From an uncultured delta proteobacterium (GTDB lineage Bacteria; Myxococcota_A; Polyangia; Palsa-1104): a DNA stretch of 64,000 nt. Positions 1 through 64,000 of the stretch are shown here, piece by piece (positions within the stretch are counted from its first letter, which is position 1; each line of letters begins with the position of its first letter). The notes under the pieces were generated by a model. The model made no database searches. It had not been told where the DNA came from and saw only the letters and a list, made by a program, of their open reading frames with translations. The position numbers and the translations under genes were made by a program. The DNA lies in NCBI GenBank assembly GCA_963785725.1, contig CAWAWS010000020.1:64001-128000 (forward strand). The letters run 5' to 3'.

Positions 1-1
1 T

Positions 2-568
2 CAGCAGGCGCGCGGGCAATCGCCGCTGTGGGCCGGCCTCTTGCTGGCGCCGCAAGGGATCGGCATGCTGCTGACGCTGCCGCAGATCGGCAAGCTCACC
101 GACCGCTTCGACAACGGCAAGATCGTCCTCATCGGTGTCGCGGCGATGCTCGTCGGCACGCTCGCCTTCATGAGCGTCACCGATCAAAGCTCATATGCTC
201 TTTTGAGTATTTCACTGCTCGTTCGCGGCGCCGGGCTGGGCGCGACGGCGACGCCGGCGCTGGCGGCGGCCTATCGCAGCCTCTCGCGCGACGAAATCCC
301 CAACGCGACGACCGCCATGAACATCGTGCAGCGGCTGGGCGCGCCGCTCGGCACGGCGGCGATGGCGGTCGCGCTGCAGCGCTTCGTCACCCGCGCCGGC
401 GGGCCGACCGCGTCGCACGCCGCGCTGGCGCACGCCTTTGCCAACACGTTCATCTTCAGCGCCGCGCTGACGCTGCCGGCGCTCTTCGGCGGCTTGGCGC
501 TCATTCGCCGGCGCGCGCCGAAGACCGCGCGGATTGACAACGATGGGCCCAGCCCGATGAAAACCTGA
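2..568 (+). CDS. MFS transporter, DHA2/EmrB-like, C-terminal part (5' end outside window)
   Basis: Frame open from base 2; TM helices with GKLTDRF loop and ATTAMNIVQRLGAPLGTA motif typical of DHA2 MFS. Confidence 0.85.
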   Translation, partial: QQARGQSPLWAGLLLAPQGIGMLLTLPQIGKLTDRFDNGKIVLIGVAAMLVGTLAFMSVTDQSSYALLSISLLVRGAGLGATATPALAAAYRSLSRDEIPNATTAMNIVQRLGAPLGTAAMAVALQRFVTRAGGPTASHAALAHAFANTFIFSAALTLPALFGGLALIRRRAPKTARIDNDGPSPMKT

Positions 569-601
569 ACGATCGAGCCACTCGTCAAAGGAGAAGAACA
601 G

Positions 602-946
602 ATGCCTTGGTACGCGTATGTCTTGCAAGTCGTGAGCGGTCTATTGATTACCAATGGGATTCCCCATTTCGTGCAAGGGCTGAGCGGCCATCCCTTTCAA
701 TCGCCCTTCGCGAAACCGCCCGGCATTGGCGAATCGTCACCGCTCTCGAATGTCTATTGGGGCTTTTCCAATCTAGTCGGGGGCGCGGCGCTGTTGGCCA
801 AGTTCGCGCCCACGTCCGCGCACGACTATCTCGGCTGGGGCCTGTTTTGCGCCGGGTCGCTCGCGATCGGGACGCAGCTGGCGCTCCATTTCGGCAAGGT
901 GCGCGCGGGAAATTACACGGCCACGACGCGCAAAGCGCAAAGCTAA
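602..946 (+). CDS. Small hypothetical membrane protein
   Basis: AAGGAG RBS; three hydrophobic segments; NGIPHFVQG..PFQSPFAKPPG. Confidence 0.8.
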   Translation: MPWYAYVLQVVSGLLITNGIPHFVQGLSGHPFQSPFAKPPGIGESSPLSNVYWGFSNLVGGAALLAKFAPTSAHDYLGWGLFCAGSLAIGTQLALHFGKVRAGNYTATTRKAQS

Positions 947-956
947 AGGAGTGACG

Positions 957-1532
957 ATGCTCAAGCTCGAGACGAACAAGACGGCTTTGTTGGTGATGGA
1001 CATGCAAAGCGAGATCGTGCCGATGTTGGGCGACAAAGGCCCGGCGCTCGTCGAGCGAACGGCGGGCGTGGTGGCGGCGGCGCGTCGCGCGAAGCTGCCG
1101 ATCATCTATGTCGCCGTAGGCTTTCGCGCGGGCTATCCCGAGCTCAACCTGCGCAATGCCACGTTCGCGGCGGTGGCCAAGACCGGTCGCTTTCAGACGA
1201 TGACGCCCGAGATCGTGCCCGCGCTGGCGCCGCAGGGCGAGGAGGTCGTCGTCGTCAAACATCGCGTCAGCGCCTTTGCCGGCACCGATCTCGAGGTCGT
1301 TTTGCGCGCCCAGGGGATCGAGACGCTCGTGCTGCTCGGCATCTCCACGAGCGGCGTCGTGCTCTCGACCGTGCGCCACGGCTCCGACGCCGACTATCGC
1401 ATCGTCGTCGTCAAAGACTGCTGTGGCGACGGCGACGACGAGGTGCACCGCGTGCTGACCGAGAAGGTCTTCGTGCGCCAAGCGACCGTGGTCAATGCCA
1501 ATGAAGTGATCGAAGCACTGCAATCGGTGTGA
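957..1532 (+). CDS. Isochorismatase-like (cysteine hydrolase family) protein
   Basis: ALLVMDMQ, KHRVSAF, GISTSGVVLST, DADY..KDCC motifs; AGGAG RBS favours ATG 957. Confidence 0.9.
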   Translation: MLKLETNKTALLVMDMQSEIVPMLGDKGPALVERTAGVVAAARRAKLPIIYVAVGFRAGYPELNLRNATFAAVAKTGRFQTMTPEIVPALAPQGEEVVVVKHRVSAFAGTDLEVVLRAQGIETLVLLGISTSGVVLSTVRHGSDADYRIVVVKDCCGDGDDEVHRVLTEKVFVRQATVVNANEVIEALQSV

Positions 1533-1611
1533 CCGCAATCGCCGCAATCGCTCGATTGGCCTGTTCCGTATCGCCTTCGGCCGCGCCGACGCGGTAGCCT
1601 CGATTTCATGA

Positions 1612-1882
1612 AGCGGTCGGCTCATCTTCGAGGCGGTCGCCGGCACGCGCTTCATCGGCAGTCAGACGGCCGGCGCCAACGGCGACGTGACCGCGCTCGT
1701 CATGCCCGGCAATTTGCGCACGAGCTTCACCGGCCACGAGGTGCGCCACGCCGACGGCCGCCAGCTGCAGCGTGTCGGGCTAGCATCCCGACATCGAAGC
1801 GCACGCGACGATCAAGGGGCTACAAAGCGGTCGCGACGAAGTGCTCGAGCGCGCCCTGCAGCTCGTTCGCAGCGGCAAGTAG
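1612..1882 (+). pseudogene. C-terminal relic of an S41-family peptidase
   Basis: FIGSQTAGANGDVT..MPG..FTG..DGRQLQRVGL, then after a +1 shift near 1783 HPDIEA..TIKGLQSGRDEVLERAL*; in-frame stop at 1609 and no catalytic Ser region. Confidence 0.7.
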
Positions 1883-2189
1883 CCGCGCGCGGCCTTCCGT
1901 CTGGATAGCCGACCCGCCAGCGCGGCGGCGGACGTCGAATCGCGCGAGGCCACTTCAGCCAAACAGCCTCTTTCGCGCATCCGCGCGGCTCCTCGCGCCC
2001 GTCTACGAACACTTCGAAGCTACAGCAGCCGGCGTATTCCGCGGCTTTCATGTTGCTTCCCGGGCTACGCGCGAAAATGTCGCATACGAATGAGAGCAAC
2101 CTCAATCACCAATGATTCTTGGCACTTGTGATCCATATCGCGCGATGTGACGGAATGGCGCGGAAAGTGAAGAGACGCGCATCACTCGA

Positions 2190-3036
2190 ATGAACGCCAA
2201 AAACATCTATGTGCGAATGTCGATTGCGGCGCTGCTCGGCGGCCCTTTGTTGACGACGACGGGAACGGCGCACGCGCAAGGTCCGGCGGCGGCGCGCGGC
2301 GGCGGCCAACGATCCCGAAGTCGAGGCGGCGCGGCAGCACTTCAAGAAGGGCAACCGGCTCTTCGATTTGCAGCGCTATACCGAAGCCGCGAAGGAGTAC
2401 GAGGCGGCGTACGAGGCCAAGGACGATCCGGCGCTGCTCTTCAATATCGGGCAGGCGTATCGCTTGGCGGCCGATTATCCGAAGGCGATCGGCGCGTACA
2501 AGTCGTTCTTGCGGCGTAATCCGGCGGCGAAGAATCGCGCCGAGCTGGAGACGCGCATCGCCGACCTGCAGCGGCTCGTCGCCGAGCAGAAGCGCACGGA
2601 AGAGGCCACGCCGGCGGACACGGCGCCGCCGACCGACCTGCACGCGACGACCGAGCCGACGGCGCCGGCGCCGCAGCGCGTGTCGTATATCGACTGGAAT
2701 GCCGGCAAGCAGCGGCGCCGCGCGGGCATCGGACTCATGGCCGGCGGCGGCGCGCTCATCATCGGCGGCGCCGTCGTCACCAGCCTCGCCTACTCGCTGC
2801 AGTCGCAACAGAGCCAGCCGTCGAAGGGCACGGCGTTCGATCCGTCGGCGCCGTCGCGGCTGCGCACCGAGCAGGCGACGGGCGCGGTGCTGCTCGGCGT
2901 CGGCGCGGGCGCGGCGGTGGCGGGCGCGATCTCCTATTATTTAGGGCGCAAAGCGACGCATCAGGAGCGGCTGGCGGTGGCGCCGATCGTCGGTAACGGC
3001 GCCGTGGGTCTGACGTTGGCGGGGGTGCTGCAGTGA
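2190..3036 (+). CDS. Secreted TPR protein with C-terminal hydrophobic hairpin; frameshifted near 2295
   Basis: Signal peptide (..TAHAQ) in one frame; TPR ARQHFKKGNRLF..PALLFNIGQAYR in the +1 frame, which has a stop at 2251. Confidence 0.8.
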
Positions 3037-4265
3037 TTCGCGCTGGTTTTCTCGCGTTTTTGTTGTCGGCCACGGGCTGCCTCGCGATCTCGCCGCTCGA
3101 CGGCGCGCTCTCTTGCTCGCCCGGCGGCCACCAATGCCCGTCCGGCTATTACTGCGCGACGGCGAGCAACACCTGCTTCCACGACGGCCACAGCGACGAT
3201 GGCAGCGCGCCTGCCGGCGGCGACCTGAGCTCGGGCGGCGGCGACATGGTCACGGCCACCTGCGTCTTGCCGACCGACTGCCCGCCCGCGCCCTCGTGTT
3301 TCCAGCAGGAGTGCGTCAAAGGTGAATGTGGCCTCGTCGCCACCAACAGCGGCACGGCGCTGCCGCCGGCGCTGCAGACGCCCAACGACTGCCAAGAGCT
3401 GCAGTGCGACGGCGCCGGCAACACGATGACCGTGCCCGATCCGACCGACGTACCGCTCGATCCGACGGGCGGCTGCAACACGACGAGCTGCAACGGCGCC
3501 GCGCAAGTGCTGACGCCGACCGCGTCCGGCACCGCGTGCACCGAGACGGCCAAAGGCATCTGCAACGGCGCCGGCGTCTGCGGCGTCTGCAAACCGGGCA
3601 CGACCCAGTGCAGCTCGACGACCGAGCAGCAGCTGTGCACGAGCGCCGGCACGTGGATGGACAACATGACCTGCAGCGGCACGTGCAGCGGCGGCGTCTG
3701 CGCGGGCACGTGCAACGCGACCAATTACGCGGCCAACTGCGTGGGCACGACGCTGCAGACGTGCACCAGCAACAACATCGTCGGCAGCTCGTGCCAATAC
3801 GCGTGCTGCAGCGGCGCCTGCACCGGCACCTGCACGCCCAACACCACCACCTGCGGCTCGACGACCAGCGTCACCAGCTGCAGCGCCTGCGGCGTGCCGA
3901 CGACGACCGCGTGCGGCGGCGCGACGCCCTATTGCAACGCCGGCAAATGCGTCTCCTGCCAGCCGGGCGCGCAGCGCTGCTGCGCCGACGGCAACGCGGC
4001 CGATTCGCAGACCTGCGCCGCCGACGGCTCGGGCTGGAGCGCCTGCGCGCCGTGCCAGACGAAGGCGGGCGCGACGTTCACGTGCGGCACGGCCACCGCG
4101 ACGACGATCACCTGCGGCTGCGCGACGACCGTCAACGCCTGCGCCAGCTACGGCTGCGGCGAAGCCACGAACGCCTGCGGGCAGAGCGTCGATTGCGGCG
4201 ACTGCGGCGGCGGCAACGCCGTCTGCACCAACCATCAGTGCAAGTGCATCGGCCTGTGCATGTAA
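3033..4265 (+). CDS. Cysteine-rich lipoprotein
   Basis: GTGA overlap with the TPR gene; lipobox LSATGC; dozens of spaced Cys in Thr/Gly-rich repeats. Confidence 0.85.
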   Translation: MIRAGFLAFLLSATGCLAISPLDGALSCSPGGHQCPSGYYCATASNTCFHDGHSDDGSAPAGGDLSSGGGDMVTATCVLPTDCPPAPSCFQQECVKGECGLVATNSGTALPPALQTPNDCQELQCDGAGNTMTVPDPTDVPLDPTGGCNTTSCNGAAQVLTPTASGTACTETAKGICNGAGVCGVCKPGTTQCSSTTEQQLCTSAGTWMDNMTCSGTCSGGVCAGTCNATNYAANCVGTTLQTCTSNNIVGSSCQYACCSGACTGTCTPNTTTCGSTTSVTSCSACGVPTTTACGGATPYCNAGKCVSCQPGAQRCCADGNAADSQTCAADGSGWSACAPCQTKAGATFTCGTATATTITCGCATTVNACASYGCGEATNACGQSVDCGDCGGGNAVCTNHQCKCIGLCM

Positions 4266-4389
4266 CGCCCGCGTCGTCGTCGCTTATGGCTCGGCGTCTC
4301 GCGCTTGGAGCGCGGCGCCAGCGAAGGCGACAGCGGACCTTATCGCTGAACAGCATCTCAATGGCTTACGCGACGCTATGCCTGTCGCG

Positions 4390-5727
4390 TCAACTTACGC
4401 GGCGTTTGAAGCGGAATGTAAACGTCGTGCCGCGCGGGCCGGAGTCGGTGACCTCGATGGTGCCGCCATGCGCCGCCATGATCTTGCGGCATAACGCCAA
4501 GCCCAAGCCGTACCCGCCGGTCTCGCGCACGCGCGATTTGTCGACCCGATAAAACGGCTCGAATATCGCCGTCCGCTCGCCCACGGGAATGCCGTGACCA
4601 TGGTCGCGCACGGCGATGACGACGTCGCCGCTCTCCGCGTCGCTGCCGACGCTGACCTCGACCGGCCGCTCTTGATGCCGCGAATGCGTAATCGCGTTCT
4701 CCAGCACATTCTTGAGCGCGATCTCGATGCGCTTCGGATCGACCGAGAATTTGAGCTGCGGATTGACCGACTGCACGACCACCCCCGGCCGCGTGCCCGC
4801 GAGCTTGGCCGCCACCTCCTGCACCAGCGCGTCGACGCCGGTCTCTTGCAGCGACAATCCGCCGCTGGCCGCGTCGAGCCGCGCCGACTCCAATAGCTCG
4901 GCGATCATGATCTCGAGATCGCGAATGCTCTTGTGGACCTGCTCTTTGGACAGCTCATCGTCGAGCTCGAGCGCCACTTTGAGCCGCGTAATCGGCGAGC
5001 GCAGCTCGTGACTGACGTCCAATAAGAGCTGCTCGCGCGAGCTCAACATACGCGCAATCTCGCGCGTCATATCATTAAATGAATTGGTCAGATCGCCCAA
5101 TTCATCGTCATTTCCCGTACGAATCTGCACGTTGAGCTGCCCGGCGTGCACCAAGCTGACGCCATCGGACAGCCATTGCAGCGGCTTCAAAATGAAGCGA
5201 ATGGCCACGTAATTCAGCGTCAACGCCAACAAGAAGACGCCGATGAGCATCGGCCACCACTCCGGCCGCTCGTCGAGAAAGGTGTCGTTTTCGTAGGAGA
5301 ACAAGAAGGTATAACCGGGACGCGTCAGCTCGACGAAGATGCGACCGCCGCGGCTCACGACCTTGACGCTCGGCTCCCACACGCAGCGATGGCCGGCGTC
5401 GGGGTGCTCGATGGGCGAGATCGGCTGCGTCGCGAAGTCGCAATCGGATCCTTGAATCTTCAGATCCATTCCCGTTTGCGCGACGATCGCTTTGGCGACC
5501 TCCAAGTTCGGCGGCGTGCCGATGCGATCGGCGACGAGCTCGGCATAGAGCTCGCGATTGCGATTGCGGCTCTCCCAGACGCGATCGTGGACATTGAGAA
5601 AATGCGCGGCGATGGCCCAAATCGCCAGCACGATCAATAAGCCGGTGCCGAGGAACACCACTAAGAGCTTGGTGAAGATCGAACGCCGAATGGTCGCGAG
5701 GAACGCCTTGGGCTGCTTAGTCTTCAG
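4390..5727 (-). CDS. HAMP-domain sensor histidine kinase (start CTG 5727 or GTG 5661)
   Basis: Two TM, HAMP (DELGDLTNSFNDM), H-box SHELRSP, N box, DHGHGI, GYGLGL. Confidence 0.92.
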   Translation of the reverse strand: MKTKQPKAFLATIRRSIFTKLLVVFLGTGLLIVLAIWAIAAHFLNVHDRVWESRNRNRELYAELVADRIGTPPNLEVAKAIVAQTGMDLKIQGSDCDFATQPISPIEHPDAGHRCVWEPSVKVVSRGGRIFVELTRPGYTFLFSYENDTFLDERPEWWPMLIGVFLLALTLNYVAIRFILKPLQWLSDGVSLVHAGQLNVQIRTGNDDELGDLTNSFNDMTREIARMLSSREQLLLDVSHELRSPITRLKVALELDDELSKEQVHKSIRDLEIMIAELLESARLDAASGGLSLQETGVDALVQEVAAKLAGTRPGVVVQSVNPQLKFSVDPKRIEIALKNVLENAITHSRHQERPVEVSVGSDAESGDVVIAVRDHGHGIPVGERTAIFEPFYRVDKSRVRETGGYGLGLALCRKIMAAHGGTIEVTDSGPRGTTFTFRFKRRVS

Positions 5728-6439
5728 GCGACACCTCGCCGATGAAGCGATAACCGGTGCCCCACATCGTCTTCAAATAGCGCGGCGCTTTGGGGTCGTC
5801 TTTGAGCTTATGCCTCAAGCGACTAATCAAGACGTCGACCGAGCGATCGACGCTGTTCCATTCGTGACCGCGCAGCTGCGCCACGATCTGATCGCGCGAC
5901 AACGTTTGACCGGGATTGCGTATCAACAAGCTGAGAATGTCGAACTCGGTGACGGTCAATTCGAGCGGCTCGCCGTCCAACGTCGCCGCGCCCTTGGCCA
6001 CATCGACCTCCAATTCGGCGGAGCGATAGAGTTGGCGCTGTTTATTGCGGCGCGGATAGTCTTCGGTGCGCCGCAAGACCGACTGAATGCGCGCCACCAG
6101 CTCACGCGGCTCGAAAGGCTTCGGCATATAGTCGTCGGCGCCCATTTCCAGACCGACGACGCGGTCGCTCAAATCGCCGCGCGCCGTCAACATGATGATC
6201 GGCAGTACGGCGTTGGCGCGGATCTGCTTACAGATCTCGAAGCCACTCTGGCCGGGCAACATGACGTCGAGCACGACCAGCACCGGCGCTTCCGTCGTCA
6301 ACAGCGCCAGCCCGTCTTTGCCGTTGGTCGCCGACACGACCTCGAAGTCGAACTTCGCCAAATAGCGCGCCAGCAGCTGATTCAGCTCGCGATCGTCGTC
6401 GATGATGAGGACTTTCTTCCGCTCGTTCGCTTGCGGCAT
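5717..6439 (-). CDS. OmpR-family response regulator
   Basis: IIDDD, LDVMLP, KPF receiver motifs; winged helix RSVDVLISRLR..TMWGTGY. Confidence 0.95.
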   Translation of the reverse strand: MPQANERKKVLIIDDDRELNQLLARYLAKFDFEVVSATNGKDGLALLTTEAPVLVVLDVMLPGQSGFEICKQIRANAVLPIIMLTARGDLSDRVVGLEMGADDYMPKPFEPRELVARIQSVLRRTEDYPRRNKQRQLYRSAELEVDVAKGAATLDGEPLELTVTEFDILSLLIRNPGQTLSRDQIVAQLRGHEWNSVDRSVDVLISRLRHKLKDDPKAPRYLKTMWGTGYRFIGEVSPED

Positions 6440-6448
6440 GCCGTTAGA

Positions 6449-8251
6449 TTAGCCCAGTTTTCCGAGCGCGCCGAGCACGACGCCGGCGTTCAACACTTCG
6501 GGCAGCGGCATGGCCGCGCTCTCTTTGCCACGCGGATAGACGACATAAAAAGGCACGCCATTGCGACCGAAGGCGTTGAGCGCCTGCGTAATCATCGGGT
6601 CTTCATTGGTCCAATCGGCTTTGAGCAGCACGAAGCCCAACTCGGTGAGCTTCTTTTTCACTTCGTCGGAATGAAAGATGACCGTCTCGTTGACCTTACA
6701 CGACACACACCACGCGGCCGTGAAGTCGACGAAGACGGGACGACCTTGCGCGCGATAGGCCCCCAACTTCTCCGGCGAATAGGCTTCCCAAATGAGCGCG
6801 TCGCTCTTTTGAATCGTGGTCTCGACGGGCGTCGGCGACAGCTGCGGCTTGGTCAGCGCCAGGCTGGACGACGTGACGACAGCCAGGCCCAACACGATCG
6901 CCATCGGCGCCGTGCGCGCAAAGCGCGAATAGAGCCACGCGGTAAAGCCCAAGCCGACGAAAGCGGTCATCAATAATAGTAGACCGGTCGATGATGATTG
7001 CAGGCTCAAGACCCAGGCCAGCCACAGCGTCGTGCCGAAGATGAGGAACGCCATCACGTGCTTCACCGTCTCCATCCACGCGCCCGGCTTGGGCAGGATG
7101 CGACCCAATCCCGGCAGATAGCAGATGAGCAAGTAAGGCAGCGCCAGGCCGAAGCCGAGCGCCGTGAAGATGGCGAAGACGATGAGCGGCGATTGGCTGA
7201 GCGCGAAGCCGACGGCGGCGCCCATGAACGGCGCCGTGCACGGCGTGGCGACGACGGTGGCGAGCACGCCGGTGAAGAACGGACCGGCCAAGCCCGAGCG
7301 GCGCGTCAGGCCGTCGCCGACGCTGACGAAGGCGCCGTAGATTTCGAAGACGCCCAGCAAATTGAGGCCGAAGACGAACAGAATGCAGGCCAGGACGAAC
7401 ACGAAATGGGGCGACTGCAGCTGAAATCCCCAGCCGATATGCCGGCCACCGAGCCGCAACGCGACCAAAGTGGCGACGAGCGCCCAAAACGACACGAGGA
7501 TGCCGAGCGTGTAAGCCCAGCCCATCTTGCGGACGTCGCGACGATGCTCGCCGGACATTTGCAGGACGCTCAACGCCTTGATCGAGAGGATCGGGAAGAC
7601 GCACGGCATGAGGTTCAATAAGAGGCCGCCCAATAACGCGAATAAGATCGGAAGCCATATCGATCCATTGGCGCGCGGCGTCGCCGGCGTGGCTGCGACA
7701 GCGGGCGTGTCGTTCGTCGCCGCGGGCGGCGCGCTCGCCGCGGCCGGCAGCTGCTTGGCGACCGCGGCGAACCGCGGCTGCTGCGCGGCGTTTGGCACCG
7801 GTTCAGCGCCAATTGGCAGCACCAAGCGCAGCGTGGCCTTGCCGGGGACGCACGTCTCGCCGCACGCCAGCCAGCTGACCTCGGGCGCGAGCACGACCGC
7901 CGTCGCCGACGGCGATTCGCCGATGGTGACGCGAAACGGCAGGCGCACCTGGTCGCGATAGCCGTAGCTGACGGTGCCGCCGGCGGCGATCGTCTCCGGC
8001 GTCGGCCACATGAGCTCGCCGGGCGCGAAGTCGTCATGCGCGCTCCAGGTCACGCGCGGCGCCGTGCCGACTTCACCCGGGTCTTTCCAATAGACGTGCC
8101 AGCCCTTCTCGATCTGCAGATCGACCGCCGCCAGAAAGCGCTGGCCCGGCGCGACCTGCGTCATCTCCGCGACGAGCGCAGCATGGACGGGCTCGGGCTC
8201 GGCGTGCGCCAACGCCGGAATCAACAGCAGGATGAAGCCGAGACGATGCAT
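6449..8251 (-). CDS. dsbD: Thiol:disulfide interchange protein, DsbD family
   Basis: N domain GWHVYWKDPG..ACGETCVPG; TM domain MPCVFP and TPCTAPF; thioredoxin FTAAWCVSCK. Confidence 0.9.
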   Translation of the reverse strand: MHRLGFILLLIPALAHAEPEPVHAALVAEMTQVAPGQRFLAAVDLQIEKGWHVYWKDPGEVGTAPRVTWSAHDDFAPGELMWPTPETIAAGGTVSYGYRDQVRLPFRVTIGESPSATAVVLAPEVSWLACGETCVPGKATLRLVLPIGAEPVPNAAQQPRFAAVAKQLPAAASAPPAATNDTPAVAATPATPRANGSIWLPILFALLGGLLLNLMPCVFPILSIKALSVLQMSGEHRRDVRKMGWAYTLGILVSFWALVATLVALRLGGRHIGWGFQLQSPHFVFVLACILFVFGLNLLGVFEIYGAFVSVGDGLTRRSGLAGPFFTGVLATVVATPCTAPFMGAAVGFALSQSPLIVFAIFTALGFGLALPYLLICYLPGLGRILPKPGAWMETVKHVMAFLIFGTTLWLAWVLSLQSSSTGLLLLMTAFVGLGFTAWLYSRFARTAPMAIVLGLAVVTSSSLALTKPQLSPTPVETTIQKSDALIWEAYSPEKLGAYRAQGRPVFVDFTAAWCVSCKVNETVIFHSDEVKKKLTELGFVLLKADWTNEDPMITQALNAFGRNGVPFYVVYPRGKESAAMPLPEVLNAGVVLGALGKLG

Positions 8252-8285
8252 ACCCCTGATGTAGCAACGCGACCGCCGGCACGGT

Positions 8286-8320
8286 TTTGCAGTTGTGTGA
8301 GAAGTTGTGAACAGATGTTA
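8286..8320 (-). promoter_or_regulatory. Putative OmpR-family binding site upstream of dsbD
   Basis: Minus strand TAACA-N5-TCACA-N5-TCACA-N5-GCAAA, 10-bp period, 35-70 bp upstream of the ATG. Confidence 0.55.
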
Positions 8321-8425
8321 ATGAGCGCAGGCCTGCCGATGCAGCTCGCCAACCACTTGTTTTTCGCGGCGAAGTGAGCAGAGGCGCAGCTCAAATAGGC
8401 GCTGACACGATATCGTCTGCGCTTC

Positions 8426-8868
8426 ATGCTGCGCGCGGTCTCGCTGGTCGCAATCGTCGTCTTATGTGGCCACGCGCGCGCCGATGAACGCATGCGCCCA
8501 TATCGTGCGCGCCCTTATGATCTGCAGCTCGCGGTCGAGCCGCGGACCATTCGCGGCCAGGTCGGCATGACGCTGAGCGCGACTGCGGAAGAGATGGGTC
8601 GGTGACGATGCTGCTCCATCAGCTGGCGCACGAGCCCGACCTCGCCGGCCGCTTCGAAGCCGCGACCGAGCTGGAGGCGCGCTGCCCGACGATGCCGCCG
8701 CCGCGCGATCCGGAGTGCGCGCGACTGGCGGAGGTCGTCGCGGCGCGGGCCACGCGAGCGCCTGCGCGAGCTCGAGCAGCGCCTCGTCGCACCGGCGCCG
8801 CCATGAACGACGACGAACGCGCGGCCGCGCAGTATAGTGGCGGCAGATGGCGCCTCGCCCATTCGTGA
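8426..8868 (+). pseudogene. Probable M1 aminopeptidase relic with large internal deletion
   Basis: 8426-8605: signal peptide then YDLQLAVEPRTIRGQVGMTL; 8602-8868: LLHQLAHEPDLAGRFEAATEL, resembling the HEAT-like C-terminal region; no HExxH core. Confidence 0.45.
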
Positions 8869-8956
8869 CTTCGCGCACGCTCGAACCGATCGGCAACATC
8901 GCGCGCGTGCCGACAGCGCTGGCGAGCGGCGCCGGCTGCGACGCCCGCGCACGTCG

Positions 8957-11425
8957 ATGAACGCGCGGCTCATCCCGCTCTTCGTCGTGCTGCTCGCCGG
9001 CGGCTGCGAGGACCTTCCCGAGGTCGCGCTCGGCATGTGCGGCAACCACGTCCTCGAGCCGAGCCGCGGCGAAGACTGCGACAACGGCTCGGCCGGCTGC
9101 GGCGCACCGACCGACCCCTTGCGCGCCTGCCGCTTCGTCTGCAGCTCGGTCGTCGCCTGTCCGACCGGCTGGTCCTGCGGCACCGACCGCATCTGCCGCG
9201 AGCCGACCGGCGACTACACGCTCGGCCCCGCCATCACGAGCGCGCGCGGCGCCGCCGGCAACGTCTTCGGCGTCAGCGACGTCGACGGCGACGGCGTGCC
9301 CGACCTGGTCGTGCGCGGCCCGTCGCTGCTCGGCTTCTATCACAACGACGGCTTGGGGCAGTTCACGCCGCTCATCAGCGGCAGCGCGCCGCTCATTGCG
9401 CCGGCGACGACGCCGTGGCCGGCGCTGGCGATCGCGGGCGGCGGCGCGTCCCTCTTGGCGGCGTTCGGCGCCCAAGGCGTGACGGTGGCGACGTGGCAGA
9501 GCGGCACGCTCGATCCGTGGGTGCTGCCGACGACGGTGCTGCCGCAGCTCGGACTGTCGATGGCGAGCGGCCTGCCGGCGCAGCCGCTGTTCGTGGGCGT
9601 CGCCGTACAGCCGCCGGCGACGCCGGTCGCGCTGTTCCTGCAGGACGACACGATCCCGCGTCAGCTCGTGGCCTATCCGCTGAGCACCAACCTCATCGCG
9701 CCGGTGCTGCCGCTGACGGCGGTGCCGGTGCCCGACGCCTGCGTCGGCGACGGACGCTGGGTCGTGCGCACGAGCCCGGTGCCGCAGCCGACGACGCTGG
9801 TAGCGCTGAGCGGCACCGACACCTGCGTCGCCAGCTTCGGCAGCGCCGGCCAGCTGACGCTGCAAGCGCTGCCGACGCCGTCGACGCTGGCCTTGGAGAC
9901 GCGACCGGCGCTGGCCGACATCGACGGCGACGGCAGCCTCGACGTCGTCGCGTCCGTCGAGCAGCTCGGCAGCGGCGTCAACGCGCAGCTCGTGTGGCTG
10001 CAGGCCGCCGGCACCGGCGCGATCGCGTTCGGCGCGCCCATCGTCGTGCCCGTCCAGCATGTCGCCAGCAGCAACAGCGCGCCCATCGCCGACGGCGCCA
10101 TCGGCGTCGGCCGCTTCACGATCGACGGCACGCGCGACGATCTCGTCATCGCCGGCACGGTGCTGCACAACGAGACCAGCGGCAGCGGCAGCGGCTTCGA
10201 TCCCACGTCGGGCTTCCTCGCGTACGCGCCGCCGCCGGGCGCCGCCAGCGGCTCCAATTCGGCCGCCGGCGACCTCAACGGCGACGGCGTCTCCGACTTC
10301 GTCGTGTGGGGCAGCGGCGCCTCCGTCTGCTTCGCCAGCGGCGACAGCGCCGGCAACTTCAGCTGCGCCGCGCTGGCCACGTCGCTGTCGCCGACCGACA
10401 CCGTGCTCATCGGCGACATCAACGGCGACTCGATCGGCGACGTCATCGCCGAGCAAGAGACGGCGCCGGGGACGATTCAGGTGCTGCTCGGCCATTACCG
10501 CGCGGCGCTGGAGCCGGTGGCGGTGACGCCGCAGGCGCCCAACGGCGTCGCGCTCGGCGGCGGCGCGCTGTGGCCCGGCGGCGTCGGGCTCGACGGGCAG
10601 CTGGCCGTCTATATTCCGCGCGCCGGGATCGCCAAAGGCATCGCCGACGCCAACGGCGCCTTCACGTTCAACTACCCCATCGCCGCCATCGACGTCGCCT
10701 TCGTCGGCGGCGATCCCGACTTGTGGGTGGCGACCGAGATGCAAGACGGCGGGCGCGTCATCCGCTTCCCGCACGGCCTCATCACCGGCGCCGTCGAAGC
10801 GCCCTTCGGGCTGCCGGCGAACGGCGCGCGCTTCTTCACGCTCGATCGCAACCAGCCGCTGCCGCTGCTGGTCGACGGCGTGGCGGCGTCGCCGTGGATC
10901 GTGACCGAGAGCGCCGCCGCCGACTCGCCGGCGACCGTGACGATGCTGCCGCCGGCCATCCCGCTGACCAACCAGCTCGTCGTCGACCTCGACGGCGACG
11001 GCATCGCCGAGATCGTGCAGGAGCGCAACACGACCGGCTGCGGCGTGCGCGTGCTGCACTGGGCCCACGCGAGCGCCGACAGCGCCATCGTCGATCCGCC
11101 CACGGTCATCGACACCACGCTCTTGTGCGCCGACTTCTTGGTCATGGACACGCCGCCGTTCGACGGGCGCCTCGATCTCGTGGCCACGCACGGCGACTTC
11201 GGCTCGGGCGACGGTCAGCTCGTGTTTCAGCAGCAGCCCGACTTCACGTTCCTGCAGTCGAACCAGGTGGTCATGATCGACGACGGCACGACGTTCGGCA
11301 CCTTGCCGGTGTCGCTGACCGAGATCGCCACCGTCGACGTCAACGGCGACGGCTTGAGCGACGTCATCGCGCTCACCGAAGACAGCACGCCGCACGCCAT
11401 CATCGCCAACGTCAAGCGGCGATGA
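8957..11425 (+). CDS. FG-GAP/VCBS repeat lipoprotein with Cys-rich N-terminus
   Basis: Lipobox LAGGC; CGNHVLEPSRGEDCD myxobacterial Cys motif; multiple DxDGDG/DxNGDG repeats. Confidence 0.88.
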   Translation: MNARLIPLFVVLLAGGCEDLPEVALGMCGNHVLEPSRGEDCDNGSAGCGAPTDPLRACRFVCSSVVACPTGWSCGTDRICREPTGDYTLGPAITSARGAAGNVFGVSDVDGDGVPDLVVRGPSLLGFYHNDGLGQFTPLISGSAPLIAPATTPWPALAIAGGGASLLAAFGAQGVTVATWQSGTLDPWVLPTTVLPQLGLSMASGLPAQPLFVGVAVQPPATPVALFLQDDTIPRQLVAYPLSTNLIAPVLPLTAVPVPDACVGDGRWVVRTSPVPQPTTLVALSGTDTCVASFGSAGQLTLQALPTPSTLALETRPALADIDGDGSLDVVASVEQLGSGVNAQLVWLQAAGTGAIAFGAPIVVPVQHVASSNSAPIADGAIGVGRFTIDGTRDDLVIAGTVLHNETSGSGSGFDPTSGFLAYAPPPGAASGSNSAAGDLNGDGVSDFVVWGSGASVCFASGDSAGNFSCAALATSLSPTDTVLIGDINGDSIGDVIAEQETAPGTIQVLLGHYRAALEPVAVTPQAPNGVALGGGALWPGGVGLDGQLAVYIPRAGIAKGIADANGAFTFNYPIAAIDVAFVGGDPDLWVATEMQDGGRVIRFPHGLITGAVEAPFGLPANGARFFTLDRNQPLPLLVDGVAASPWIVTESAAADSPATVTMLPPAIPLTNQLVVDLDGDGIAEIVQERNTTGCGVRVLHWAHASADSAIVDPPTVIDTTLLCADFLVMDTPPFDGRLDLVATHGDFGSGDGQLVFQQQPDFTFLQSNQVVMIDDGTTFGTLPVSLTEIATVDVNGDGLSDVIALTEDSTPHAIIANVKRR

Positions 11426-11453
11426 GCGGCGCCGAATCCGGTATGCTCGCCTC

Positions 11454-12728
11454 ATGATCGGCGTGGGCACGGTGATCGCCGAGAGCTATCGCGTCGAGGG
11501 CGAGCTCGGCCGCGGCGGCATGAGCGTCGTCTATCGCGCCACGCACCTGCGCCTGCCGACACGCGTCGCCATCAAGGTCCTGCACGCGCACCTCGGCGAC
11601 GGCACGGCCAAGAGCCGCTTTCGCCGCGAGGCCGAGCTCTTGGCCGCGCTCAAGCATCCCAACATCGTCAGCGTCATCGACTTCAACGAGATCGACGGCT
11701 TCCCCTACTTCGTCATGGAGTATCTCGACGGCGAAGATCTGGCGCAGCGGCTCTTGCGCGATCGCAAGCTGCCCTTGTCGCAGGTGTTGCCGCTGGTGCG
11801 CCAGATGGCCGAGGCGTTGAGCGCGGCGCACGAGCGCGGCATCGTCCATCGCGATCTGAAGCCGCAGAACGTCTTCTTGTGCCATCCGCCGGCCGGCTCG
11901 TCGACGCCGACGGTGAAGCTGCTCGACTTCGGCATCTCCAAGCTGCTCGGCTCGTCGGACGGCTTGACCGGCAGCGCGCTCACGATGGGCACGCCCAGCT
12001 ACATGTCGCCCGAGCAGGCGCGCGGCGAGAGCGGCCACGTCGATGCGCGCGCCGATCAGTTCGCGCTGGCGCTCATCGTGTACGAGCTGCTGGCGGGGAA
12101 TCATCCGTTCCGCAGCGCCGAGGCGCCTCTGGTGACGATGTCGCGCATCGTCTCGGCGGAGGCGCCGCCGATCGCCGATCTGCCGGCGGGCCTCATGCGC
12201 GTCCTTCTGCGGGCGCTGGCCAAGCAAGCCGACGCGCGTTGGGCCAGCGTCGGCGAATTCGCCGCCATGCTCGACGCGGCCGCGGGCGGCGGGCCGCCGA
12301 CGACCGCGCCGGCGCCGCCGCGACGGAGGCCGCTGACGTGGGCGATCGTCGCGGCGGGCGCGGCGGTCGCCGTCGGCGGCGGCGCCCTCGTCGTGCAGCG
12401 CGCGCGACACGCCGCGCCGGCGGCCGTCGCGCCCGCGACGCCGCCGCCGCCGGTCGCGCAAGTCCCGTCGACCGCCGATCTCGCCGCCGGCGCGACGGCG
12501 CCGGTGAGCGGCAGCGCGTCGCCGTCCGCGTCGCCGGTCGCGGCAGCTTCGAGCAGCGACGTAGGCGACGCGGCGACGAAGCCAGCGCCAATGCCGGCGA
12601 AGCCGAAGGCGAAAGCGAAAACCGACGCCAAGCCGAATGCGAAACCGAATACGAAATCGAATACGAAGCCGACGAAGCCGACGAGGATCGATCCGCAGTT
12701 TCGGCTCGAGGATCCATTTGCGCGCTAG
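11454..12728 (+). CDS. Hanks-type Ser/Thr protein kinase, single TM
   Basis: GRGGMS, VAIK, HRDLKPQN, DFG, YMSPE; TM then Ala/Pro/Lys-rich tail ending LEDPFAR. Confidence 0.95.
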   Translation: MIGVGTVIAESYRVEGELGRGGMSVVYRATHLRLPTRVAIKVLHAHLGDGTAKSRFRREAELLAALKHPNIVSVIDFNEIDGFPYFVMEYLDGEDLAQRLLRDRKLPLSQVLPLVRQMAEALSAAHERGIVHRDLKPQNVFLCHPPAGSSTPTVKLLDFGISKLLGSSDGLTGSALTMGTPSYMSPEQARGESGHVDARADQFALALIVYELLAGNHPFRSAEAPLVTMSRIVSAEAPPIADLPAGLMRVLLRALAKQADARWASVGEFAAMLDAAAGGGPPTTAPAPPRRRPLTWAIVAAGAAVAVGGGALVVQRARHAAPAAVAPATPPPPVAQVPSTADLAAGATAPVSGSASPSASPVAAASSSDVGDAATKPAPMPAKPKAKAKTDAKPNAKPNTKSNTKPTKPTRIDPQFRLEDPFAR

Positions 12729-12731
12729 GTT

Positions 12732-13859
12732 ATGATGAGGGCGATCATCATAAGCGTGCTGCTCGTCGTTGCCGGACTCGGCCGCGCGGCGGCGGGCGAG
12801 GCGCAGCCGGTCGAGGACGCGCGCCGCCTCTATCTCGCCGGCCGGCAAGCGTACGAGGCGGGGCGGCTCGAGGTCGCGGCGGCGTCGTTCGAAGCGGCGT
12901 ACGGGCAGGAGCCGCGGCCGGCCCTCTTGTGGAACTTGGGGCAGACCTATCGCCGGCTGTTCATCGTGCATCAGCAGCTCGAGCAGCTGCGCCGCGCCGT
13001 CGACGCCTATCGCAACTACCTCATCGGCTCGCCGACGGGGGAGAATCGCGACGAAGCGACGCGCCTCTTGGCCGAGCTGACGCCGCTCTTGTTGCGGCTC
13101 GATCCGGGCAGCGTCGGCAGTGCGCCCGCGCCGCCGGCGCCGAGCCCGGCCAAGACCGAGCTCATGATCCTCGCCGACGCGTCAGCGGCGACGGTCGAGC
13201 TCGACGGCCGCGCGGCGACGCCGGCGCCGCTGTTGGCCGAGGTCGGCGAAGGCGAGCATCACGCGCGCGTCGCCGGGCCGGGCTATGCGCCGGTGGAGCT
13301 GAAGGTGCAAGCCGTCGCCGGGCGGCTGGTGACGAGCGAGGCGCGCCTGGTGCCGCTGCCGGCGTTGGTCGACGTGTACGGGCCGCGCGGCGCGCAGCTG
13401 CTCGTCGACCAACACGCCGCCGGACGGCTGCCGCACGCGACGCTGCCGCTGACCGAGGGCGCGCACGCCGTCACCGTCTTGGCCAACGGGCGCGTGCCGT
13501 GGTCGTCGTCGCTGACGCTGAGCCGCGGCGATCGCGTGGCGCTGCAGGCGCGCCTGCGGCCGACGCGCCAGCGGCGCGCCGTGCCCTGGCTGCTCGGCCT
13601 CGCCAGCGCGTCGGCGCTCCTGTCGATTCCGTTCGCTGCCGTCTGGGGACAGGCGGAATCGGCCGCCGACAAGCTGGAGACGATGCGGCTCGATGGCAGC
13701 CTGACGCTGGCACAGACGGCGACGTACACGAACGATCGCGCGCGGCTCGAGCAGTTCCGCGCGGCCACGATCGTGACGCTGAGCCTCACGGCCGTATTGG
13801 GCACGACGACCGCCGCCCTCTTCTGGCTCGACCACCCCAAGCAGGCCGACGACAACTAG
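12732..13859 (+). CDS. TPR and PEGA domain protein
   Basis: Signal peptide; ARRLYLAGRQAY..PALLWNLGQTYR TPR; two PEGA-like units; two C-terminal hydrophobic helices. Confidence 0.88.
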   Translation: MMRAIIISVLLVVAGLGRAAAGEAQPVEDARRLYLAGRQAYEAGRLEVAAASFEAAYGQEPRPALLWNLGQTYRRLFIVHQQLEQLRRAVDAYRNYLIGSPTGENRDEATRLLAELTPLLLRLDPGSVGSAPAPPAPSPAKTELMILADASAATVELDGRAATPAPLLAEVGEGEHHARVAGPGYAPVELKVQAVAGRLVTSEARLVPLPALVDVYGPRGAQLLVDQHAAGRLPHATLPLTEGAHAVTVLANGRVPWSSSLTLSRGDRVALQARLRPTRQRRAVPWLLGLASASALLSIPFAAVWGQAESAADKLETMRLDGSLTLAQTATYTNDRARLEQFRAATIVTLSLTAVLGTTTAALFWLDHPKQADDN

Positions 13860-14806
13860 TTCCAGGGCAGCTGGCTGCGCTCGCGCCAATAGCGGTCGGC
13901 GGGCTCGACCAGCGACGCCAGCGCCGTCGCCGCCTTTGCGCCGTCGACGGCGCGGGCGCGCAGGTTCGCCGCCAGCTGCGCCGTCGTCACCGCGCCCGAC
14001 AGCACGACGTCGACGAACGGCTGCGCCAGCGCCGCCGCCAACGCCACGGCGTCGGGCCCGACGTTCAGGCGCGCCGCCGCTTGCGCCAACGGCGCCGGCG
14101 CGCTCGTCGCCGCCAGCCGACCGTTCGCCAGCGGCTCCTTGACGATGACGCGCAGCCCCGCCGCCTTGGCCGCGCGCAACGCCGGCTCCACCGCGCGCTC
14201 GAGCAGATTCCACGTCGCCTGCACCGCCGAGAAGAGCGGCCGCCCGTCGACGCGCACGGCGAGCGCCCGCTCGACCGTCTCCCGCTGCCGCGCGCCCGTC
14301 ACCGACAGCCCGATGGGCAGGCCGCCGTCGCGCAAGCCGCCCAGCCGCGCCAAGACGCGCGCGTCATCGAGGACGCCGCTCTCCAGCGTCGCCGAATGCA
14401 CCTGATAGAGCGACAGATAGCGGCCGAGCAGCGCCTGCGACTCGACGATCTGGCGCTCCAGCGTCGCCAGCGAATGATCCTTGATCTCGTGCTGCGCCGC
14501 CACCACCTGCCAATTCGCGACGTAGGTGTAGCCCCACTTCGACGACACCGTGACCGCGCCCGGCGCGATCGCGCGCGCCGCCAGCCATGACGCCAGGAAG
14601 CGCTCGGCCTCGCCGTACGATCGCGCGGCGTCGAACCAGCGCACACCCGCCTGCCAGGCGGCGTCGAGCACGTCGTGACAGCGCCGCTCCATCGCCGCCA
14701 TGTCGTAGTTGCCGTCGAGATCGCGGGCGTGGCCGAGCGTCATGTAGCCGGGCCGACCGAGCGCCGCCAAGCCCAGCGCCAGCTGCGCCCCGTTCGTAGT
14801 CGTCAT
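13856..14806 (-). CDS. Aldo/keto reductase
   Basis: LGLAALG, WFDAARSYG, SSKWG, LYQVHS, IGLS, QATWNLLE, KEPLANG. Confidence 0.92.
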   Translation of the reverse strand: MTTTNGAQLALGLAALGRPGYMTLGHARDLDGNYDMAAMERRCHDVLDAAWQAGVRWFDAARSYGEAERFLASWLAARAIAPGAVTVSSKWGYTYVANWQVVAAQHEIKDHSLATLERQIVESQALLGRYLSLYQVHSATLESGVLDDARVLARLGGLRDGGLPIGLSVTGARQRETVERALAVRVDGRPLFSAVQATWNLLERAVEPALRAAKAAGLRVIVKEPLANGRLAATSAPAPLAQAAARLNVGPDAVALAAALAQPFVDVVLSGAVTTAQLAANLRARAVDGAKAATALASLVEPADRYWRERSQLPWN

Positions 14807-14848
14807 GTCGCGCGATCATAACGTCGATCGCGCCGACCGCCAGGACGC

Positions 14849-15430
14849 TTACAAGACCTCTTCGATCGTGTGCACCGGTCCCGTCGGGCTGTTCTCGCCG
14901 ACGCCGACCGCGACGATGCGATTGAGGAACGCGTACTTCGGCGCCGCCGTCTCGAAGCGCGGCACGGTGCGGAAGTAGTAGCGCGCCGGATCGACCGCCT
15001 CGCCGCGACCGAGCGCCGCGATGACCTCGGGCGGCCCGTGGCGAATGCCGTCGAAGGTCATGTGGATGAGCGCGCCGTCGTCGGTCTCGAGCGTGATGCG
15101 CAGGTCGAGCTCGAGGACGCCGTCGGGCCGCAAAGTAGCCCAGTCGCCGCCGCCGGGCAGCACGTTGCCGCGCAGCCGTTCGCCGGCGAACGTGCCGCCG
15201 GTGATGGGAAACGTCAGCCGCGCGCCGTGCGGAACGGCGCCGATCGCCTGCACGGGCGCGGTGGTGAGCCGGAGGGTCAGAAGCGGTCGAAAGTTCATGG
15301 CAGCATGATCCTTTGGCAAGGACGAGACGGGCGCCGGCGCCACGCGCGCGCAGCCTGCAAGCGGCGCCGCCAGGCCGACGAGCGCCGTGGCAGCGACGAG
15401 CTTCAAGACTTGGCGGCGCGTGGCCGGCAA
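14849..15430 (-). CDS. DUF3237 family protein with possible Tat/lipoprotein leader (alternative ATG 15298)
   Basis: ITGGTFAGERLRG.VLPGGGDW..LETDDGALI..YFRTVPRFET..YAFLN; N-terminal TRRQVLK..LAGC. Confidence 0.85.
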   Translation of the reverse strand: MPATRRQVLKLVAATALVGLAAPLAGCARVAPAPVSSLPKDHAAMNFRPLLTLRLTTAPVQAIGAVPHGARLTFPITGGTFAGERLRGNVLPGGGDWATLRPDGVLELDLRITLETDDGALIHMTFDGIRHGPPEVIAALGRGEAVDPARYYFRTVPRFETAAPKYAFLNRIVAVGVGENSPTGPVHTIEEVL

Positions 15431-15431
15431 A

Positions 15432-15884
15432 CTAGAGGATCTCGTCGATGGTGTAGATGGGGCCGGCGGCGCGTCGATCGCCGCTGGCGACGGCGACGAG
15501 CCGATTCAGGAAGGCGTACTTCGGCGCCGCCGTCTCGAAGCGCGGCGCCGTGCGGAAGTAGTAGCTCGCCGGATCGACGAGCTCGCCGCGCCCGAGCGCC
15601 GCGATGACCTCGGGCGGCCCGTGCCGCAGGCCGAACGACGTCATGTGAATCAGCGCGCCGTCGTCGGTCTCGAGCGTCAAGCGCAGATCGAGCTCGAGGA
15701 CGCCGTCGCCGCGCAGCAGCGTCCAGTCGGCGGCGGCGCCGGGCGCGACTTTACCGCGCAGCCGCGGCCCTTCGAACGTGCCGCCGGTAATCGGCGCCGT
15801 CACGCGCGCCCCGTGCGGCCCGGGACCGAAGCGCTGTGGCCCGACGACGGCCACTTCCAGCGTCATCAATAGGCGCGACTTCAT
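15432..15884 (-). CDS. DUF3237 family protein
   Basis: Same motifs as the downstream paralogue; ATGA overlap with the tautomerase stop. Confidence 0.88.
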   Translation of the reverse strand: MKSRLLMTLEVAVVGPQRFGPGPHGARVTAPITGGTFEGPRLRGKVAPGAAADWTLLRGDGVLELDLRLTLETDDGALIHMTSFGLRHGPPEVIAALGRGELVDPASYYFRTAPRFETAAPKYAFLNRLVAVASGDRRAAGPIYTIDEIL

Positions 15885-16117
15885 GGTTTGGCGGCCGCGC
15901 GCCGGCGCCGATATTCGGCCACCGGCAAGCCGCCCCAGCCCCAGTTTTCGAGGGCGACCTCGTCGATGATGACGAAGGTCGACTCGACGGGCTTGCCGAG
16001 GACGTCGCGCAACAGCTCGCTGACGCCTTGGATGAGCCGCGCCTTCTCGTCGCTGGTGACGCCATCGGCGCCGGGTGTCGTGCCCTCGCGCGTGACTTGG
16101 ATGGTGACGACGGGCAT
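15881..16117 (-). CDS. 4-oxalocrotonate tautomerase family protein
   Basis: N-terminal Pro after Met; KARLIQGVSELLRDVLGK..VIIDEV..NWGWGG. Confidence 0.9.
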   Translation of the reverse strand: MPVVTIQVTREGTTPGADGVTSDEKARLIQGVSELLRDVLGKPVESTFVIIDEVALENWGWGGLPVAEYRRRRAAAKP

Positions 16118-16128
16118 GGCGCGCGCTC

Positions 16129-16836
16129 CTAATGTCCCGCCGACTGACCGCCGTCGACGTGCAGGATTTCGCCGGTGACGAAGCCGGCCGTGTCCAAATA
16201 GAGGATGGCGTCGACGACATCCTTGATTTCGCCGAGGCGCCCGAGCGGATGCAGCTTGGCCAGCGCCGCGTACGACGACTCGGCGTGCATCGGCGTCTTG
16301 ACGATGCCGAGCGCCACCGCGTTGGCGCGCACGCCGCGGGCGGCGTACTCGATGGCCAGCGACTTGGTGGCCGCGTCGAGCCCGCCCTTCGTCAGCGAGG
16401 CCAGCACGCTCGGCACGCCGGCGATCGCATGGTCGACGAGGCTCGTCGACACGCTGACGACGTGGCCGCTCTTTTGCGCGACCATCGGCACGAGCGCGCG
16501 CTGGGTCATGTGGAAGAACCCGGCCGTGTTCACGCTCAGGAAGGCCTCGTAGTCGGCCTGCGTGTACTCGGTGAACGGCTTGGCGATGAAGATGCCGGCA
16601 TTGTTCACGAGCGTGTCGATGCGGCCGAAGCGCGCCAAGCCTTCGCCGATGGCGCGCTCGGCGGTGCGCGGGTCACCGACGTCGCCGGCGACGGTCAGCA
16701 GGTTGGGATCCGTTGACGGTTTGATGGTTCGCGACGTCGCGACGACGCGATAGCCACGCTCGCGGAAGCCGGCGACCAAGCCCGCTCCGATGCCCTGAGA
16801 TGCTCCGGTGATGACGACTACTTTTTTCTCACTCAT
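16129..16836 (-). CDS. Short-chain dehydrogenase/reductase
   Basis: TGASQGIG, NNAG, SLTKGG (atypical YxxxK), VTGEILHVDGG. Confidence 0.92.
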   Translation of the reverse strand: MSEKKVVVITGASQGIGAGLVAGFRERGYRVVATSRTIKPSTDPNLLTVAGDVGDPRTAERAIGEGLARFGRIDTLVNNAGIFIAKPFTEYTQADYEAFLSVNTAGFFHMTQRALVPMVAQKSGHVVSVSTSLVDHAIAGVPSVLASLTKGGLDAATKSLAIEYAARGVRANAVALGIVKTPMHAESSYAALAKLHPLGRLGEIKDVVDAILYLDTAGFVTGEILHVDGGQSAGH

Positions 16837-16891
16837 GGCGGAGAATGTCGGGCGTCGTGACGCCTCCGAGAATAGCCGCCGCGCGCCATAC

Positions 16892-16914
16892 ACTGTTGCT
16901 GCCGGCGCCATAAT
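16892..16914. promoter_or_regulatory. Possible LysR recognition site upstream of the SDR operon
   Basis: Imperfect dyad ACTGTTGC-N7-GCCATAAT about 55-80 bp upstream of the SDR start. Confidence 0.35.
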
Positions 16915-16973
16915 CCCCCCGTCGATACGAAACCGCACGCTCGCGCATCACGCCGGCGACGTGAGCTGACCGG

Positions 16974-17873
16974 TCAGGCCGTGTCCCATTCGGCGGCGGC
17001 TTCGTCGACGAGCTCCAAGAAGGCGCGCACCTTCTTCGGCAGGTAGCGCGACGTCGGAAACAGCGCCTGAATCGCCACCGGCGGCGGCGCGAACTCGCGC
17101 AGGACTTCGACGAGCTGCCCCGCGCGTCGCGCCGCCTCCATCTGAAACGACAGCGCGACGACGATGCCGCCGCCGTCGATTGCGTATTCGATGGCCGCGT
17201 CGCCGCTCGTGCAGAAGAAGTGCGGCTCGACGGTGACCGAGAGCGCCGCGCCGTCGTGCTCGAAGGGCCACTCGCGCCGCGGCGTCAGGCCGCGAAAGGC
17301 GACCAGCCGATGCTCGACGAGCTCGCTCGGCCGCCGCGGCGTGCCGTGCTGCGCCAGATAGGCCGGGCTCGCCGCCAACATCTGCCGCGTCCGCCCGACG
17401 GAGCGCATGATCAAGTTGGAGTCGGCCAAGTTGCCGATGCGAATGGCGACGTCGATCCCGTCGTCGATCAAGTTGACGTTTTGCGGCGCCAAGACCAGCT
17501 CGGCGCTGACGCCGGGATACTGCGCCAGATAGCGCGACAAGATCGGCCGCACGTGCATGCGCCCGAACAGCGGCGGCGCGGCGACGAAGAGGCAGCCGCG
17601 CGGCTCGTCGCGCTCGGCCTGCGCGGCCAGGACGGCGTCGTCGACCTCGGCCACGATGCGGCGCGCGCGCTCGAGGAAGCGCACGCCGGCGTCGGTCAGG
17701 TTCACGCTGCGCGTCGTGCGCTGCAGGAGGCGCACGCCGAGCTGCTCTTCCAGGCCGGCGACGAGCCGCGTGACCACCGACGTCGACAGCCCGAGCTTGC
17801 GCGACGCCGCCGCGAAGCCGTGCAAGTCGCAGACGACGATGAAGGCCTGCATCGCGTCCAGCCGATCGGTCAT
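16974..17873 (-). CDS. LysR-family transcriptional regulator
   Basis: MTDRLDAMQAF..GFAAASRKL..LEEQLGVRLLQRTTRSVNLTDAG; DVAIRIG. Confidence 0.93.
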   Translation of the reverse strand: MTDRLDAMQAFIVVCDLHGFAAASRKLGLSTSVVTRLVAGLEEQLGVRLLQRTTRSVNLTDAGVRFLERARRIVAEVDDAVLAAQAERDEPRGCLFVAAPPLFGRMHVRPILSRYLAQYPGVSAELVLAPQNVNLIDDGIDVAIRIGNLADSNLIMRSVGRTRQMLAASPAYLAQHGTPRRPSELVEHRLVAFRGLTPRREWPFEHDGAALSVTVEPHFFCTSGDAAIEYAIDGGGIVVALSFQMEAARRAGQLVEVLREFAPPPVAIQALFPTSRYLPKKVRAFLELVDEAAAEWDTA

Positions 17874-17968
17874 GTCGACGCCAACGATACACGTTTTTAC
17901 GCGCCTGCCGGATCGTCGCCAGCCGGCGCGCCGCGGCAACGGCGCGCCGGCTGTTGCGGTGGCGAGGA

Positions 17969-18487
17969 CTAAGGCCCGAGGTCGGCCGGCGGAACCAGCG
18001 CCAGCGTCAGCGTGCCCAAGTCGAGCGGCGGCTGGCCCGGGAACGTCGCCGTCACCGCTTGCGACTCGTAGTCGACGCCCGCCGCCGGCGAGAACTGCCC
18101 GCCGCCCTGCATGTAGAGCACGGCCAGCACCTGCTTCGTGCCGCTCAACCCGGTCGCGTCGATGGGCAGCCGCAGCGACTGGCCCGCCGTCAGCGTCGGA
18201 TTGTCCTGGTAGAGGATGCCCGCCGGCGGACCGGTCACGGGCAGCGAATCGAACGCGGCGACGAGCAGCTGCCGCGTCGTGCCCGTAAAGCTCGCCGGCA
18301 CGACGATCAGCACCGACGAGCCGGCGAGCGCGAGGTCGGCCGTCGCCGCCAGGTCGTGCCCGCCGCCGTTGCCGCCGGTGCCGCTCGTCGTCGCCAGATC
18401 GTACGTCGTCGTGCCACCGCCGCCGGACGTGGACGAGCCGCCGCAGCCAATGATGACGAGCAACATCAATAGACCCACCTGACGCAT
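17969..18487 (-). CDS. Hypothetical lipoprotein
   Basis: GGAG RBS; lipobox IIGC; Gly/Thr linker with DLA x3; beta-rich C domain; 9 bp downstream of the cytochrome gene. Confidence 0.8.
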   Translation of the reverse strand: MRQVGLLMLLVIIGCGGSSTSGGGGTTTYDLATTSGTGGNGGGHDLAATADLALAGSSVLIVVPASFTGTTRQLLVAAFDSLPVTGPPAGILYQDNPTLTAGQSLRLPIDATGLSGTKQVLAVLYMQGGGQFSPAAGVDYESQAVTATFPGQPPLDLGTLTLALVPPADLGP

Positions 18488-18496
18488 GCGATCTCC

Positions 18497-21373
18497 TTAG
18501 CGGGACTTCAAATACTCGACGATCGCCTGCTGATCGTCGGAGCCGAGGCCGAGCCCGAATCGGCCGTCGAAATAGGCCACCACGTCGGCGAGGTCGGTGA
18601 AGCGCGCGTCGTGGAAGTAAAAGCCGTTCTCCCACACGTCGACGAGCGTGGCCGGCTTCAGGTCGCCGCGCGCGCGCTCGGGACGCGGATCGAACATGAG
18701 CGTCTGCTCGACCGGGTCGTTGGGGCCGAGCTCGCGGTCGCCGCGCAAGAGGTCGAACGTGTCGCGCGCCGCCGGCGGGAAGAGCTTCGTGTAGGCGGCG
18801 CCGAGCGTGACGTGCGCCCAGTCGCTGGCGCTGCCGACGTCGGCGAGCGCCGGTCCGCTCGCCAGACCGCCGCCGTAGGGATCGTTCGGGTCGCGGTTGC
18901 CGCCGCCGCCGTCCTCGCCGCGATGGCAGCTGACGCAGTTGGCCGTGAACAGCGCTTGGCCGCGCGCGACCCGCGTCGCGTCCGTCGCCGGCCGCTGCAG
19001 CGTCGGAATGCCGCGCGCCAGATACTGCGACAGCGCGTCGACGTCGCCGGGATCGAGGCCGCTGCCGCCGAGCCGCTCTTTGACGATCGACGTCGCGAAG
19101 TCGACGGCGCTGCGGTGCGTGGCCGACGCGTGCAGCCAGCCGCGCGTGCCGATGCCGCCCCACAAGCCGATGGTGCGCCGCTCGCCCTCCATCGTCGACC
19201 AGGCGCTGCCGTCGTTGCCGCCGTTCGGATGGCAGGCGGCGCACGCGGCTTCGCGGCTGCCGGTCAACGTCGGATATTTGTCGGGATTCGACGACGTGAA
19301 CAGGATCCGCCCGCGGCGCAGCGTCGGATCCATCGGGTCTTTGTCGACCAGCGCCACCTGCGCCGTCGCGCTCACCGGCGGCAGCTCGGGCACGCCGTCG
19401 ATGCCGCGCACGAGCATCAAGAACGTGATGATGGCCGCGCCTTGACCGGCGGGCGCGCCCGGATCGAGCCGATAGGGCACGATGGCCGGCTCCGGCAGCG
19501 CGCCCGCGGCGTCGGGCGCATACGCCGACAGATCGAGCACGCTCAAGAACGGCGAGTTCTCGTAGCTGACGTAGCCCTTCTTGCCGTCGGGCGTGACGAC
19601 GATGCCGGTCGGATTCGAGCCCGGCAGCATGAAGTGGCGCAGCGTCGTCGGCGAGTGCGAGGCGGCGTCGAGCACGAGCAGCTCGTCGGCGAGGTAGCTC
19701 AAGACGAGCGCGCGCCGGCCGCCGCGCGTCCAGCCGACGAAGCGCGCCGCGCCCGACTCCGACAGCATCGTCGCCTGCGACGGGATGGTCACGCCCGCGT
19801 ACTGCTGCTCGCCGGCGTTCGCGCCCGCTTCGGCGCGCACGGCCTCCACGTCGTCGAGGCCGGGATAGCAGTCGAGAAACGACTCGGCGCGATCGGTGAT
19901 GTCGATGACGCCGGCGCTGCGACGGAAGGCGGCGGCGCGTGGGCTGCGCGTGTCGAGCGGGAACAGCATCATCGGCGAGTTGGCGCCGAGCGTCGCGAAC
20001 TCGAGGCCGAGCGGCGCGACGTTGCCCTCGAGGATGGGAAAGCCGGCGACGCGCAAGGCCGGCACCCACGCCTCGCCGCCGCCGGGCGCGAGGAAAACGC
20101 CGGCCAGCTGCGTCGGGGTCGCCTCGAACGACAGGTCCTCGCCGGTGGCGCCGGCGAAGGCCGCGACCATCGTCAGGCAGGTCGCTTCGGTGACGTCGCC
20201 GTCGTCGCGCAGCTCGGCCGTGGTCACTTCGGCGGCGGCCGCGGGATCGACGACGCTGACCCAGCCGCCGTTGTCTTCGATGGGCCCGTGCGGCAGGAAA
20301 TGCGCGACGTAGACCGTCTGGCCGTCGGGCGGCAGCGACATGCCGAGCGGACGACGACCGAGCGGCACCTGCGCCGTCACGAGGAAGCGATCGCCGCGCC
20401 GCTCGAGGATGGTCACGAGATCGCCGACGTAAGCGCTGACGTAGGCGTGCGTGCCGTCGGGCGAGACGACGACCTGGCGCGGCTCGCGGCCGATGCCCTC
20501 GTCTTCGCCGAAGATCTGCACCGTCTTTCGCGTCGCGCGATCGATGACGACGAGCTGATTGCACGTCGGACAGGCCACCAGCGCCAATTGGCCGTCGGGC
20601 GTCAACGCCACCGATGACGGCCGGCCGGCGACGGCGATGCTTCCGACGCGCAGGTCGCCGGCGCTGGCGACGACCGAGACGCGGTCGGCGTCGGGCACCG
20701 CGGCCCACACTTCGGCGCCGTCGGGCGTGATGGCCAACGGCGCGCTCGTCGTGGCCACGCGCGTCGTCGTGGTCGCGGCCAGCGTCAGCGTGAGCGTGAT
20801 GGGCGCGCCCGAGCCGTCGGCGTCGACGGCCAGGCGCAGGCGCGCCGACACGCCTTCGGGCCCGATGCCGCCGACGGTCAGCGCCGGCAACGCGCCGCCC
20901 GCTGCCACCGTGACCGGCGCGCTCAGCGGGTCGACGGTCAAGTCGTAAAACGCCGTCGCCGTCGCCGGCAGCGCGCCCGGCTGCAGCGTGACGTCGGCGA
21001 GGCCGCGCGGCGCGTCGTTGACGAGGTACAGCTCGAGATAGAGCCGGCTTGCGTGCGTCGCGAACGTCTTGACGCCGCCGACGAGCCGCAAGCGCGCGTC
21101 GCTGCCGCCCGTCATCGTCAGGGGCGCCGCTTGCGGCTGCCGCCACGTCGAAGCCAGCGCCGGGTTTTGCGGGTCGATCGTCAGCGTAAACGTCGCGGCG
21201 ATCGCGGTCGCGTCGTCGGCGACGGCGGTCCAAGCCGCGCCCGTCGGATGCGCCGCCAGCGCCGCCGGGCAAGCGAGGCCGTCGCCCGACGACGACGCCG
21301 CGCCCGCGGACGAGCAGCCACCGGTGATTAAGAAAATACTTAACCCAAGAGCCGAAGCGGTCGTTGACGTCAT
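18497..21373 (-). CDS. Lipoprotein with YncE/YVTN-like beta-propeller and C-terminal di-heme c domain
   Basis: Lipobox ITGGC; repeats such as PSSVALTPDG and PTGIVVTPDG; CAACH (19229-19243) and CVSCH (18923-18937); PATLVDVW..YFHD. Confidence 0.88.
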   Translation of the reverse strand: MTSTTASALGLSIFLITGGCSSAGAASSSGDGLACPAALAAHPTGAAWTAVADDATAIAATFTLTIDPQNPALASTWRQPQAAPLTMTGGSDARLRLVGGVKTFATHASRLYLELYLVNDAPRGLADVTLQPGALPATATAFYDLTVDPLSAPVTVAAGGALPALTVGGIGPEGVSARLRLAVDADGSGAPITLTLTLAATTTTRVATTSAPLAITPDGAEVWAAVPDADRVSVVASAGDLRVGSIAVAGRPSSVALTPDGQLALVACPTCNQLVVIDRATRKTVQIFGEDEGIGREPRQVVVSPDGTHAYVSAYVGDLVTILERRGDRFLVTAQVPLGRRPLGMSLPPDGQTVYVAHFLPHGPIEDNGGWVSVVDPAAAAEVTTAELRDDGDVTEATCLTMVAAFAGATGEDLSFEATPTQLAGVFLAPGGGEAWVPALRVAGFPILEGNVAPLGLEFATLGANSPMMLFPLDTRSPRAAAFRRSAGVIDITDRAESFLDCYPGLDDVEAVRAEAGANAGEQQYAGVTIPSQATMLSESGAARFVGWTRGGRRALVLSYLADELLVLDAASHSPTTLRHFMLPGSNPTGIVVTPDGKKGYVSYENSPFLSVLDLSAYAPDAAGALPEPAIVPYRLDPGAPAGQGAAIITFLMLVRGIDGVPELPPVSATAQVALVDKDPMDPTLRRGRILFTSSNPDKYPTLTGSREAACAACHPNGGNDGSAWSTMEGERRTIGLWGGIGTRGWLHASATHRSAVDFATSIVKERLGGSGLDPGDVDALSQYLARGIPTLQRPATDATRVARGQALFTANCVSCHRGEDGGGGNRDPNDPYGGGLASGPALADVGSASDWAHVTLGAAYTKLFPPAARDTFDLLRGDRELGPNDPVEQTLMFDPRPERARGDLKPATLVDVWENGFYFHDARFTDLADVVAYFDGRFGLGLGSDDQQAIVEYLKSR

Positions 21374-21710
21374 GTTGACCTCATGGGCGTTCGCTCCTTC
21401 AGCGGTCCGTTGGAAACGTCGAGCGGCGCGCGCGGAACGGCGCGCAAGGCGAGACAGGTCTAGTTAAGTATTTTTTTAATGTCAACGATCATGCGGCAAC
21501 TGGCTGATCTGGAGCGTGAAGATCGCCTTCAGGCCAACGAGCGAGAAACCGGCCGGCAACACGAGAAATCGCGGGCGCGACTAGGTGAACCTAGGTTTCC
21601 GAGCGCCGTTTGCGACGCGCGATCAACAGCTGCGCGAAAACTGGTATGACTGGCGAAATTCTCGCGCCGGTACCTCGCGAACGGCCGACGCGAGCCACGC
21701 TATAGAGGTC

Positions 21711-22193
21711 ATGACCTTGAGAACAGCTCGTCTTCGAATTGGGAGCGCCCTGGCCGGCGCCGTGCTCGCGTGCCTGCCCGGCGCCGCGCACGCGACGTTG
21801 GGCGGCACCGTCGCCACCATCACCACCAACCAGCAGCACTTGAGCGCCAAGCGCACGGTGCAGCCGCTGATCAACGGCCAGCGGCATGATCTGACGCTGG
21901 CGTCGGGCACGATCGTGCACGAGTACCTGTCGGCCAAGGGCGACGTCTACGCCGTCACCTGGCGCGGACCGCGCAAGCCCGATCTGACGGAGCTGCTCGG
22001 CAGCTACTTCGCGCAGCTCAGCGCGCCGGCGCAGGGTCGTCGTCGCGGCGGCCACCATCACGTGCAGCTCAACGGCCAAGACCTCGTCGTGCAGTCGAGC
22101 GGCCACAACAACTTCTTCAGCGGCCGCGCCTGGGTTCCGTCGCTGGTGCCGGCGGGCGTCGATCCGACCCTCGCCGTGCAGGTGGGACAGTAA
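21711..22193 (+). CDS. DUF2844 family secreted protein
   Basis: Signal AHA-TLGG; SGTIVHEY..VYAVTWRGP..PDL..LLGSYF..SSGH..FSGRAWVP. Confidence 0.85.
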   Translation: MTLRTARLRIGSALAGAVLACLPGAAHATLGGTVATITTNQQHLSAKRTVQPLINGQRHDLTLASGTIVHEYLSAKGDVYAVTWRGPRKPDLTELLGSYFAQLSAPAQGRRRGGHHHVQLNGQDLVVQSSGHNNFFSGRAWVPSLVPAGVDPTLAVQVGQ

Positions 22194-22194
22194 A

Positions 22195-23538
22195 ATGACG
22201 CGCATCCACTTCCATTTCATGGTCCTTCCGCTCGTCGCCGCCATCGGCTGCGGCGGCAGCCACAAGAATCCCCCGACGACGGCGGACGACATGAGCGTCG
22301 CCGCGCCCGCGCCCGACTTGAGCGCCCCGGCGCCGTCGCCCGACTTGAGCCCGCCGCCCGGCAACGCCACGCTCGGCACCGACGGCGGCTACGAAGGTGA
22401 CGGCGGCCTCGGCATCACCGGCAGCAACGTCGCGCCCGTCATCGTCGACGACGGTCCCAGCACCCTCTCCTCCGGCTCGGCCAACGTGCCCTTCATCAGC
22501 GTCACCGTCTGCGTCCCGGGCACGTCGACGTGCGCGACCGTCGACCACATCTCCGTCGACACCGGCTCGACCGGCCTGCGCATCATCGCCTCGGCGCTGC
22601 CGGCCGACTTCACGCTGCCGCAAGCGACCGGCAGCGACACCAAGCCGCTCACCGAGTGCTTCTCGTTCGAGGACGGCTTCGTCTTCGGCTCGGTGCGCAA
22701 CGCCGACGTCAAGATCGGCGGCGAGTCGGCGGCCAACATCCCGCTGGAGCTCATCGGCGATCCGGCCTATCCGAAGTCGAGCATCCCGTCTAACTGCACC
22801 GGTACGAACGAAGGCACCGTCGACACCTTCGGCGGCAACGGCATCATCGGCATCAACCAATGGCTCGCCGATTGCGGCAGCGACTGCGCGTCGGCGACGG
22901 CGGTGGCCAATAGCTACACCTTCTATTACTCGTGCACGGGCACGACCTGCGCGTATATCCCCGTGCCGATCGCCAACCAGGTGCCCAACCCGGTGAGCAA
23001 GTTCGCCGTCGACAACAACGGCGCCATCCTGCAGTTCCCCGACGTGTCGGAAGCGGGCGGCGCGAACCTGCCGGGCGTGCTCATCTTCGGCATCGGCACG
23101 CAGACCAACAACGCGCTCGGCAACGCCAACGTCATCCCCGTCGACCAAGACACCTACTTCACGACCACCTATAAAGGCACCACGGCCCAGTACAGCTACA
23201 TCGACTCGGGGACGAGCCTCATGTACTTCAGCGACGCGTCGATTACGGCGTGCGACCCGAACGGCAATGACGCCGGCCTCTTCTGCCCGGCGACGGTGTT
23301 GAACCTCTCGGGTCAGATGGCCGGCGTCGGCGGCGCGCTGCCGACGAGCAACTTCACCGTCGCCAACGCCGATACGGTGTTCCAGAACGACACGTTCACC
23401 GCGTTCAACGACGTCGCCGGCGACAGCGGCGACCCGACGACGTTCGCCTGGGGCTTCGACTTCTTCCTCGGTCGCAAGGTCTTCACGGCCTTCGCATTGC
23501 CCGCCAACAACAACGGCAACGGCTACTTCGCCTACTAA
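22195..23538 (+). CDS. DUF3443 family lipoprotein, probable pepsin-like aspartic protease
   Basis: Lipobox AIGC; NPV and DNNG motifs; VDTGS and IDSGT. Confidence 0.85.
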   Translation: MTRIHFHFMVLPLVAAIGCGGSHKNPPTTADDMSVAAPAPDLSAPAPSPDLSPPPGNATLGTDGGYEGDGGLGITGSNVAPVIVDDGPSTLSSGSANVPFISVTVCVPGTSTCATVDHISVDTGSTGLRIIASALPADFTLPQATGSDTKPLTECFSFEDGFVFGSVRNADVKIGGESAANIPLELIGDPAYPKSSIPSNCTGTNEGTVDTFGGNGIIGINQWLADCGSDCASATAVANSYTFYYSCTGTTCAYIPVPIANQVPNPVSKFAVDNNGAILQFPDVSEAGGANLPGVLIFGIGTQTNNALGNANVIPVDQDTYFTTTYKGTTAQYSYIDSGTSLMYFSDASITACDPNGNDAGLFCPATVLNLSGQMAGVGGALPTSNFTVANADTVFQNDTFTAFNDVAGDSGDPTTFAWGFDFFLGRKVFTAFALPANNNGNGYFAY

Positions 23539-23642
23539 GCGGTTCGCCTTCCCGCACTAAGCCTGTCGTAATCCTCGCAGCGCCTCGCAATCCTCTGGCA
23601 TAGCCGTTTGCGGCGAATTCTGGCGGCGCTACAGTCGCCGCC

Positions 23643-25532
23643 ATGCATTCGCGCCTCGCGTTCCCCTTATGCCTCATGACACTCGCGGGCTGCGCGAACG
23701 TCGCCCAAAAGCCGCTCCTCCATTCCGGCGCGCTGCCCGCCGCCGATGGCGCGACCGAACGGAAGAGCCCGCATGTCGCCCACATCGAAGGCCGCCTGTT
23801 GCCGGCCGTGCTCGTCGCCGGCGAGCCGCGCGGCACCGCGCTTACGACCCGCATGCGACAAGAGCGCATTCCCGCGCTCAGCATCGCCGTCTTCAATGAC
23901 TATCGACTCGATTGGGCCGAGGCGTATGGCATAGCCGACGCGCAAACCGGCGCGCCCGCGACTGTCGACACCCTCTTTCAAGCGGGATCGATCAGTAAGC
24001 CGGTGGCGGCGCTGGCGGCGTTGCTGGCAGTCGCCCGCGGCAATTTGTCGCTCGACGCGCCCATCAACGATTACTTGATCAGCTGGAAGCTGCCCGACAA
24101 CGCGCTGACGCGCAAGACGCCGGTGACCTTGGGCCAGCTGCTCAGCCATAGCGCCGGGACGACCGTGCACGGCTTCGGCGGCTATCCGGCGGGCGCGGCG
24201 CTGCCGACCGTGCCGCAGATCCTCGACGGCGCGCCGCCCGCGAACAGCCCGGCCGTGCGCGTCGACCTCGCGCCGGGCACGAAGTTTCGCTACTCGGGCG
24301 GCGGCTTCACCATCATGCAGCAGGCGCTCATCGATCGTTTGCAGCGGCCGTTTCCAGCGATCTTGCGCGCCGACGTGCTGGCGCCGCTCGGCATGGATGC
24401 GTCGAGCTACGATCAGCCGCTGCCACCGGCGCGCGCCGCCATCGCCGCCGCCGGCCACGACCCCGAGGGCCACGTCATCGACGGCAAGCGCAACGTCTAC
24501 CCGGAGATGGCCGCCGCCGGCTTGTGGACGACGCCGCGCGACTTGGCGCGCTTCTTCCTCGCGCTGCAGCTGGCGCGCGCCGGCCGTCCGTCGCCGATTT
24601 CGGCGGCGATCGCCGCGCAGATGACCACGCCGCGCGTCGCCATCGCGCCCGGCGCCGACATCGGGCTCGGCCTCTTTCTCAACCAGGCGTGGCACATGTT
24701 CGGCCACAACGGCGCCGACGCCGGCTTTCAGTCGTTCGCCTCCGCCAGCTTCGATCACGGCTACGGCGTCGTCATCATGGCCAACAGCGACAACGGCCAC
24801 GTCCTGTTCCCGGAGATCGCGCGCACCATCGCCGCCGAATACGGCTGGGAAGAGCAGCCGAAAACGATCGTGCGCCAGGCGCTGCCGCCGGCGCGTCTGG
24901 CGCAGCTCGCGGGCCGCTTCGCCAACGGCATTCTGCGGCCGTTCACGATCGTCGTGCGCGACGGGCGCCTTTCCCTGCAGCGCCCGTTCACCGCCGCGTC
25001 CGAGCTCGTGCCCATCGACGATCATGTCCTCGTCGACGTCGACGACGGCACGCGCTTGACCGTCGACGACGCCGCGCAGACGATCGCGGTCAGCCATCCC
25101 GAAGGCGCCCACGCGAAGGTCAGCCGGCTCGCCGACGACGTGCAGATTCCCATTCTCGAGCTCGACGCCGGCCACTACGACCGCGCGCTGCAGGCGTATC
25201 TGGCGCTGCAGCGCACGACGCCCAAGAGCCCGGCGCTCGACGAAAACTTCCTCAACGGGCTGGGCCTCGAGCGCATGTACGCGCAGGCGTACGATCAGGC
25301 GATCGCGCTCTTGCGCATCAACGTCGCGCTCTATCCCGACTCGACGAACACCTACGACAGCTTGGCCGAGGCCTACCAGCATGCGGGCGATCGCGTGCAG
25401 GCGATCGCGACGTTCGAGGCCGGCCTACAGTGCCTGACGCGCGACCAGAAGACGCCCGCCGCCGTCAAGACGGCGCTGCAGAAGAACGCCGACAAGCAGC
25501 TGGCCGAGCTGCGTAATTCCGCGCCTCACTGA
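23643..25532 (+). CDS. Serine hydrolase (AmpC/beta-lactamase-like) lipoprotein with C-terminal TPR
   Basis: LAGC; GSISK, LLSHSAG, YSG, HNG; C-terminal NVALYPDSTNTYDSLAEAY. Confidence 0.9.
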   Translation: MHSRLAFPLCLMTLAGCANVAQKPLLHSGALPAADGATERKSPHVAHIEGRLLPAVLVAGEPRGTALTTRMRQERIPALSIAVFNDYRLDWAEAYGIADAQTGAPATVDTLFQAGSISKPVAALAALLAVARGNLSLDAPINDYLISWKLPDNALTRKTPVTLGQLLSHSAGTTVHGFGGYPAGAALPTVPQILDGAPPANSPAVRVDLAPGTKFRYSGGGFTIMQQALIDRLQRPFPAILRADVLAPLGMDASSYDQPLPPARAAIAAAGHDPEGHVIDGKRNVYPEMAAAGLWTTPRDLARFFLALQLARAGRPSPISAAIAAQMTTPRVAIAPGADIGLGLFLNQAWHMFGHNGADAGFQSFASASFDHGYGVVIMANSDNGHVLFPEIARTIAAEYGWEEQPKTIVRQALPPARLAQLAGRFANGILRPFTIVVRDGRLSLQRPFTAASELVPIDDHVLVDVDDGTRLTVDDAAQTIAVSHPEGAHAKVSRLADDVQIPILELDAGHYDRALQAYLALQRTTPKSPALDENFLNGLGLERMYAQAYDQAIALLRINVALYPDSTNTYDSLAEAYQHAGDRVQAIATFEAGLQCLTRDQKTPAAVKTALQKNADKQLAELRNSAPH

Positions 25533-25556
25533 GCGTTCACGCGGGCGATAGCGGCG

Positions 25557-25586
25557 TTGACGCGGATTCGACGGCGCTGTTATGCT
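25557..25586 (+). promoter_or_regulatory. Sigma70-type promoter of the TPR gene
   Basis: TTGACG-N18-TATGCT with TG extension, 20 bp upstream of ATG 25607. Confidence 0.6.
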
Positions 25587-25606
25587 GTGGCGAGCGAATT
25601 CTTTAT

Positions 25607-26434
25607 ATGATCAAATATTCGTCACTCGTAAGCATCGCATCGCTCGTGCTGGCGCTGGCCGGCGCGCCGACGACGGCCGCGGCCGCACCGACGCAAGCGG
25701 CGCAAGACAAGCTGGCGCGCCTGCACTTCGAGGCCGGCAAGCAGGCCTACGAGCTCGGCCGCTTCGCCGACGCCGCCATCGAGTTCCAGCGCGGCTACGA
25801 TCTGTCGAAGCTGCCGCTGTTCCTGCTCAACCTGGGCCATTCCTACTTCGCGCTCGATCGCTTCGAAGACGCCATCAAAGCCTGCGAGCAGTATCTGGCG
25901 CTCAATCCGAACGATCCGGTGCACGTCCGCGAAGCCGAGGATCTGCTGACGAGCGCGCAGCGGCACAAGCAGCTGCAAGCGCCGACCACGCCGCCGCCGG
26001 AAACGACCACGGCGCCGGCGCCGCCGGTCACGCCCGAGGCGCCGCCGCCGCCGCCGCCGGTGAATGACACCGCGCCGCGGCGCGGGCCGGCGCATCCCGC
26101 GCTCGGCTGGACCGGCGTCGTCGGCATGGTCGTCGGCGCCGGGTTGATCGCCGGCGGCGCCGTGCTGCTCGTCGACGCCGGCAATCTCAACGACACGTTC
26201 AACCACCCCGCGCCCGGCACCGTCTACAACCACAGCATGGTCTCACGCTTTCAGACCGATCAGGCCGCGGGCATCGGGCTCGTCGCCGTCGGCGGCGCGA
26301 TCGTGGTCGCCGGCGCCGTCGCGACGATCGTCGGCTTTCGCCACGCGCCGGAAGCGCCGAGCGGCAGCGCCTGGTGGATCGCGCCGTCACTCGCGCCGAC
26401 CGCCGTCGGCGCCGTCTCCGGCTTCCGCTTCTAA
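25607..26434 (+). CDS. Secreted TPR protein with C-terminal hydrophobic hairpin
   Basis: Signal; ARLHFEAGKQAY..PLFLLNLGHSY; Pro/Thr linker; two Gly-rich helices; ends GAVSGFRF; paralogue of 2190-3036. Confidence 0.88.
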   Translation: MIKYSSLVSIASLVLALAGAPTTAAAAPTQAAQDKLARLHFEAGKQAYELGRFADAAIEFQRGYDLSKLPLFLLNLGHSYFALDRFEDAIKACEQYLALNPNDPVHVREAEDLLTSAQRHKQLQAPTTPPPETTTAPAPPVTPEAPPPPPPVNDTAPRRGPAHPALGWTGVVGMVVGAGLIAGGAVLLVDAGNLNDTFNHPAPGTVYNHSMVSRFQTDQAAGIGLVAVGGAIVVAGAVATIVGFRHAPEAPSGSAWWIAPSLAPTAVGAVSGFRF

Positions 26435-26440
26435 CGCAGC

Positions 26441-26467
26441 CGTTCGTGAGCGTTCGTGAGCGTTCGT
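26441..26467. repeat. 10-bp tandem repeat CGTTCGTGAG, about 2.7 copies
   Basis: Read directly between convergent genes. Confidence 0.8.
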
Positions 26468-26550
26468 CGCGCGGGTCGTAAGCGTTGTCGCGCGCGTCGT
26501 AGGCGGCACCGTTTGCCGCGGATTGTCGGTCAGCGCGGTGCGGCTGGCGG

Positions 26551-28168
26551 TTACGGCGTGGCGAACGGGTCGGCGATGACCGACTTCGGCTTCTTCGCGA
26601 CCGGTCGCGCGGCAGCGACGCGCGGCAACGTCGCCGACAACACCGCCTCGGTATCGCCGTCGACTTCGCGCTTATAGCGACCGAAGCCGGCCTTGCGCAC
26701 CAAGATCGAGCGCACGCCCGGCTTACGCGGCAGCTCGGTGTCGAGCGGAATCTGCCCCAACACCGCGCCGTCGACGAGCACGTCGGCGCCGTCGGTGCCG
26801 GTGACGCGCAGCCGCACCGTCGCCGGCGCCGCCAGCCGACCGGACGCCGCCGCGCCCGCCGCCGCTTCCGACGACGGCAGCGCCGGCGGATTCGAGCGAC
26901 GCCGTCGACGCCACCGAATGCGCCGGCGCGCCGGCGGCAGCGACGTTGATGACGACCGGATCCGGCGTCGAATGCAGCGCGCCGCGTCCGAGCAGGATGG
27001 CCATGGCCGCGATGGCGCCCACGACCGCGCCGCCGATGACCGGCAGCCGCTTGCGCCAGCCCGACGGCGGCAACACGATCGCCGCGCTCTCGACGAGCTC
27101 GCCCTTCATGTACGCGCGCGAGCCTTGCGAGCCGTCCGGCTCCAGCTCGAGCTCGGGGATCGACTTCAGGAACGCGTCCGACGCCGACAGCGGCTTGGCC
27201 GTCGAGCGCACCGGCAGCTGCAGCCCTTCCATGAACTGCCGCAAGCCGGCCGCGTCGCCGCCGCCGAGCCGACGCGCGATCGGCGCCAGCGCGGCCACGA
27301 TCTCGTCGGCGTGCTGATAGCGAACCGCCGTGTCACGCGCCAGCATGCGCATGACCACCATCTCCAGCTCGGCGTCGATGCCCGGCGTCAAGATCGACGG
27401 CCGCAAGATATCGACGTCGCACACGTTGCGGATGGTCTGCGCGTCGGTGTCGGCCTTGAACAGGCGACGCAGCGTCAGGCACTCGTAAAAGACGACCCCG
27501 AGCGCGAAGATATCGGTGCGCCCGTCGACGGGAAGGCCCTGAATCTGCTCCGGCGACATGTAGCTGAGCTTGCCCTTGAGCGTGCCGGTGCGCGTGCGCT
27601 CTTCGCGGGCGTGCGTCGACGCTTTGGCGATGCCGAAGTCGACGAGCTTCATGTTGCCGTGGCGCGTGACCATGACGTTCGAGGGCGTCACGTCGCGATG
27701 CACGATCTCGAGCGGCTGATTCTCTTCGTCGACGAGCGCGTGCGCATAGGCCAGCGCGCCCGCCAGCTCGCTCATCATGTAGCAGAGCAGGCCTTGCGGC
27801 GGCGCGTGGTTCAGCTGCCGCGCTTGGCGCAAGATGGTGTTCAGATCGAAGCCGTCGACCAGCTCCATCGCCAGGTAATATTCGCCGTCGACGTCGCCGA
27901 ACTCGTGCACCTGCACGATGTTCGGATGGAGCAGGAGGCCGGCCAGCCGCGCTTCGGCGGCCAGCATCGTGACGAAGCTGGGATCGTGCGCCAGATGCGG
28001 AATGACGCGCTTGATGACGAGCGTGCGCGAGAAGTTCTTGGGGCCGTTGACGACGGCGCGATAGACGATCGCCATACCGCCGACGCCCAGCCGCTCGAGC
28101 AGCCGGTAGCGCCCGAACGGAACGCCCTTGACTGTCAGTTCGCCTGCCACTCGCGCAGACTGTCTCAT
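26551..28168 (-). CDS. Ser/Thr protein kinase with TM and PEGA domain; frameshifted near 26890
   Basis: GVGGMA, LVIK, HRDVTPSN, DFG, YMSPE; PEGA unit and VIADPFATP* lie in a second frame (26551-26890). Confidence 0.88.
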
Positions 28169-28426
28169 TCGCGAACCACTGCCGTCAATTGATGTTTATT
28201 AAACGTAATTGAAAACGCATTTATTCGTAAGCCAATAAACTCGGGCGAATCGCGCTAAAGAGCGGATTTGCCGTCAGTGTCAACGACACTTCCAGCGACA
28301 TATCCCACACCGATATCCTGCTGCCGACATATGGAAACGTAATCGCAGAAACTAATTATACGGATCTGATTCCAACAGCACGATTCCCGCGCGCTGATAT
28401 ATTTACAAGGTGGTCCAGCGAGAGGA

Positions 28427-29485
28427 ATGTCCTACGTGATGCGAATGCTTCCGCTGCTCGATGACCATCGGCTCTTGTCGCGGCTGGCGCTGCTCTTCGC
28501 AGGCGCGAGCGCGCTCGGCGGCTGTCTCAAGATCGATCCCACCGACGGCGTGCTCTTGTGCGGCGCGGCGCCCAACATCTGCCCATCGGGATATACGTGC
28601 GCGGCCGACCAGCACTGCTGGAAGTCGCCACCCGTCGGCGGCGGCGATTTGAGCGGCGTCACCTTCGATCTGTCGCCGGACACGCGCGATCTGTCGGCGG
28701 CGCCGGGCGATGATCTCTCGGCGCCGACGGGATCGACGGACATGGCGATGACGGTGAATCCGCCGGTCGTCGACATGGCGATGACGAAGCCGAGCCCCGA
28801 CTTGGCGACGACGCCGCCGGACATGACGGTGGTCTTCAACTATTGCCCGGCGGGGACGATCTTCTGCGACGACTTCGAGAATGACACCATCGCCATCAAC
28901 GCGGCGGGCGACTGGACCGACACGTTCGTGATGCCGGCCAACGGCGGACAGACGCTGGCGACGGGCACGGCGCAGAAGCACGACGGCACGCACGCGCTGC
29001 ACGCGGCCGCCAACAACACCGGCGCCGACTCGTGGTCGACGATCGAGTACAAGCTGACGACGCCGCAGTCGTCGCTGGCGATGCGCATGTTCGTCTACCC
29101 GGCCGCGAACCTCAACAATCGCGGCGAAGTGATGCGCATCTTCAGTGTCGCCGACACGACGTCCAACGGCTATCAGGTCGGCGGCGCGGCCGACGGCAAG
29201 TGGTTCATCTCCGACAGCCTCGGCGGCTCGGCCGATCACGAGTCGTCGGTGTCGGTGGCGACGGGCGCGTGGACGTGCCTCGAGCTCGTCGTGCCGGCCA
29301 CGGGCAACGTGTCGCTCTACATCAACGGCGCGGCGACGCCGGCGATCAACTTCGCGCCGCTCAAGCACGAGCCGTATGACACGATCCACTCCGGCGTCGA
29401 GTGGGCGCCGCAAGGCATTCCCGTCGACGTCTGGATCGACGAGGTCGCGCTCAACACGAGCCGCCTGCCCTGCCCGACCAACTGA
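28427..29485 (+). CDS. Lipoprotein: Cys module, DLS/DMA linker, ConA/LamG-like beta-sandwich
   Basis: Lipobox ALGGC; IFCDDFE..GAWTCLEL..LYING..VWIDEVAL; divergent from the kinase across an AT-rich gap. Confidence 0.85.
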   Translation: MSYVMRMLPLLDDHRLLSRLALLFAGASALGGCLKIDPTDGVLLCGAAPNICPSGYTCAADQHCWKSPPVGGGDLSGVTFDLSPDTRDLSAAPGDDLSAPTGSTDMAMTVNPPVVDMAMTKPSPDLATTPPDMTVVFNYCPAGTIFCDDFENDTIAINAAGDWTDTFVMPANGGQTLATGTAQKHDGTHALHAAANNTGADSWSTIEYKLTTPQSSLAMRMFVYPAANLNNRGEVMRIFSVADTTSNGYQVGGAADGKWFISDSLGGSADHESSVSVATGAWTCLELVVPATGNVSLYINGAATPAINFAPLKHEPYDTIHSGVEWAPQGIPVDVWIDEVALNTSRLPCPTN

Positions 29486-29661
29486 CCTGACGTTCGTTTC
29501 CGTCGTCTCCTCCGCGAGACAGACCGCGCGATCCTGCTAACGACAGCCGCTGCATTGGCCGGCGAGTGCGAACATTCGTGGGCGGCTGTGGTTGCGCTCA
29601 CAGCGCCGGGCTCGAAAATCGTCTACAGCGACTGAGGGCGACGTCGTCGTCGGAGGCTCGC

Positions 29662-31908
29662 ATGTCCTGGCTGCTCATCTTCGCGCTCTCGCTGGCACCG
29701 GCGCTTTATCCGGAAGGCCAAGATCCGTTCGCGTTTCCACCAGCGCAAAACGTCGTCTACGAGCATGTGTTCGAGCTCATGGAGAAGGGCGATCTGACGA
29801 CGGCGCAGTCGCTGGCCGAGCAGCTCTCGACGGCAGTCCCGAAGAATCCGCGCGTGTGGAATGCGCTCGGCTTGATCGCGGCGCAGACGGGTAAGAACGA
29901 CGAAGCCTACCGCGCGTTCACCAAGGCGCTCGAGCTCGGCATCGACGCCAAGCGCAAGCCTTCGGTGTTGGCGGTGCGCAGCCGCGTGCTCATGAACCTC
30001 GATCGCAAGGTCGAGGCCGAGACCGACGCGCGGCAAGCGCTGGCGCTCGACCCGAAGCAGGCGATGGCGCTCATGACCGTCGCCACGCTCGAGCTCCAGC
30101 GCGACGATCACGAGGTCGCGCAACGTCACTTGGAGAGCGCGGTCGCGGCCGAGCCGACGAATCCGCAGGCGCACCTTCTCTTGGCCGTGGCGTTCGCGCA
30201 AGCGGGCGCCAAAGATCGCGCGCTGCAGGAGCTGGCCACGGTGCGTGCGCTCGGCGTGCACGACGAAACGATCGACAAGATGGAGGCGGAGCTGAAAGGG
30301 CCGTCCTATTTGACGTTGGCGTGGCAAGTGCCGCTGGGCGCGGCGCTGTTCTTGGCGGTGGCGCTGCTCGGCTTCTTCATCGTCGGCTCGCTGTTGTCGC
30401 GCGCGGAGATCGGCCGCCTCGCCGACGTCGACGTGCACCTCTTACGCAACGAGCAGAAGACGGGCGAGTGGATCGTGGAGCGACTCTACGATCTCGTGAT
30501 GTGGGCGGGCACGCTGCTCTTCTACGTCTCGGTGCCGCTCATGATCATCCTGACGCTGGCGGTGGGCGCGGGCCTCTTGTTCATCATCTTTCAGCTGCCG
30601 CGCATTCCGGTGCAGCTCATCGTCATCGCGGTGGTGGCGGCGTTCGGCGGCGCCTGGTCGATCGTGCGCGGCCTGTTCCTGACGTCGCGCAAAGAGGAGC
30701 CGGGCTGGCAGCTGACCGCGGCCGACCATCCGCGGCTGTTCGCGGCGCTGCGCGAGGTGTCGGACGTGGCGCACTCGCGCATGGTCGATCGGGTCCAGCT
30801 CGAGGGCGACTCCAACATCGGCGTGCGTGAGGCCGGCGGCACGTTGCGCGTGCTGCTCGGTCGCGGCGAGCGCGTGCTCATGCTCGGCTACGGCGCGCTG
30901 CGCGGCCTCACCGTGAGCGAGCTGAAGTCGATTCTGGCGCACGAATACGGCCATTTCGCGCACGGCGAGACGCGCCTCGGTCCCGTCGTCGGCCGCATGA
31001 TCGGCACGCTCGTCTCCATCCTGCAGCGCATGAGCGGCCTCGGCTACTCCGCGCTCGTCAACCCGGTCTATTGGTTCTTGCGCTTCTACTTCAAGGTCTA
31101 TTTGCGCGTCAGCGCCGGCCAATCGCGCCGTCGCGAGCTGCTGGCCGACCGGGCCGCGGCCATCGGCTACGGCGGCGACGCCTTCGGCCGCGCGCTCACC
31201 GGCGTCATCGCCAACGGCGAGCACTACGATCGCTTGGCCGGCGAGCTGACGCTGCTGTTGCGCGAGTCGGGCCGGCCCTGCCGCAACATCTATCGTTATC
31301 TCGACGAGGCGGCGGTGGCGTCGTCGGCCGAGCGGCGGCAAAAACGGGTGAGCGAGGTGCTCGATCGCGCGCTCGAGCAGTACGACTCGCATCCGCCGCC
31401 GAAGGAGCGCATCCAGCGCGTGGCCGGCATCCCGGCGCAGCGACCGGTGGAAGCGGAGCCGGCGGTCAGCCTGTTCAGCGACGAGGAAGCGGTGCAGGTC
31501 AAGCTGTCGGCGACGATGTCGCTGATGGTCGACGCGTTCATGGATGCACGCGGCATTCGCCGCGCGGCGCCGAAGCCCACCGAGCCCGACGAAGAGGCGG
31601 CGTTGGCGACGGCGCTGGCGCAGCATCAGGAGGCGCTGGAGGTCGCCGAGGCCGACGCGGCGGTGGGCGAGCCGCTCCTCGAGCAGTCGTTGGCGCGCTT
31701 GTCGGCGGTCGCCAGCCCGCACGATCGCTGCCTCATTCGCGCGTTCACGAAGGTCGCCAACGTGCGGACGCGGCGCGGCGACAAAGCGGGCGCGCAGTCG
31801 GCGTTCGAGCGCGCGCTGTCGATCATCGAGTCGGCGCCGGAGCCCGATCCGCGCGACCTCGCCGACATGCGCACGCTCGTCGAGCGCAGCCGCGCCGCCG
31901 CCGCCTAG
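29662..31908 (+). CDS. TPR-containing M48-family zinc metallopeptidase
   Basis: GGAGG RBS; N-terminal TPRs; TMs; LAHEYGHF, SRRRELLAD, SHPP..ERI. Confidence 0.9.
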   Translation: MSWLLIFALSLAPALYPEGQDPFAFPPAQNVVYEHVFELMEKGDLTTAQSLAEQLSTAVPKNPRVWNALGLIAAQTGKNDEAYRAFTKALELGIDAKRKPSVLAVRSRVLMNLDRKVEAETDARQALALDPKQAMALMTVATLELQRDDHEVAQRHLESAVAAEPTNPQAHLLLAVAFAQAGAKDRALQELATVRALGVHDETIDKMEAELKGPSYLTLAWQVPLGAALFLAVALLGFFIVGSLLSRAEIGRLADVDVHLLRNEQKTGEWIVERLYDLVMWAGTLLFYVSVPLMIILTLAVGAGLLFIIFQLPRIPVQLIVIAVVAAFGGAWSIVRGLFLTSRKEEPGWQLTAADHPRLFAALREVSDVAHSRMVDRVQLEGDSNIGVREAGGTLRVLLGRGERVLMLGYGALRGLTVSELKSILAHEYGHFAHGETRLGPVVGRMIGTLVSILQRMSGLGYSALVNPVYWFLRFYFKVYLRVSAGQSRRRELLADRAAAIGYGGDAFGRALTGVIANGEHYDRLAGELTLLLRESGRPCRNIYRYLDEAAVASSAERRQKRVSEVLDRALEQYDSHPPPKERIQRVAGIPAQRPVEAEPAVSLFSDEEAVQVKLSATMSLMVDAFMDARGIRRAAPKPTEPDEEAALATALAQHQEALEVAEADAAVGEPLLEQSLARLSAVASPHDRCLIRAFTKVANVRTRRGDKAGAQSAFERALSIIESAPEPDPRDLADMRTLVERSRAAAA

Positions 31909-31912
31909 CGGC

Positions 31913-33019
31913 TCACGGGCGCGTCGCCCAGGCGAGGCCGTCGGGCTCGCCGCCGACGTCGATCTTCCCGACAATCGTCCATGTTTTGGTGTCGATGACG
32001 GCGACATAATTGTCGCGCCCGCAGGCGACGAACACGCGCGCGCCGTCGGGCTGCATCTGAATGCCGGCGGCGCCGGAGATGCCGTCGAAGCGCTTGACGA
32101 CCTTGCGCGTGGCGGCGTCGAGCACGACGATAGCGGCAGCGCCGTGGCCGCTGACGACGACGTGCTTGCCGTCGGGGGTGAGCTTGAGCCGATTGGCGCC
32201 GGGGACGTTCGCGGCCAACGTGGCGACGACCTGCTTCGTGCGCAAGTCGATGATGGAGATGGTGCCGTCCTGCGCGTTGCCGACCCATAATTCCTGGCCG
32301 TTGGGTGTGACGTCGAAGCCTTCGGAGCCGCGCCCGACGGGCACGACCGTCTCCTCCCAGTCGCCGTCGGGTGCGCCCAGCGGCGGACCATTGGGCGGCG
32401 CTCCGGCCGCGTGGTCGCTGCCATGTGGCGGCGGCGGCCCGCCATTGGGCGGCGGCCCGAAGCCGCGGCGCTCGCGCTGGTCGATGATGCTGACCGTGGC
32501 CGAGCTGACGTTGGTGGTGATGACGCGCTTTTGATCGCTGGAGACGGCGATCATGTGCGTGCGGTCCTGGCCCGTGCCGAGGATCCAATCGACGACTTTG
32601 CGGCTCGGGTCGAAGCGGCCGACGGCTTTGGCGGCCTCGGCCGTGAACCACACTTTGCCGCCGACGAACGTCAGGCCGTGCGGCCCGCGCAGCGCGCCCA
32701 GTTCGACCGGCGCCAACGGCTTCTGCGCAACCAGATCGATGACGGCCAGCGAATGAAAGGCGCCCGAGCCATAATTCGAGACGTAGGCCAGCGCGCCGTC
32801 GGCGGCGGCGATGACCTCGTGCGGATCGTCGCCGACCGGCGCCTTGGCGACGACCTCGAGCGTCGTGGGATCGACGATCGCCAGCGTGTGATCGCGCTTC
32901 GACAGCGCCAACAGCGCGCTCTTGGGCGTGCGCTCGGCCAGCGCTCGGCCGCCGAACGGCAGCGCGGCGGCGACCACCACCGCGAGCCGCGCCAATCGGT
33001 CATTCCATCGCTGTTTCAC
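31913..33019 (-). CDS. YncE/YVTN beta-propeller protein
   Basis: Signal; DPHEV, GPHGL, RTHMI, GSEGFDVTPNG, EPDGLAW repeats. Confidence 0.88.
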   Translation of the reverse strand: MKQRWNDRLARLAVVVAAALPFGGRALAERTPKSALLALSKRDHTLAIVDPTTLEVVAKAPVGDDPHEVIAAADGALAYVSNYGSGAFHSLAVIDLVAQKPLAPVELGALRGPHGLTFVGGKVWFTAEAAKAVGRFDPSRKVVDWILGTGQDRTHMIAVSSDQKRVITTNVSSATVSIIDQRERRGFGPPPNGGPPPPHGSDHAAGAPPNGPPLGAPDGDWEETVVPVGRGSEGFDVTPNGQELWVGNAQDGTISIIDLRTKQVVATLAANVPGANRLKLTPDGKHVVVSGHGAAAIVVLDAATRKVVKRFDGISGAAGIQMQPDGARVFVACGRDNYVAVIDTKTWTIVGKIDVGGEPDGLAWATRP

Positions 33020-33104
33020 GGACCCTCCTCGTTGCGCGAAGCCTAACAGGTGTCGTGGCAGCCGCTGCGCAGCGAGGCACTTCTACACACTTCGCCGCTT
33101 CGTC

Positions 33105-33467
33105 TTAGGCTGCGAAATAGGCGAGCGCGAGGCCGATGGCGGCCGGCAGCGCCTGAAAAAGTAGGATCGAGCGCTTCGCCGTCAAGCCGCCGTAGAGGCC
33201 GGCGACGAGGACGCAGCCGAGCGCGAACAGCCGGAAGGCGTTGCCGAGCGGCTCGGGCAGCGCCACGCCCAACGCCAACGCCACGACGAGAAAGCCGTTG
33301 TACAGCCCCTGATTCTTCGCCAAGACCGCGCTCGATTCGGCCACCTCCGCGGTCGTGCCGAACACCCGGCGACCGATGGGATGCGTCCACAGCACCATCT
33401 CGAGAATGACCGTCCAAACATGCAAGAGCGCGATCAACCCAATGACGACCTTGAGAGCCAGCAGCAT
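33105..33467 (-). CDS. DUF1304 membrane protein
   Basis: AGGAG RBS; LH..LEMVLW, NQGLYNGFL, AGLYG, QALPA. Confidence 0.9.
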   Translation of the reverse strand: MLLALKVVIGLIALLHVWTVILEMVLWTHPIGRRVFGTTAEVAESSAVLAKNQGLYNGFLVVALALGVALPEPLGNAFRLFALGCVLVAGLYGGLTAKRSILLFQALPAAIGLALAYFAA

Positions 33468-33504
33468 CTTCGATTCTCCTATTTGCAGACCGTTATCGTA
33501 GCGT

Positions 33505-33526
33505 TTTCGGAATATACGTTCTGTAA
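33505..33526. promoter_or_regulatory. Putative TetR operator upstream of DUF1304
   Basis: Imperfect dyad TTTCGGAATATACGTTCTGTAA, sharing GTTACAGAACG with the site at 34138. Confidence 0.6.
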
Positions 33527-33540
33527 CTGCGCAAAAAATA

Positions 33541-34119
33541 TCAAATGAAGGAGACGAGCAGCGCACGCACGCCGTCGATGGCCGCCTTGTTCTGCTGCAG
33601 CTTCCACGCGGCGCGCGCGCCGTTGAGCGCGGCGATCAGCGTCTGCGCGATGGCGTGCGGCGCGCCGGCGACGGGCAGCTCGCCCGCGGCCTGCGCCTGC
33701 GCGATGGCGTCGGCGAACACCTTCTCGAGCGACGCCAAGCTGCGCTTGACGATCTTCTGCGCGCTCTCGGGGAGCTGCGTGTATTCGAACGCCGAGTTGA
33801 CGATCAAGCAGCCCCAGGCGCGACTGTCGCTGCGCACTTGCTCGAAGAGCGCGTCCAATAAGCGGCGCGCGCGCGCGCGCGGCGAGGGCTCCGACGCCGC
33901 CAGCTTGGCGATCTCGCCGCGCCACATCTGCACATAACGCTCGAGCGCCTTCAAGAACAGCGCCTCTTTGTCGCCAAAGGTGTTGTAGAGGCTCCAGCGA
34001 TTGAGGCTCATCGCGGTCAATAGGTCGTCGACGGACGTATTGACGTAACCTTTTTGCCAAAAGAGCTGCAGCGCGGCGTCGAGCGCGGTCTCTTCGTCGA
34101 ATTGGCGCGGGCGGGCCAC
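33541..34119 (-). CDS. TetR/AcrR-family regulator
   Basis: ARPRQFD..FWQKGY..TSVDDL..SLYNTFGDKEALF; GCLIVN. Confidence 0.93.
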   Translation of the reverse strand: MARPRQFDEETALDAALQLFWQKGYVNTSVDDLLTAMSLNRWSLYNTFGDKEALFLKALERYVQMWRGEIAKLAASEPSPRARARRLLDALFEQVRSDSRAWGCLIVNSAFEYTQLPESAQKIVKRSLASLEKVFADAIAQAQAAGELPVAGAPHAIAQTLIAALNGARAAWKLQQNKAAIDGVRALLVSFI

Positions 34120-34126
34120 GAGTCGC

Positions 34127-34159
34127 ACTCTAGCCGGTTACAGAACGACCGGTCAATAA
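34127..34159 (-). promoter_or_regulatory. tetR promoter overlapped by its operator
   Basis: TTGACC-N18-TAGAGT, 7 nt before GTG 34119; dyad TTACAGAACGACCGGTCAATAA at 34138-34159. Confidence 0.65.
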
Positions 34160-34436
34160 CTTATCCGTAAAGCGGCGGAACCCGACGAATCGGAGCGGGT
34201 GAAGCGGCGCGCGACGCCGCAATCGCTGCCGGCGAATACGACCGGCGAACACGAGGCGCCTTCCGTCGCCGCGCTCGGCGACGGCGTCGGCGGCGTGTTC
34301 GCCGCAGGACTGGCAGCCGAATGACCGGAACGGGCGGCCTTGGCGCGCGAGACGACGGTGGACGCCGGTGCTCGCAGCAGCCAGCGACGGCAGACGCGGC
34401 GGCTGCTCGCGTCCGCTCGCCGCCGCGCGCACCTCG

Positions 34437-34500
34437 CATTACGACTATTACGACTATTACGACTATTACGACTATTACGACTATTACGACGACGACGACG
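34437..34500. repeat. 9-bp tandem repeat YATTACGAC x6 followed by GAC x3
   Basis: Read directly; AT-rich unit in a GC-rich intergenic region. Confidence 0.95.
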
Positions 34501-34585
34501 GTCGCGCGGCCGGCGAAGTCGGCGCAACAGCGGCGTCGATTGCCGGAAGGACGCGCGGCCACGACGCGTAACATCGGGTGCGGCG

Positions 34586-34993
34586 ATGATGACGTTCAAC
34601 CTCGTAGTCATTTCCTGCTTCCTACTGCTCGGCCTCTGGGCGCGCCGGCATCGCGCCCGCCGCGACCGCGACCGCGTGCTCGAGCGCGTCGACGTCGACG
34701 ATCTCGGGGTGCGCCATACGCTGGTCGACGGCACCGTCGAAGCCGTGACCTGGGCCGAGCTCGTGCGCGTCGAAGCGGTCACGACCGACCAAGGACCCTA
34801 CGTCGAAGACCTGTACTTCCTCTTGTTTGCGCGCGACGGCCACGGCTGCGCCGTCCGCCAAGATCATTCGCAGGCGGTGTTGCCACGACTGCTGGACCTG
34901 CCCGGCTTCGACCACGCAGCGTTCGTGACCGCGTGCGGCTCGACCGAAAACGCCCGCTTCGTCTGCTGGGTCGCGCCCGAAACCACCGATTGA
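34586..34993 (+). CDS. Conserved hypothetical protein with N-terminal TM
   Basis: Coding-like GC3; VTWAEL..TTDQGPYVED..LPGFD..STENARFVCW. Confidence 0.75.
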   Translation: MMTFNLVVISCFLLLGLWARRHRARRDRDRVLERVDVDDLGVRHTLVDGTVEAVTWAELVRVEAVTTDQGPYVEDLYFLLFARDGHGCAVRQDHSQAVLPRLLDLPGFDHAAFVTACGSTENARFVCWVAPETTD

Positions 34994-35090
34994 GCGAGTC
35001 GGTCCGCGCAAGGTCGCTTACCCACGCCGCCGCCCGCGTCACGCGCGCGCGGCGCGAACGCGGCGCCGAGTCGCGTGTTATGGTCGCCGC

Positions 35091-36452
35091 GTGCGGCTGC
35101 TGACGACCCTTCACGCCTTCGTCTTCGTGCTCGCCGGCGGTTGCGCGGCGTCGCATGCCACTTGGGTGCCGGTGCGCGACGCGCCGGCGCTGGCCGCGGC
35201 CGTGCGCGCCGAGACGCAGCACGCGTGGGCCGCTTATCGTCGTCATGCCTGGGGTCACGACGAGCTACTGCCGCTCAGTCGCGCCGGCCGCGACTGGCAT
35301 AAGGGCTCGCTCCTGATGACACCGGTCGACGCGCTCGACACGCTGCTCATCATGCATCTCGATACCGAAGCGAACGAGGCGCGCGCGCTCATCGATAAAG
35401 AGCTGTCCTTCGATCAGGATATTTCGGTCAAGACATTCGAGATCACCATTCGCCTATTGGGCGGTCTCTTGTCGGCATATCAAATGACCGACGATCGGCG
35501 GCTGCTCGAGCTGGCCACCGATCTCGGCCGGCGCTTGGCGCCCGCGTTCAATTCGCCGACGGGAATGCCCTATACGAACGTCAATCTGCGCACGGGCGCC
35601 GTCAGCGGACCGCACTCGAACCCAGCCGAAATCGGCACGCTGATATTGGAATTCGGTACGCTCTCGCGGCTCACGCACGACCCACATTATTACGAGCTGG
35701 CCAAGCGAGCGCTGCGCGCCTTATGGCAGCGACGCTCGCCGATTGGGCTCGTCGGCGAGGAGATCGACGTCGAGAGCGGGCGCTGGATCAGTTCGATCGC
35801 GCACATCTCCGGCGGCATCGACTCTTATTACGAATATCTCGTCAAAGGCGCGCGCCTGTTCGACGACGCCGAGCTGGCGACGATGGCCAAGGAGATGTTG
35901 GCGGCCGTCAATCGCTATTTGGCCGACGAGACGCCGAGCGGCCTTTGGTATGGCTACGTCAATATGGATACTGGTAAGCGCACCGATACGCTCTATGGCG
36001 CGCTCGACGCGTTCTATCCGGCGGTGCTCGTGCTGGCCGGCGACGACGAGCGCGCGGCGCGGCTGCAGGCGTCGTCGTATCGCATGTGGCGCGTGGCCGG
36101 ATTGGAGCCCGAAGTATACGATTATCGCGCCGAGCGGATTACGGCGCCGGGTTATCAATTGCGGCCCGAGATCATCGAATCGGCTTATTACCTATATCAT
36201 CGAACGCGCGACCCGCAATATCGCGAAATGGGGCGTACGTTCTTGCGCGATATCGAGCGCTATTGCCGGACGGACGACGGATATGCCGCGATCAGCGACG
36301 TGCGCGACAAGTCCAAGCGCGATCGCATGGAGAGCTATTTCTTCGCCGAGACCCTGAAGTATCTTTATTTATTGTTCGCGCCCGATAAGGTATTGCCGCT
36401 CGCCGATGTCGTCTTCAATACCGAGGCGCATCCGTTACGCCGCGTGCGCTGA
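35091..36452 (+). CDS. GH47 class I alpha-1,2-mannosidase lipoprotein
   Basis: AWGHDEL.P, FEITIRLLGGLLSAY, AEIGTLILEF, DSYYEYL, LRPEIIES, ESYFFAETLKYLYLLF, FNTEAHP. Confidence 0.95.
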   Translation: MRLLTTLHAFVFVLAGGCAASHATWVPVRDAPALAAAVRAETQHAWAAYRRHAWGHDELLPLSRAGRDWHKGSLLMTPVDALDTLLIMHLDTEANEARALIDKELSFDQDISVKTFEITIRLLGGLLSAYQMTDDRRLLELATDLGRRLAPAFNSPTGMPYTNVNLRTGAVSGPHSNPAEIGTLILEFGTLSRLTHDPHYYELAKRALRALWQRRSPIGLVGEEIDVESGRWISSIAHISGGIDSYYEYLVKGARLFDDAELATMAKEMLAAVNRYLADETPSGLWYGYVNMDTGKRTDTLYGALDAFYPAVLVLAGDDERAARLQASSYRMWRVAGLEPEVYDYRAERITAPGYQLRPEIIESAYYLYHRTRDPQYREMGRTFLRDIERYCRTDDGYAAISDVRDKSKRDRMESYFFAETLKYLYLLFAPDKVLPLADVVFNTEAHPLRRVR

Positions 36453-36511
36453 GCATCACTCGCATTCGCAGCACAGACGGTCGCTCGAAAGTGGGAAATG
36501 ACGCGGCTTGG

Positions 36512-36757
36512 TCAGTCGTCGGACGTGACGATGCGGGCGATGGCGGTGAACGGGACCCATTGCGTGAACGTCTTGGCCGGGAACGGCGGCAGTCCCTTGC
36601 GGGGATTGCCGGGATCGGCCGGCCGCGTGTAGGTCACGGCGACGACGCCGTCTTGCGAGGACGTGACATTGCCTTTGACGTTGTCGCCGTTGATGAGGAA
36701 GATGGTGATAGTTTTATCACCAAAGCTGCTGAAGAGGTCCACGAGAGCCTTCGCCAT
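36512..36757 (-). CDS. Small Sm/Hfq-like protein, 81 aa
   Basis: AGGA RBS; ITIFLINGDNVKGNV (Sm1-like) and QWVPFTAIARI (Sm2-like). Confidence 0.6.
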   Translation of the reverse strand: MAKALVDLFSSFGDKTITIFLINGDNVKGNVTSSQDGVVAVTYTRPADPGNPRKGLPPFPAKTFTQWVPFTAIARIVTSDD

Positions 36758-37082
36758 GGCGCATCCTAGGCTGGCGCCCGTCGGTCTGGCAACTGCGCGA
36801 CGCGGGTGCGGCGCTGGCCGTTTTGGCGAGTTTTGGGATGTCGCGGTCGCCGTTCGAGTGAGCAAAGAACGGCCTCGAGACCCGAAGAGGAAGATCGCGC
36901 TCGCCCGTCCACCTCGAGTGCGAGACTGTCGAATCGCCGGCGTGCAGGCGCGAGGTTGTCCGGCAACAGCTGTCGCGCCGAGTCATCGACCGCTCCTTCG
37001 CCCGGTGCCAGGATATTGGCCTCGAGAAGGTGCTGCATGTCCGAGCAGGCGAGCGTCTGCCGCCACGCTACCCGGCAAGTCC

Positions 37083-38477
37083 ATGCTCCCTATCATCACT
37101 CGTGTGAACCACGAGCATGAAGTCGACCGGCTTGTTGCAGAGGCGCTCGCGCGGCAGGAGATGGATGGGGAGCGGCTGACCAATCGATGCCGCATCGCCC
37201 TGCTTCTGGTCGGTGGCCTCGATTTGGCGTTGGTATGGAATCAGCAGACGCCCGCCGCGGCTCGCTTCTTCTTGATCCACGGCCTATGCGTGTGTGCCTT
37301 CGCCGGAGCCGTGGAGTGGACCCTTTACGACCGTCACCGCTATCTGCCACGCCTCATGTATCTCACCGTGTTCATCGACGTCAGTTATGTCTTTGCCTAC
37401 ACAGTCGCGAGCCTGCTCAATCATTCGGGCGTCTATGCCATTTACCGCTCGCCGTTCATGTGGCTGCTTTTGGCGACAGTGAATGCACTCTCCGGCCTGC
37501 GCCATCGCGCGTCCGCCAGTCTTCTCGCGGGTGGCCTGACGCTCGTGTACGGCGGTCTTCAGCTGCTCGGCGTCATGGCCGTGCCGGTCGAGTGGTCGCA
37601 CAGCCTGGAGTTTGTCGGTCGGCGGCTCAACCTTGCCAACGCTGTGCAGACCATCGTGCTGGCCTCGGTTCCGGCGTGGGTGGCAGCAGTGGTGGCGAAC
37701 CGCTCTCGGCAGCTCGTGGTTCGTGAGGCCCGCGCCGCGGCGGAACGAGCGTCGCTTGAAGAGCGGCATCGCTATGCGATTAAGGAATTGGACGCGCTGC
37801 GCGAGCTCGCCAACGCCAAGGATCGCTTCCTCAACATTGCGTCACACGAGCTGCGCTCGCCGATAGCGGCCTTGCGCATGACGGTGCAGCTGGCCGCCGT
37901 CCAGCCCGATCAGGTGACGGATCCCGACAAAGGGGCCACATTCCTCGCGCGCCTCGAGCGTCAATCCACGCGCCTTACGCATCTCGTCGACCAACTTCTC
38001 GAGACGGCTCGGCTCGGACGCGAGCTCCCACTCAACCCGGAGACGTCCGACCTGGCGCAGCTTTGCCTCAACAGCATTGAAGCGCTCCCCCGCGATCGCA
38101 ACCAAGTGCTGCTCGAGAGTGCCGAGTCGCTCGTCGGCATCTGGGACCCGCTGCGCATCGAGCAGGTCATCACCAACCTATTGTCGAACGCATTGCGCTA
38201 TAGCCCACCCGGAGCGCCGGTGCGGCTGAGCGTGAGCGCCACGGCCGAGTGGGCAATCGTCACCGTCTCCGATCGGGGAATGGGCATTCCACGGAGCGAG
38301 CTCGGACGCCTCTTCACGCCGTTCTTTCGCGCCGAGAACGCTCGCAAGACGCACGGCGGCGGGCTCGGGCTCGGCCTCTACATCACGCATGAGATCGTCC
38401 GTCGTCACGGCGGAAACATCCGCGTGATGTCCGAAGTCGGCCTGGGAACGACTTTCGTGGTCGAGCTCCCTCGATAG
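37083..38477 (+). CDS. Multi-TM sensor histidine kinase
   Basis: Several TMs; ASHELRSP, NLLSNALRY, DRGMGI, GLGLGL. Confidence 0.9.
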   Translation: MLPIITRVNHEHEVDRLVAEALARQEMDGERLTNRCRIALLLVGGLDLALVWNQQTPAAARFFLIHGLCVCAFAGAVEWTLYDRHRYLPRLMYLTVFIDVSYVFAYTVASLLNHSGVYAIYRSPFMWLLLATVNALSGLRHRASASLLAGGLTLVYGGLQLLGVMAVPVEWSHSLEFVGRRLNLANAVQTIVLASVPAWVAAVVANRSRQLVVREARAAAERASLEERHRYAIKELDALRELANAKDRFLNIASHELRSPIAALRMTVQLAAVQPDQVTDPDKGATFLARLERQSTRLTHLVDQLLETARLGRELPLNPETSDLAQLCLNSIEALPRDRNQVLLESAESLVGIWDPLRIEQVITNLLSNALRYSPPGAPVRLSVSATAEWAIVTVSDRGMGIPRSELGRLFTPFFRAENARKTHGGGLGLGLYITHEIVRRHGGNIRVMSEVGLGTTFVVELPR

Positions 38478-38647
38478 CTGAACGGCCACATCGTGCACGG
38501 GCCTTCGGCAACGGCGGCGGCCCGCGGCGCGGCGCCGCGACGGTCGCAGCGAACCCACACGCCGGGACGGCAGATCCGCGGTGTCGACTGTCGTTTCCGG
38601 GCAACCTGCGATTGCACGCGTTTTGCATCGCCGCACCTTATAGATCT

Positions 38648-39754
38648 ATGCGGCCGATGATTCGACCCAATCCCGTCTCGTGCAGTCTCGATCTGCGTTC
38701 GGCGCTCGAGGCGATGGACGATCTCGCCTTCGTATTCGATGCGAATACGGAGCTCGTCTTCGTCAATCGAGCGGGGTTGCATATGTTCGGCTTTGCCAGT
38801 CTGGAAGAGGTGCGCCATGACATCGCAGGAGCGAGCCGCCTCGTTCGCGTCGTTCGAGTGTCCGGACACCATATCGCCAGGCCATTGGACCTCGTCCGGC
38901 AGGCGCTCGCCGGCGAGAAGGTGATCGAGGATCTCGAGCGCGCCGAGCCACTCGATGGCAGGCCTCATGTCATTCTGCGCATGACGCTCAATCCAATCAT
39001 CGACGCCAATGGCGTCGCCGTCGGCGTGCTCAAGATCGGCCACGACGTCACGTTCGAGCGAGAGCTCGCGGAGCTCAAGGAGGACTTCGTTCGCGTCGCG
39101 TCGCATGAGCTGCGCACGCCCGCCGCGATCCTGCGCCTCGCGGCAAACAGACTGCTGTCGAGTGAGGCGCTCTCGCCCGACGAGCTACGGAAGCGCGCCG
39201 AGACAATCGACCGGGCGACGCGCCGAATCGAGTGCATTTCGTGCAGGCTCGACGACATGGCCAGCATCTCCGGCGGAGCGGGAATCGTCCTCGACCTGGC
39301 TGAGGTGAGCCTGGACGCCATCGTTGCCGACGTGGTCGCCCGCCTCGACGGACCGGAAGCCGGCCGCGTCCATCTTTCGTCGACGCCGGCGTCGGTACGC
39401 GGCGACGCCAGGCGACTACGCCAAGTCATCGCGAGCGTGCTCGACAACGCGCTTCGCTATTCGATGGCGCCGGCGCCCGTGGAGGTCGCCGTGAGCGCGA
39501 ACGACGAGCTAGCGGAGGTGGCGGTCGTCGATCACGGCGTCGGCATTCTGCCCGACCGGCGCACCCACTTGTTCGAATCGTTTTATCGCGCGCACAACGG
39601 CGCGCCATTCGATCGGGGCGGCTTAGGCGCCAGCCTATACCTGGCCGCTCAAATCATGCGGGCGCACGAAGGACGCATTTGGTTCGAGCCCAACGCCAGC
39701 GGAGGGAGCATCTTCCGGATAGCGCTCGACACGACTCGCGGCGCCGAGGAATGA
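38648..39754 (+). CDS. Cytoplasmic PAS histidine kinase
   Basis: PAS-like (FVFD..LVFVNRAG); ASHELRTP, LDNALRY, DHGVGI, GLGASL. Confidence 0.85.
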   Translation: MRPMIRPNPVSCSLDLRSALEAMDDLAFVFDANTELVFVNRAGLHMFGFASLEEVRHDIAGASRLVRVVRVSGHHIARPLDLVRQALAGEKVIEDLERAEPLDGRPHVILRMTLNPIIDANGVAVGVLKIGHDVTFERELAELKEDFVRVASHELRTPAAILRLAANRLLSSEALSPDELRKRAETIDRATRRIECISCRLDDMASISGGAGIVLDLAEVSLDAIVADVVARLDGPEAGRVHLSSTPASVRGDARRLRQVIASVLDNALRYSMAPAPVEVAVSANDELAEVAVVDHGVGILPDRRTHLFESFYRAHNGAPFDRGGLGASLYLAAQIMRAHEGRIWFEPNASGGSIFRIALDTTRGAEE

Positions 39755-39871
39755 TTCGACTGCGTATACGACACTGGCCTAAAGGAATTCTCGGCTGGGA
39801 TACCCGGATCGATCGACCGCGCGGGCCGCTCGAATGGATCTTGGCGAATGTTGTAGGCTACCGACCGAGGC

Positions 39872-40156
39872 CGCCTCTATGATGTCGCGGGCAACGTCTG
39901 GGACGTGGTGCCGCGATTGTATCGACCCGACTACTACGTCTCTCTGACGGCGATGAATGCGATCGCGCGCAATCCGACGGGGCCGAACCGATCGTTCGAT
40001 CCCGACGAGCCGACCGAGCAGAAGCGGGTACAACGCGGCGGATCGTTCCTGTGCACCGATCAATATTGCTCGCGCTATCTCGTCGGCTCGCGCGGCAAAG
40101 GCGAAGTCTCGACCGGCGGCAATCATCTCGGCTTCCACTGCGTGCAGTCGCGTTAG
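39872..40156 (+). pseudogene. C-terminal relic of a formylglycine-generating enzyme (FGE/SUMF1) gene
   Basis: LYDVAGNVW..YRPDYY..NPTGP..RVQRGGSFLCTDQYCSRY..HLGFHCV; N-terminal portion absent. Confidence 0.8.
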
Positions 40157-40359
40157 AGGACACGAGCGACGACGACGATGGCGTGAACGCCGCCAGCCCG
40201 GACTGCGAGCCACGACGACGTGCGCGACTGCGGCGCGCCGCATGACGAGTGTCGTCTGCCGAGTCATCTCCGCCGAAGAAGTCGCGCCGCCTACGCGACG
40301 GCGCTCATTCGCCGGCTGTCATTCGACGAACAGGGTGGGCGCGCTTGGCTCGTGATGCG

Positions 40360-40887
40360 TCATTCGGCGAGCGTCGTGCACAGGTTCTCCTCGCGACCGA
40401 CGTGCACCGGCAGGGTCTGCACGCCGCTCGCGCTGTAGTCGACCACGAAGACGCCGTCGAGCACCCACATTCCTTGCGCCAGCGGGCTGCCGAAGAACGC
40501 GACGGCGACGGGCCCGGCATAATCCCACTGCGCCGAGCCGTCTTGCCCCCACTGCACGAGCGCGTCGCCGCTCAGGTTGCGCGTGACCGCGACGCCGCTC
40601 TCGACGTTCGTGAACTTATAGACGAGCGCGCCCTTGTAAGCCTGTCGACGCGGGCTGCCGTCGGGCCAGGTCTGCAGGATCTTCGTGACCACCTCGTCCT
40701 CGACGACGTCGGCCTGCAGCGTGAACGCGCACAGCCCGCCGGCGGGAATCGTGAACGACTCCTGCGGCGAGCGCTGCCAACCTGGCGGCACGACGGACGC
40801 CGCCTCGCCGGCGCGCGCTCCCGATGTGACACCGCTCACGACCAATGAGGCGACAAACGCTGCTGCGACTGCGGAAAAGCTTCGCAT
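40360..40887 (-). CDS. Secreted hypothetical protein
   Basis: AGGAGG RBS; signal ending ARA; two Cys (LCAF, NLC); beta-rich. Confidence 0.8.
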   Translation of the reverse strand: MRSFSAVAAAFVASLVVSGVTSGARAGEAASVVPPGWQRSPQESFTIPAGGLCAFTLQADVVEDEVVTKILQTWPDGSPRRQAYKGALVYKFTNVESGVAVTRNLSGDALVQWGQDGSAQWDYAGPVAVAFFGSPLAQGMWVLDGVFVVDYSASGVQTLPVHVGREENLCTTLAE

Positions 40888-41221
40888 TCCGACCCTCCTA
40901 CCAATAAGGGCCCGGCGCGCCGCCAATCGGCTCACGAATTCGTGCTTCGCGCTTCGCCAAAATGCAAATCGACGGCGAAAGCGGGCTCGCGGGCGATCGC
41001 GCCTCGGAAAACCGGGCCCGGATTAATGTGGCCTGCCCGAGTGATCTGCCCGACGGGCGCGGCGCCGTCGTAGGGCGCGGCCAACTGCGACTCCAGCTCG
41101 TCCGTCGCCGTCGACTGCCGACGATAGCCGGCGGCAGCGCGTCCATCCGCGCGCGGATATTCGGCGGCCGCCCCTTGCGCGCATGCCGCCACCGTCGAAC
41201 ACTACCGAACGCGAGGTCATC

Positions 41222-41884
41222 GTGAAGCTACAGCTCATCAGCCATCCCGTGTGTCCGTATGTTCATCGCTCGCTCATCACGCTGCTCGAAAAAGGCGTGC
41301 CGCACGAGCTCACCTACATCGATCTGGCCAACAAGCCCGACTGGTTCAAGCAGCTGTCGCCGCGCGGCAAGATCCCGCTCTTGGTCGTCGACGGTCAGAC
41401 GCTGTTCGAATCGGGCGCCATCAACGAGTTCCTCGACGAGACGCACGCGCCGCGGCTGCTCTCGGACGACGCCATCACGCGGGCTCGCGAGCGCGCCTGG
41501 ATCGAGGTCGCCAACGACGTCTTCGCGTCGCATTTTCGCCTGCTCTCGGCGCCGACCGCCGCCGATTACACCGCGGCGCAAGCGGCGCTCGACGGCGCGC
41601 TGGCGGCGCTCGAAGGCAGCGTGCGCGCGCCCTTCTTCGGCGGCGACCGGTTCTCGCTCGTCGACGTCGCGATGGCGCCGGCGTTCCTGCGTTTCGCCGT
41701 CTCCGAAGCGCACGGGGCGCCGCCGCTCTTGACGGCGTTCCCCAGGCTCGCCGCCTGGAGCCGGGAGCTCCTGGCGCGGCCGTCGACGACGCGCGCCGTG
41801 CCCGCCGACTTCGCCGATCACTACTTGACGCTGCTGCGCCAGCGCGGCGGTCACCTCGTCAAAGCGATCATGAAGCTCGGCTGA
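41222..41884 (+). CDS. Glutathione S-transferase (CPY motif)
   Basis: VCPYVHR, KPDWF..SPRGKIP, LFESGAINEFLDE, FSLVD. Confidence 0.93.
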   Translation: MKLQLISHPVCPYVHRSLITLLEKGVPHELTYIDLANKPDWFKQLSPRGKIPLLVVDGQTLFESGAINEFLDETHAPRLLSDDAITRARERAWIEVANDVFASHFRLLSAPTAADYTAAQAALDGALAALEGSVRAPFFGGDRFSLVDVAMAPAFLRFAVSEAHGAPPLLTAFPRLAAWSRELLARPSTTRAVPADFADHYLTLLRQRGGHLVKAIMKLG

Positions 41885-41955
41885 ACGCTTACGGCGACTA
41901 CGTCTTCACCAACTGGTCGCGCAGCCGTCGACTAGGACGCGGCACACTCCGCGGC

Positions 41956-42246
41956 ATGTTGTTGCTCAAAAGCAAGATCGACCGGGCGCTGGCGTTCGTG
42001 CATGCCGCCATCGAGGATCCGACGGACGCGCCGCTGCGCGACGCCAACCAACACGCCGCCGAGGTGCTCGAGGATCTCGACACCTTCGCCATTCGCCCGG
42101 AATTACGCGGCGAAGTGGCGCAGCTGACGATCGCGCTGCAGACGCTCAAGAAGATCCTGTGGCAGCAGCCGAACGCGCTCCTGACGTCGCTGCCGCTGAT
42201 CACGCAGACCGACCGCATGGCCACGCGCACGCTGCCGTCGATGTGA
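41956..42246 (+). CDS. Hypothetical helical protein, 96 aa
   Basis: Coding-like GC3; -10-like CACACT 7 nt upstream. Confidence 0.6.
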   Translation: MLLLKSKIDRALAFVHAAIEDPTDAPLRDANQHAAEVLEDLDTFAIRPELRGEVAQLTIALQTLKKILWQQPNALLTSLPLITQTDRMATRTLPSM

Positions 42247-42397
42247 CCGCTCGCCGACTCGGCCGCGGCGACGTCAGCGCGCGGCAAGTCGGCGAACGCC
42301 ATGCAACATCGCCGCGACCGCCAGCAATCCCGTAACAATCGGCTCAGGCAGCGGCGTCGCCGCTTGGCATTTTCCAGGCGCAGCTTCCTCATCGCAT

Positions 42398-42413
42398 GTA
42401 AACGATCGTTTAC
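42398..42413. promoter_or_regulatory. Perfect 16-bp palindrome, TetR-operator-like
   Basis: GTAAACGATCGTTTAC. Confidence 0.5.
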
Positions 42414-42729
42414 TTATCGCAGCAGCCGCGGTCGCGGCCGACGTTCAGTTACGCTCGCCGCCGCGTTTGCTCCTGATCGGGCGTATCCAATTCGATTAGT
42501 GAGTCACCGACCGGCTGCGCGAGAGATTCAGAGCTTACTGCACGCCTCGTCGAAATAGGCCCACACGAGCGCGCTGCCGCCGTCTACGTCGCTGCTCGGA
42601 GGATACAATCCGCCGACGAAGCAGGAGCTCCCGCCGTATCCGCAGCGCTTTCCTGCGACGTTGCACGGGGTCGACCCAGTGCGGCGAGTAATCGGGTCGA
42701 TATCCACGAACGCTTACGCCGTTCGACTG

Positions 42730-43566
42730 TTACAGGAAGTGAATGGGGAACGTCGGCGGCGGCAAGAACGGCGGATACATGATGGAGTCCGTCCAATCCC
42801 CGTCGAGGATGGTTTCCGTGCCCGAATAGTTACCGTAATAATCGGGCGCAATCGACAGCGCAATGCCGACGAGGACGGGGCCGTTTCCGAAGTCCTCGAG
42901 GCAAGGCCCGCCCGAATCGCCGGGCGCCAACATCGCATGCGTCGCATTCTGCATGACGTTCCAGGTGCCGGTCGTCGTATTGAGCGGGCCGGCGGTCATC
43001 GTCGCCGATAACAGATTCGTGCCCGCCGTATTGTCGATGGTGTTCTCGGAAGTCTGCTGTCCCCAGCCATAGCAGGTGACCGTGCCGCCCGGCGTCGGCC
43101 CCAACGACACTGAAGGCATGCCCCAATTCTGATGCTGCGCAGAGAACGTCGCCGGCTTGGCCAGCTTGATCAGCATCTGGTCATACGTATGCGGGCTCGT
43201 ATGATTGTTGTATTTAGGATCGAGATAGATTGCGCTCGCCTGAATCCATCCCGACGAATATTGGCTGGCTGACTGCACTTCGGTCTGCGCGGCCGTGTAT
43301 GTGATGACGCCGGCGCTGTTCTCGAAGCAGTGCGCCGCGGTCAGCACCCATTGCGGATCGAGGAATACGCCACTGCAACTGAAGCCATTGACGAGGTTGT
43401 CGCCCACGAAGACGAGCGCGTTCCATTCGGTGCTGTCGTCGGGATAGGGCACCGGCGTGCCTTTGACGATGGCCTCTTGCTCGCTCGCCGTCGGCGGCAG
43501 GCCCGTGCAGGCCGTCGCGCCCAGAGTCGGCAAACATAACAGTGCGGCCAGGATGTGTCGTTTCAC
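42730..43566 (-). CDS. S1 (chymotrypsin-clan) serine protease
   Basis: GAGGAG RBS plus GTG; signal ..ATAC; IVKG; CSGVF..WVLTAAHC, YDQML, GDSGGP. Confidence 0.92.
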   Translation of the reverse strand: MKRHILAALLCLPTLGATACTGLPPTASEQEAIVKGTPVPYPDDSTEWNALVFVGDNLVNGFSCSGVFLDPQWVLTAAHCFENSAGVITYTAAQTEVQSASQYSSGWIQASAIYLDPKYNNHTSPHTYDQMLIKLAKPATFSAQHQNWGMPSVSLGPTPGGTVTCYGWGQQTSENTIDNTAGTNLLSATMTAGPLNTTTGTWNVMQNATHAMLAPGDSGGPCLEDFGNGPVLVGIALSIAPDYYGNYSGTETILDGDWTDSIMYPPFLPPPTFPIHFL

Positions 43567-43863
43567 TGGGTCTCCTCGAAGCTGAGGAGCGCAATAGAGC
43601 ACGCGCAGCCGCGCCGCACCGGTGAGCGTGGTCACGACCGTCGTGTCGATAGTGATTCCGTAAGCTCGTGCCAGGCGTAAGAGCCGCTCGACGAAACGCC
43701 GAGCAGACATGGGACGAACACCTGGTGCGTCCTAGGTGCGTCTTTACGAACTGGAGCTCGCCGGCATCCGGTTCGCTTCCTCGACGGATCGGTCCGCTGG
43801 TTTTCTAGAGATGGCGCGCTTCCTAGCGCGGCGCCGCAAGCTGACGACGCAGTTGGCGCGCTC

Positions 43864-44529
43864 TCAAATGCCGATACCGACTTTGAGCGTGAACGTATCG
43901 CCGGTCAGGTTCTTGTAGGCCATTCCGCCGCTCGGGTTTTGCATCATCGTCAATACGTCGACGCCATGCCACGGCGAGCGCATCCAGCCGGCGGCTATCG
44001 ACAAATAACTGCGTCCATACATATACGTTTCAATGCCGGTCTCGATACCGCCGCCGTATATCCACGTCGTCGCCGATTGTCCCGAATAGGTCGTGCCCGC
44101 GACCGTCAACGCGCCTTCCAATTGTCCCGACAATATGCCGCCGACGAAGCGGCCTTCGAGGAATGGCGTGACGCGCATTGGATATTGAATGCCGGCGTTC
44201 AACCCCAATAAGCCGTAGCCGAGCTTGACCGGCGTGGTGGCGAACGTCGCGCCGCCGCCGCCGCCTTCGAGCTCGACGCCGACCCGCAGCCAACGGCGCG
44301 ACAGCGCATAAGCGTCGACTTGCGCGCCGTCGAGCCAGAGCTGTCCGCCTTGCAAGCCGCTGATCGCGAACAGTCGATAGGACGCTTTTAGGCGCGGCAC
44401 GGGCCGGTCATGCTTCGGCGTCTCGACGACGCTGCCGGCGGCCTCAGCGTCACCATCGGCGCGCGCCGTGCCGATCGTCGATAGGGAGACAATCGTCGCG
44501 GCGAGAAGAATTCGACACCATTCGCCCAT
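43864..44529 (-). CDS. Probable small outer-membrane beta-barrel protein
   Basis: Signal ARA-D; amphipathic Gly/aromatic strands; ends FTLKVGIGI. Confidence 0.7.
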   Translation of the reverse strand: MGEWCRILLAATIVSLSTIGTARADGDAEAAGSVVETPKHDRPVPRLKASYRLFAISGLQGGQLWLDGAQVDAYALSRRWLRVGVELEGGGGGATFATTPVKLGYGLLGLNAGIQYPMRVTPFLEGRFVGGILSGQLEGALTVAGTTYSGQSATTWIYGGGIETGIETYMYGRSYLSIAAGWMRSPWHGVDVLTMMQNPSGGMAYKNLTGDTFTLKVGIGI

Positions 44530-44907
44530 GCCTGTCGGTAGCGATGGGTTCGCCGGGCGTTCACGTCACGCAGGCCATGAATGCTTCTCGACTGACGCGC
44601 GACAAACAAGGACTCGGCGATAGCTCGCGCGGCGCCGCTCAGGCGATCGCGGGCGCGACGAGGCGCTGGTCGCGCGGCTCCGGCATGAGGAAGTGGAGGC
44701 GGCGCCACCGCGGCAATCGCTGCCAGAACAGGCACGCGCTCCCGCTCGATGCACGATGACGCCGGCGCTGACCTGACTCACGCGACGCGCCAACGCCGAC
44801 CGCGGTCGTGATGGCGCGTCGCGTGCGGTTGAAGCGACCCGTCCCGCGCGTCACATCTGCGATGACGAGCGCGGACACGGGATCGCGCCCGCTCGATCGG
44901 AAGAGCG

Positions 44908-45651
44908 CTAGACCTGCGCGAAGCCGCCGTCGACGAACAGCTCGGTGCCGGTCACGTAGCTCGCGGCGTCCGACGCCAGGAACGACACGGCCTTGGCGAT
45001 CTCCTCGGCGCGACCCAGACGCCCGAGCGGCACCGCGCCGGCGTACGCCGCCTCCAGCTGCGCGCCCTTCGCGCCCGTCAAAACCTCCAAGCCCGGCGTC
45101 AAAATCGGGCCCGGGCTGACGACGTTGACGCGGATCTTGCGCTCCTTCAAATCCGTCGTGAAGGTGCGCGCGAACGACCGCAAAGCGGCCTTCGTCGCGC
45201 TGTAGACGGCGTTGTTGCCGAGCCCCTTCGAGCCGACCACCGACGAGCACAAGATGACGGAGCTGCCGTCGCGCAGGAGCGGCAGCGCCTTTTGCACGGT
45301 GAAGAGCGCGCCTTTGACGTTGATGTCGAAGTGGCGATCGAACTCCTCCTCGGTGATGGCGCCCAGCTTTTGGTAGGCGGCCACGCCGGCGTTGGCGAAC
45401 ACGATGTCGAGCCGTCCTTTTTGTTTTTGGATCGCCGCCATGACGCGGTCGAGGTCGGCGAGCTTGGCGACGTCGCCGACGATGCCGGTGACGTTCTTGC
45501 CGATGGCGGCGACGGCGTCATCGAGCTCCTTTTGCCGGCGCGCCGTGATGAAGACGTAGGCGCCATCGGCCACGAACTGGTGCGCCGTGGCGAGGCCGAT
45601 GCCGCTGTTGCCACCGGTGATGAGTGCCACTTTATCGGTCAATGCGCCCAT
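44908..45651 (-). CDS. Short-chain dehydrogenase/reductase
   Basis: TGGNSGIG, FANAG, YSATK, VTGTELFVDGG. Confidence 0.95.
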   Translation of the reverse strand: MGALTDKVALITGGNSGIGLATAHQFVADGAYVFITARRQKELDDAVAAIGKNVTGIVGDVAKLADLDRVMAAIQKQKGRLDIVFANAGVAAYQKLGAITEEEFDRHFDINVKGALFTVQKALPLLRDGSSVILCSSVVGSKGLGNNAVYSATKAALRSFARTFTTDLKERKIRVNVVSPGPILTPGLEVLTGAKGAQLEAAYAGAVPLGRLGRAEEIAKAVSFLASDAASYVTGTELFVDGGFAQV

Positions 45652-45673
45652 GGGTCGTTCTCCTTGGTGAGCT

Positions 45674-45730
45674 AATGATGATGTTTGACATCGAACGTTA
45701 TGATGATTAGTATCAGCATTAGCAATGTCA
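45674..45730. promoter_or_regulatory. Divergent SDR/TetR promoter with ATGAT..ATC dyads
   Basis: AT-rich; ATGATGTTTGACATC and ATGATTAGTATCAG imperfect dyads; TTGACA. Confidence 0.5.
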
Positions 45731-45750
45731 AGGCACGAAGGAGCGCAATC

Positions 45751-46302
45751 GTGAAGCTGTCTAAAGAGCAAGCGGCCCGTAACCGCGAGCAGATCCTGGA
45801 CGTGGCGTCGCGGCTGTTTCGGCAGCGCGGCATCGACGCGGTGTCGGTCGCCGAGGTGATGGACGCGGCTGGCTTCACGCACGGCGGGTTCTATAATCAC
45901 TTCGCCGACAAAGGCGCGCTGGCCGTCGAGGCGGTGTTGGCGACGTTCGAGCAGTCGGTGAGCGCGCTCGAGCGGGCGACGACCGACGGCGTGGACGCGT
46001 ACGTCAAGGGCTATTTGTCGCCGGCGCATCGGGACGGCGACGGCTGTCCGGCCACGTCGCTGGCGCCGGAGGCGGCGCGGCATCCCGAGGTGCAGGCGGC
46101 GTATGCCGACGGGCTGGAGGCGATGATCGAGATGTTCGCCGAAGCGCTCGCGCGCAGCGGGCAGGTGGCGGCGCGGGAGGCGCGGACGCAGGCGGTGCGG
46201 AAGCTGAGCGAGCTGGTCGGCGCGCTGACGCTGGCGCGGGCGGTGCGGACGGCGGAGCCGAAGCTGTCGAACGAGATTCTGCGGGCGAGCCGCGAGCCGT
46301 AA
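45751..46302 (+). CDS. TetR/AcrR-family regulator
   Basis: AAGGAG plus GTG; NREQILDVASRLFRQRG..VM..AGFTHGGFYNHF; GCP. Confidence 0.93.
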   Translation: MKLSKEQAARNREQILDVASRLFRQRGIDAVSVAEVMDAAGFTHGGFYNHFADKGALAVEAVLATFEQSVSALERATTDGVDAYVKGYLSPAHRDGDGCPATSLAPEAARHPEVQAAYADGLEAMIEMFAEALARSGQVAAREARTQAVRKLSELVGALTLARAVRTAEPKLSNEILRASREP

Positions 46303-46388
46303 CAGCGGGCGGCCGCCTGCTTTGACATCGGCGCGAGCGGCGACACCGGCGCGCCCCAAGCCGCGCACTCGCGCGACCGGCTGGGCGG

Positions 46389-47195
46389 TCACCAAACGTA
46401 GCGGCGGATTCGGTCGCGCCAGGTCGCCGCCAACGCGACTGGCCGCGGCCGGTCGGGCCGGTCGGACCCATGGAATGCCGGGAGCTCGCCTGCCGTCTGA
46501 CAGAGCTGCACCGGCGGGCCGAGCGGCTGCCGAAACACCAGCGTCGCCGCGTGGCCCGGCGGCCGCTGCCAGCGACCGGCGCGCCAGCTGACGACGCGCG
46601 GCGCGGCCCGTCCGTGCGGATGCGCCACCACCCGAACGAACGACGTCTGCGGATCCTTCAGCAGCAGCCGCACCGTCGACGACTGGCTTCGCGTGCGCGA
46701 CAACACGACGTCGCGCCCGTGCGGCGTATCGGCCGTGGCCTCGATCTGCTGCCCAGCGAGCGGTCGGGCGAAGGTCAGCTCGACGGCGTCCCAGCCGACT
46801 CCTGACAACGGCAGCTCGAAAGCGATGCTTCCGAGCGACGGCCGCCACGTCACGGGCGCGGCATAGTCCTCCTGCCATGCCAGCGCCCGCTCGCCCGGAC
46901 GATACTGATCGACGTCAATCGGCGCCGCCAGCTGCGAGGCGCCAGCCGGCAGCGCGACCTCCTTCCAGCCCGGCGTCGCGTCGGCGGGTGTCCAGCAGAA
47001 GCGCACCGGCCGACACGCCGGTAAAATGACAGCCATCATCATGAGCGGCACGGCGCGAAAGCTCGCTTGCCGGCGCAGGCTCGCGTCTTTGATGATCATC
47101 GTCATCATTGACGTGAATAATCGGAAGCGACTTCGCGGTCGCCGGCGGGGCGCGTCTTCGATGATATGCGTCATCATTCGCTCGCGGCCGATCAC
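46389..47195 (-). CDS. Hypothetical exported protein, partner of DUF2339 (start uncertain)
   Basis: GTGA overlap with upstream stop; degenerate N-terminal repeats, then MMMAVILPAC. Confidence 0.6.
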   Translation of the reverse strand: MIGRERMMTHIIEDAPRRRPRSRFRLFTSMMTMIIKDASLRRQASFRAVPLMMMAVILPACRPVRFCWTPADATPGWKEVALPAGASQLAAPIDVDQYRPGERALAWQEDYAAPVTWRPSLGSIAFELPLSGVGWDAVELTFARPLAGQQIEATADTPHGRDVVLSRTRSQSSTVRLLLKDPQTSFVRVVAHPHGRAAPRVVSWRAGRWQRPPGHAATLVFRQPLGPPVQLCQTAGELPAFHGSDRPDRPRPVALAATWRDRIRRYVW

Positions 47196-47947
47196 GTGCG
47201 CGCCTGGCGGCTACGCTGGCGTAGCGCGGCGCTGCCGACGAGCAAGAGACCGGCGCAGCCGAGCACGCCGACGCGCAAGATGCCGTCGAGATGGGACATG
47301 TCGTAAAAGAGCGCCTTGGCGACGGCGAAGGTGACGACGAGCAGCCCGGCTTGCGTCAGGCGGCGCTCCCGGCGCTCGTGGCCCATGAGGTCGAGACCGA
47401 GGCCGACGACGAGCCAGGCGAGCGTCAAGATGAGCCGGCGCCCGACGTGCTCGGCGGCGACCCCGAGCGTGAAGACCCAATAATAGAGGGCGGCGGACGT
47501 CATGAGGCCGATGAGCGTCGTCGGGAAGACCACGCGCGCCGGCAGCGGTCCGGGCGCGGCCGAGAGGTAGCGACGAGCGAGCGTCGCGACGCAGGCGGCG
47601 ACGGCGATGCCCATGATCGCCAAGAGGAGGAGCGGCCGCGCCTGCGCGGGGCTCGGCTGCGCGACGTTGGCGACGACGACGAGCCACGCGCCACCGACGA
47701 CCGTGCAGCCGAGCAGCAGCGCCAGGCCGAGGTCCGGCAGGACGCGCGGGCGCTGCGTCACTTGCGCGGCGAGCGCGGCGAGCGCGGTGGCGAGCAGGAG
47801 ATAGTCGGCGTCGACGTTCAAGTCGTGCCAGACGAAGTAGCCGGCGAGCGTCAACAAGAGCGCGCCGGCGATGGCGAAGCCGCGCGCGTCGCTGCCGGTG
47901 GACGGCGCCTGACGCAAGTCGGGGTCGTGCGGGGTCGGGTTTTCCAT
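47192..47947 (-). CDS. Membrane protein with DUF2339-like C-terminus
   Basis: GGAGG RBS; multiple TM; TLAW..KALFYDMSHLDGILRV..GLLL. Confidence 0.75.
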   Translation of the reverse strand: MENPTPHDPDLRQAPSTGSDARGFAIAGALLLTLAGYFVWHDLNVDADYLLLATALAALAAQVTQRPRVLPDLGLALLLGCTVVGGAWLVVVANVAQPSPAQARPLLLLAIMGIAVAACVATLARRYLSAAPGPLPARVVFPTTLIGLMTSAALYYWVFTLGVAAEHVGRRLILTLAWLVVGLGLDLMGHERRERRLTQAGLLVVTFAVAKALFYDMSHLDGILRVGVLGCAGLLLVGSAALRQRSRQART

Positions 47948-48010
47948 GGGATCCTCCGTTGCCTCGACACGAAGGATGCGCAGCGGCTGTGGCACGACGA
48001 CGGGAACGCG

Positions 48011-48048
48011 GTGAATGATTGCGGGACAAGTCGTGGCCAAGTTGTGGC
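48011..48048 (-). promoter_or_regulatory. cre-tag-like response regulator binding site
   Basis: Minus strand GCCAC-N6-GCCAC-N6-TCCCG-N6-TTCAC, 11-bp period. Confidence 0.55.
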
Positions 48049-48142
48049 TGCGGCAGCCGCGTGTGCGCGGCGTCGACGACCGTCCGCGACGGCAGGCGGC
48101 GCCCGTGGCGGCAACGTCGGGCCGCCACTGCCGACGGGACGA

Positions 48143-49657
48143 CTACGCCGGGACGTCGGGCAAGGTCACGGCGAAGGTCGCGCCCCGCTCGGTCGACGGC
48201 TCGAGCGTGACCGTCCCGCCGTGCGCGACGGCGATCGCCTGCACGATCGACAGGCCGAGCCCCGTGCCCGGCGCCACGCCTTCGGGACGGCGCGTGTAGA
48301 AGCGGCGAAAGATGTTCTCGCGATTGCCCGCCGACACGCCGGGACCGAAGTCGCGCACGCGCGTCACGACGCGCTCGCCGTCGCGCACGGCCTCGATGAA
48401 CACGGCGCGGCGCGCGCCCGGCTGCACCAGCGCATTGTCGACCAGGTTGCGCACGAGCTCGGCCCAGCGACGAGGCACGACCACCACTTGCCGCGCGTCG
48501 GGCGCCACTTCGGCTTGCAGCTCGACGTCGGCCCAGCGCGGATCGCGGCGATATTCGTCGACCAAGCCGTCGAGAAACGCGCGGTAGTCGAGCCGTTCGC
48601 GCGGCTCGTCGGGCAGGCTGACCTCGAGGCGCAAGAGGTCGAGCAGCGCATCGATCGAGCGACGCAGGCGCTCCACCGCTTCGGCGATATGGCCGGCGAC
48701 GAGCGCGCGCTTCTCCGGCGTATCCTTTTGCGTCGCGCCGATGAGCTCCGCCGAGGCGGCGATCGTCGCCAGCGGGTTCTTGAACTCGTGGGCGACGTCG
48801 GCGCCGAGCTCGGCCGTCTGGCGCCGTCGGGCTTCGAGATCGTGCGCCAACGACGTCATGGCGCGCGCCAAGTCGCCGATCTCGTCGGCGCGATCGAGCA
48901 GGCGCGGGTCGGCGAGCGGCTCGGCCGGATAGCGACGCGCGGCGCGCGCCAGGCGCGCCAGCGGCGTCGCCACGCGGCGGCCGAGAAAGAGGCCGAAGGC
49001 CGCCGCGAACACCAGCTCGTAGAGCGCCAGCCGCCCGAGCTCGCCGCGCAGGACGATGAGCCGACGAACGCCGCGCCGCGACCCCTTTTCGAGATAGACG
49101 ACGCCGTTCGGGCGCGGCACGGCGAGCGCGAACAGCACCGTCTCCGCCGACGGGGAGAGCCGCTCGGCGAAGGCGCGGTGACCGGCGAGCGCCTGCCGGA
49201 CTTCATCGCGCGTGGCGAGCGGGCCGAGCGCACCGTCGAGCTCGGCGAGCCGCTCGCGGGCGGCGCGCTCGTCGAGGCCGCGCTCGACCCACGCCGTGAC
49301 GCGGCCGAGCGGCGACGGCGACAGCGCCTGCTCGCTCGTCCCCGAGTCGGCGATGGCGGCGCCTTGGTCGTCGAGCAGGCGGATTTCGACGTGCTCGCGG
49401 CGGGCGACGGGCGCGATCGTCGTCGCGTCCAGCGGCGCCGCCAGCAGCGTATCGGCGAGCCGCTGCAGCTGCGCACGCTGCTCGCCGACGAGCAGCCGTT
49501 CGTAAGCGTAAGCGACGGCGACGAGCACGAGCGGCAGCAGCGCCAGCCCGAGCGCGCCGGCGTAAATGACGCTGCGCACGCTGTGCCGTGCCCGCACGCG
49601 TCGCGCCGCCGCAGTCGTCGACGTGGTCGGCGCCGTCGTAACGATGACGGTCGTCAT
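48143..49657 (-). CDS. HAMP sensor histidine kinase, CreC/ChvG-like
   Basis: DEIGDLA, VAHEFKNPL, NLVDNA, DFGPGV..IFRRFYT.RP..GTGLGLSI. Confidence 0.92.
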   Translation of the reverse strand: MTTVIVTTAPTTSTTAAARRVRARHSVRSVIYAGALGLALLPLVLVAVAYAYERLLVGEQRAQLQRLADTLLAAPLDATTIAPVARREHVEIRLLDDQGAAIADSGTSEQALSPSPLGRVTAWVERGLDERAARERLAELDGALGPLATRDEVRQALAGHRAFAERLSPSAETVLFALAVPRPNGVVYLEKGSRRGVRRLIVLRGELGRLALYELVFAAAFGLFLGRRVATPLARLARAARRYPAEPLADPRLLDRADEIGDLARAMTSLAHDLEARRRQTAELGADVAHEFKNPLATIAASAELIGATQKDTPEKRALVAGHIAEAVERLRRSIDALLDLLRLEVSLPDEPRERLDYRAFLDGLVDEYRRDPRWADVELQAEVAPDARQVVVVPRRWAELVRNLVDNALVQPGARRAVFIEAVRDGERVVTRVRDFGPGVSAGNRENIFRRFYTRRPEGVAPGTGLGLSIVQAIAVAHGGTVTLEPSTERGATFAVTLPDVPA

Positions 49658-50544
49658 TTATAGCGATAGCCGACGCCGAAGACGGTCTCGATCTCGTCGA
49701 AGTCGGGATCGATCGCGCGGACCTTCTTGCGGATGCGCTTGACGAAGGTGTCGATGGTGCGGTCGGTCGTGGTGACGTCGCTGCCGCGGACGAGATCGAG
49801 CAGGCGATCGCGCGACAGCACGAAGCCGCGCTCGCGCGCCAAGACCAGCAGCAGCTGCAGCTCGGAGCGCGTCAGCTCGACGGGCTGGCCGCGCCAACGA
49901 ACGGCGAAGCGGCGCAGATCGACCTGCAGCTCGCCGGCGACGACGACCTCGGCGCCGTCGCGCCTGGACCCGCCGGCGCTCCGGCCGGTCGCCGCGCCGG
50001 CGTCAGCGCGGATGGACGCGCCGGCGCCTTGGCCGGTGGTCACGCCACCGCCGTGGCCGATTGTCGCTCCGGCGATGTCGCCGCTGCTCGCGCCGCCGTG
50101 GCCGCCGCTCGTCGCGCCGCCGGTGCCGCCGCTGCTCGCGCCGTCGTGGCCGGCGGCGGCGCCAACCGCATCGGGCCTGGGCGAGACGCGGCGGTCGATG
50201 GCGCGGATGCGGGCGCACAGCTCGCGCGTCGAGAATGGCTTGGTGACGTAGTCGTCGGCGCCCATGTCGAGGCCGGCGATGCGGTCGACCTCCTCGGCGC
50301 GCGAGCTCAAGAGGATGATGGGCAATCGGCTGCGCGCGCGGATGCGGCGGCAGAGCGACAGACCGTCGAGCTCGGGCAGAAGCACGTCGAGGATGACGAG
50401 GTCGGGCGGGTCGCGCTCGATGAGACCGAGCGCGGTGACGCCGTCGTGGGCGGCGACGACGGTGAAGTCCTCCTCGGCCAGCGCGGCAGCGAGAATGCGA
50501 ACGAGGCTGACGTCATCGTCGACGAGGAGCAGCCGCCGAATCAC
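49654..50544 (-). CDS. OmpR-family response regulator, CreB/ChvI-like, with Gly-rich insertion
   Basis: LVDDD, LDVLLP, KPF; DRTIDTFVKRIRKK..IETVFGVGY. Confidence 0.93.
   Translation of the reverse strand: MIRRLLLVDDDVSLVRILAAALAEEDFTVVAAHDGVTALGLIERDPPDLVILDVLLPELDGLSLCRRIRARSRLPIILLSSRAEEVDRIAGLDMGADDYVTKPFSTRELCARIRAIDRRVSPRPDAVGAAAGHDGASSGGTGGATSGGHGGASSGDIAGATIGHGGGVTTGQGAGASIRADAGAATGRSAGGSRRDGAEVVVAGELQVDLRRFAVRWRGQPVELTRSELQLLLVLARERGFVLSRDRLLDLVRGSDVTTTDRTIDTFVKRIRKKVRAIDPDFDEIETVFGVGYRYK
49960..50151 (-). repeat. Degenerate 24-bp (8-aa) tandem repeat x8 in the regulator linker
   Basis: GHDGASSG/GTGGATSG/GHGGASSG/DIAGATIG/HGGGVTTG/QGAGASIR/ADAGAATG/RSAGGSRR. Confidence 0.75.
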
Positions 50545-50952
50545 ACCAGCAGCATAACACGGCGCGGCATGCGTCGCCGGGCCAAGCCGCAGACGTCCGA
50601 CGGCGCGTCGACAGTATCCGGCCGGTCCGAGCTTGGCGCCGACTGAACACGAACCGCCTAGCAGGAGCCGGAGAGAAGCGGGCGAGCGCGCGCCACGACG
50701 AGCCTGTCACCCTTGGCCTGCTCTCTTTGGCCCCGCGGATGATTTTTGCACGCAACAGATGATCCCTGAACATCTGCAGCATCGAGACGTATCACTCCGA
50801 TTCATCGTCCGCGATAGCCACTATTTCGATTGATCACCGACGGGGTTGAAGAGCGCCAGAAGCCGCCGTTGTCGACCAAGTGGAAGCGGCGGTCGTACGC
50901 GCGTTCGCATGCTCGAGATTTGCGACGCCTGCAATCAGAGGAATCGCGAGTC

Positions 50953-51723
50953 TTAGCGCTTACCTTCGACTTTAGCGCAGAGAATGCCTTTGTCTTCGGC
51001 TGAGCCGGCGCCACGCGGGCTGAGCGGTCCCGAGAACGATTTGCCCTTGCCGTGCTGCAGCCAGAGCTCGCCGTGAATTTGGCAGCTGCCGTCCGGTTGC
51101 CTGTTGACGACAGTCGCGTAGAGATCGCGCCCCGTGGTCCGTCCGAACGCGTCCTTCTCGAGCTCGTCCGCCCAACGACCGAGAATGACCTTCAGGACCT
51201 TGCCCGATGGATAATCCTTGGCGTAGGCCTTGGCGACGGCGCTCTCGAGCGCGGCGCTGTGCTGATCGGCTTTGGGCAGCTCCACGCTCGCGACTGCTGC
51301 CGCGGCTTTGGCCTTTGACTCTTCCTTCGCCTTCGCCTGTTCGTCCGCCCGCTTCTTATCGTTGCGGTCGTTGGTAATCTGCTCCCACATCTCCGATACC
51401 GCGTAGTTGAAACAGAGGCCCTTCGGGTCATCGTGGGTGATATCCGGGTCCCTCAGCTTGTACTGCATGAACTTGTCAGCCAAGCAGTTGGGGATGCGCT
51501 TTTCTGCCTCCGCTTTGCACTCGTCCGAGATGCCCGTGCCGCTCTTCTTCGCCGCGGCGACCCAACGCACGGAGCCTCCCCCGGTCCCGATGGCATCGAC
51601 CTCCTTTTCGCATTTGTAGGCGTCGGCGAGCGAGCCCCACCTCGCAGCCTCCGCCTGCGCGACTGACGTAAACCCGACAGCGATGGCGACCATGACCGAG
51701 ACATGAACGATCCTACGATTCAT
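50953..51723 (-). CDS. Secreted hypothetical protein
   Basis: Signal ..VAQA; Cys pairs; Lys/Glu coiled segment; GGGG RBS-like site. Confidence 0.8.
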   Translation of the reverse strand: MNRRIVHVSVMVAIAVGFTSVAQAEAARWGSLADAYKCEKEVDAIGTGGGSVRWVAAAKKSGTGISDECKAEAEKRIPNCLADKFMQYKLRDPDITHDDPKGLCFNYAVSEMWEQITNDRNDKKRADEQAKAKEESKAKAAAAVASVELPKADQHSAALESAVAKAYAKDYPSGKVLKVILGRWADELEKDAFGRTTGRDLYATVVNRQPDGSCQIHGELWLQHGKGKSFSGPLSPRGAGSAEDKGILCAKVEGKR

Positions 51724-52323
51724 CGATTCCCCCTGTTTGAACGTCCGCATGCATTTGGGAATTGCAGCCGCGCCAATGACCCGAGCGCGGAGAGTGGATG
51801 GCAAAGCCGGCGGCCCTGAATCCTCGGGCCGTCGACGTGGTCGGGTCACTGGTGGCGCGGGTGTGCTGCAGTCATCCAGAAAATCCAACTTGTGCAGCTC
51901 AATCGGTCCGGGCGGATTGCACAGGACAGGCCAAACGTCTCGGACCCGCGCCGACCTGCGAAAGTCGCGAGATTGAGTGTGCGGACACAGCTTCGGAGAG
52001 GCGGGACTGGCCAGTGCAATCGCCGGCAAAGTCGCCGTTGCGCACTTACAGATGGCGAGAGTAGCCACTGCTTCTTATTGCCGCATGGGGTCACGCTAGC
52101 CTCCCTCGAACGGGTGGCGCTCGCTCCACGCTCCGACATTCGCATCCGACCGCACGCTTCGACATTCACGCGCGCCCACGTCGCCCACCTTCGCTCGGCG
52201 TCTGCCGCTCGCGCTCCCCGTCGCGCGCCTCCAGATCGCGTACATTCACACCATGCGCGCCGGCGCCCGCCTATTCCACCGCTCGCCCGCCGCCGCACGA
52301 TCTCGCGCCGCCCTCCGCTCCCA

Positions 52324-54243
52324 ATGATGACGCCCATCAGCAAACCGCGCGGCGCCGCCGCCCTCGCCGCGCTCGTCCTCACCTTCGCGCTCGCCGGCTA
52401 CGGCCAGCTGCTCCGGCCCGGCCGCGTCGTCGCCTCGCCCTACTCCGACCTCTTCGCCTACCACTTCGCCGCCAAAGCCGAGCTGCGCCACGCGCTCGCC
52501 ACCGGCGACAGCCTGACCTGGCGCGAAGATCGCCTCGCCGGCCAGCCCGGCCTCACGCATCCGCAAGCGTCGTGGGGAAATCCGCTGCACGCGCTCTTTT
52601 GGCTGCTGCCGCCCGAGCGCGCCGTCGGCCCGACGCTGTTCGCGCTGCTCGTCGCCGCGGCGTTCGGCTGCGCCGCGCTCGCCGGCGCCCTCGGCCTCGG
52701 CTGGCCGGCGCGCGCCTTCGCCGCCATCGCCGGCCTGTTCCAGGCCAAGCTCATCCTCGTCGCCTACGCCGGCTGGCTCGGCGTCTGGCCCAGCCTGGCG
52801 CTCCTGCCCTGGCTCTTCTACGCGCTCGTCCGCGCGCTCGATCGTCCCGGGCTGCGCTCGACCTTGCGCCTCGGCCTCGTCGGCGCGCTGCTCCTGCACT
52901 GCGGCCAGCTGCAGATCGCCTACTACGCCGCGCTCACCGGCGCCGTCTGGGCTGTCGTCCGCCTCGTGGCCACGCGCGGTCGCGACGCCCGCCGCATCCT
53001 GCCGACGCTCGCCGCCGCCCTCCTCTTCGCGATCGCCGCCGCCGCCTGGCTGCTCGTGCCGCTCGCCGCCGAAGCCCCACTGCTGACGCGCGCCCACGCC
53101 GACTGGCGCTTCTTCTTGAGCGGCCACGCGCTGTCGCTGCACCATCTCCTGACGCTGCTGCGCCCGGAGATCCTCGGCACGCCGCTCGATTGCAGCTATC
53201 CCGCCTGGACGCTCTGGGAGGACGAAGCCTACTTCGGCCTCGTCCCGCTCGCCGGCGCCCTCGTCGCGCTCGTGACGAGCGCGCGCCGTCGCCCGTGGGT
53301 GCGCCTGCTCGCCGCCAGCTTCGCGCTCACCCTCCTTCTGACCTTCGACTCGCCGCTCTTGCGCGTGGCCTATCTCGCGCTGCCGGGCTTCCGCCTCTTC
53401 CGCTGCCCGAGCCGGCTCCTCTTCCTGACGTCGCTGTTCGGCCTCCTCCTCGGCGCTTTCGGCTGCGACACGATCCTGCAGCGGCTCGACGCTCGCCCGC
53501 GGCTTCGCTTGTTCGCGCTTATGCTGATGATCGTCATCATTGGCACCGAGGGCATCTACTTCGCCCATCGCTACTTGCCGACCGAGCCCATCGCCAGCGC
53601 GCTGCCGCCGAGCCCGGTCGCCGCGCGCATCCTCGCCGAGCCCGGCCGCTTCCGCGTCGCGCTCGTCGGCTTCCCGGCGCAGATGACGTGGCCCGTGCGT
53701 CCGGCGCCGCTCATGCAAGTCGGCGGCTACGACTCCTACGGCTTCGTCCACTATCGCGACTACTTCGAACGCATGCGCACGGGCGCGCCCGCCGTCGCCA
53801 GCGCGCAGAGCTGGGTCGAGCTCGATCGCGTGGCGCGCTGGGATCTCCTCGACGCGCTCGCCGTCCGCTTCGTCGTCGCGCCGGCGTCCGTGCAGCTGCC
53901 GGCCGAGCGCTTCGACGTCGTCGGTGTCTTCGACGAGGAGCCCGTCTTCCTCCTGTTCGACGGCATCGCCCACGCCCGCGTGCGTTTATGGCGCAACCGC
54001 AACGCCGCGCCCTTCGCCGAAGTGTGGCATCCCGGCTGGCGCGCCACCGTCGACGGCCGGCCCGCGGCCGTCGAACGCAGCGACGGCGCGCTCGTCCACG
54101 TCGCCACGCCGCCCGGTCGCCACGACGTCCGCTTCCGCTTCGTCCCGCTCGGCTGGCCGACCGCTCCCATCGTCAGCCTCGTCGCAGCGATGGCGTGGCT
54201 GTACGGCCTCTTTCGCGCGCTTCGCCGTCGACCGAGCGGCTAG
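52324..54243 (+). CDS. YfhO-like (GT-C) membrane protein
   Basis: SDL..Y, W..RLAGQP, EAYFG, FRCPSR, GGYD, C-terminal WHPGWRATVDG..PPGRHDVRFRF. Confidence 0.8.
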   Translation: MMTPISKPRGAAALAALVLTFALAGYGQLLRPGRVVASPYSDLFAYHFAAKAELRHALATGDSLTWREDRLAGQPGLTHPQASWGNPLHALFWLLPPERAVGPTLFALLVAAAFGCAALAGALGLGWPARAFAAIAGLFQAKLILVAYAGWLGVWPSLALLPWLFYALVRALDRPGLRSTLRLGLVGALLLHCGQLQIAYYAALTGAVWAVVRLVATRGRDARRILPTLAAALLFAIAAAAWLLVPLAAEAPLLTRAHADWRFFLSGHALSLHHLLTLLRPEILGTPLDCSYPAWTLWEDEAYFGLVPLAGALVALVTSARRRPWVRLLAASFALTLLLTFDSPLLRVAYLALPGFRLFRCPSRLLFLTSLFGLLLGAFGCDTILQRLDARPRLRLFALMLMIVIIGTEGIYFAHRYLPTEPIASALPPSPVAARILAEPGRFRVALVGFPAQMTWPVRPAPLMQVGGYDSYGFVHYRDYFERMRTGAPAVASAQSWVELDRVARWDLLDALAVRFVVAPASVQLPAERFDVVGVFDEEPVFLLFDGIAHARVRLWRNRNAAPFAEVWHPGWRATVDGRPAAVERSDGALVHVATPPGRHDVRFRFVPLGWPTAPIVSLVAAMAWLYGLFRALRRRPSG

Positions 54244-54293
54244 CGCCGCGCCGTCCGCCGCCGCGCCGCAGTCGCATGCGACGCGACGACGAC

Positions 54294-56060
54294 TCAGCCT
54301 TTGAGCGCCGTCAGCGCCACCGACGGAATCTTCCACCAGCGCGGCGCCGCTTCGAAGCGCGTCACCACCCGCCCCAACGCCAAGCTGTTCTTGTGATCGG
54401 TGAACCACGCCGGCGTCGGCTTCATGATGAACGGCGCGCGCACCACCGACTTCTGCGGATGATCGACGAGCAGGCCGTTGTGCACGACGCCCTGTCCCGA
54501 CTGAATGTCGTGCGACGGATGGCCGGGGAATGCGCCCCAAGTCGCGTTGACGAGGCCGTAATTCAAGCCGCTCCAGCAGTTGACCGCGATGGCGCCGTAG
54601 CGCAAGGCGGCGATGGCGCTCTCGACCTCGCCGCCCAGCTCCTTCTCGGTGCGCGGGTCGACGAGCAGGTTCATCGACAGCGTGCCCCAGCAGCGATCGT
54701 TGGCGAACGGCACGGCCAGGCCGAGATATTCGCGCGCGTCTTTGGCGTCGAGGTCGACGAACGACATGATGCCGCACCACGGCTCCTCGGCGAGCGCGTA
54801 TTCGCCCGGCTTGTCGCTGACGCCTTCGAGGATGGTCCACGGCAGCGCCGTCGGATCGCCGACCGTGCCCAAATCGGTGTGGCGCGGATAGGCGCGCGTG
54901 AAGCGCTCCCACGTCGCCTTCGCCGTTGGATAGTAGGCGCGGCGCGTCGGCGTCGCCGCCAGCTTGGCTTTGACGGCGGCTTCGAAGCGATCGCGCAACG
55001 CCCAGCCTTTGGCGAGCACGATGAGCCGCGCGCCGTTGCAGTTGAAGCCGCAGTTGTAGGCGAGCATCGACGCGACCTGGCGCGCCTGATAGTCGAGCTC
55101 GGCGTCGGACCACGCGCCCGGCACGACGAGCACCGGCGAGACGCAGCCGAGCTCGGACGTGATCGTCTTGGCGATGCGCGGCGTCCGCGCCTTTTTGCGC
55201 GCCGCGCCCTCCTCGCCGACGCCGTACAAGATGGCGTCGTGGGCGGCGGCCGAGCCGGTGATGTGGATCGAATGGACCATGGGGTGGTCGGTCAAGTGCT
55301 GGCCGACCGAGATGCCGCCGTAGGCGACGCGCAGGTAGCCGGCGTCGATGAGCGGGCGGAACGCCTCTTCGATGACCGGCCCGATCTGCTCGTTCACCGG
55401 GTTCATCTTGAGCAGGCACACTTCATCGTCGACGACGAGCTTGTAGAGCACGTCCATCGCCGGAATCGACGACTGGTTGCCGGCGCCGAGCACGACCGAG
55501 ATGCCGCCCGCGCCGCCTTTGCCGGCCGCCTTCTCGCGGTAGATTTTGCCTTGCGTCGGCGTCTGGCCGGGCTCGATCCAGATGTCGCAGGTGATGCCCG
55601 CGAACAAGATCTTGTCGATGGCGCCCTGCGGAAAGACGCGCGCGACCCACTGTCCGTCGGGCCGCTGCCACGTCTTCGGCAACTTCGGCTGACCGCCGGC
55701 CTCGAGCGCTTCGGCATAGAGGCGCAGGTTGCGCATGACGGCCAGCGTGCCGCCGAGATATTCCTCGCCGTGGCCTTGGCTGCCTTCGACATAGCCTTTG
55801 ATGGCGCAGGCGACGCTGGCCCAACGATCGGACGCGGCCAGCATCGTCGGAATGCAGTCACGCAGGAGCTTGGCGCGATCGGCGGCCGACAAGGCGACCC
55901 AGCGGCCGCGCCCGACTTCCAGCTCGCTCAACATCCGATCGCAGTCCGCGAGCGACGTCGCCGGGATGGGCGCGGGCGGCGCGGGAAACAGTCGCGGCTG
56001 GCCGGCGTCGGCGGTCGCAGTCGGGGCGGCCACGGCCGCGATCGGGTTCGTCTGGCTCAT
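54294..56060 (-). CDS. Aldehyde dehydrogenase family protein
   Basis: LGAGN, LKMNP, ITGS, ELGCVSP, NCGFNC, YGAIAVN. Confidence 0.9.
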   Translation of the reverse strand: MSQTNPIAAVAAPTATADAGQPRLFPAPPAPIPATSLADCDRMLSELEVGRGRWVALSAADRAKLLRDCIPTMLAASDRWASVACAIKGYVEGSQGHGEEYLGGTLAVMRNLRLYAEALEAGGQPKLPKTWQRPDGQWVARVFPQGAIDKILFAGITCDIWIEPGQTPTQGKIYREKAAGKGGAGGISVVLGAGNQSSIPAMDVLYKLVVDDEVCLLKMNPVNEQIGPVIEEAFRPLIDAGYLRVAYGGISVGQHLTDHPMVHSIHITGSAAAHDAILYGVGEEGAARKKARTPRIAKTITSELGCVSPVLVVPGAWSDAELDYQARQVASMLAYNCGFNCNGARLIVLAKGWALRDRFEAAVKAKLAATPTRRAYYPTAKATWERFTRAYPRHTDLGTVGDPTALPWTILEGVSDKPGEYALAEEPWCGIMSFVDLDAKDAREYLGLAVPFANDRCWGTLSMNLLVDPRTEKELGGEVESAIAALRYGAIAVNCWSGLNYGLVNATWGAFPGHPSHDIQSGQGVVHNGLLVDHPQKSVVRAPFIMKPTPAWFTDHKNSLALGRVVTRFEAAPRWWKIPSVALTALKG

Positions 56061-56226
56061 CGTTCGACTCCGCACGTTCGAGGTTACCGCGATAGTCGAG
56101 CCGACTCGGCCGCGGCACGCAAGCACAAAGCCGCTCAACAAATAATGACCCCGAAAGCGCCGGCCCGAGCCGCGTCCGCCCGCGTGGCGTTACGACGATC
56201 TTCACGCCTCGTGGTACTTAGCCTGC

Positions 56227-57654
56227 ATGAAGCTGGGCTGGCGCAGCCTCGAGATCGTCGCCGTCGTCACGCTCTTGTCGAGCGGCGCCTTCGTTCGCGT
56301 GCACCTGACCAATCATCCGCGGTGGGTGTTCGCCGGCTCCGACTCCTACGGCTATCTGAAGCTCGGCAATGAGCTGTGGAGCCACGGCCGCTTTTCACTC
56401 GGTCCGAGCGAGCCGCTCGAGTGGTATCGGCGCCCGCTCTATCCGCTCTTCTTGCGCGCGGCGCGGCGCGCGGCGCCGACGGAGATGTCGGGCGGCGAAG
56501 GCTGGAAGCGCATTCAACTGGCGCAAGCGTTCGTCGACCTCTTGGCGGCGCTCGTCCTCTACTTGGCGGCGCGCCAGCTGGCCGGCCGGCTGGCCGCCTT
56601 CGTCGCGCTGTCGCTGGCCCTGTTCTATCCGCCGAGCGCGATCTGGTTCGCCGCCGTCCTCACCGAGTGCCTGTCGATGGCGCTCACGATCATGGCCATC
56701 GCGCCCATTTTCTGGCTGCGCGAGCGCCCGCGGCTGGCGGCGGCGCTCACCGGCGTCGCCGTCGGGCTGGCGTCGCTGTTGCGCCCCGACGGACCGCTCT
56801 TGGCCGTCGCCATCGTGCCGGCGCTCGCGTGGCTTCCCACGTGGTCGGCGCGCGCTCGCGTCGCCGTGACGGCCGCCGTCGCCTTCCTCGCCGTCTTCGC
56901 GATCTGGCCCATCCGCAACGTCGTGCAATTCGGAAAGCCGCATCTCACCGACGGCATGATCGATCGCCACGGCCACGACGTGCCCAACTTCGTCGGCTTT
57001 TGGCGCTGGATGCAGTCGTGGTCGCTCAATTCACATCCGGCCGAATACCCGCAGTCCTGCTTTTACGACGCGCCCTGCCAGCCGACGATCGAGCTCTTTC
57101 CGCCCGTCGACGGCGCGTTCGTTCCCGCCGATACGCCGAATGAGCGCCAGCGCGTCGACGCGCTCTTGCAGGAGCGGCGCCGCCGCGGCGTGACAGCCGA
57201 GGTGTCGAACGGCTTTCTCGCCATCGCGCGCGAGCGCCGGCAGCGCCATCCACTGCGCACGCTGGTGCAGCTGCCGCTCGAGCGGGCCTGGACGATGTGG
57301 ACCTCGTCGCAGGATGAGCTGCTGAAGAATCCCGGCTGGCGGCCGTGGATCTGGCTGACCAACCAAGTGCTGCCCTATTTCCCGCGTTTCGCGCGCTGGC
57401 TCGTCTATCTCACGCTGCTGGGCGGCGCGACCGTGCTGCTCGATCGTCGCTTGCGCATCCCGGCGCTGGTGATTCTGCTGCCGATCTTGACCCGCACCCT
57501 CGTGCTCGGCTGGACGGCGTTCTCCTTGCCGCGCTACATCGTCGGCCTCTATCCGCTGTGCTTCCTCATCATCGGTTGCGCCACCGCTGTCGTCGCCGAA
57601 TGGCTCGCTCGCGGCCTCCGCTCGGCGCTCAAAGCGGCGCGCGACCGCCGCTGA
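56227..57654 (+). CDS. GT39/ArnT-like (GT-C) glycosyltransferase
   Basis: SDSYGY..G, R.PLYPLFL, LTECL, LLRPDG, PRY; multiple TM. Confidence 0.82.
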   Translation: MKLGWRSLEIVAVVTLLSSGAFVRVHLTNHPRWVFAGSDSYGYLKLGNELWSHGRFSLGPSEPLEWYRRPLYPLFLRAARRAAPTEMSGGEGWKRIQLAQAFVDLLAALVLYLAARQLAGRLAAFVALSLALFYPPSAIWFAAVLTECLSMALTIMAIAPIFWLRERPRLAAALTGVAVGLASLLRPDGPLLAVAIVPALAWLPTWSARARVAVTAAVAFLAVFAIWPIRNVVQFGKPHLTDGMIDRHGHDVPNFVGFWRWMQSWSLNSHPAEYPQSCFYDAPCQPTIELFPPVDGAFVPADTPNERQRVDALLQERRRRGVTAEVSNGFLAIARERRQRHPLRTLVQLPLERAWTMWTSSQDELLKNPGWRPWIWLTNQVLPYFPRFARWLVYLTLLGGATVLLDRRLRIPALVILLPILTRTLVLGWTAFSLPRYIVGLYPLCFLIIGCATAVVAEWLARGLRSALKAARDRR

Positions 57655-57655
57655 G

Positions 57656-57859
57656 CTACGGCGAATGACGCGCGACGACGGCGGCGACGCGCGGGTCGCG
57701 GATGGCGAGCACGTCGAAGAGGCCGAGCGCCAGCAGCGTCGGCACGAGCTCGCCGAGGTGCGCTTCGGCCTCGGCACGCGCCGCCGGCGTAGCGGCGTCG
57801 TCGACGATGACGCGCGCGTTCGCCAAGAACTCGATCGGCTGGAGCTGGCCGTCGATCGT
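57656..57859 (-). pseudogene. Probable C-terminal gene relic of unknown family
   Basis: Strong GC3 codon usage over IDGQLQPIEFLANARV..LLALGLFDVLAIRDP; nearest upstream in-frame ATG overlaps the opposite-strand M16 start. Confidence 0.45.
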
Positions 57860-57923
57860 TGATGGCGGCTGATTGATCCGCCGCCGCGCTTGCCGCCGCC
57901 GCGCGCAGCGACGATGATACGGC

Positions 57924-59330
57924 ATGCACCTCCGCCTCATCTTGCCGCTCGTCGTCGCCACGGCCGCTTGCGCGCACACGACCGCCGCGCCCACAGCCGC
58001 GCCGGCCGCCGTCGCGACGCCGCCGACCGACGGCAAGCCGGTCATCGCCGGGCTGCACTTCGCCATCCAATCCTTCACGCTCGACAACGGCCTGCGCGTC
58101 GTGCTCGTGCCCGATCACGCGACGCCGACGGTGGCGCTGGGCGTCTACTACGACATCGGCTTTCGCGTCGAGCCGCGCGATCGCACCGGCTTCGCGCACC
58201 TCTTCGAGCACATGATGTTCCAAGGCTCGCCCAACCTCGGCAAGCTGGAGCTGGCCGGGCTCGTCTCGTCCAACGGCGGCGCCTTGAACGGCACGACGCG
58301 CTTCGACTTCACCAGCTACTTCGAGGTCATTCCCGCCAACACGCTGGAGACGATCTTGTGGGCCGAGGCCGATCGCATGCGCGGGCTCGTGGTCGACCAA
58401 GCGAGCCTCGACAAGCAGAAGAGCATCGTCACCAACGAGGTGCGGCTCAACGTGCTCAACAAGCCCTATGGCGGCTGGCCGTGGCTCATCGTGCCGCAGC
58501 AGGCGAACCAGAACTGGTACAACGCGCATAACTTCTACGGCGACGGCAAGGACATCGAGCGCGCCACCTTGGCCGAGGTGCAGCAGTTCTTCCGCCACTA
58601 TTACGTGCCCAACAACGCGGCGCTGGTGATCGTCGGCGACTTCAATCCGGCGATCGTGCAGGGCTGGGTGCGCATCTTCTTCGGCAGCGTGTCGCGCGGC
58701 GCGCCGGTGGCGCGGCCCGACTTGAGCGAGCCGCGCCAGGAGCAGCCGATCGTCGCCGCCCGCGTCGACAAGCTGGCCAAGCGGCCGGCGCTGGCCGTCG
58801 CCTATCACCTGCCGCCGCGTAACTCGCCGGCGTTCTATGCGTTCGCGCTCATCGATCAAATCCTGCGGCAGGGGCATGACAGCGCGCTCTATCGCTCGCT
58901 CGTGCGCGACAAAGGTCTGACGGCGCAGATCGACGGCGGCATCAACTTGCTCGGCAACCAGTTCGACTACTTCGGCCCGATGCTGTGGATCGTCAGCGCC
59001 TTTTACGACAGCGACCGCCAGCCCGACAAGCTCGTCACGGCCATCGAGGCGGCGATCGCGCCCTTGCGCGATCAGCCGGTGAGCGCGGCGACGCTGGCGC
59101 GCGCGCGCATCAAGATGCGCTCGTATTTGTATGGGCTCGTCGAGGAGAACCAGCGCATCAGCCTGCTGAGCATGCTGGCGGCCTCCGCGCTCTTCGACGA
59201 CGACGCCGAGGCGATCAATCGGCTGGAAGGCGAGCTCATGAAGGTGACGCCGGAGCTGATCCAATTTACGGCGCGCGAATATCTGCGGCCGACCAATCGC
59301 ACGGTGTCGAAGCTCGACGTGCTCAAGTGA
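57924..59330 (+). CDS. M16 peptidase, catalytic subunit
   Basis: TLDNGLRV, GFAHLFEHMMF, NGTT, EADRM, YYVPNNA. Confidence 0.95.
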   Translation: MHLRLILPLVVATAACAHTTAAPTAAPAAVATPPTDGKPVIAGLHFAIQSFTLDNGLRVVLVPDHATPTVALGVYYDIGFRVEPRDRTGFAHLFEHMMFQGSPNLGKLELAGLVSSNGGALNGTTRFDFTSYFEVIPANTLETILWAEADRMRGLVVDQASLDKQKSIVTNEVRLNVLNKPYGGWPWLIVPQQANQNWYNAHNFYGDGKDIERATLAEVQQFFRHYYVPNNAALVIVGDFNPAIVQGWVRIFFGSVSRGAPVARPDLSEPRQEQPIVAARVDKLAKRPALAVAYHLPPRNSPAFYAFALIDQILRQGHDSALYRSLVRDKGLTAQIDGGINLLGNQFDYFGPMLWIVSAFYDSDRQPDKLVTAIEAAIAPLRDQPVSAATLARARIKMRSYLYGLVEENQRISLLSMLAASALFDDDAEAINRLEGELMKVTPELIQFTAREYLRPTNRTVSKLDVLK

Positions 59331-60724
59331 ACGCTTACGCTCGCTACGGTTTGGCGCTGGCCGTCGTCGCGACGGCGATGTCGGCGCGCGCCGACGTGCC
59401 GCCGCAGCCGGGGCCGTTCGTGCCCTTCAAGGTGCCGGCGCGGCACGACTGGACGCTGGCCAACGGCGGCCAGGTGACGCTGGTGCCGTTCGGCGCCGTC
59501 GCCAAAGCGTGCGTGACGTGGGTCGTGCGCGCCGGCAACGTGCACGAGACGGCGACGCAGACGTGGCTGGCGGACACCACCGGCGAGATGCTGCGCGAAG
59601 GCACGCGCAAGAAGACCGCGGCGCAGCTCGCCGACGCCGCGGCCGACTTGGGCGGCGACCTGCGCATCGACGTGCGCCCGGACGCGACGACGGTGACGCT
59701 GGAGGTGTTGGCGGAGATGGCGCCGCGCGCGCTGGCGCTCGTCGGCGACGTGGTGACGAATCCGCTGTTGCCGGCGGAGCGGCTGCCCTATGTCATCGCC
59801 GGCCTCGTGCGGCAGGTGGCGATCGATCGCACGCAGCCGGCGACCTTGGCGCGCGAGCAGCTCGAAGGCGTGCTCTATCCCGGCAACGGCTACGGCCGCG
59901 CGTTGCCGACGGAGGCGATGCTGCGCGGCTACTCGCTCGACGACGTGCGCACGTTCTACACGCGCAACTTCGGCGCGGCGCGCTCGCACGTCTATGTCGT
60001 CGGTCAGTTCGACGCGGCCGCGGTCGAGAAGGCGGCGCGCCAGACGCTCGGCGCCTGGGCGCGCGGTCCCGAGCCGACGCCGCCGCCGACGCTGGCCGCG
60101 GCCACGCCGCAGCTGCGCGTCGTCGATCGGCCGGGCGCCGTGCAGTCGACGCTCGCCGTCGGCCTGGCGATGCCGCCGCCGCAGAGCGCCGACTTCATGG
60201 CGCTCGTCGTGACCGACGTCCTCCTCGGCGGCGGCCACATCTTCGGCGGCCGCATCAGCAGCAACCTGCGCGACGACAAAGGCTACAGCTATTCCGCCGA
60301 CAGCAGCCTCGAAGCGCGCGACCACGCGGCCACGTGGCGCGCGACGGCCGACGTCGCCACGCCCGTCACCGGCGCGTCGTTGAGCGAAATTTTCAAGGAG
60401 GTGGCGCGGCTGCAGGCGGTGGCGCCGAGCGCGCAGGAGCTGCGCGTCGTGCAGCGGTTCATGGCGGGCGCGTTCGTGCTCGGCAACTCGTCGCGCGCCG
60501 GGATTTTGCAGCAGCTGCGCTTCGTCGACGAGCAGCAGCTCGGTGACGATTGGCTGCGCGACTACGTGCCGCGGGTGATGGCGCTCGAGCCGGCCGACAT
60601 CCAACGCATGGCGCAGCACTATCTCGACGTGAAGAAGCTGTCGATCGTCGTCGTCGGCGATCGCAAGCTCGTCGACAAGCAGCTCGCGCCCTGGCGCAAG
60701 GCGCTGACGCCGCACAAGCGCTGA
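59327..60724 (+). CDS. M16 peptidase, non-catalytic subunit
   Basis: GTGA overlap; no HxxEH; DRPGAVQS, LGGG..RISSNLRDDKGYSY. Confidence 0.92.
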   Translation: MNAYARYGLALAVVATAMSARADVPPQPGPFVPFKVPARHDWTLANGGQVTLVPFGAVAKACVTWVVRAGNVHETATQTWLADTTGEMLREGTRKKTAAQLADAAADLGGDLRIDVRPDATTVTLEVLAEMAPRALALVGDVVTNPLLPAERLPYVIAGLVRQVAIDRTQPATLAREQLEGVLYPGNGYGRALPTEAMLRGYSLDDVRTFYTRNFGAARSHVYVVGQFDAAAVEKAARQTLGAWARGPEPTPPPTLAAATPQLRVVDRPGAVQSTLAVGLAMPPPQSADFMALVVTDVLLGGGHIFGGRISSNLRDDKGYSYSADSSLEARDHAATWRATADVATPVTGASLSEIFKEVARLQAVAPSAQELRVVQRFMAGAFVLGNSSRAGILQQLRFVDEQQLGDDWLRDYVPRVMALEPADIQRMAQHYLDVKKLSIVVVGDRKLVDKQLAPWRKALTPHKR

Positions 60725-60750
60725 GCGGCGCGGCGGTCGCGAAATCAACC

Positions 60751-61476
60751 TTAGGGCGCACGCGCGCCGCTCGGCCGGCGCCCGATGTGGAACACGAACC
60801 AGTGATCGACGAGCGTGGAGACGGGACGGCCGGAGTTGTCGCGCGCGGGCAGGAAGCGGCAGCGCGTCTTGACCGCCGCCAGCGCCGTCTCGTCGAGGCC
60901 GAAGCCGGCGCGGTGCGTGACTTTGGCCTGCAGCACCTGGCCGCGCTCGTCGAGCGAGAGGATCAGGCGCACGACGCCTTCGCGGTGCGAGCGCATGGCG
61001 CCGTCGGGGTAGTCGAGCGTGTCGGTGCAGCTGCCGGGCACGAGCGTGGCCGGGTAGCCGACGCGGTCGCCGTCGCCGTCGAGGCGTCCGTCGCCGACGT
61101 CTTCGACGCCGGTGCCTTCAGTGCCGTCGCCGCTGGCCGCGTCGTCGGCCGCCGCCTCGTCCGCGGCCGTCGGCTCGTCAGCGGGCGCGATCGGCGGTGC
61201 GACGACGGGCGCGACGCGCGGCAGCCGGCGCGCATGCCGCGTCGGCGGCGGGATCGGCGCCGGCGGCGGGCCGGCGGCGTGCGCGTCGCTGGCCGAGCCC
61301 GGCGCGCCGGCGGCCGCACCGACGGTGAACGTCGTCAGCCCCGAGCCGCCGTAACGATGGGTCGGACCGCGGAAGAGCACGAGCGCCAACAGCCCATGCG
61401 CCAACAGCGACAGCCCTAGCGTCACACGCGTCGAAGGCGACCGCTTTCCGAAGGACGCGAGCCGCAGCCGTCCCAT
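60751..61476 (-). CDS. TonB C-terminal domain protein
   Basis: TM SLLAH; Pro-rich linker; YP..A..EGVV.L..DERG..GLDETAL..RFLPA..G.PV. Confidence 0.88.
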   Translation of the reverse strand: MGRLRLASFGKRSPSTRVTLGLSLLAHGLLALVLFRGPTHRYGGSGLTTFTVGAAAGAPGSASDAHAAGPPPAPIPPPTRHARRLPRVAPVVAPPIAPADEPTAADEAAADDAASGDGTEGTGVEDVGDGRLDGDGDRVGYPATLVPGSCTDTLDYPDGAMRSHREGVVRLILSLDERGQVLQAKVTHRAGFGLDETALAAVKTRCRFLPARDNSGRPVSTLVDHWFVFHIGRRPSGARAP

Positions 61477-61556
61477 GAGCGCGATCGTATTCCCGCGCGC
61501 CATGACTGCAATCGCCAAACGACGCGGTTACGAAAGCGGCCGACGCAGCATCGCGC

Positions 61557-61733
61557 TCAGGGATTGACGAGCTTGTTCGCCAGGGTTTGGCCGAGCGTCA
61601 TCGCGTTCGCGTGGCGCTCGAGCGGGTCGACCACCGCCGCTTGACCGGTGAACACGATGAACGTGACGCCGCTGTCGGCGCCGCCGGTGTTCGGGTCGTC
61701 GTCGATGCCGAGGCTCTTGGCCATCGCGTAGGA
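61557..61733 (-). pseudogene. C-terminal relic of a GH75 chitosanase
   Basis: SYAMAKSLGIDDDPNTGGADSGVTFIVFTG..PLERHANAMTLGQTLA; upstream catalytic region missing. Confidence 0.7.
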
Positions 61734-61758
61734 GCGTATCAGCGACGCGTGGACGACA

Positions 61759-62406
61759 TCAGCAGCTGACGCCGCAGACCTTGCTGCCGTCGGCGCAGGT
61801 CGTCGGCGTGCAGCCGGTCATCGTGCATGAGTCGCTCGTGTTGCAGCGCAGGCGGCAATGCGCGCCGGTGTGGCAGGTCATGGTGCACGTCGTGACCGAG
61901 TCGCAGCTGACGTCGCAGTTGGCGTTGTTGGCGCAATCGAGGACGGCGTTGGTGGCCGATTGCGCGCTGATGTTGCAGCTGCTGCCGCCGGCGCACGAGG
62001 CGTTGCAGGTCGTGGCGCTGTTGCAGGCCAGCTGGCACGAGCAGCTCTTGCCGCACGACTGCGAGCACGTCGACGTCGAGCCGCACGAGTCGACGCAGCA
62101 GGGCGAGCACATCGAGCCGCAGCCATCGAGGCAGACCACGCCGGCGAGATCGGGCGGCGCCGTCGACATCAGCGCCAAATCGGCGACGGCGGGCGGCGCC
62201 AGGTCATGCGCCGGCGTCGTCATCGACAAGTCGAGGATGGGCTGCTGCGGCGGCGTCAGCGGCGCCGGATCGGGGAACGGCGCCGACGGGCCGGTCGTGA
62301 AATCGGGCGCCGCCACGCCGGCGTCGCGATCGCCGCTGACCGAGAACGTGCAGCCGGCGAGCGTAACGACGAACACGCACGCGAACATGAAAATGCGGCC
62401 AAACAA
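61759..62406 (-). CDS. Cys-rich lipoprotein with 10-residue Cys repeats
   Basis: Lipobox LAGC; DLA/DLS linker; C-x3-C-x5 periodicity. Confidence 0.85.
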   Translation of the reverse strand: MFGRIFMFACVFVVTLAGCTFSVSGDRDAGVAAPDFTTGPSAPFPDPAPLTPPQQPILDLSMTTPAHDLAPPAVADLALMSTAPPDLAGVVCLDGCGSMCSPCCVDSCGSTSTCSQSCGKSCSCQLACNSATTCNASCAGGSSCNISAQSATNAVLDCANNANCDVSCDSVTTCTMTCHTGAHCRLRCNTSDSCTMTGCTPTTCADGSKVCGVSC

Positions 62407-62661
62407 GCCGCTACTCTAGTCACTGATGGTTTTTTGTCGACCCCATAAATTCTGTCAACTAGCCGTTGTCATTGGTTTTACGGCCGAACATGAAACGATG
62501 GTGCGCGCGCTGACGCCACGCCTGCCGGCCGTGCGCGCGATCACGGCTGCGCGACCGCTCGTCGACGTGCCGCGCGGCGCAACATCGCGAGCTGCCGTCG
62601 CGGTGGCGGCGCGCCGGAGTTTCAGCCCAAAACGCGGCCGATGCGTTAGAGTCCCGCGCAC

Positions 62662-63024
62662 ATGGCAAAGGCAACCGGGGAAGCGATCGTGCGTCTAGCT
62701 TCGTTGATGAAAATGGTTGGGCTCCTCGCGCTGTTGACCCTGTCGATGAGCGGCTGCAAGCAGGGCCAGGGCGACCGCTGTCAGCTGCGGACCGACTGCG
62801 CGTCCGGCCTCGTCTGCGTGCTGCCGGCGAACGGCACCTGCGTCGGCGGCGGCGTCTGCGAGCCGCCGGTCATGACGATCACCCGCTGCGTCACCAGCGC
62901 CGACTGCACGGCCGGCTACACCTGCCAAGCGTCGACCGACTGCACCGAAGCCGGCGCCTTGGTCTGCACGCCCAACGCCGACATGACCGTCCCCGACGAC
63001 CTCGTCACCAGCCCAACCGACTAA
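62662..63024 (+). CDS. Small Cys-rich lipoprotein
   Basis: Lipobox MSGC; two C-x5-C-x2-G-x2-C units. Confidence 0.8.
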   Translation: MAKATGEAIVRLASLMKMVGLLALLTLSMSGCKQGQGDRCQLRTDCASGLVCVLPANGTCVGGGVCEPPVMTITRCVTSADCTAGYTCQASTDCTEAGALVCTPNADMTVPDDLVTSPTD

Positions 63025-63142
63025 AACCGTCGTGAGCGGTCCAATCGCCGCGTTGTCGCTGCGGTGCGCTGCTCACGGGCTCAGAGCCCGCTCCGCTGCG
63101 CTCCTCGCTCCGCCTTGCGCTTGGAGCGCTCGCGACGGTTTT
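63023..63142. mobile_element. MITE/REP-like palindromic element, 120 bp
   Basis: 22-bp terminal inverted repeats with 20/22 match (AAAACCGTCGTGAGCGGTCCAA / TTGGAGCGCTCGCGACGGTTTT); inner hairpin CGGGCTC-A-GAGCCCG. Confidence 0.6.
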
Positions 63143-63147
63143 CTCGA

Positions 63148-63999
63148 TTAGCGACTTTCTTTCGCGTGGCGCGTGCAGTCGCAGGTCTCGTTGGAGGCTT
63201 GCATCCACGCCGGCATTGTCGTCGTCTCAGCACGCGCTTCGCCGGGCTGCTCCGACAGTCGCTGCACGTGATGCAAGACGCGCAAATGAATCGCGTGCAA
63301 GAGGCGATCGCTCCACCACTTCCAATAAGCGGTCGGAAATACGTTCAGTTGGTACCACGTGGTACCCTTAAGAGTCGTCGTGCCGTCGGCGTTGGGCGTG
63401 ATGAGGAATTGGCCCTGCGTGACGCCGATATATTCGTCGAGGTGCGCCGGCTGCGACTGTACGCCGAAGGTCAGCTCGTGCGGCTCGTCCCAGATCTCGA
63501 TGGGCTCGACGAAGGTGCCGTTGGTGAACACGCAGCGGCGGGTGGCGCCCGGATCGTGGCCGTCGATGCGCGCTTCCAGCGGCATGGCGACGATGGCGAA
63601 GATAGCCTCCGGCGGCGCGTCGATGGGCGGAAAGGACACGACGTTGTGCCACACGACCGCCGGCGGCGCGTGCACGATGACCGTCGAGACGACGGCGAGC
63701 GGCGCCGGACGCAGCGGCCGAACGAGGTCGACGCCGACGAGGCCGGGCAAGAGCAGCAACAAGAGCGGCGACAGGCGCGCCATGCTCGAGCGCGCGCTTT
63801 GCCAGCCGATGAACGCGCCGAGCGCGGCCATCGCGAACAGCAGCGGCGCGGCCATGATGACGCAGGCGACGCCTTCGAAGGCGACGGCGACGACGGCCAT
63901 GAGCGAAATGGCGATGACCGAGATGCCGTACCAAACCGCTTGGCGCTTCGTGAACAGCGGGCGGCCGTAGGCGCAGCAAAAGGCCGTGAAGAAGCCCAT
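63148..63999 (-). CDS. Membrane protein with SRPBCC domain (5' end outside window)
   Basis: FEGVACVIMAAP TMs; VHAPPAVVW..RRCVF..EPIEIWD..GTTWY..IHLRVLHH. Confidence 0.85.
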   Translation of the reverse strand: MGFFTAFCCAYGRPLFTKRQAVWYGISVIAISLMAVVAVAFEGVACVIMAAPLLFAMAALGAFIGWQSARSSMARLSPLLLLLLPGLVGVDLVRPLRPAPLAVVSTVIVHAPPAVVWHNVVSFPPIDAPPEAIFAIVAMPLEARIDGHDPGATRRCVFTNGTFVEPIEIWDEPHELTFGVQSQPAHLDEYIGVTQGQFLITPNADGTTTLKGTTWYQLNVFPTAYWKWWSDRLLHAIHLRVLHHVQRLSEQPGEARAETTTMPAWMQASNETCDCTRHAKESR

Positions 64000-64000
64000 C

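Follow-up and report, generated by a model that had tools for sequence, protein, structure and literature searches.

The window analysed here, a 64,000-nt stretch of Myxococcota DNA, carries three gene clusters in which the same kinds of protein recur. Do these proteins form one system across the cell envelope, and which of them are linked to one another?

Gene content of the three clusters

The initial annotation had described three clusters of like parts, and all eight genes were present where it placed them, with corrections to reading frames, strand and the extent of the lipoprotein module.

Cluster A (2190-4265)
2190..3036, + strand: adaptor; signal peptide, five-helix TPR unit, Pro/Thr linker, class-2 anchor
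3033..4265, + strand: lipoprotein; lipobox Cys16, Cys module ~3078-3176, D-L/M-S linker, Cys-rich cargo
Cluster B (8957-13859)
8957..11425, + strand: lipoprotein; lipobox (by inspection), Cys-rich N-region, partial module, FG-GAP repeats
11454..12728, + strand: Hanks kinase; intact catalytic motifs, one TM helix, tail LEDPFAR
12732..13859, + strand: adaptor; signal peptide, TPR unit 12801-13106, two PEGA domains, two hydrophobic helices
Cluster C (25607-29485)
25607..26434, + strand: adaptor; signal peptide, TPR unit ~25694-25978, Pro linker, hairpin ~26099-26341
26551..28168, - strand: Hanks kinase; kinase domain, TM helix, linker, PEGA-like domain, tail IADPFATP
28427..29485, + strand: lipoprotein; lipobox Cys33, Cys module ~28523-28620, D-L/M repeat linker, LamG/concanavalin-like cargo

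In cluster A the adaptor stop overlaps the lipoprotein start (GTGA), confirming translational coupling, and no kinase is adjacent, the nearest lying at 7159 nt. The sequence reads as a frame change near 2300 in the TPR gene, with GC3 of 0.78 and then 0.89 in the two frames and 0.37 if frame 1 is continued. Pfam detected TPR in the adaptors of A, B and C (in B below cut-off), PEGA in the B adaptor, Pkinase in both kinases, FG-GAP in the B lipoprotein and LamG in the C lipoprotein, in agreement with the description of B as an FG-GAP lipoprotein, a kinase and a TPR-PEGA protein. Both kinases matched Pkinase PF00069 (E 5e-45 in B, 5e-34 in C) with Gly loop, HRD, DFG and APE-like motifs, and the DPF tail common to them was confirmed, at 12711-12719 in B, where the linker is 110 residues long and Pro/Ala/Lys-rich, and at 26563-26571 in C. 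The C kinase changes frame near 26891, its PEGA and DPF lying in the other frame; contigs of related strains are without one base near this position in 3/4 runs. Cluster C does contain a TPR protein, a kinase and a lipoprotein, but it is not one operon, since the kinase gene runs on the minus strand, toward the TPR gene and away from the lipoprotein gene. Scanning this cluster for promoters gave a single site (25557-25586), with 0.4 expected.

The other motifs said to be shared held for A and C and only in part for B. The adaptors of A and C align over 239 aa at 29% identity (E 1e-26). The B adaptor has no C-terminal strand and carries a 7-residue insert in its TPR unit. The N-modules of the A and C lipoproteins are 44% identical over 52 aa (E 5e-9), but what the B lipoprotein has in common with them is limited to C..CPxGxxC..C and the residues right behind the lipobox; the Cys-module profile did not match it, and blastp gave E 0.011-0.35. 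The cargo domains differ, as had been noted, being FG-GAP in B, LamG in C and, in A, a Cys-rich region with 55 Cys and no Pfam match.

Tailed kinases adjoin one family of TPR proteins

The source genome encodes 65 copies of an exported TPR adaptor. Its signal peptide is followed by a TPR unit of five helices, a flexible linker and a hydrophobic C-terminal anchor, which is made of either one helix (class 1) or two (class 2). The family has matches in 81/120 genomes of the phylum.

Many of the membrane-bound kinases here have only a flexible stalk in place of a sensor. In the tailed kinases a single hydrophobic helix follows the kinase domain and leads to an extracytoplasmic stalk of 105-179 residues, ending in (D/E)-hydrophobic-hydrophobic-[DN]-P-[FYW] placed 0-4 residues before the C-terminus. 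This tail was present at the C-terminus of 22/184 kinase ORFs and 10/4244 other ORFs in the source genome, and on 25/171 kinase loci. A family TPR gene lay beside 15/22 tailed kinases but only 8/149 others, and random placement gave a mean of 0.58 and a maximum of 4 in 300 trials. With frameshifted tails counted, a family TPR gene was found within 300 nt of 17/25 [DN]P[FYW]-tailed kinases and 6/146 others; the remaining 8/25 tailed kinases have no adaptor within that distance. No tailed kinase (0/22) stood beside another type of TPR protein. These counts are far above random placement, and chance co-location was rejected.

The association is repeated elsewhere in the phylum, and the lack of co-occurrence that the initial annotation named as a refutation was not observed. 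Across 60 loci in 35 other genomes, 24 adaptors had an adjacent kinase; in 23 cases the end of the kinase could be read, and 14 of these carried the tail. Among adaptors fetched with one motif variant, 2/46 had an adjacent kinase, neither with a strict tail. Since the genomes are related, p-values overstate the case. Around 14 kinase loci (44 ORFs), no shared output gene was found.

Lipoprotein type follows anchor class

A lipoprotein gene lay directly downstream of 41/65 family TPR genes, compared with 12/126 other TPR genes and 39/800 random genes, and most of these adaptor-lipoprotein pairs are translationally coupled. The cargo is interchangeable (lectin-like, FG-GAP, Kelch, RCC1 or Cys-rich), and the N-module matches the anchor class, beta-rich after a one-helix anchor and a Cys module after a two-helix anchor. 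In leave-one-out classification the match held in 21/21 and 16/20 cases, the four misses scoring <3 bits on both profiles. Among 106 adaptors from other genomes, 14 beta-type lipoproteins followed class 1 and 24 Cys-type followed class 2, with zero cross pairs. On the TPR tree, in which 17/62 branches are supported, the two anchor classes are scattered among each other. The lipoprotein had been proposed to dock on the TPR protein; because its type tracks the anchor class and not the TPR tree, the docking site is most likely the adaptor's C-terminal anchor instead of the TPR domain. As anchor and N-module are adjacent on the DNA, co-inheritance can account for part of the match.

The three-part module of the initial annotation thus resolved into two pairwise links through the TPR protein. 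Among 58 classified adaptors, 8 had a kinase gene next to them as well as a lipoprotein gene directly behind, 33 had only the lipoprotein and 14 only the kinase. Lipoprotein and kinase genes taken alone were not neighbours above chance (6/23 within 3 kb; random mean 3.25, maximum 9). The minority of triples, the lack of an operon in cluster C and the thin tree support would all suit two unrelated cassettes, kinase-adaptor and adaptor-lipoprotein, spread by duplication and matched through co-inheritance, with no three-part complex. We consider this improbable: the class match was kept in 3/3 classifiable cases with a non-adjacent lipoprotein within 4 kb, including cluster C; the kinase tail is conserved and the preceding stalk is not; and the three genes of cluster B remain grouped in another genus although their order has changed. 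Orthologs of the B lipoprotein and of the B adaptor (50% identical) are found in genome G132.

Fold and membrane topology of the adaptor

The signal-peptide pattern was detected in 61/65 adaptors and an AxA site in 52/65, with a short h-region and a basic n-region. The hairpin loop contains no Cys in 64/75 sequences, exactly two in 11/75 and never one. In 3/12 picked relatives, the TPR unit is fused ahead of a Plug and TonB barrel. Signal peptides, paired loop Cys and barrel fusions together suggest that the adaptor sits in the outer membrane, its TPR in the periplasm. A cytoplasmic TPR, which would run against the initial annotation, is disfavoured by the signal peptides and the fusions.

An inner-membrane co-receptor, either forming a periplasmic complex beside the kinase or holding a cytoplasmic TPR on the kinase domain, is nonetheless an alternative, and one that we regard as unlikely. 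MkapB, a kinase-associated TPR protein of M. xanthus, is said to bind the kinase domain through a cytoplasmic TPR. Toward the TPR, the anchor helices are bordered by Lys/Arg (2.2-2.8 per 12 residues in the source genome), which is the positive-inside pattern of a cytoplasmic TPR, and a periplasmic disulfide loop would be compatible. Moreover, hydrophobicity on a translocon scale did not measurably separate the anchor from kinase TM helices (p 0.15 and 0.52). The signal peptides, however, place the TPR outside the cytoplasm, and an inner-membrane adaptor with a periplasmic TPR would leave the paired-Cys loop in the cytoplasm. The same TPR unit heads TonB-dependent barrels, and a terminal F/W ends 17/26 class-2 proteins compared with 129/2952 in the background; both count against an inner-membrane location.

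The class-2 tails, as in cluster A, where two Gly-rich hydrophobic helices precede a terminal strand, show an alternating strand pattern: positions -3, -5 and -7 are hydrophobic or Gly in 51, 54 and 55 of 60. The beta-signal of BAM substrates, GxxPhixPhi, has a terminal aromatic, an aromatic at -3 and Gly at -6 (PMC13067283). Full matches to it were found in 5/60 F/W-ending tails; the terminal F/W and the alternation are present. An AlphaFold2 model of the cluster C adaptor, whose tail ends GFRF, reached a mean pLDDT of 82.7, with TPR helices at 3-22, 26-40, 43-55, 59-71 and 77-97 above 90. Its C-terminal region of ~110 aa was modelled as two helices, forming the hairpin, and ~30 further residues; the tail (pLDDT 45-53) had no strand, and there was no multi-strand barrel.

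These features bear on a different function for the adaptor-lipoprotein pair, that of a surface display or export unit with Slam-like logic and a helical or oligomeric pore, in which the TPR would be a periplasmic lipoprotein chaperone and kinases optional passengers. The lipoprotein is indeed the commoner and usually coupled neighbour, an adjacent kinase is absent from 33/58 adaptors, and the strand-like class-2 tails with terminal F/W would fit. We find this rather unlikely, since it leaves unexplained why tailed kinases, and not other kinases, adjoin the TPR family and why family f14 includes kinase-adaptor pairs with no lipoprotein behind them; the missing barrel is a further difficulty.

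The best structural match of the TPR unit, tied with a designed TPR, was Tah1 with a bound C-terminal peptide (Z 15.7, rmsd 2.1, 91 aligned). Like Tah1 and Hop (PDB 4cgu, 1elw), it is a five-helix unit with a conserved helix-3 Asn (90% or more of alignment A7), but identity is 16%, and the kinase motif lies 0-4 residues before the C-terminus and is internal in other proteins, so a carboxylate clamp on the partner's last residue is at most a putative feature. VIA and PDB sequence searches gave adaptor matches confined to the TPR part, Foldseek gave no match at E 0.001, and no plasmid match was found. ESM Atlas provided leads only: for the anchor, Myxococcota clusters of 113-116 aa without Pfam (0.95-0.96) and DUF5683 at only 0.82; for the Cys module, one unnamed cluster (0.92) and DUF7107/Dickkopf_N (0.84). 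Two or more TPR units plus an anchor occur in 45/150 multi-unit proteins and in-cis DP[FW] motifs in 7/150. In a tandem-unit protein, the linker with an internal IVDPW had pLDDT 75, a motif-free linker 43 and another linker 81, with no contacts reported.

Comparison with known systems

The initial annotation had likened the arrangement to FecA/FecR signalling; we find a closer working analogue in TagQ/TagR/PpkA, the sensor module of the Pseudomonas aeruginosa H1-T6SS. There, much as is proposed for the present system, an outer-membrane lipoprotein and an envelope adaptor act on a Hanks kinase whose periplasmic linker is disordered, and kinase dimerisation is the suggested mode of action; TagR, a periplasmic protein with an FGE domain, is said to bind PpkA at one of its folded domains (PMC13713981). 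Both systems have a single-pass inner-membrane Hanks kinase and a lipobox lipoprotein (by pattern in A and C, by inspection in B). Unlike TagR, the adaptors are membrane-anchored TPR proteins in which Pfam detected only TPR and PEGA at E 0.05, with no FGE-sulfatase, and unlike the PpkA module, the kinases end in a short motif and the module exists in dozens of paralogs of variable cargo. The 44 ORFs around the 14 kinase loci held no T6SS, Fha or phosphatase genes and one FHA-sigma54 activator. The adaptor system thus likely works like TagQ/TagR/PpkA without being a member of that module.

In FecA/FecR/FecI, an N-terminal periplasmic domain of the outer-membrane protein contacts the C-terminus of the inner-membrane protein, a geometry that the proposed contact of adaptor and kinase would share. 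The TPR units on Plug and TonB barrels resemble FecA, but the adaptors of the window have no barrel, and a kinase stands as output in place of the anti-sigma/ECF pair; the same 44 ORFs held no FecR and one sigma70 region-4 match. Slam (type XI) exporters are TPR-bearing envelope proteins with a 14-strand barrel, encoded beside their cognate surface lipoprotein. The gene pairing is alike, but here a predicted helical hairpin and short terminal strand replace the barrel, and the system is kinase-linked. Receptor kinases of Planctomycetota and Sorangium carry fused periplasmic TPR arrays of mostly unknown function, and in GlnH-GlnX-PknG an exported binding protein signals through a membrane protein to a kinase (PMC11032199). 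The first resembles our kinases in its extracytoplasmic TPR, which here is a separate anchored protein, and the second in the route of its signal; neither the tail motif nor an adaptor-lipoprotein pair is described for them in the passages cited (PMC11032199).

A proposed route from surface lipoprotein to kinase

At about even probability, we propose that exported TPR adaptors, likely in the outer membrane, would connect a lipoprotein, which varies, with a Ser/Thr kinase of the inner membrane. The anchor would probably lie in the outer membrane with the TPR toward the periplasm. Its outward part would be bound by the lipoprotein N-module, the step we hold most firmly, and the TPR groove would quite probably take the kinase tail, a predicted binding. 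Ligand on the cargo might then cluster adaptors and bring kinase tails together for autophosphorylation, to which we give slightly less than an even chance. For pairs without a kinase, such as cluster A, the kinases may be encoded elsewhere, or none may be involved.

What the initial annotation observed is thus partly confirmed and its interpretation partly supported, and a literature search found no description of the adaptor/kinase/lipoprotein arrangement. Through the predicted binding, the arrangement likely forms an undescribed plug-and-play route from surface signals to many kinases. A broader reading, possible although we lean against it, is a combinatorial envelope-spanning receptor code in Myxococcota: a new class of alpha-helical outer-membrane adaptors would present type-matched, cargo-swappable lipoproteins outside and, inside, a TPR socket. 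Dozens of kinases that otherwise have no sensor would plug their DPF tails into this socket, which would also couple TonB-dependent transporters to kinases.

Ser/Thr kinases number in the hundreds in myxobacteria. Should the tail indeed fit into the adaptors, the missing input of a large subset of these kinases would be named, and testing would come down to one short peptide and a domain of 100 residues. Alpha-helical anchoring is rare among outer-membrane proteins, Wza and GspD being examples (PMC13067283), so a large lipoprotein-matched family of this kind would bear on how lipoproteins reach the surface. Very common proteins annotated merely as 'TPR' or 'PEGA domain protein' would, if this is true, acquire a role.

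Clusters of the window and their genome

The genome under study (G000; 8.9 Mb, 47 contigs, 88% complete), of which the window is C20:64001-128000, commonly carries frameshifts, and 11 of its 171 kinase loci are split within the domain. The three window clusters contain the following genes.

2190-3036, plus strand: cluster A TPR adaptor; frame change near 2300; overlaps the lipoprotein gene
3033-4265, plus strand: cluster A lipoprotein, 410 aa
8957-11425, plus strand: cluster B FG-GAP lipoprotein
11454-12728, plus strand: cluster B kinase, C-terminal end LEDPFAR
12732-13859, plus strand: cluster B TPR-PEGA adaptor
25607-26434, plus strand: cluster C adaptor
28168-26551, minus strand: cluster C kinase, C-terminal end IADPFATP; frame change near 26891
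28427-29485, plus strand: cluster C LamG lipoprotein

As the initial annotation had it, the cluster A TPR gene is coupled to a lipoprotein gene, which it overlaps, without an adjacent kinase (the closest is 7159 nt away), and the kinases of B and C share a DPF tail. Cluster C does consist of adaptor, kinase and lipoprotein, but not on one strand, the kinase alone being on the minus. The lipoprotein Cys module said to be shared across modules was recovered in A and C (N-terminal module 44% over 52 aa) and only as a partial pattern in B.

The C kinase frame change was mirrored by codon-position GC, at 0.90 before it and, beyond it, 0.91 in the new frame as against 0.64 in the old. Contigs from 3/4 soil runs had one base fewer at this site, and single contigs from such runs covered the kinase-lipoprotein junction; related strains therefore carry an intact kinase with the genes arranged alike. 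One close homolog of the C adaptor bears the name 'Polyangia bacterium'.

Other window genes include a TPR and M48 peptidase membrane protein directly 3′ of the C lipoprotein (29662-31908, plus), whose TPRs are outside the adaptor family; a DUF2844 gene and, after it, a DUF3443 lipoprotein whose D-L-S linker repeats are those of the module lipoproteins (21585-23538, plus); and a 958-aa beta-propeller and cytochrome c protein, then a lipoprotein-like gene of 172 aa without a Pfam match (17969-21373, minus). A DsbD-type thiol:disulfide protein (6449-8251, minus) is encoded in the A-B interval, with Cys-rich exported proteins nearby. A small Cys-rich lipoprotein-like gene (62662-63024, plus) has a related C..CxxGxxC pattern and no adjoining adaptor.

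Tailed kinases adjoin one TPR family

Among G000 six-frame ORFs, [DN]P[FYW] occurred within 9 residues of the end in 22/184 kinase ORFs vs 10/4244 other coding-like ORFs, two of the latter being frameshifted kinase tails. The stretch following the TM helix spans 105-179 residues in 22 kinases. Twenty-nine tails, selected for carrying the motif, gave the profile D-(I/L/V)-(I/L/V)-[D21,N8]-P29-[F25,Y3,W1], 0-4 residues before the end.

Sixty-five G000 proteins scored at least 50 bits on the TPR-unit profile, the next below scoring 39 bits. Gene neighbourhoods confirmed the kinase-adaptor association first noticed in the window: a member lay within 300 nt of 15/22 tailed kinases vs 8/149 others (17/25 vs 6/146 when frameshifted tails were counted), and none of the 108 other TPR proteins of G000 adjoined any of the 22 tailed kinases. 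Five of the six adaptor-adjoining untailed kinases have, by eye, acidic-hydrophobic ends that may be degenerate tails. Two ORFs (G000:C4:123106-125589 and C35:40489-42432) have a terminal TPR with weak likeness to the family (28-36 bits); the first is a kinase, and so a possible kinase-TPR fusion.

Family matches were present in 81/120 sampled genomes of the phylum. At 60 high-scoring loci (of ∼510 matches) across 35 of the matching genomes, a kinase lay within 300 nt of the adaptor in 24, with a tail on 14/23 readable kinase ends. Because these 60 loci held only 2 non-adjacent kinases, the background rate was taken from G000. Adaptors with a DPALLFN-type pattern had an adjacent kinase in only 2/46 cases, neither with a strict tail. 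Nine loci of family f14 (L025, L027, L032, L040, L042, L049, L051-L053) are kinase-adaptor pairs with no lipoprotein following, and an acidic-hydrophobic end such as ELLD replaces the terminal strand of their adaptors.

Lipoprotein type tracks the adaptor anchor

A lipobox gene lay directly 3′ of 41/65 G000 adaptors vs 12/126 other TPR genes and 39/800 random genes (42/65 vs 66/600 in a looser window). By their hydrophobic C-terminal anchors, 32 adaptors were class 1 (one Gly-rich helix and a short tail, on a profile derived from G000 itself), 26 were class 2 (two helices, usually with a terminal strand), including all three window adaptors, and 7 remained unclassified. In leave-one-out scoring, 21/21 lipoproteins 3′ of class 1 were of the beta-rich type and 16/20 3′ of class 2 of the Cys type, the other 4 scoring <3 bits on both profiles.

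With profiles from G000 only, lipoproteins in other genomes followed the same rule: among 46 adaptors in named MAG loci, class 1 was followed by 12 of beta type and class 2 by 18 of Cys type, and 60 adaptors in other Myxococcota genomes gave 2 and 6, respectively, with zero cross pairs in either set (for the remaining adaptors the lipoprotein was absent or untyped). A further 38 adaptors, some from overlapping loci, gave 11 and 5, again with zero cross pairs. In a tree of the TPR units (65 rows, 92 columns, support on 17/62 branches) the anchor classes were scattered, and one 100/99 pair joined members of unlike class. Lipoprotein type therefore tracks the anchor and not the TPR.

DNA adjacency alone could produce such matching; the match was kept in 3/3 classifiable non-adjacent lipoproteins within 4 kb. 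In G132, of another genus, the B gene set is reordered as tail-bearing gene (ending LEDPFAK, its kinase domain past the contig end), lipoprotein and adaptor, the single such case in 41 other genomes searched. Stand-alone Myxococcota proteins of 113-116 aa in the ESM Atlas resemble the class-2 anchor alone, and a class-2-like anchor domain ends 6 non-TPR ORFs of G000, 2 of them followed by a lipoprotein.

The three parts do not always occur together. Of 58 classified G000 adaptors, 8 had a kinase and a following lipoprotein, 14 a kinase only, 33 a lipoprotein only and 3 neither. That adaptor and lipoprotein form a display or export unit is unlikely. Cys-module lipoproteins showed no excess over chance near G000 kinases, and no output gene was common to the 44 ORFs at 14 kinase loci, which included one FHA-sigma54 activator, one receiver-sigma54 activator and one sigma factor; cargo domains there included Kelch, RCC1, LamG/TIG, FG-GAP and NHL. 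Co-inherited cassettes forming no triple complex are a decidedly improbable explanation.

Adaptor structure and location

In the AlphaFold2 model of the C adaptor (34-row alignment), five helices form the TPR unit (pLDDT above 90), and a loose linker is followed by a long hairpin of helices (pLDDT 80-90) and an unresolved tail. The top VIA match was Tah1 with an Hsp90 C-terminal peptide (Z 15.7, level with a designed TPR); such helical-repeat scores speak to fold, not function. A signal-peptide pattern, counted by regex and not by SignalP, was present in 61/65 N-termini, which would place the TPR outside the cytoplasm, as anticipated. Hairpin loops of 75 two-helix proteins held 0 Cys in 64, 2 in 11 and never 1, which suggests a disulfide.

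Since both faces would be extracytoplasmic, we infer the outer membrane as the simplest adaptor location. Fusions in a set of 12 proteins, most of them chosen because their ends were atypical, support this: the TPR unit precedes Plug and a TonB barrel in L054, L057 and L172 and an OmpA domain in L089, with a weak OMP barrel match in L050. (At L057 a kinase gene lies upstream and a lipobox gene downstream.) C-terminal F/W ended 17/26 class-2 and 43/60 other-genome members vs 129/2952 background; these tails alternate in pattern, with a canonical beta-signal in 5/60. Lys/Arg-type basic residues on the TPR side of the anchor helices, and helix hydrophobicity, which did not discriminate, count against the outer membrane. 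An inner-membrane co-receptor is quite unlikely. Known systems and principles used for comparison were FecA/FecR, Slam, MkapB, the carboxylate clamp and the positive-inside rule.

Searched with the profile, 1.8 billion representatives yielded 519 proteins at E 1e-30; the top 150, which favour multi-unit proteins, included 45 with an anchor and 7 with DP[FW] motifs in chain with the units. Seven proteins (P0019, P0023, P0028, P0054, P0059, P0069, P0058) have 2-7 tandem TPR units, no signal peptide or anchor, and IxDPW (or IDPF/LNPF) motifs inside their own linkers.

A candidate envelope signalling system

The sequences themselves show the linkage of the genes, the match between classes, the domains present and the signals for export. 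As the likeliest reading, though at even odds overall, we propose that the lipoprotein N-terminal module would bind the adaptor anchor and the kinase tail the TPR groove, the contacts, membrane and ligand all being putative. Ligand-driven clustering would then activate the kinase, as is likewise proposed for TagQ/TagR/PpkA of Pseudomonas aeruginosa in PMC13713981.

The initial annotation knew of no characterisation, and among the open-access papers searched none described the tail motif, the family of adaptors or the pairs matched by class. M. xanthus KapC (MXAN_1668) is described as a kinase-associated protein in vesicles (among PMC7159879, PMC11032199, PMC13067283, PMC4158809, PMC12288465 and PMC3986340). 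Taken together, the linkage is real, non-random and widespread, and points to a candidate form of lipoprotein-adaptor-kinase envelope signalling that is built from unrelated parts and has undergone a large paralogous expansion.
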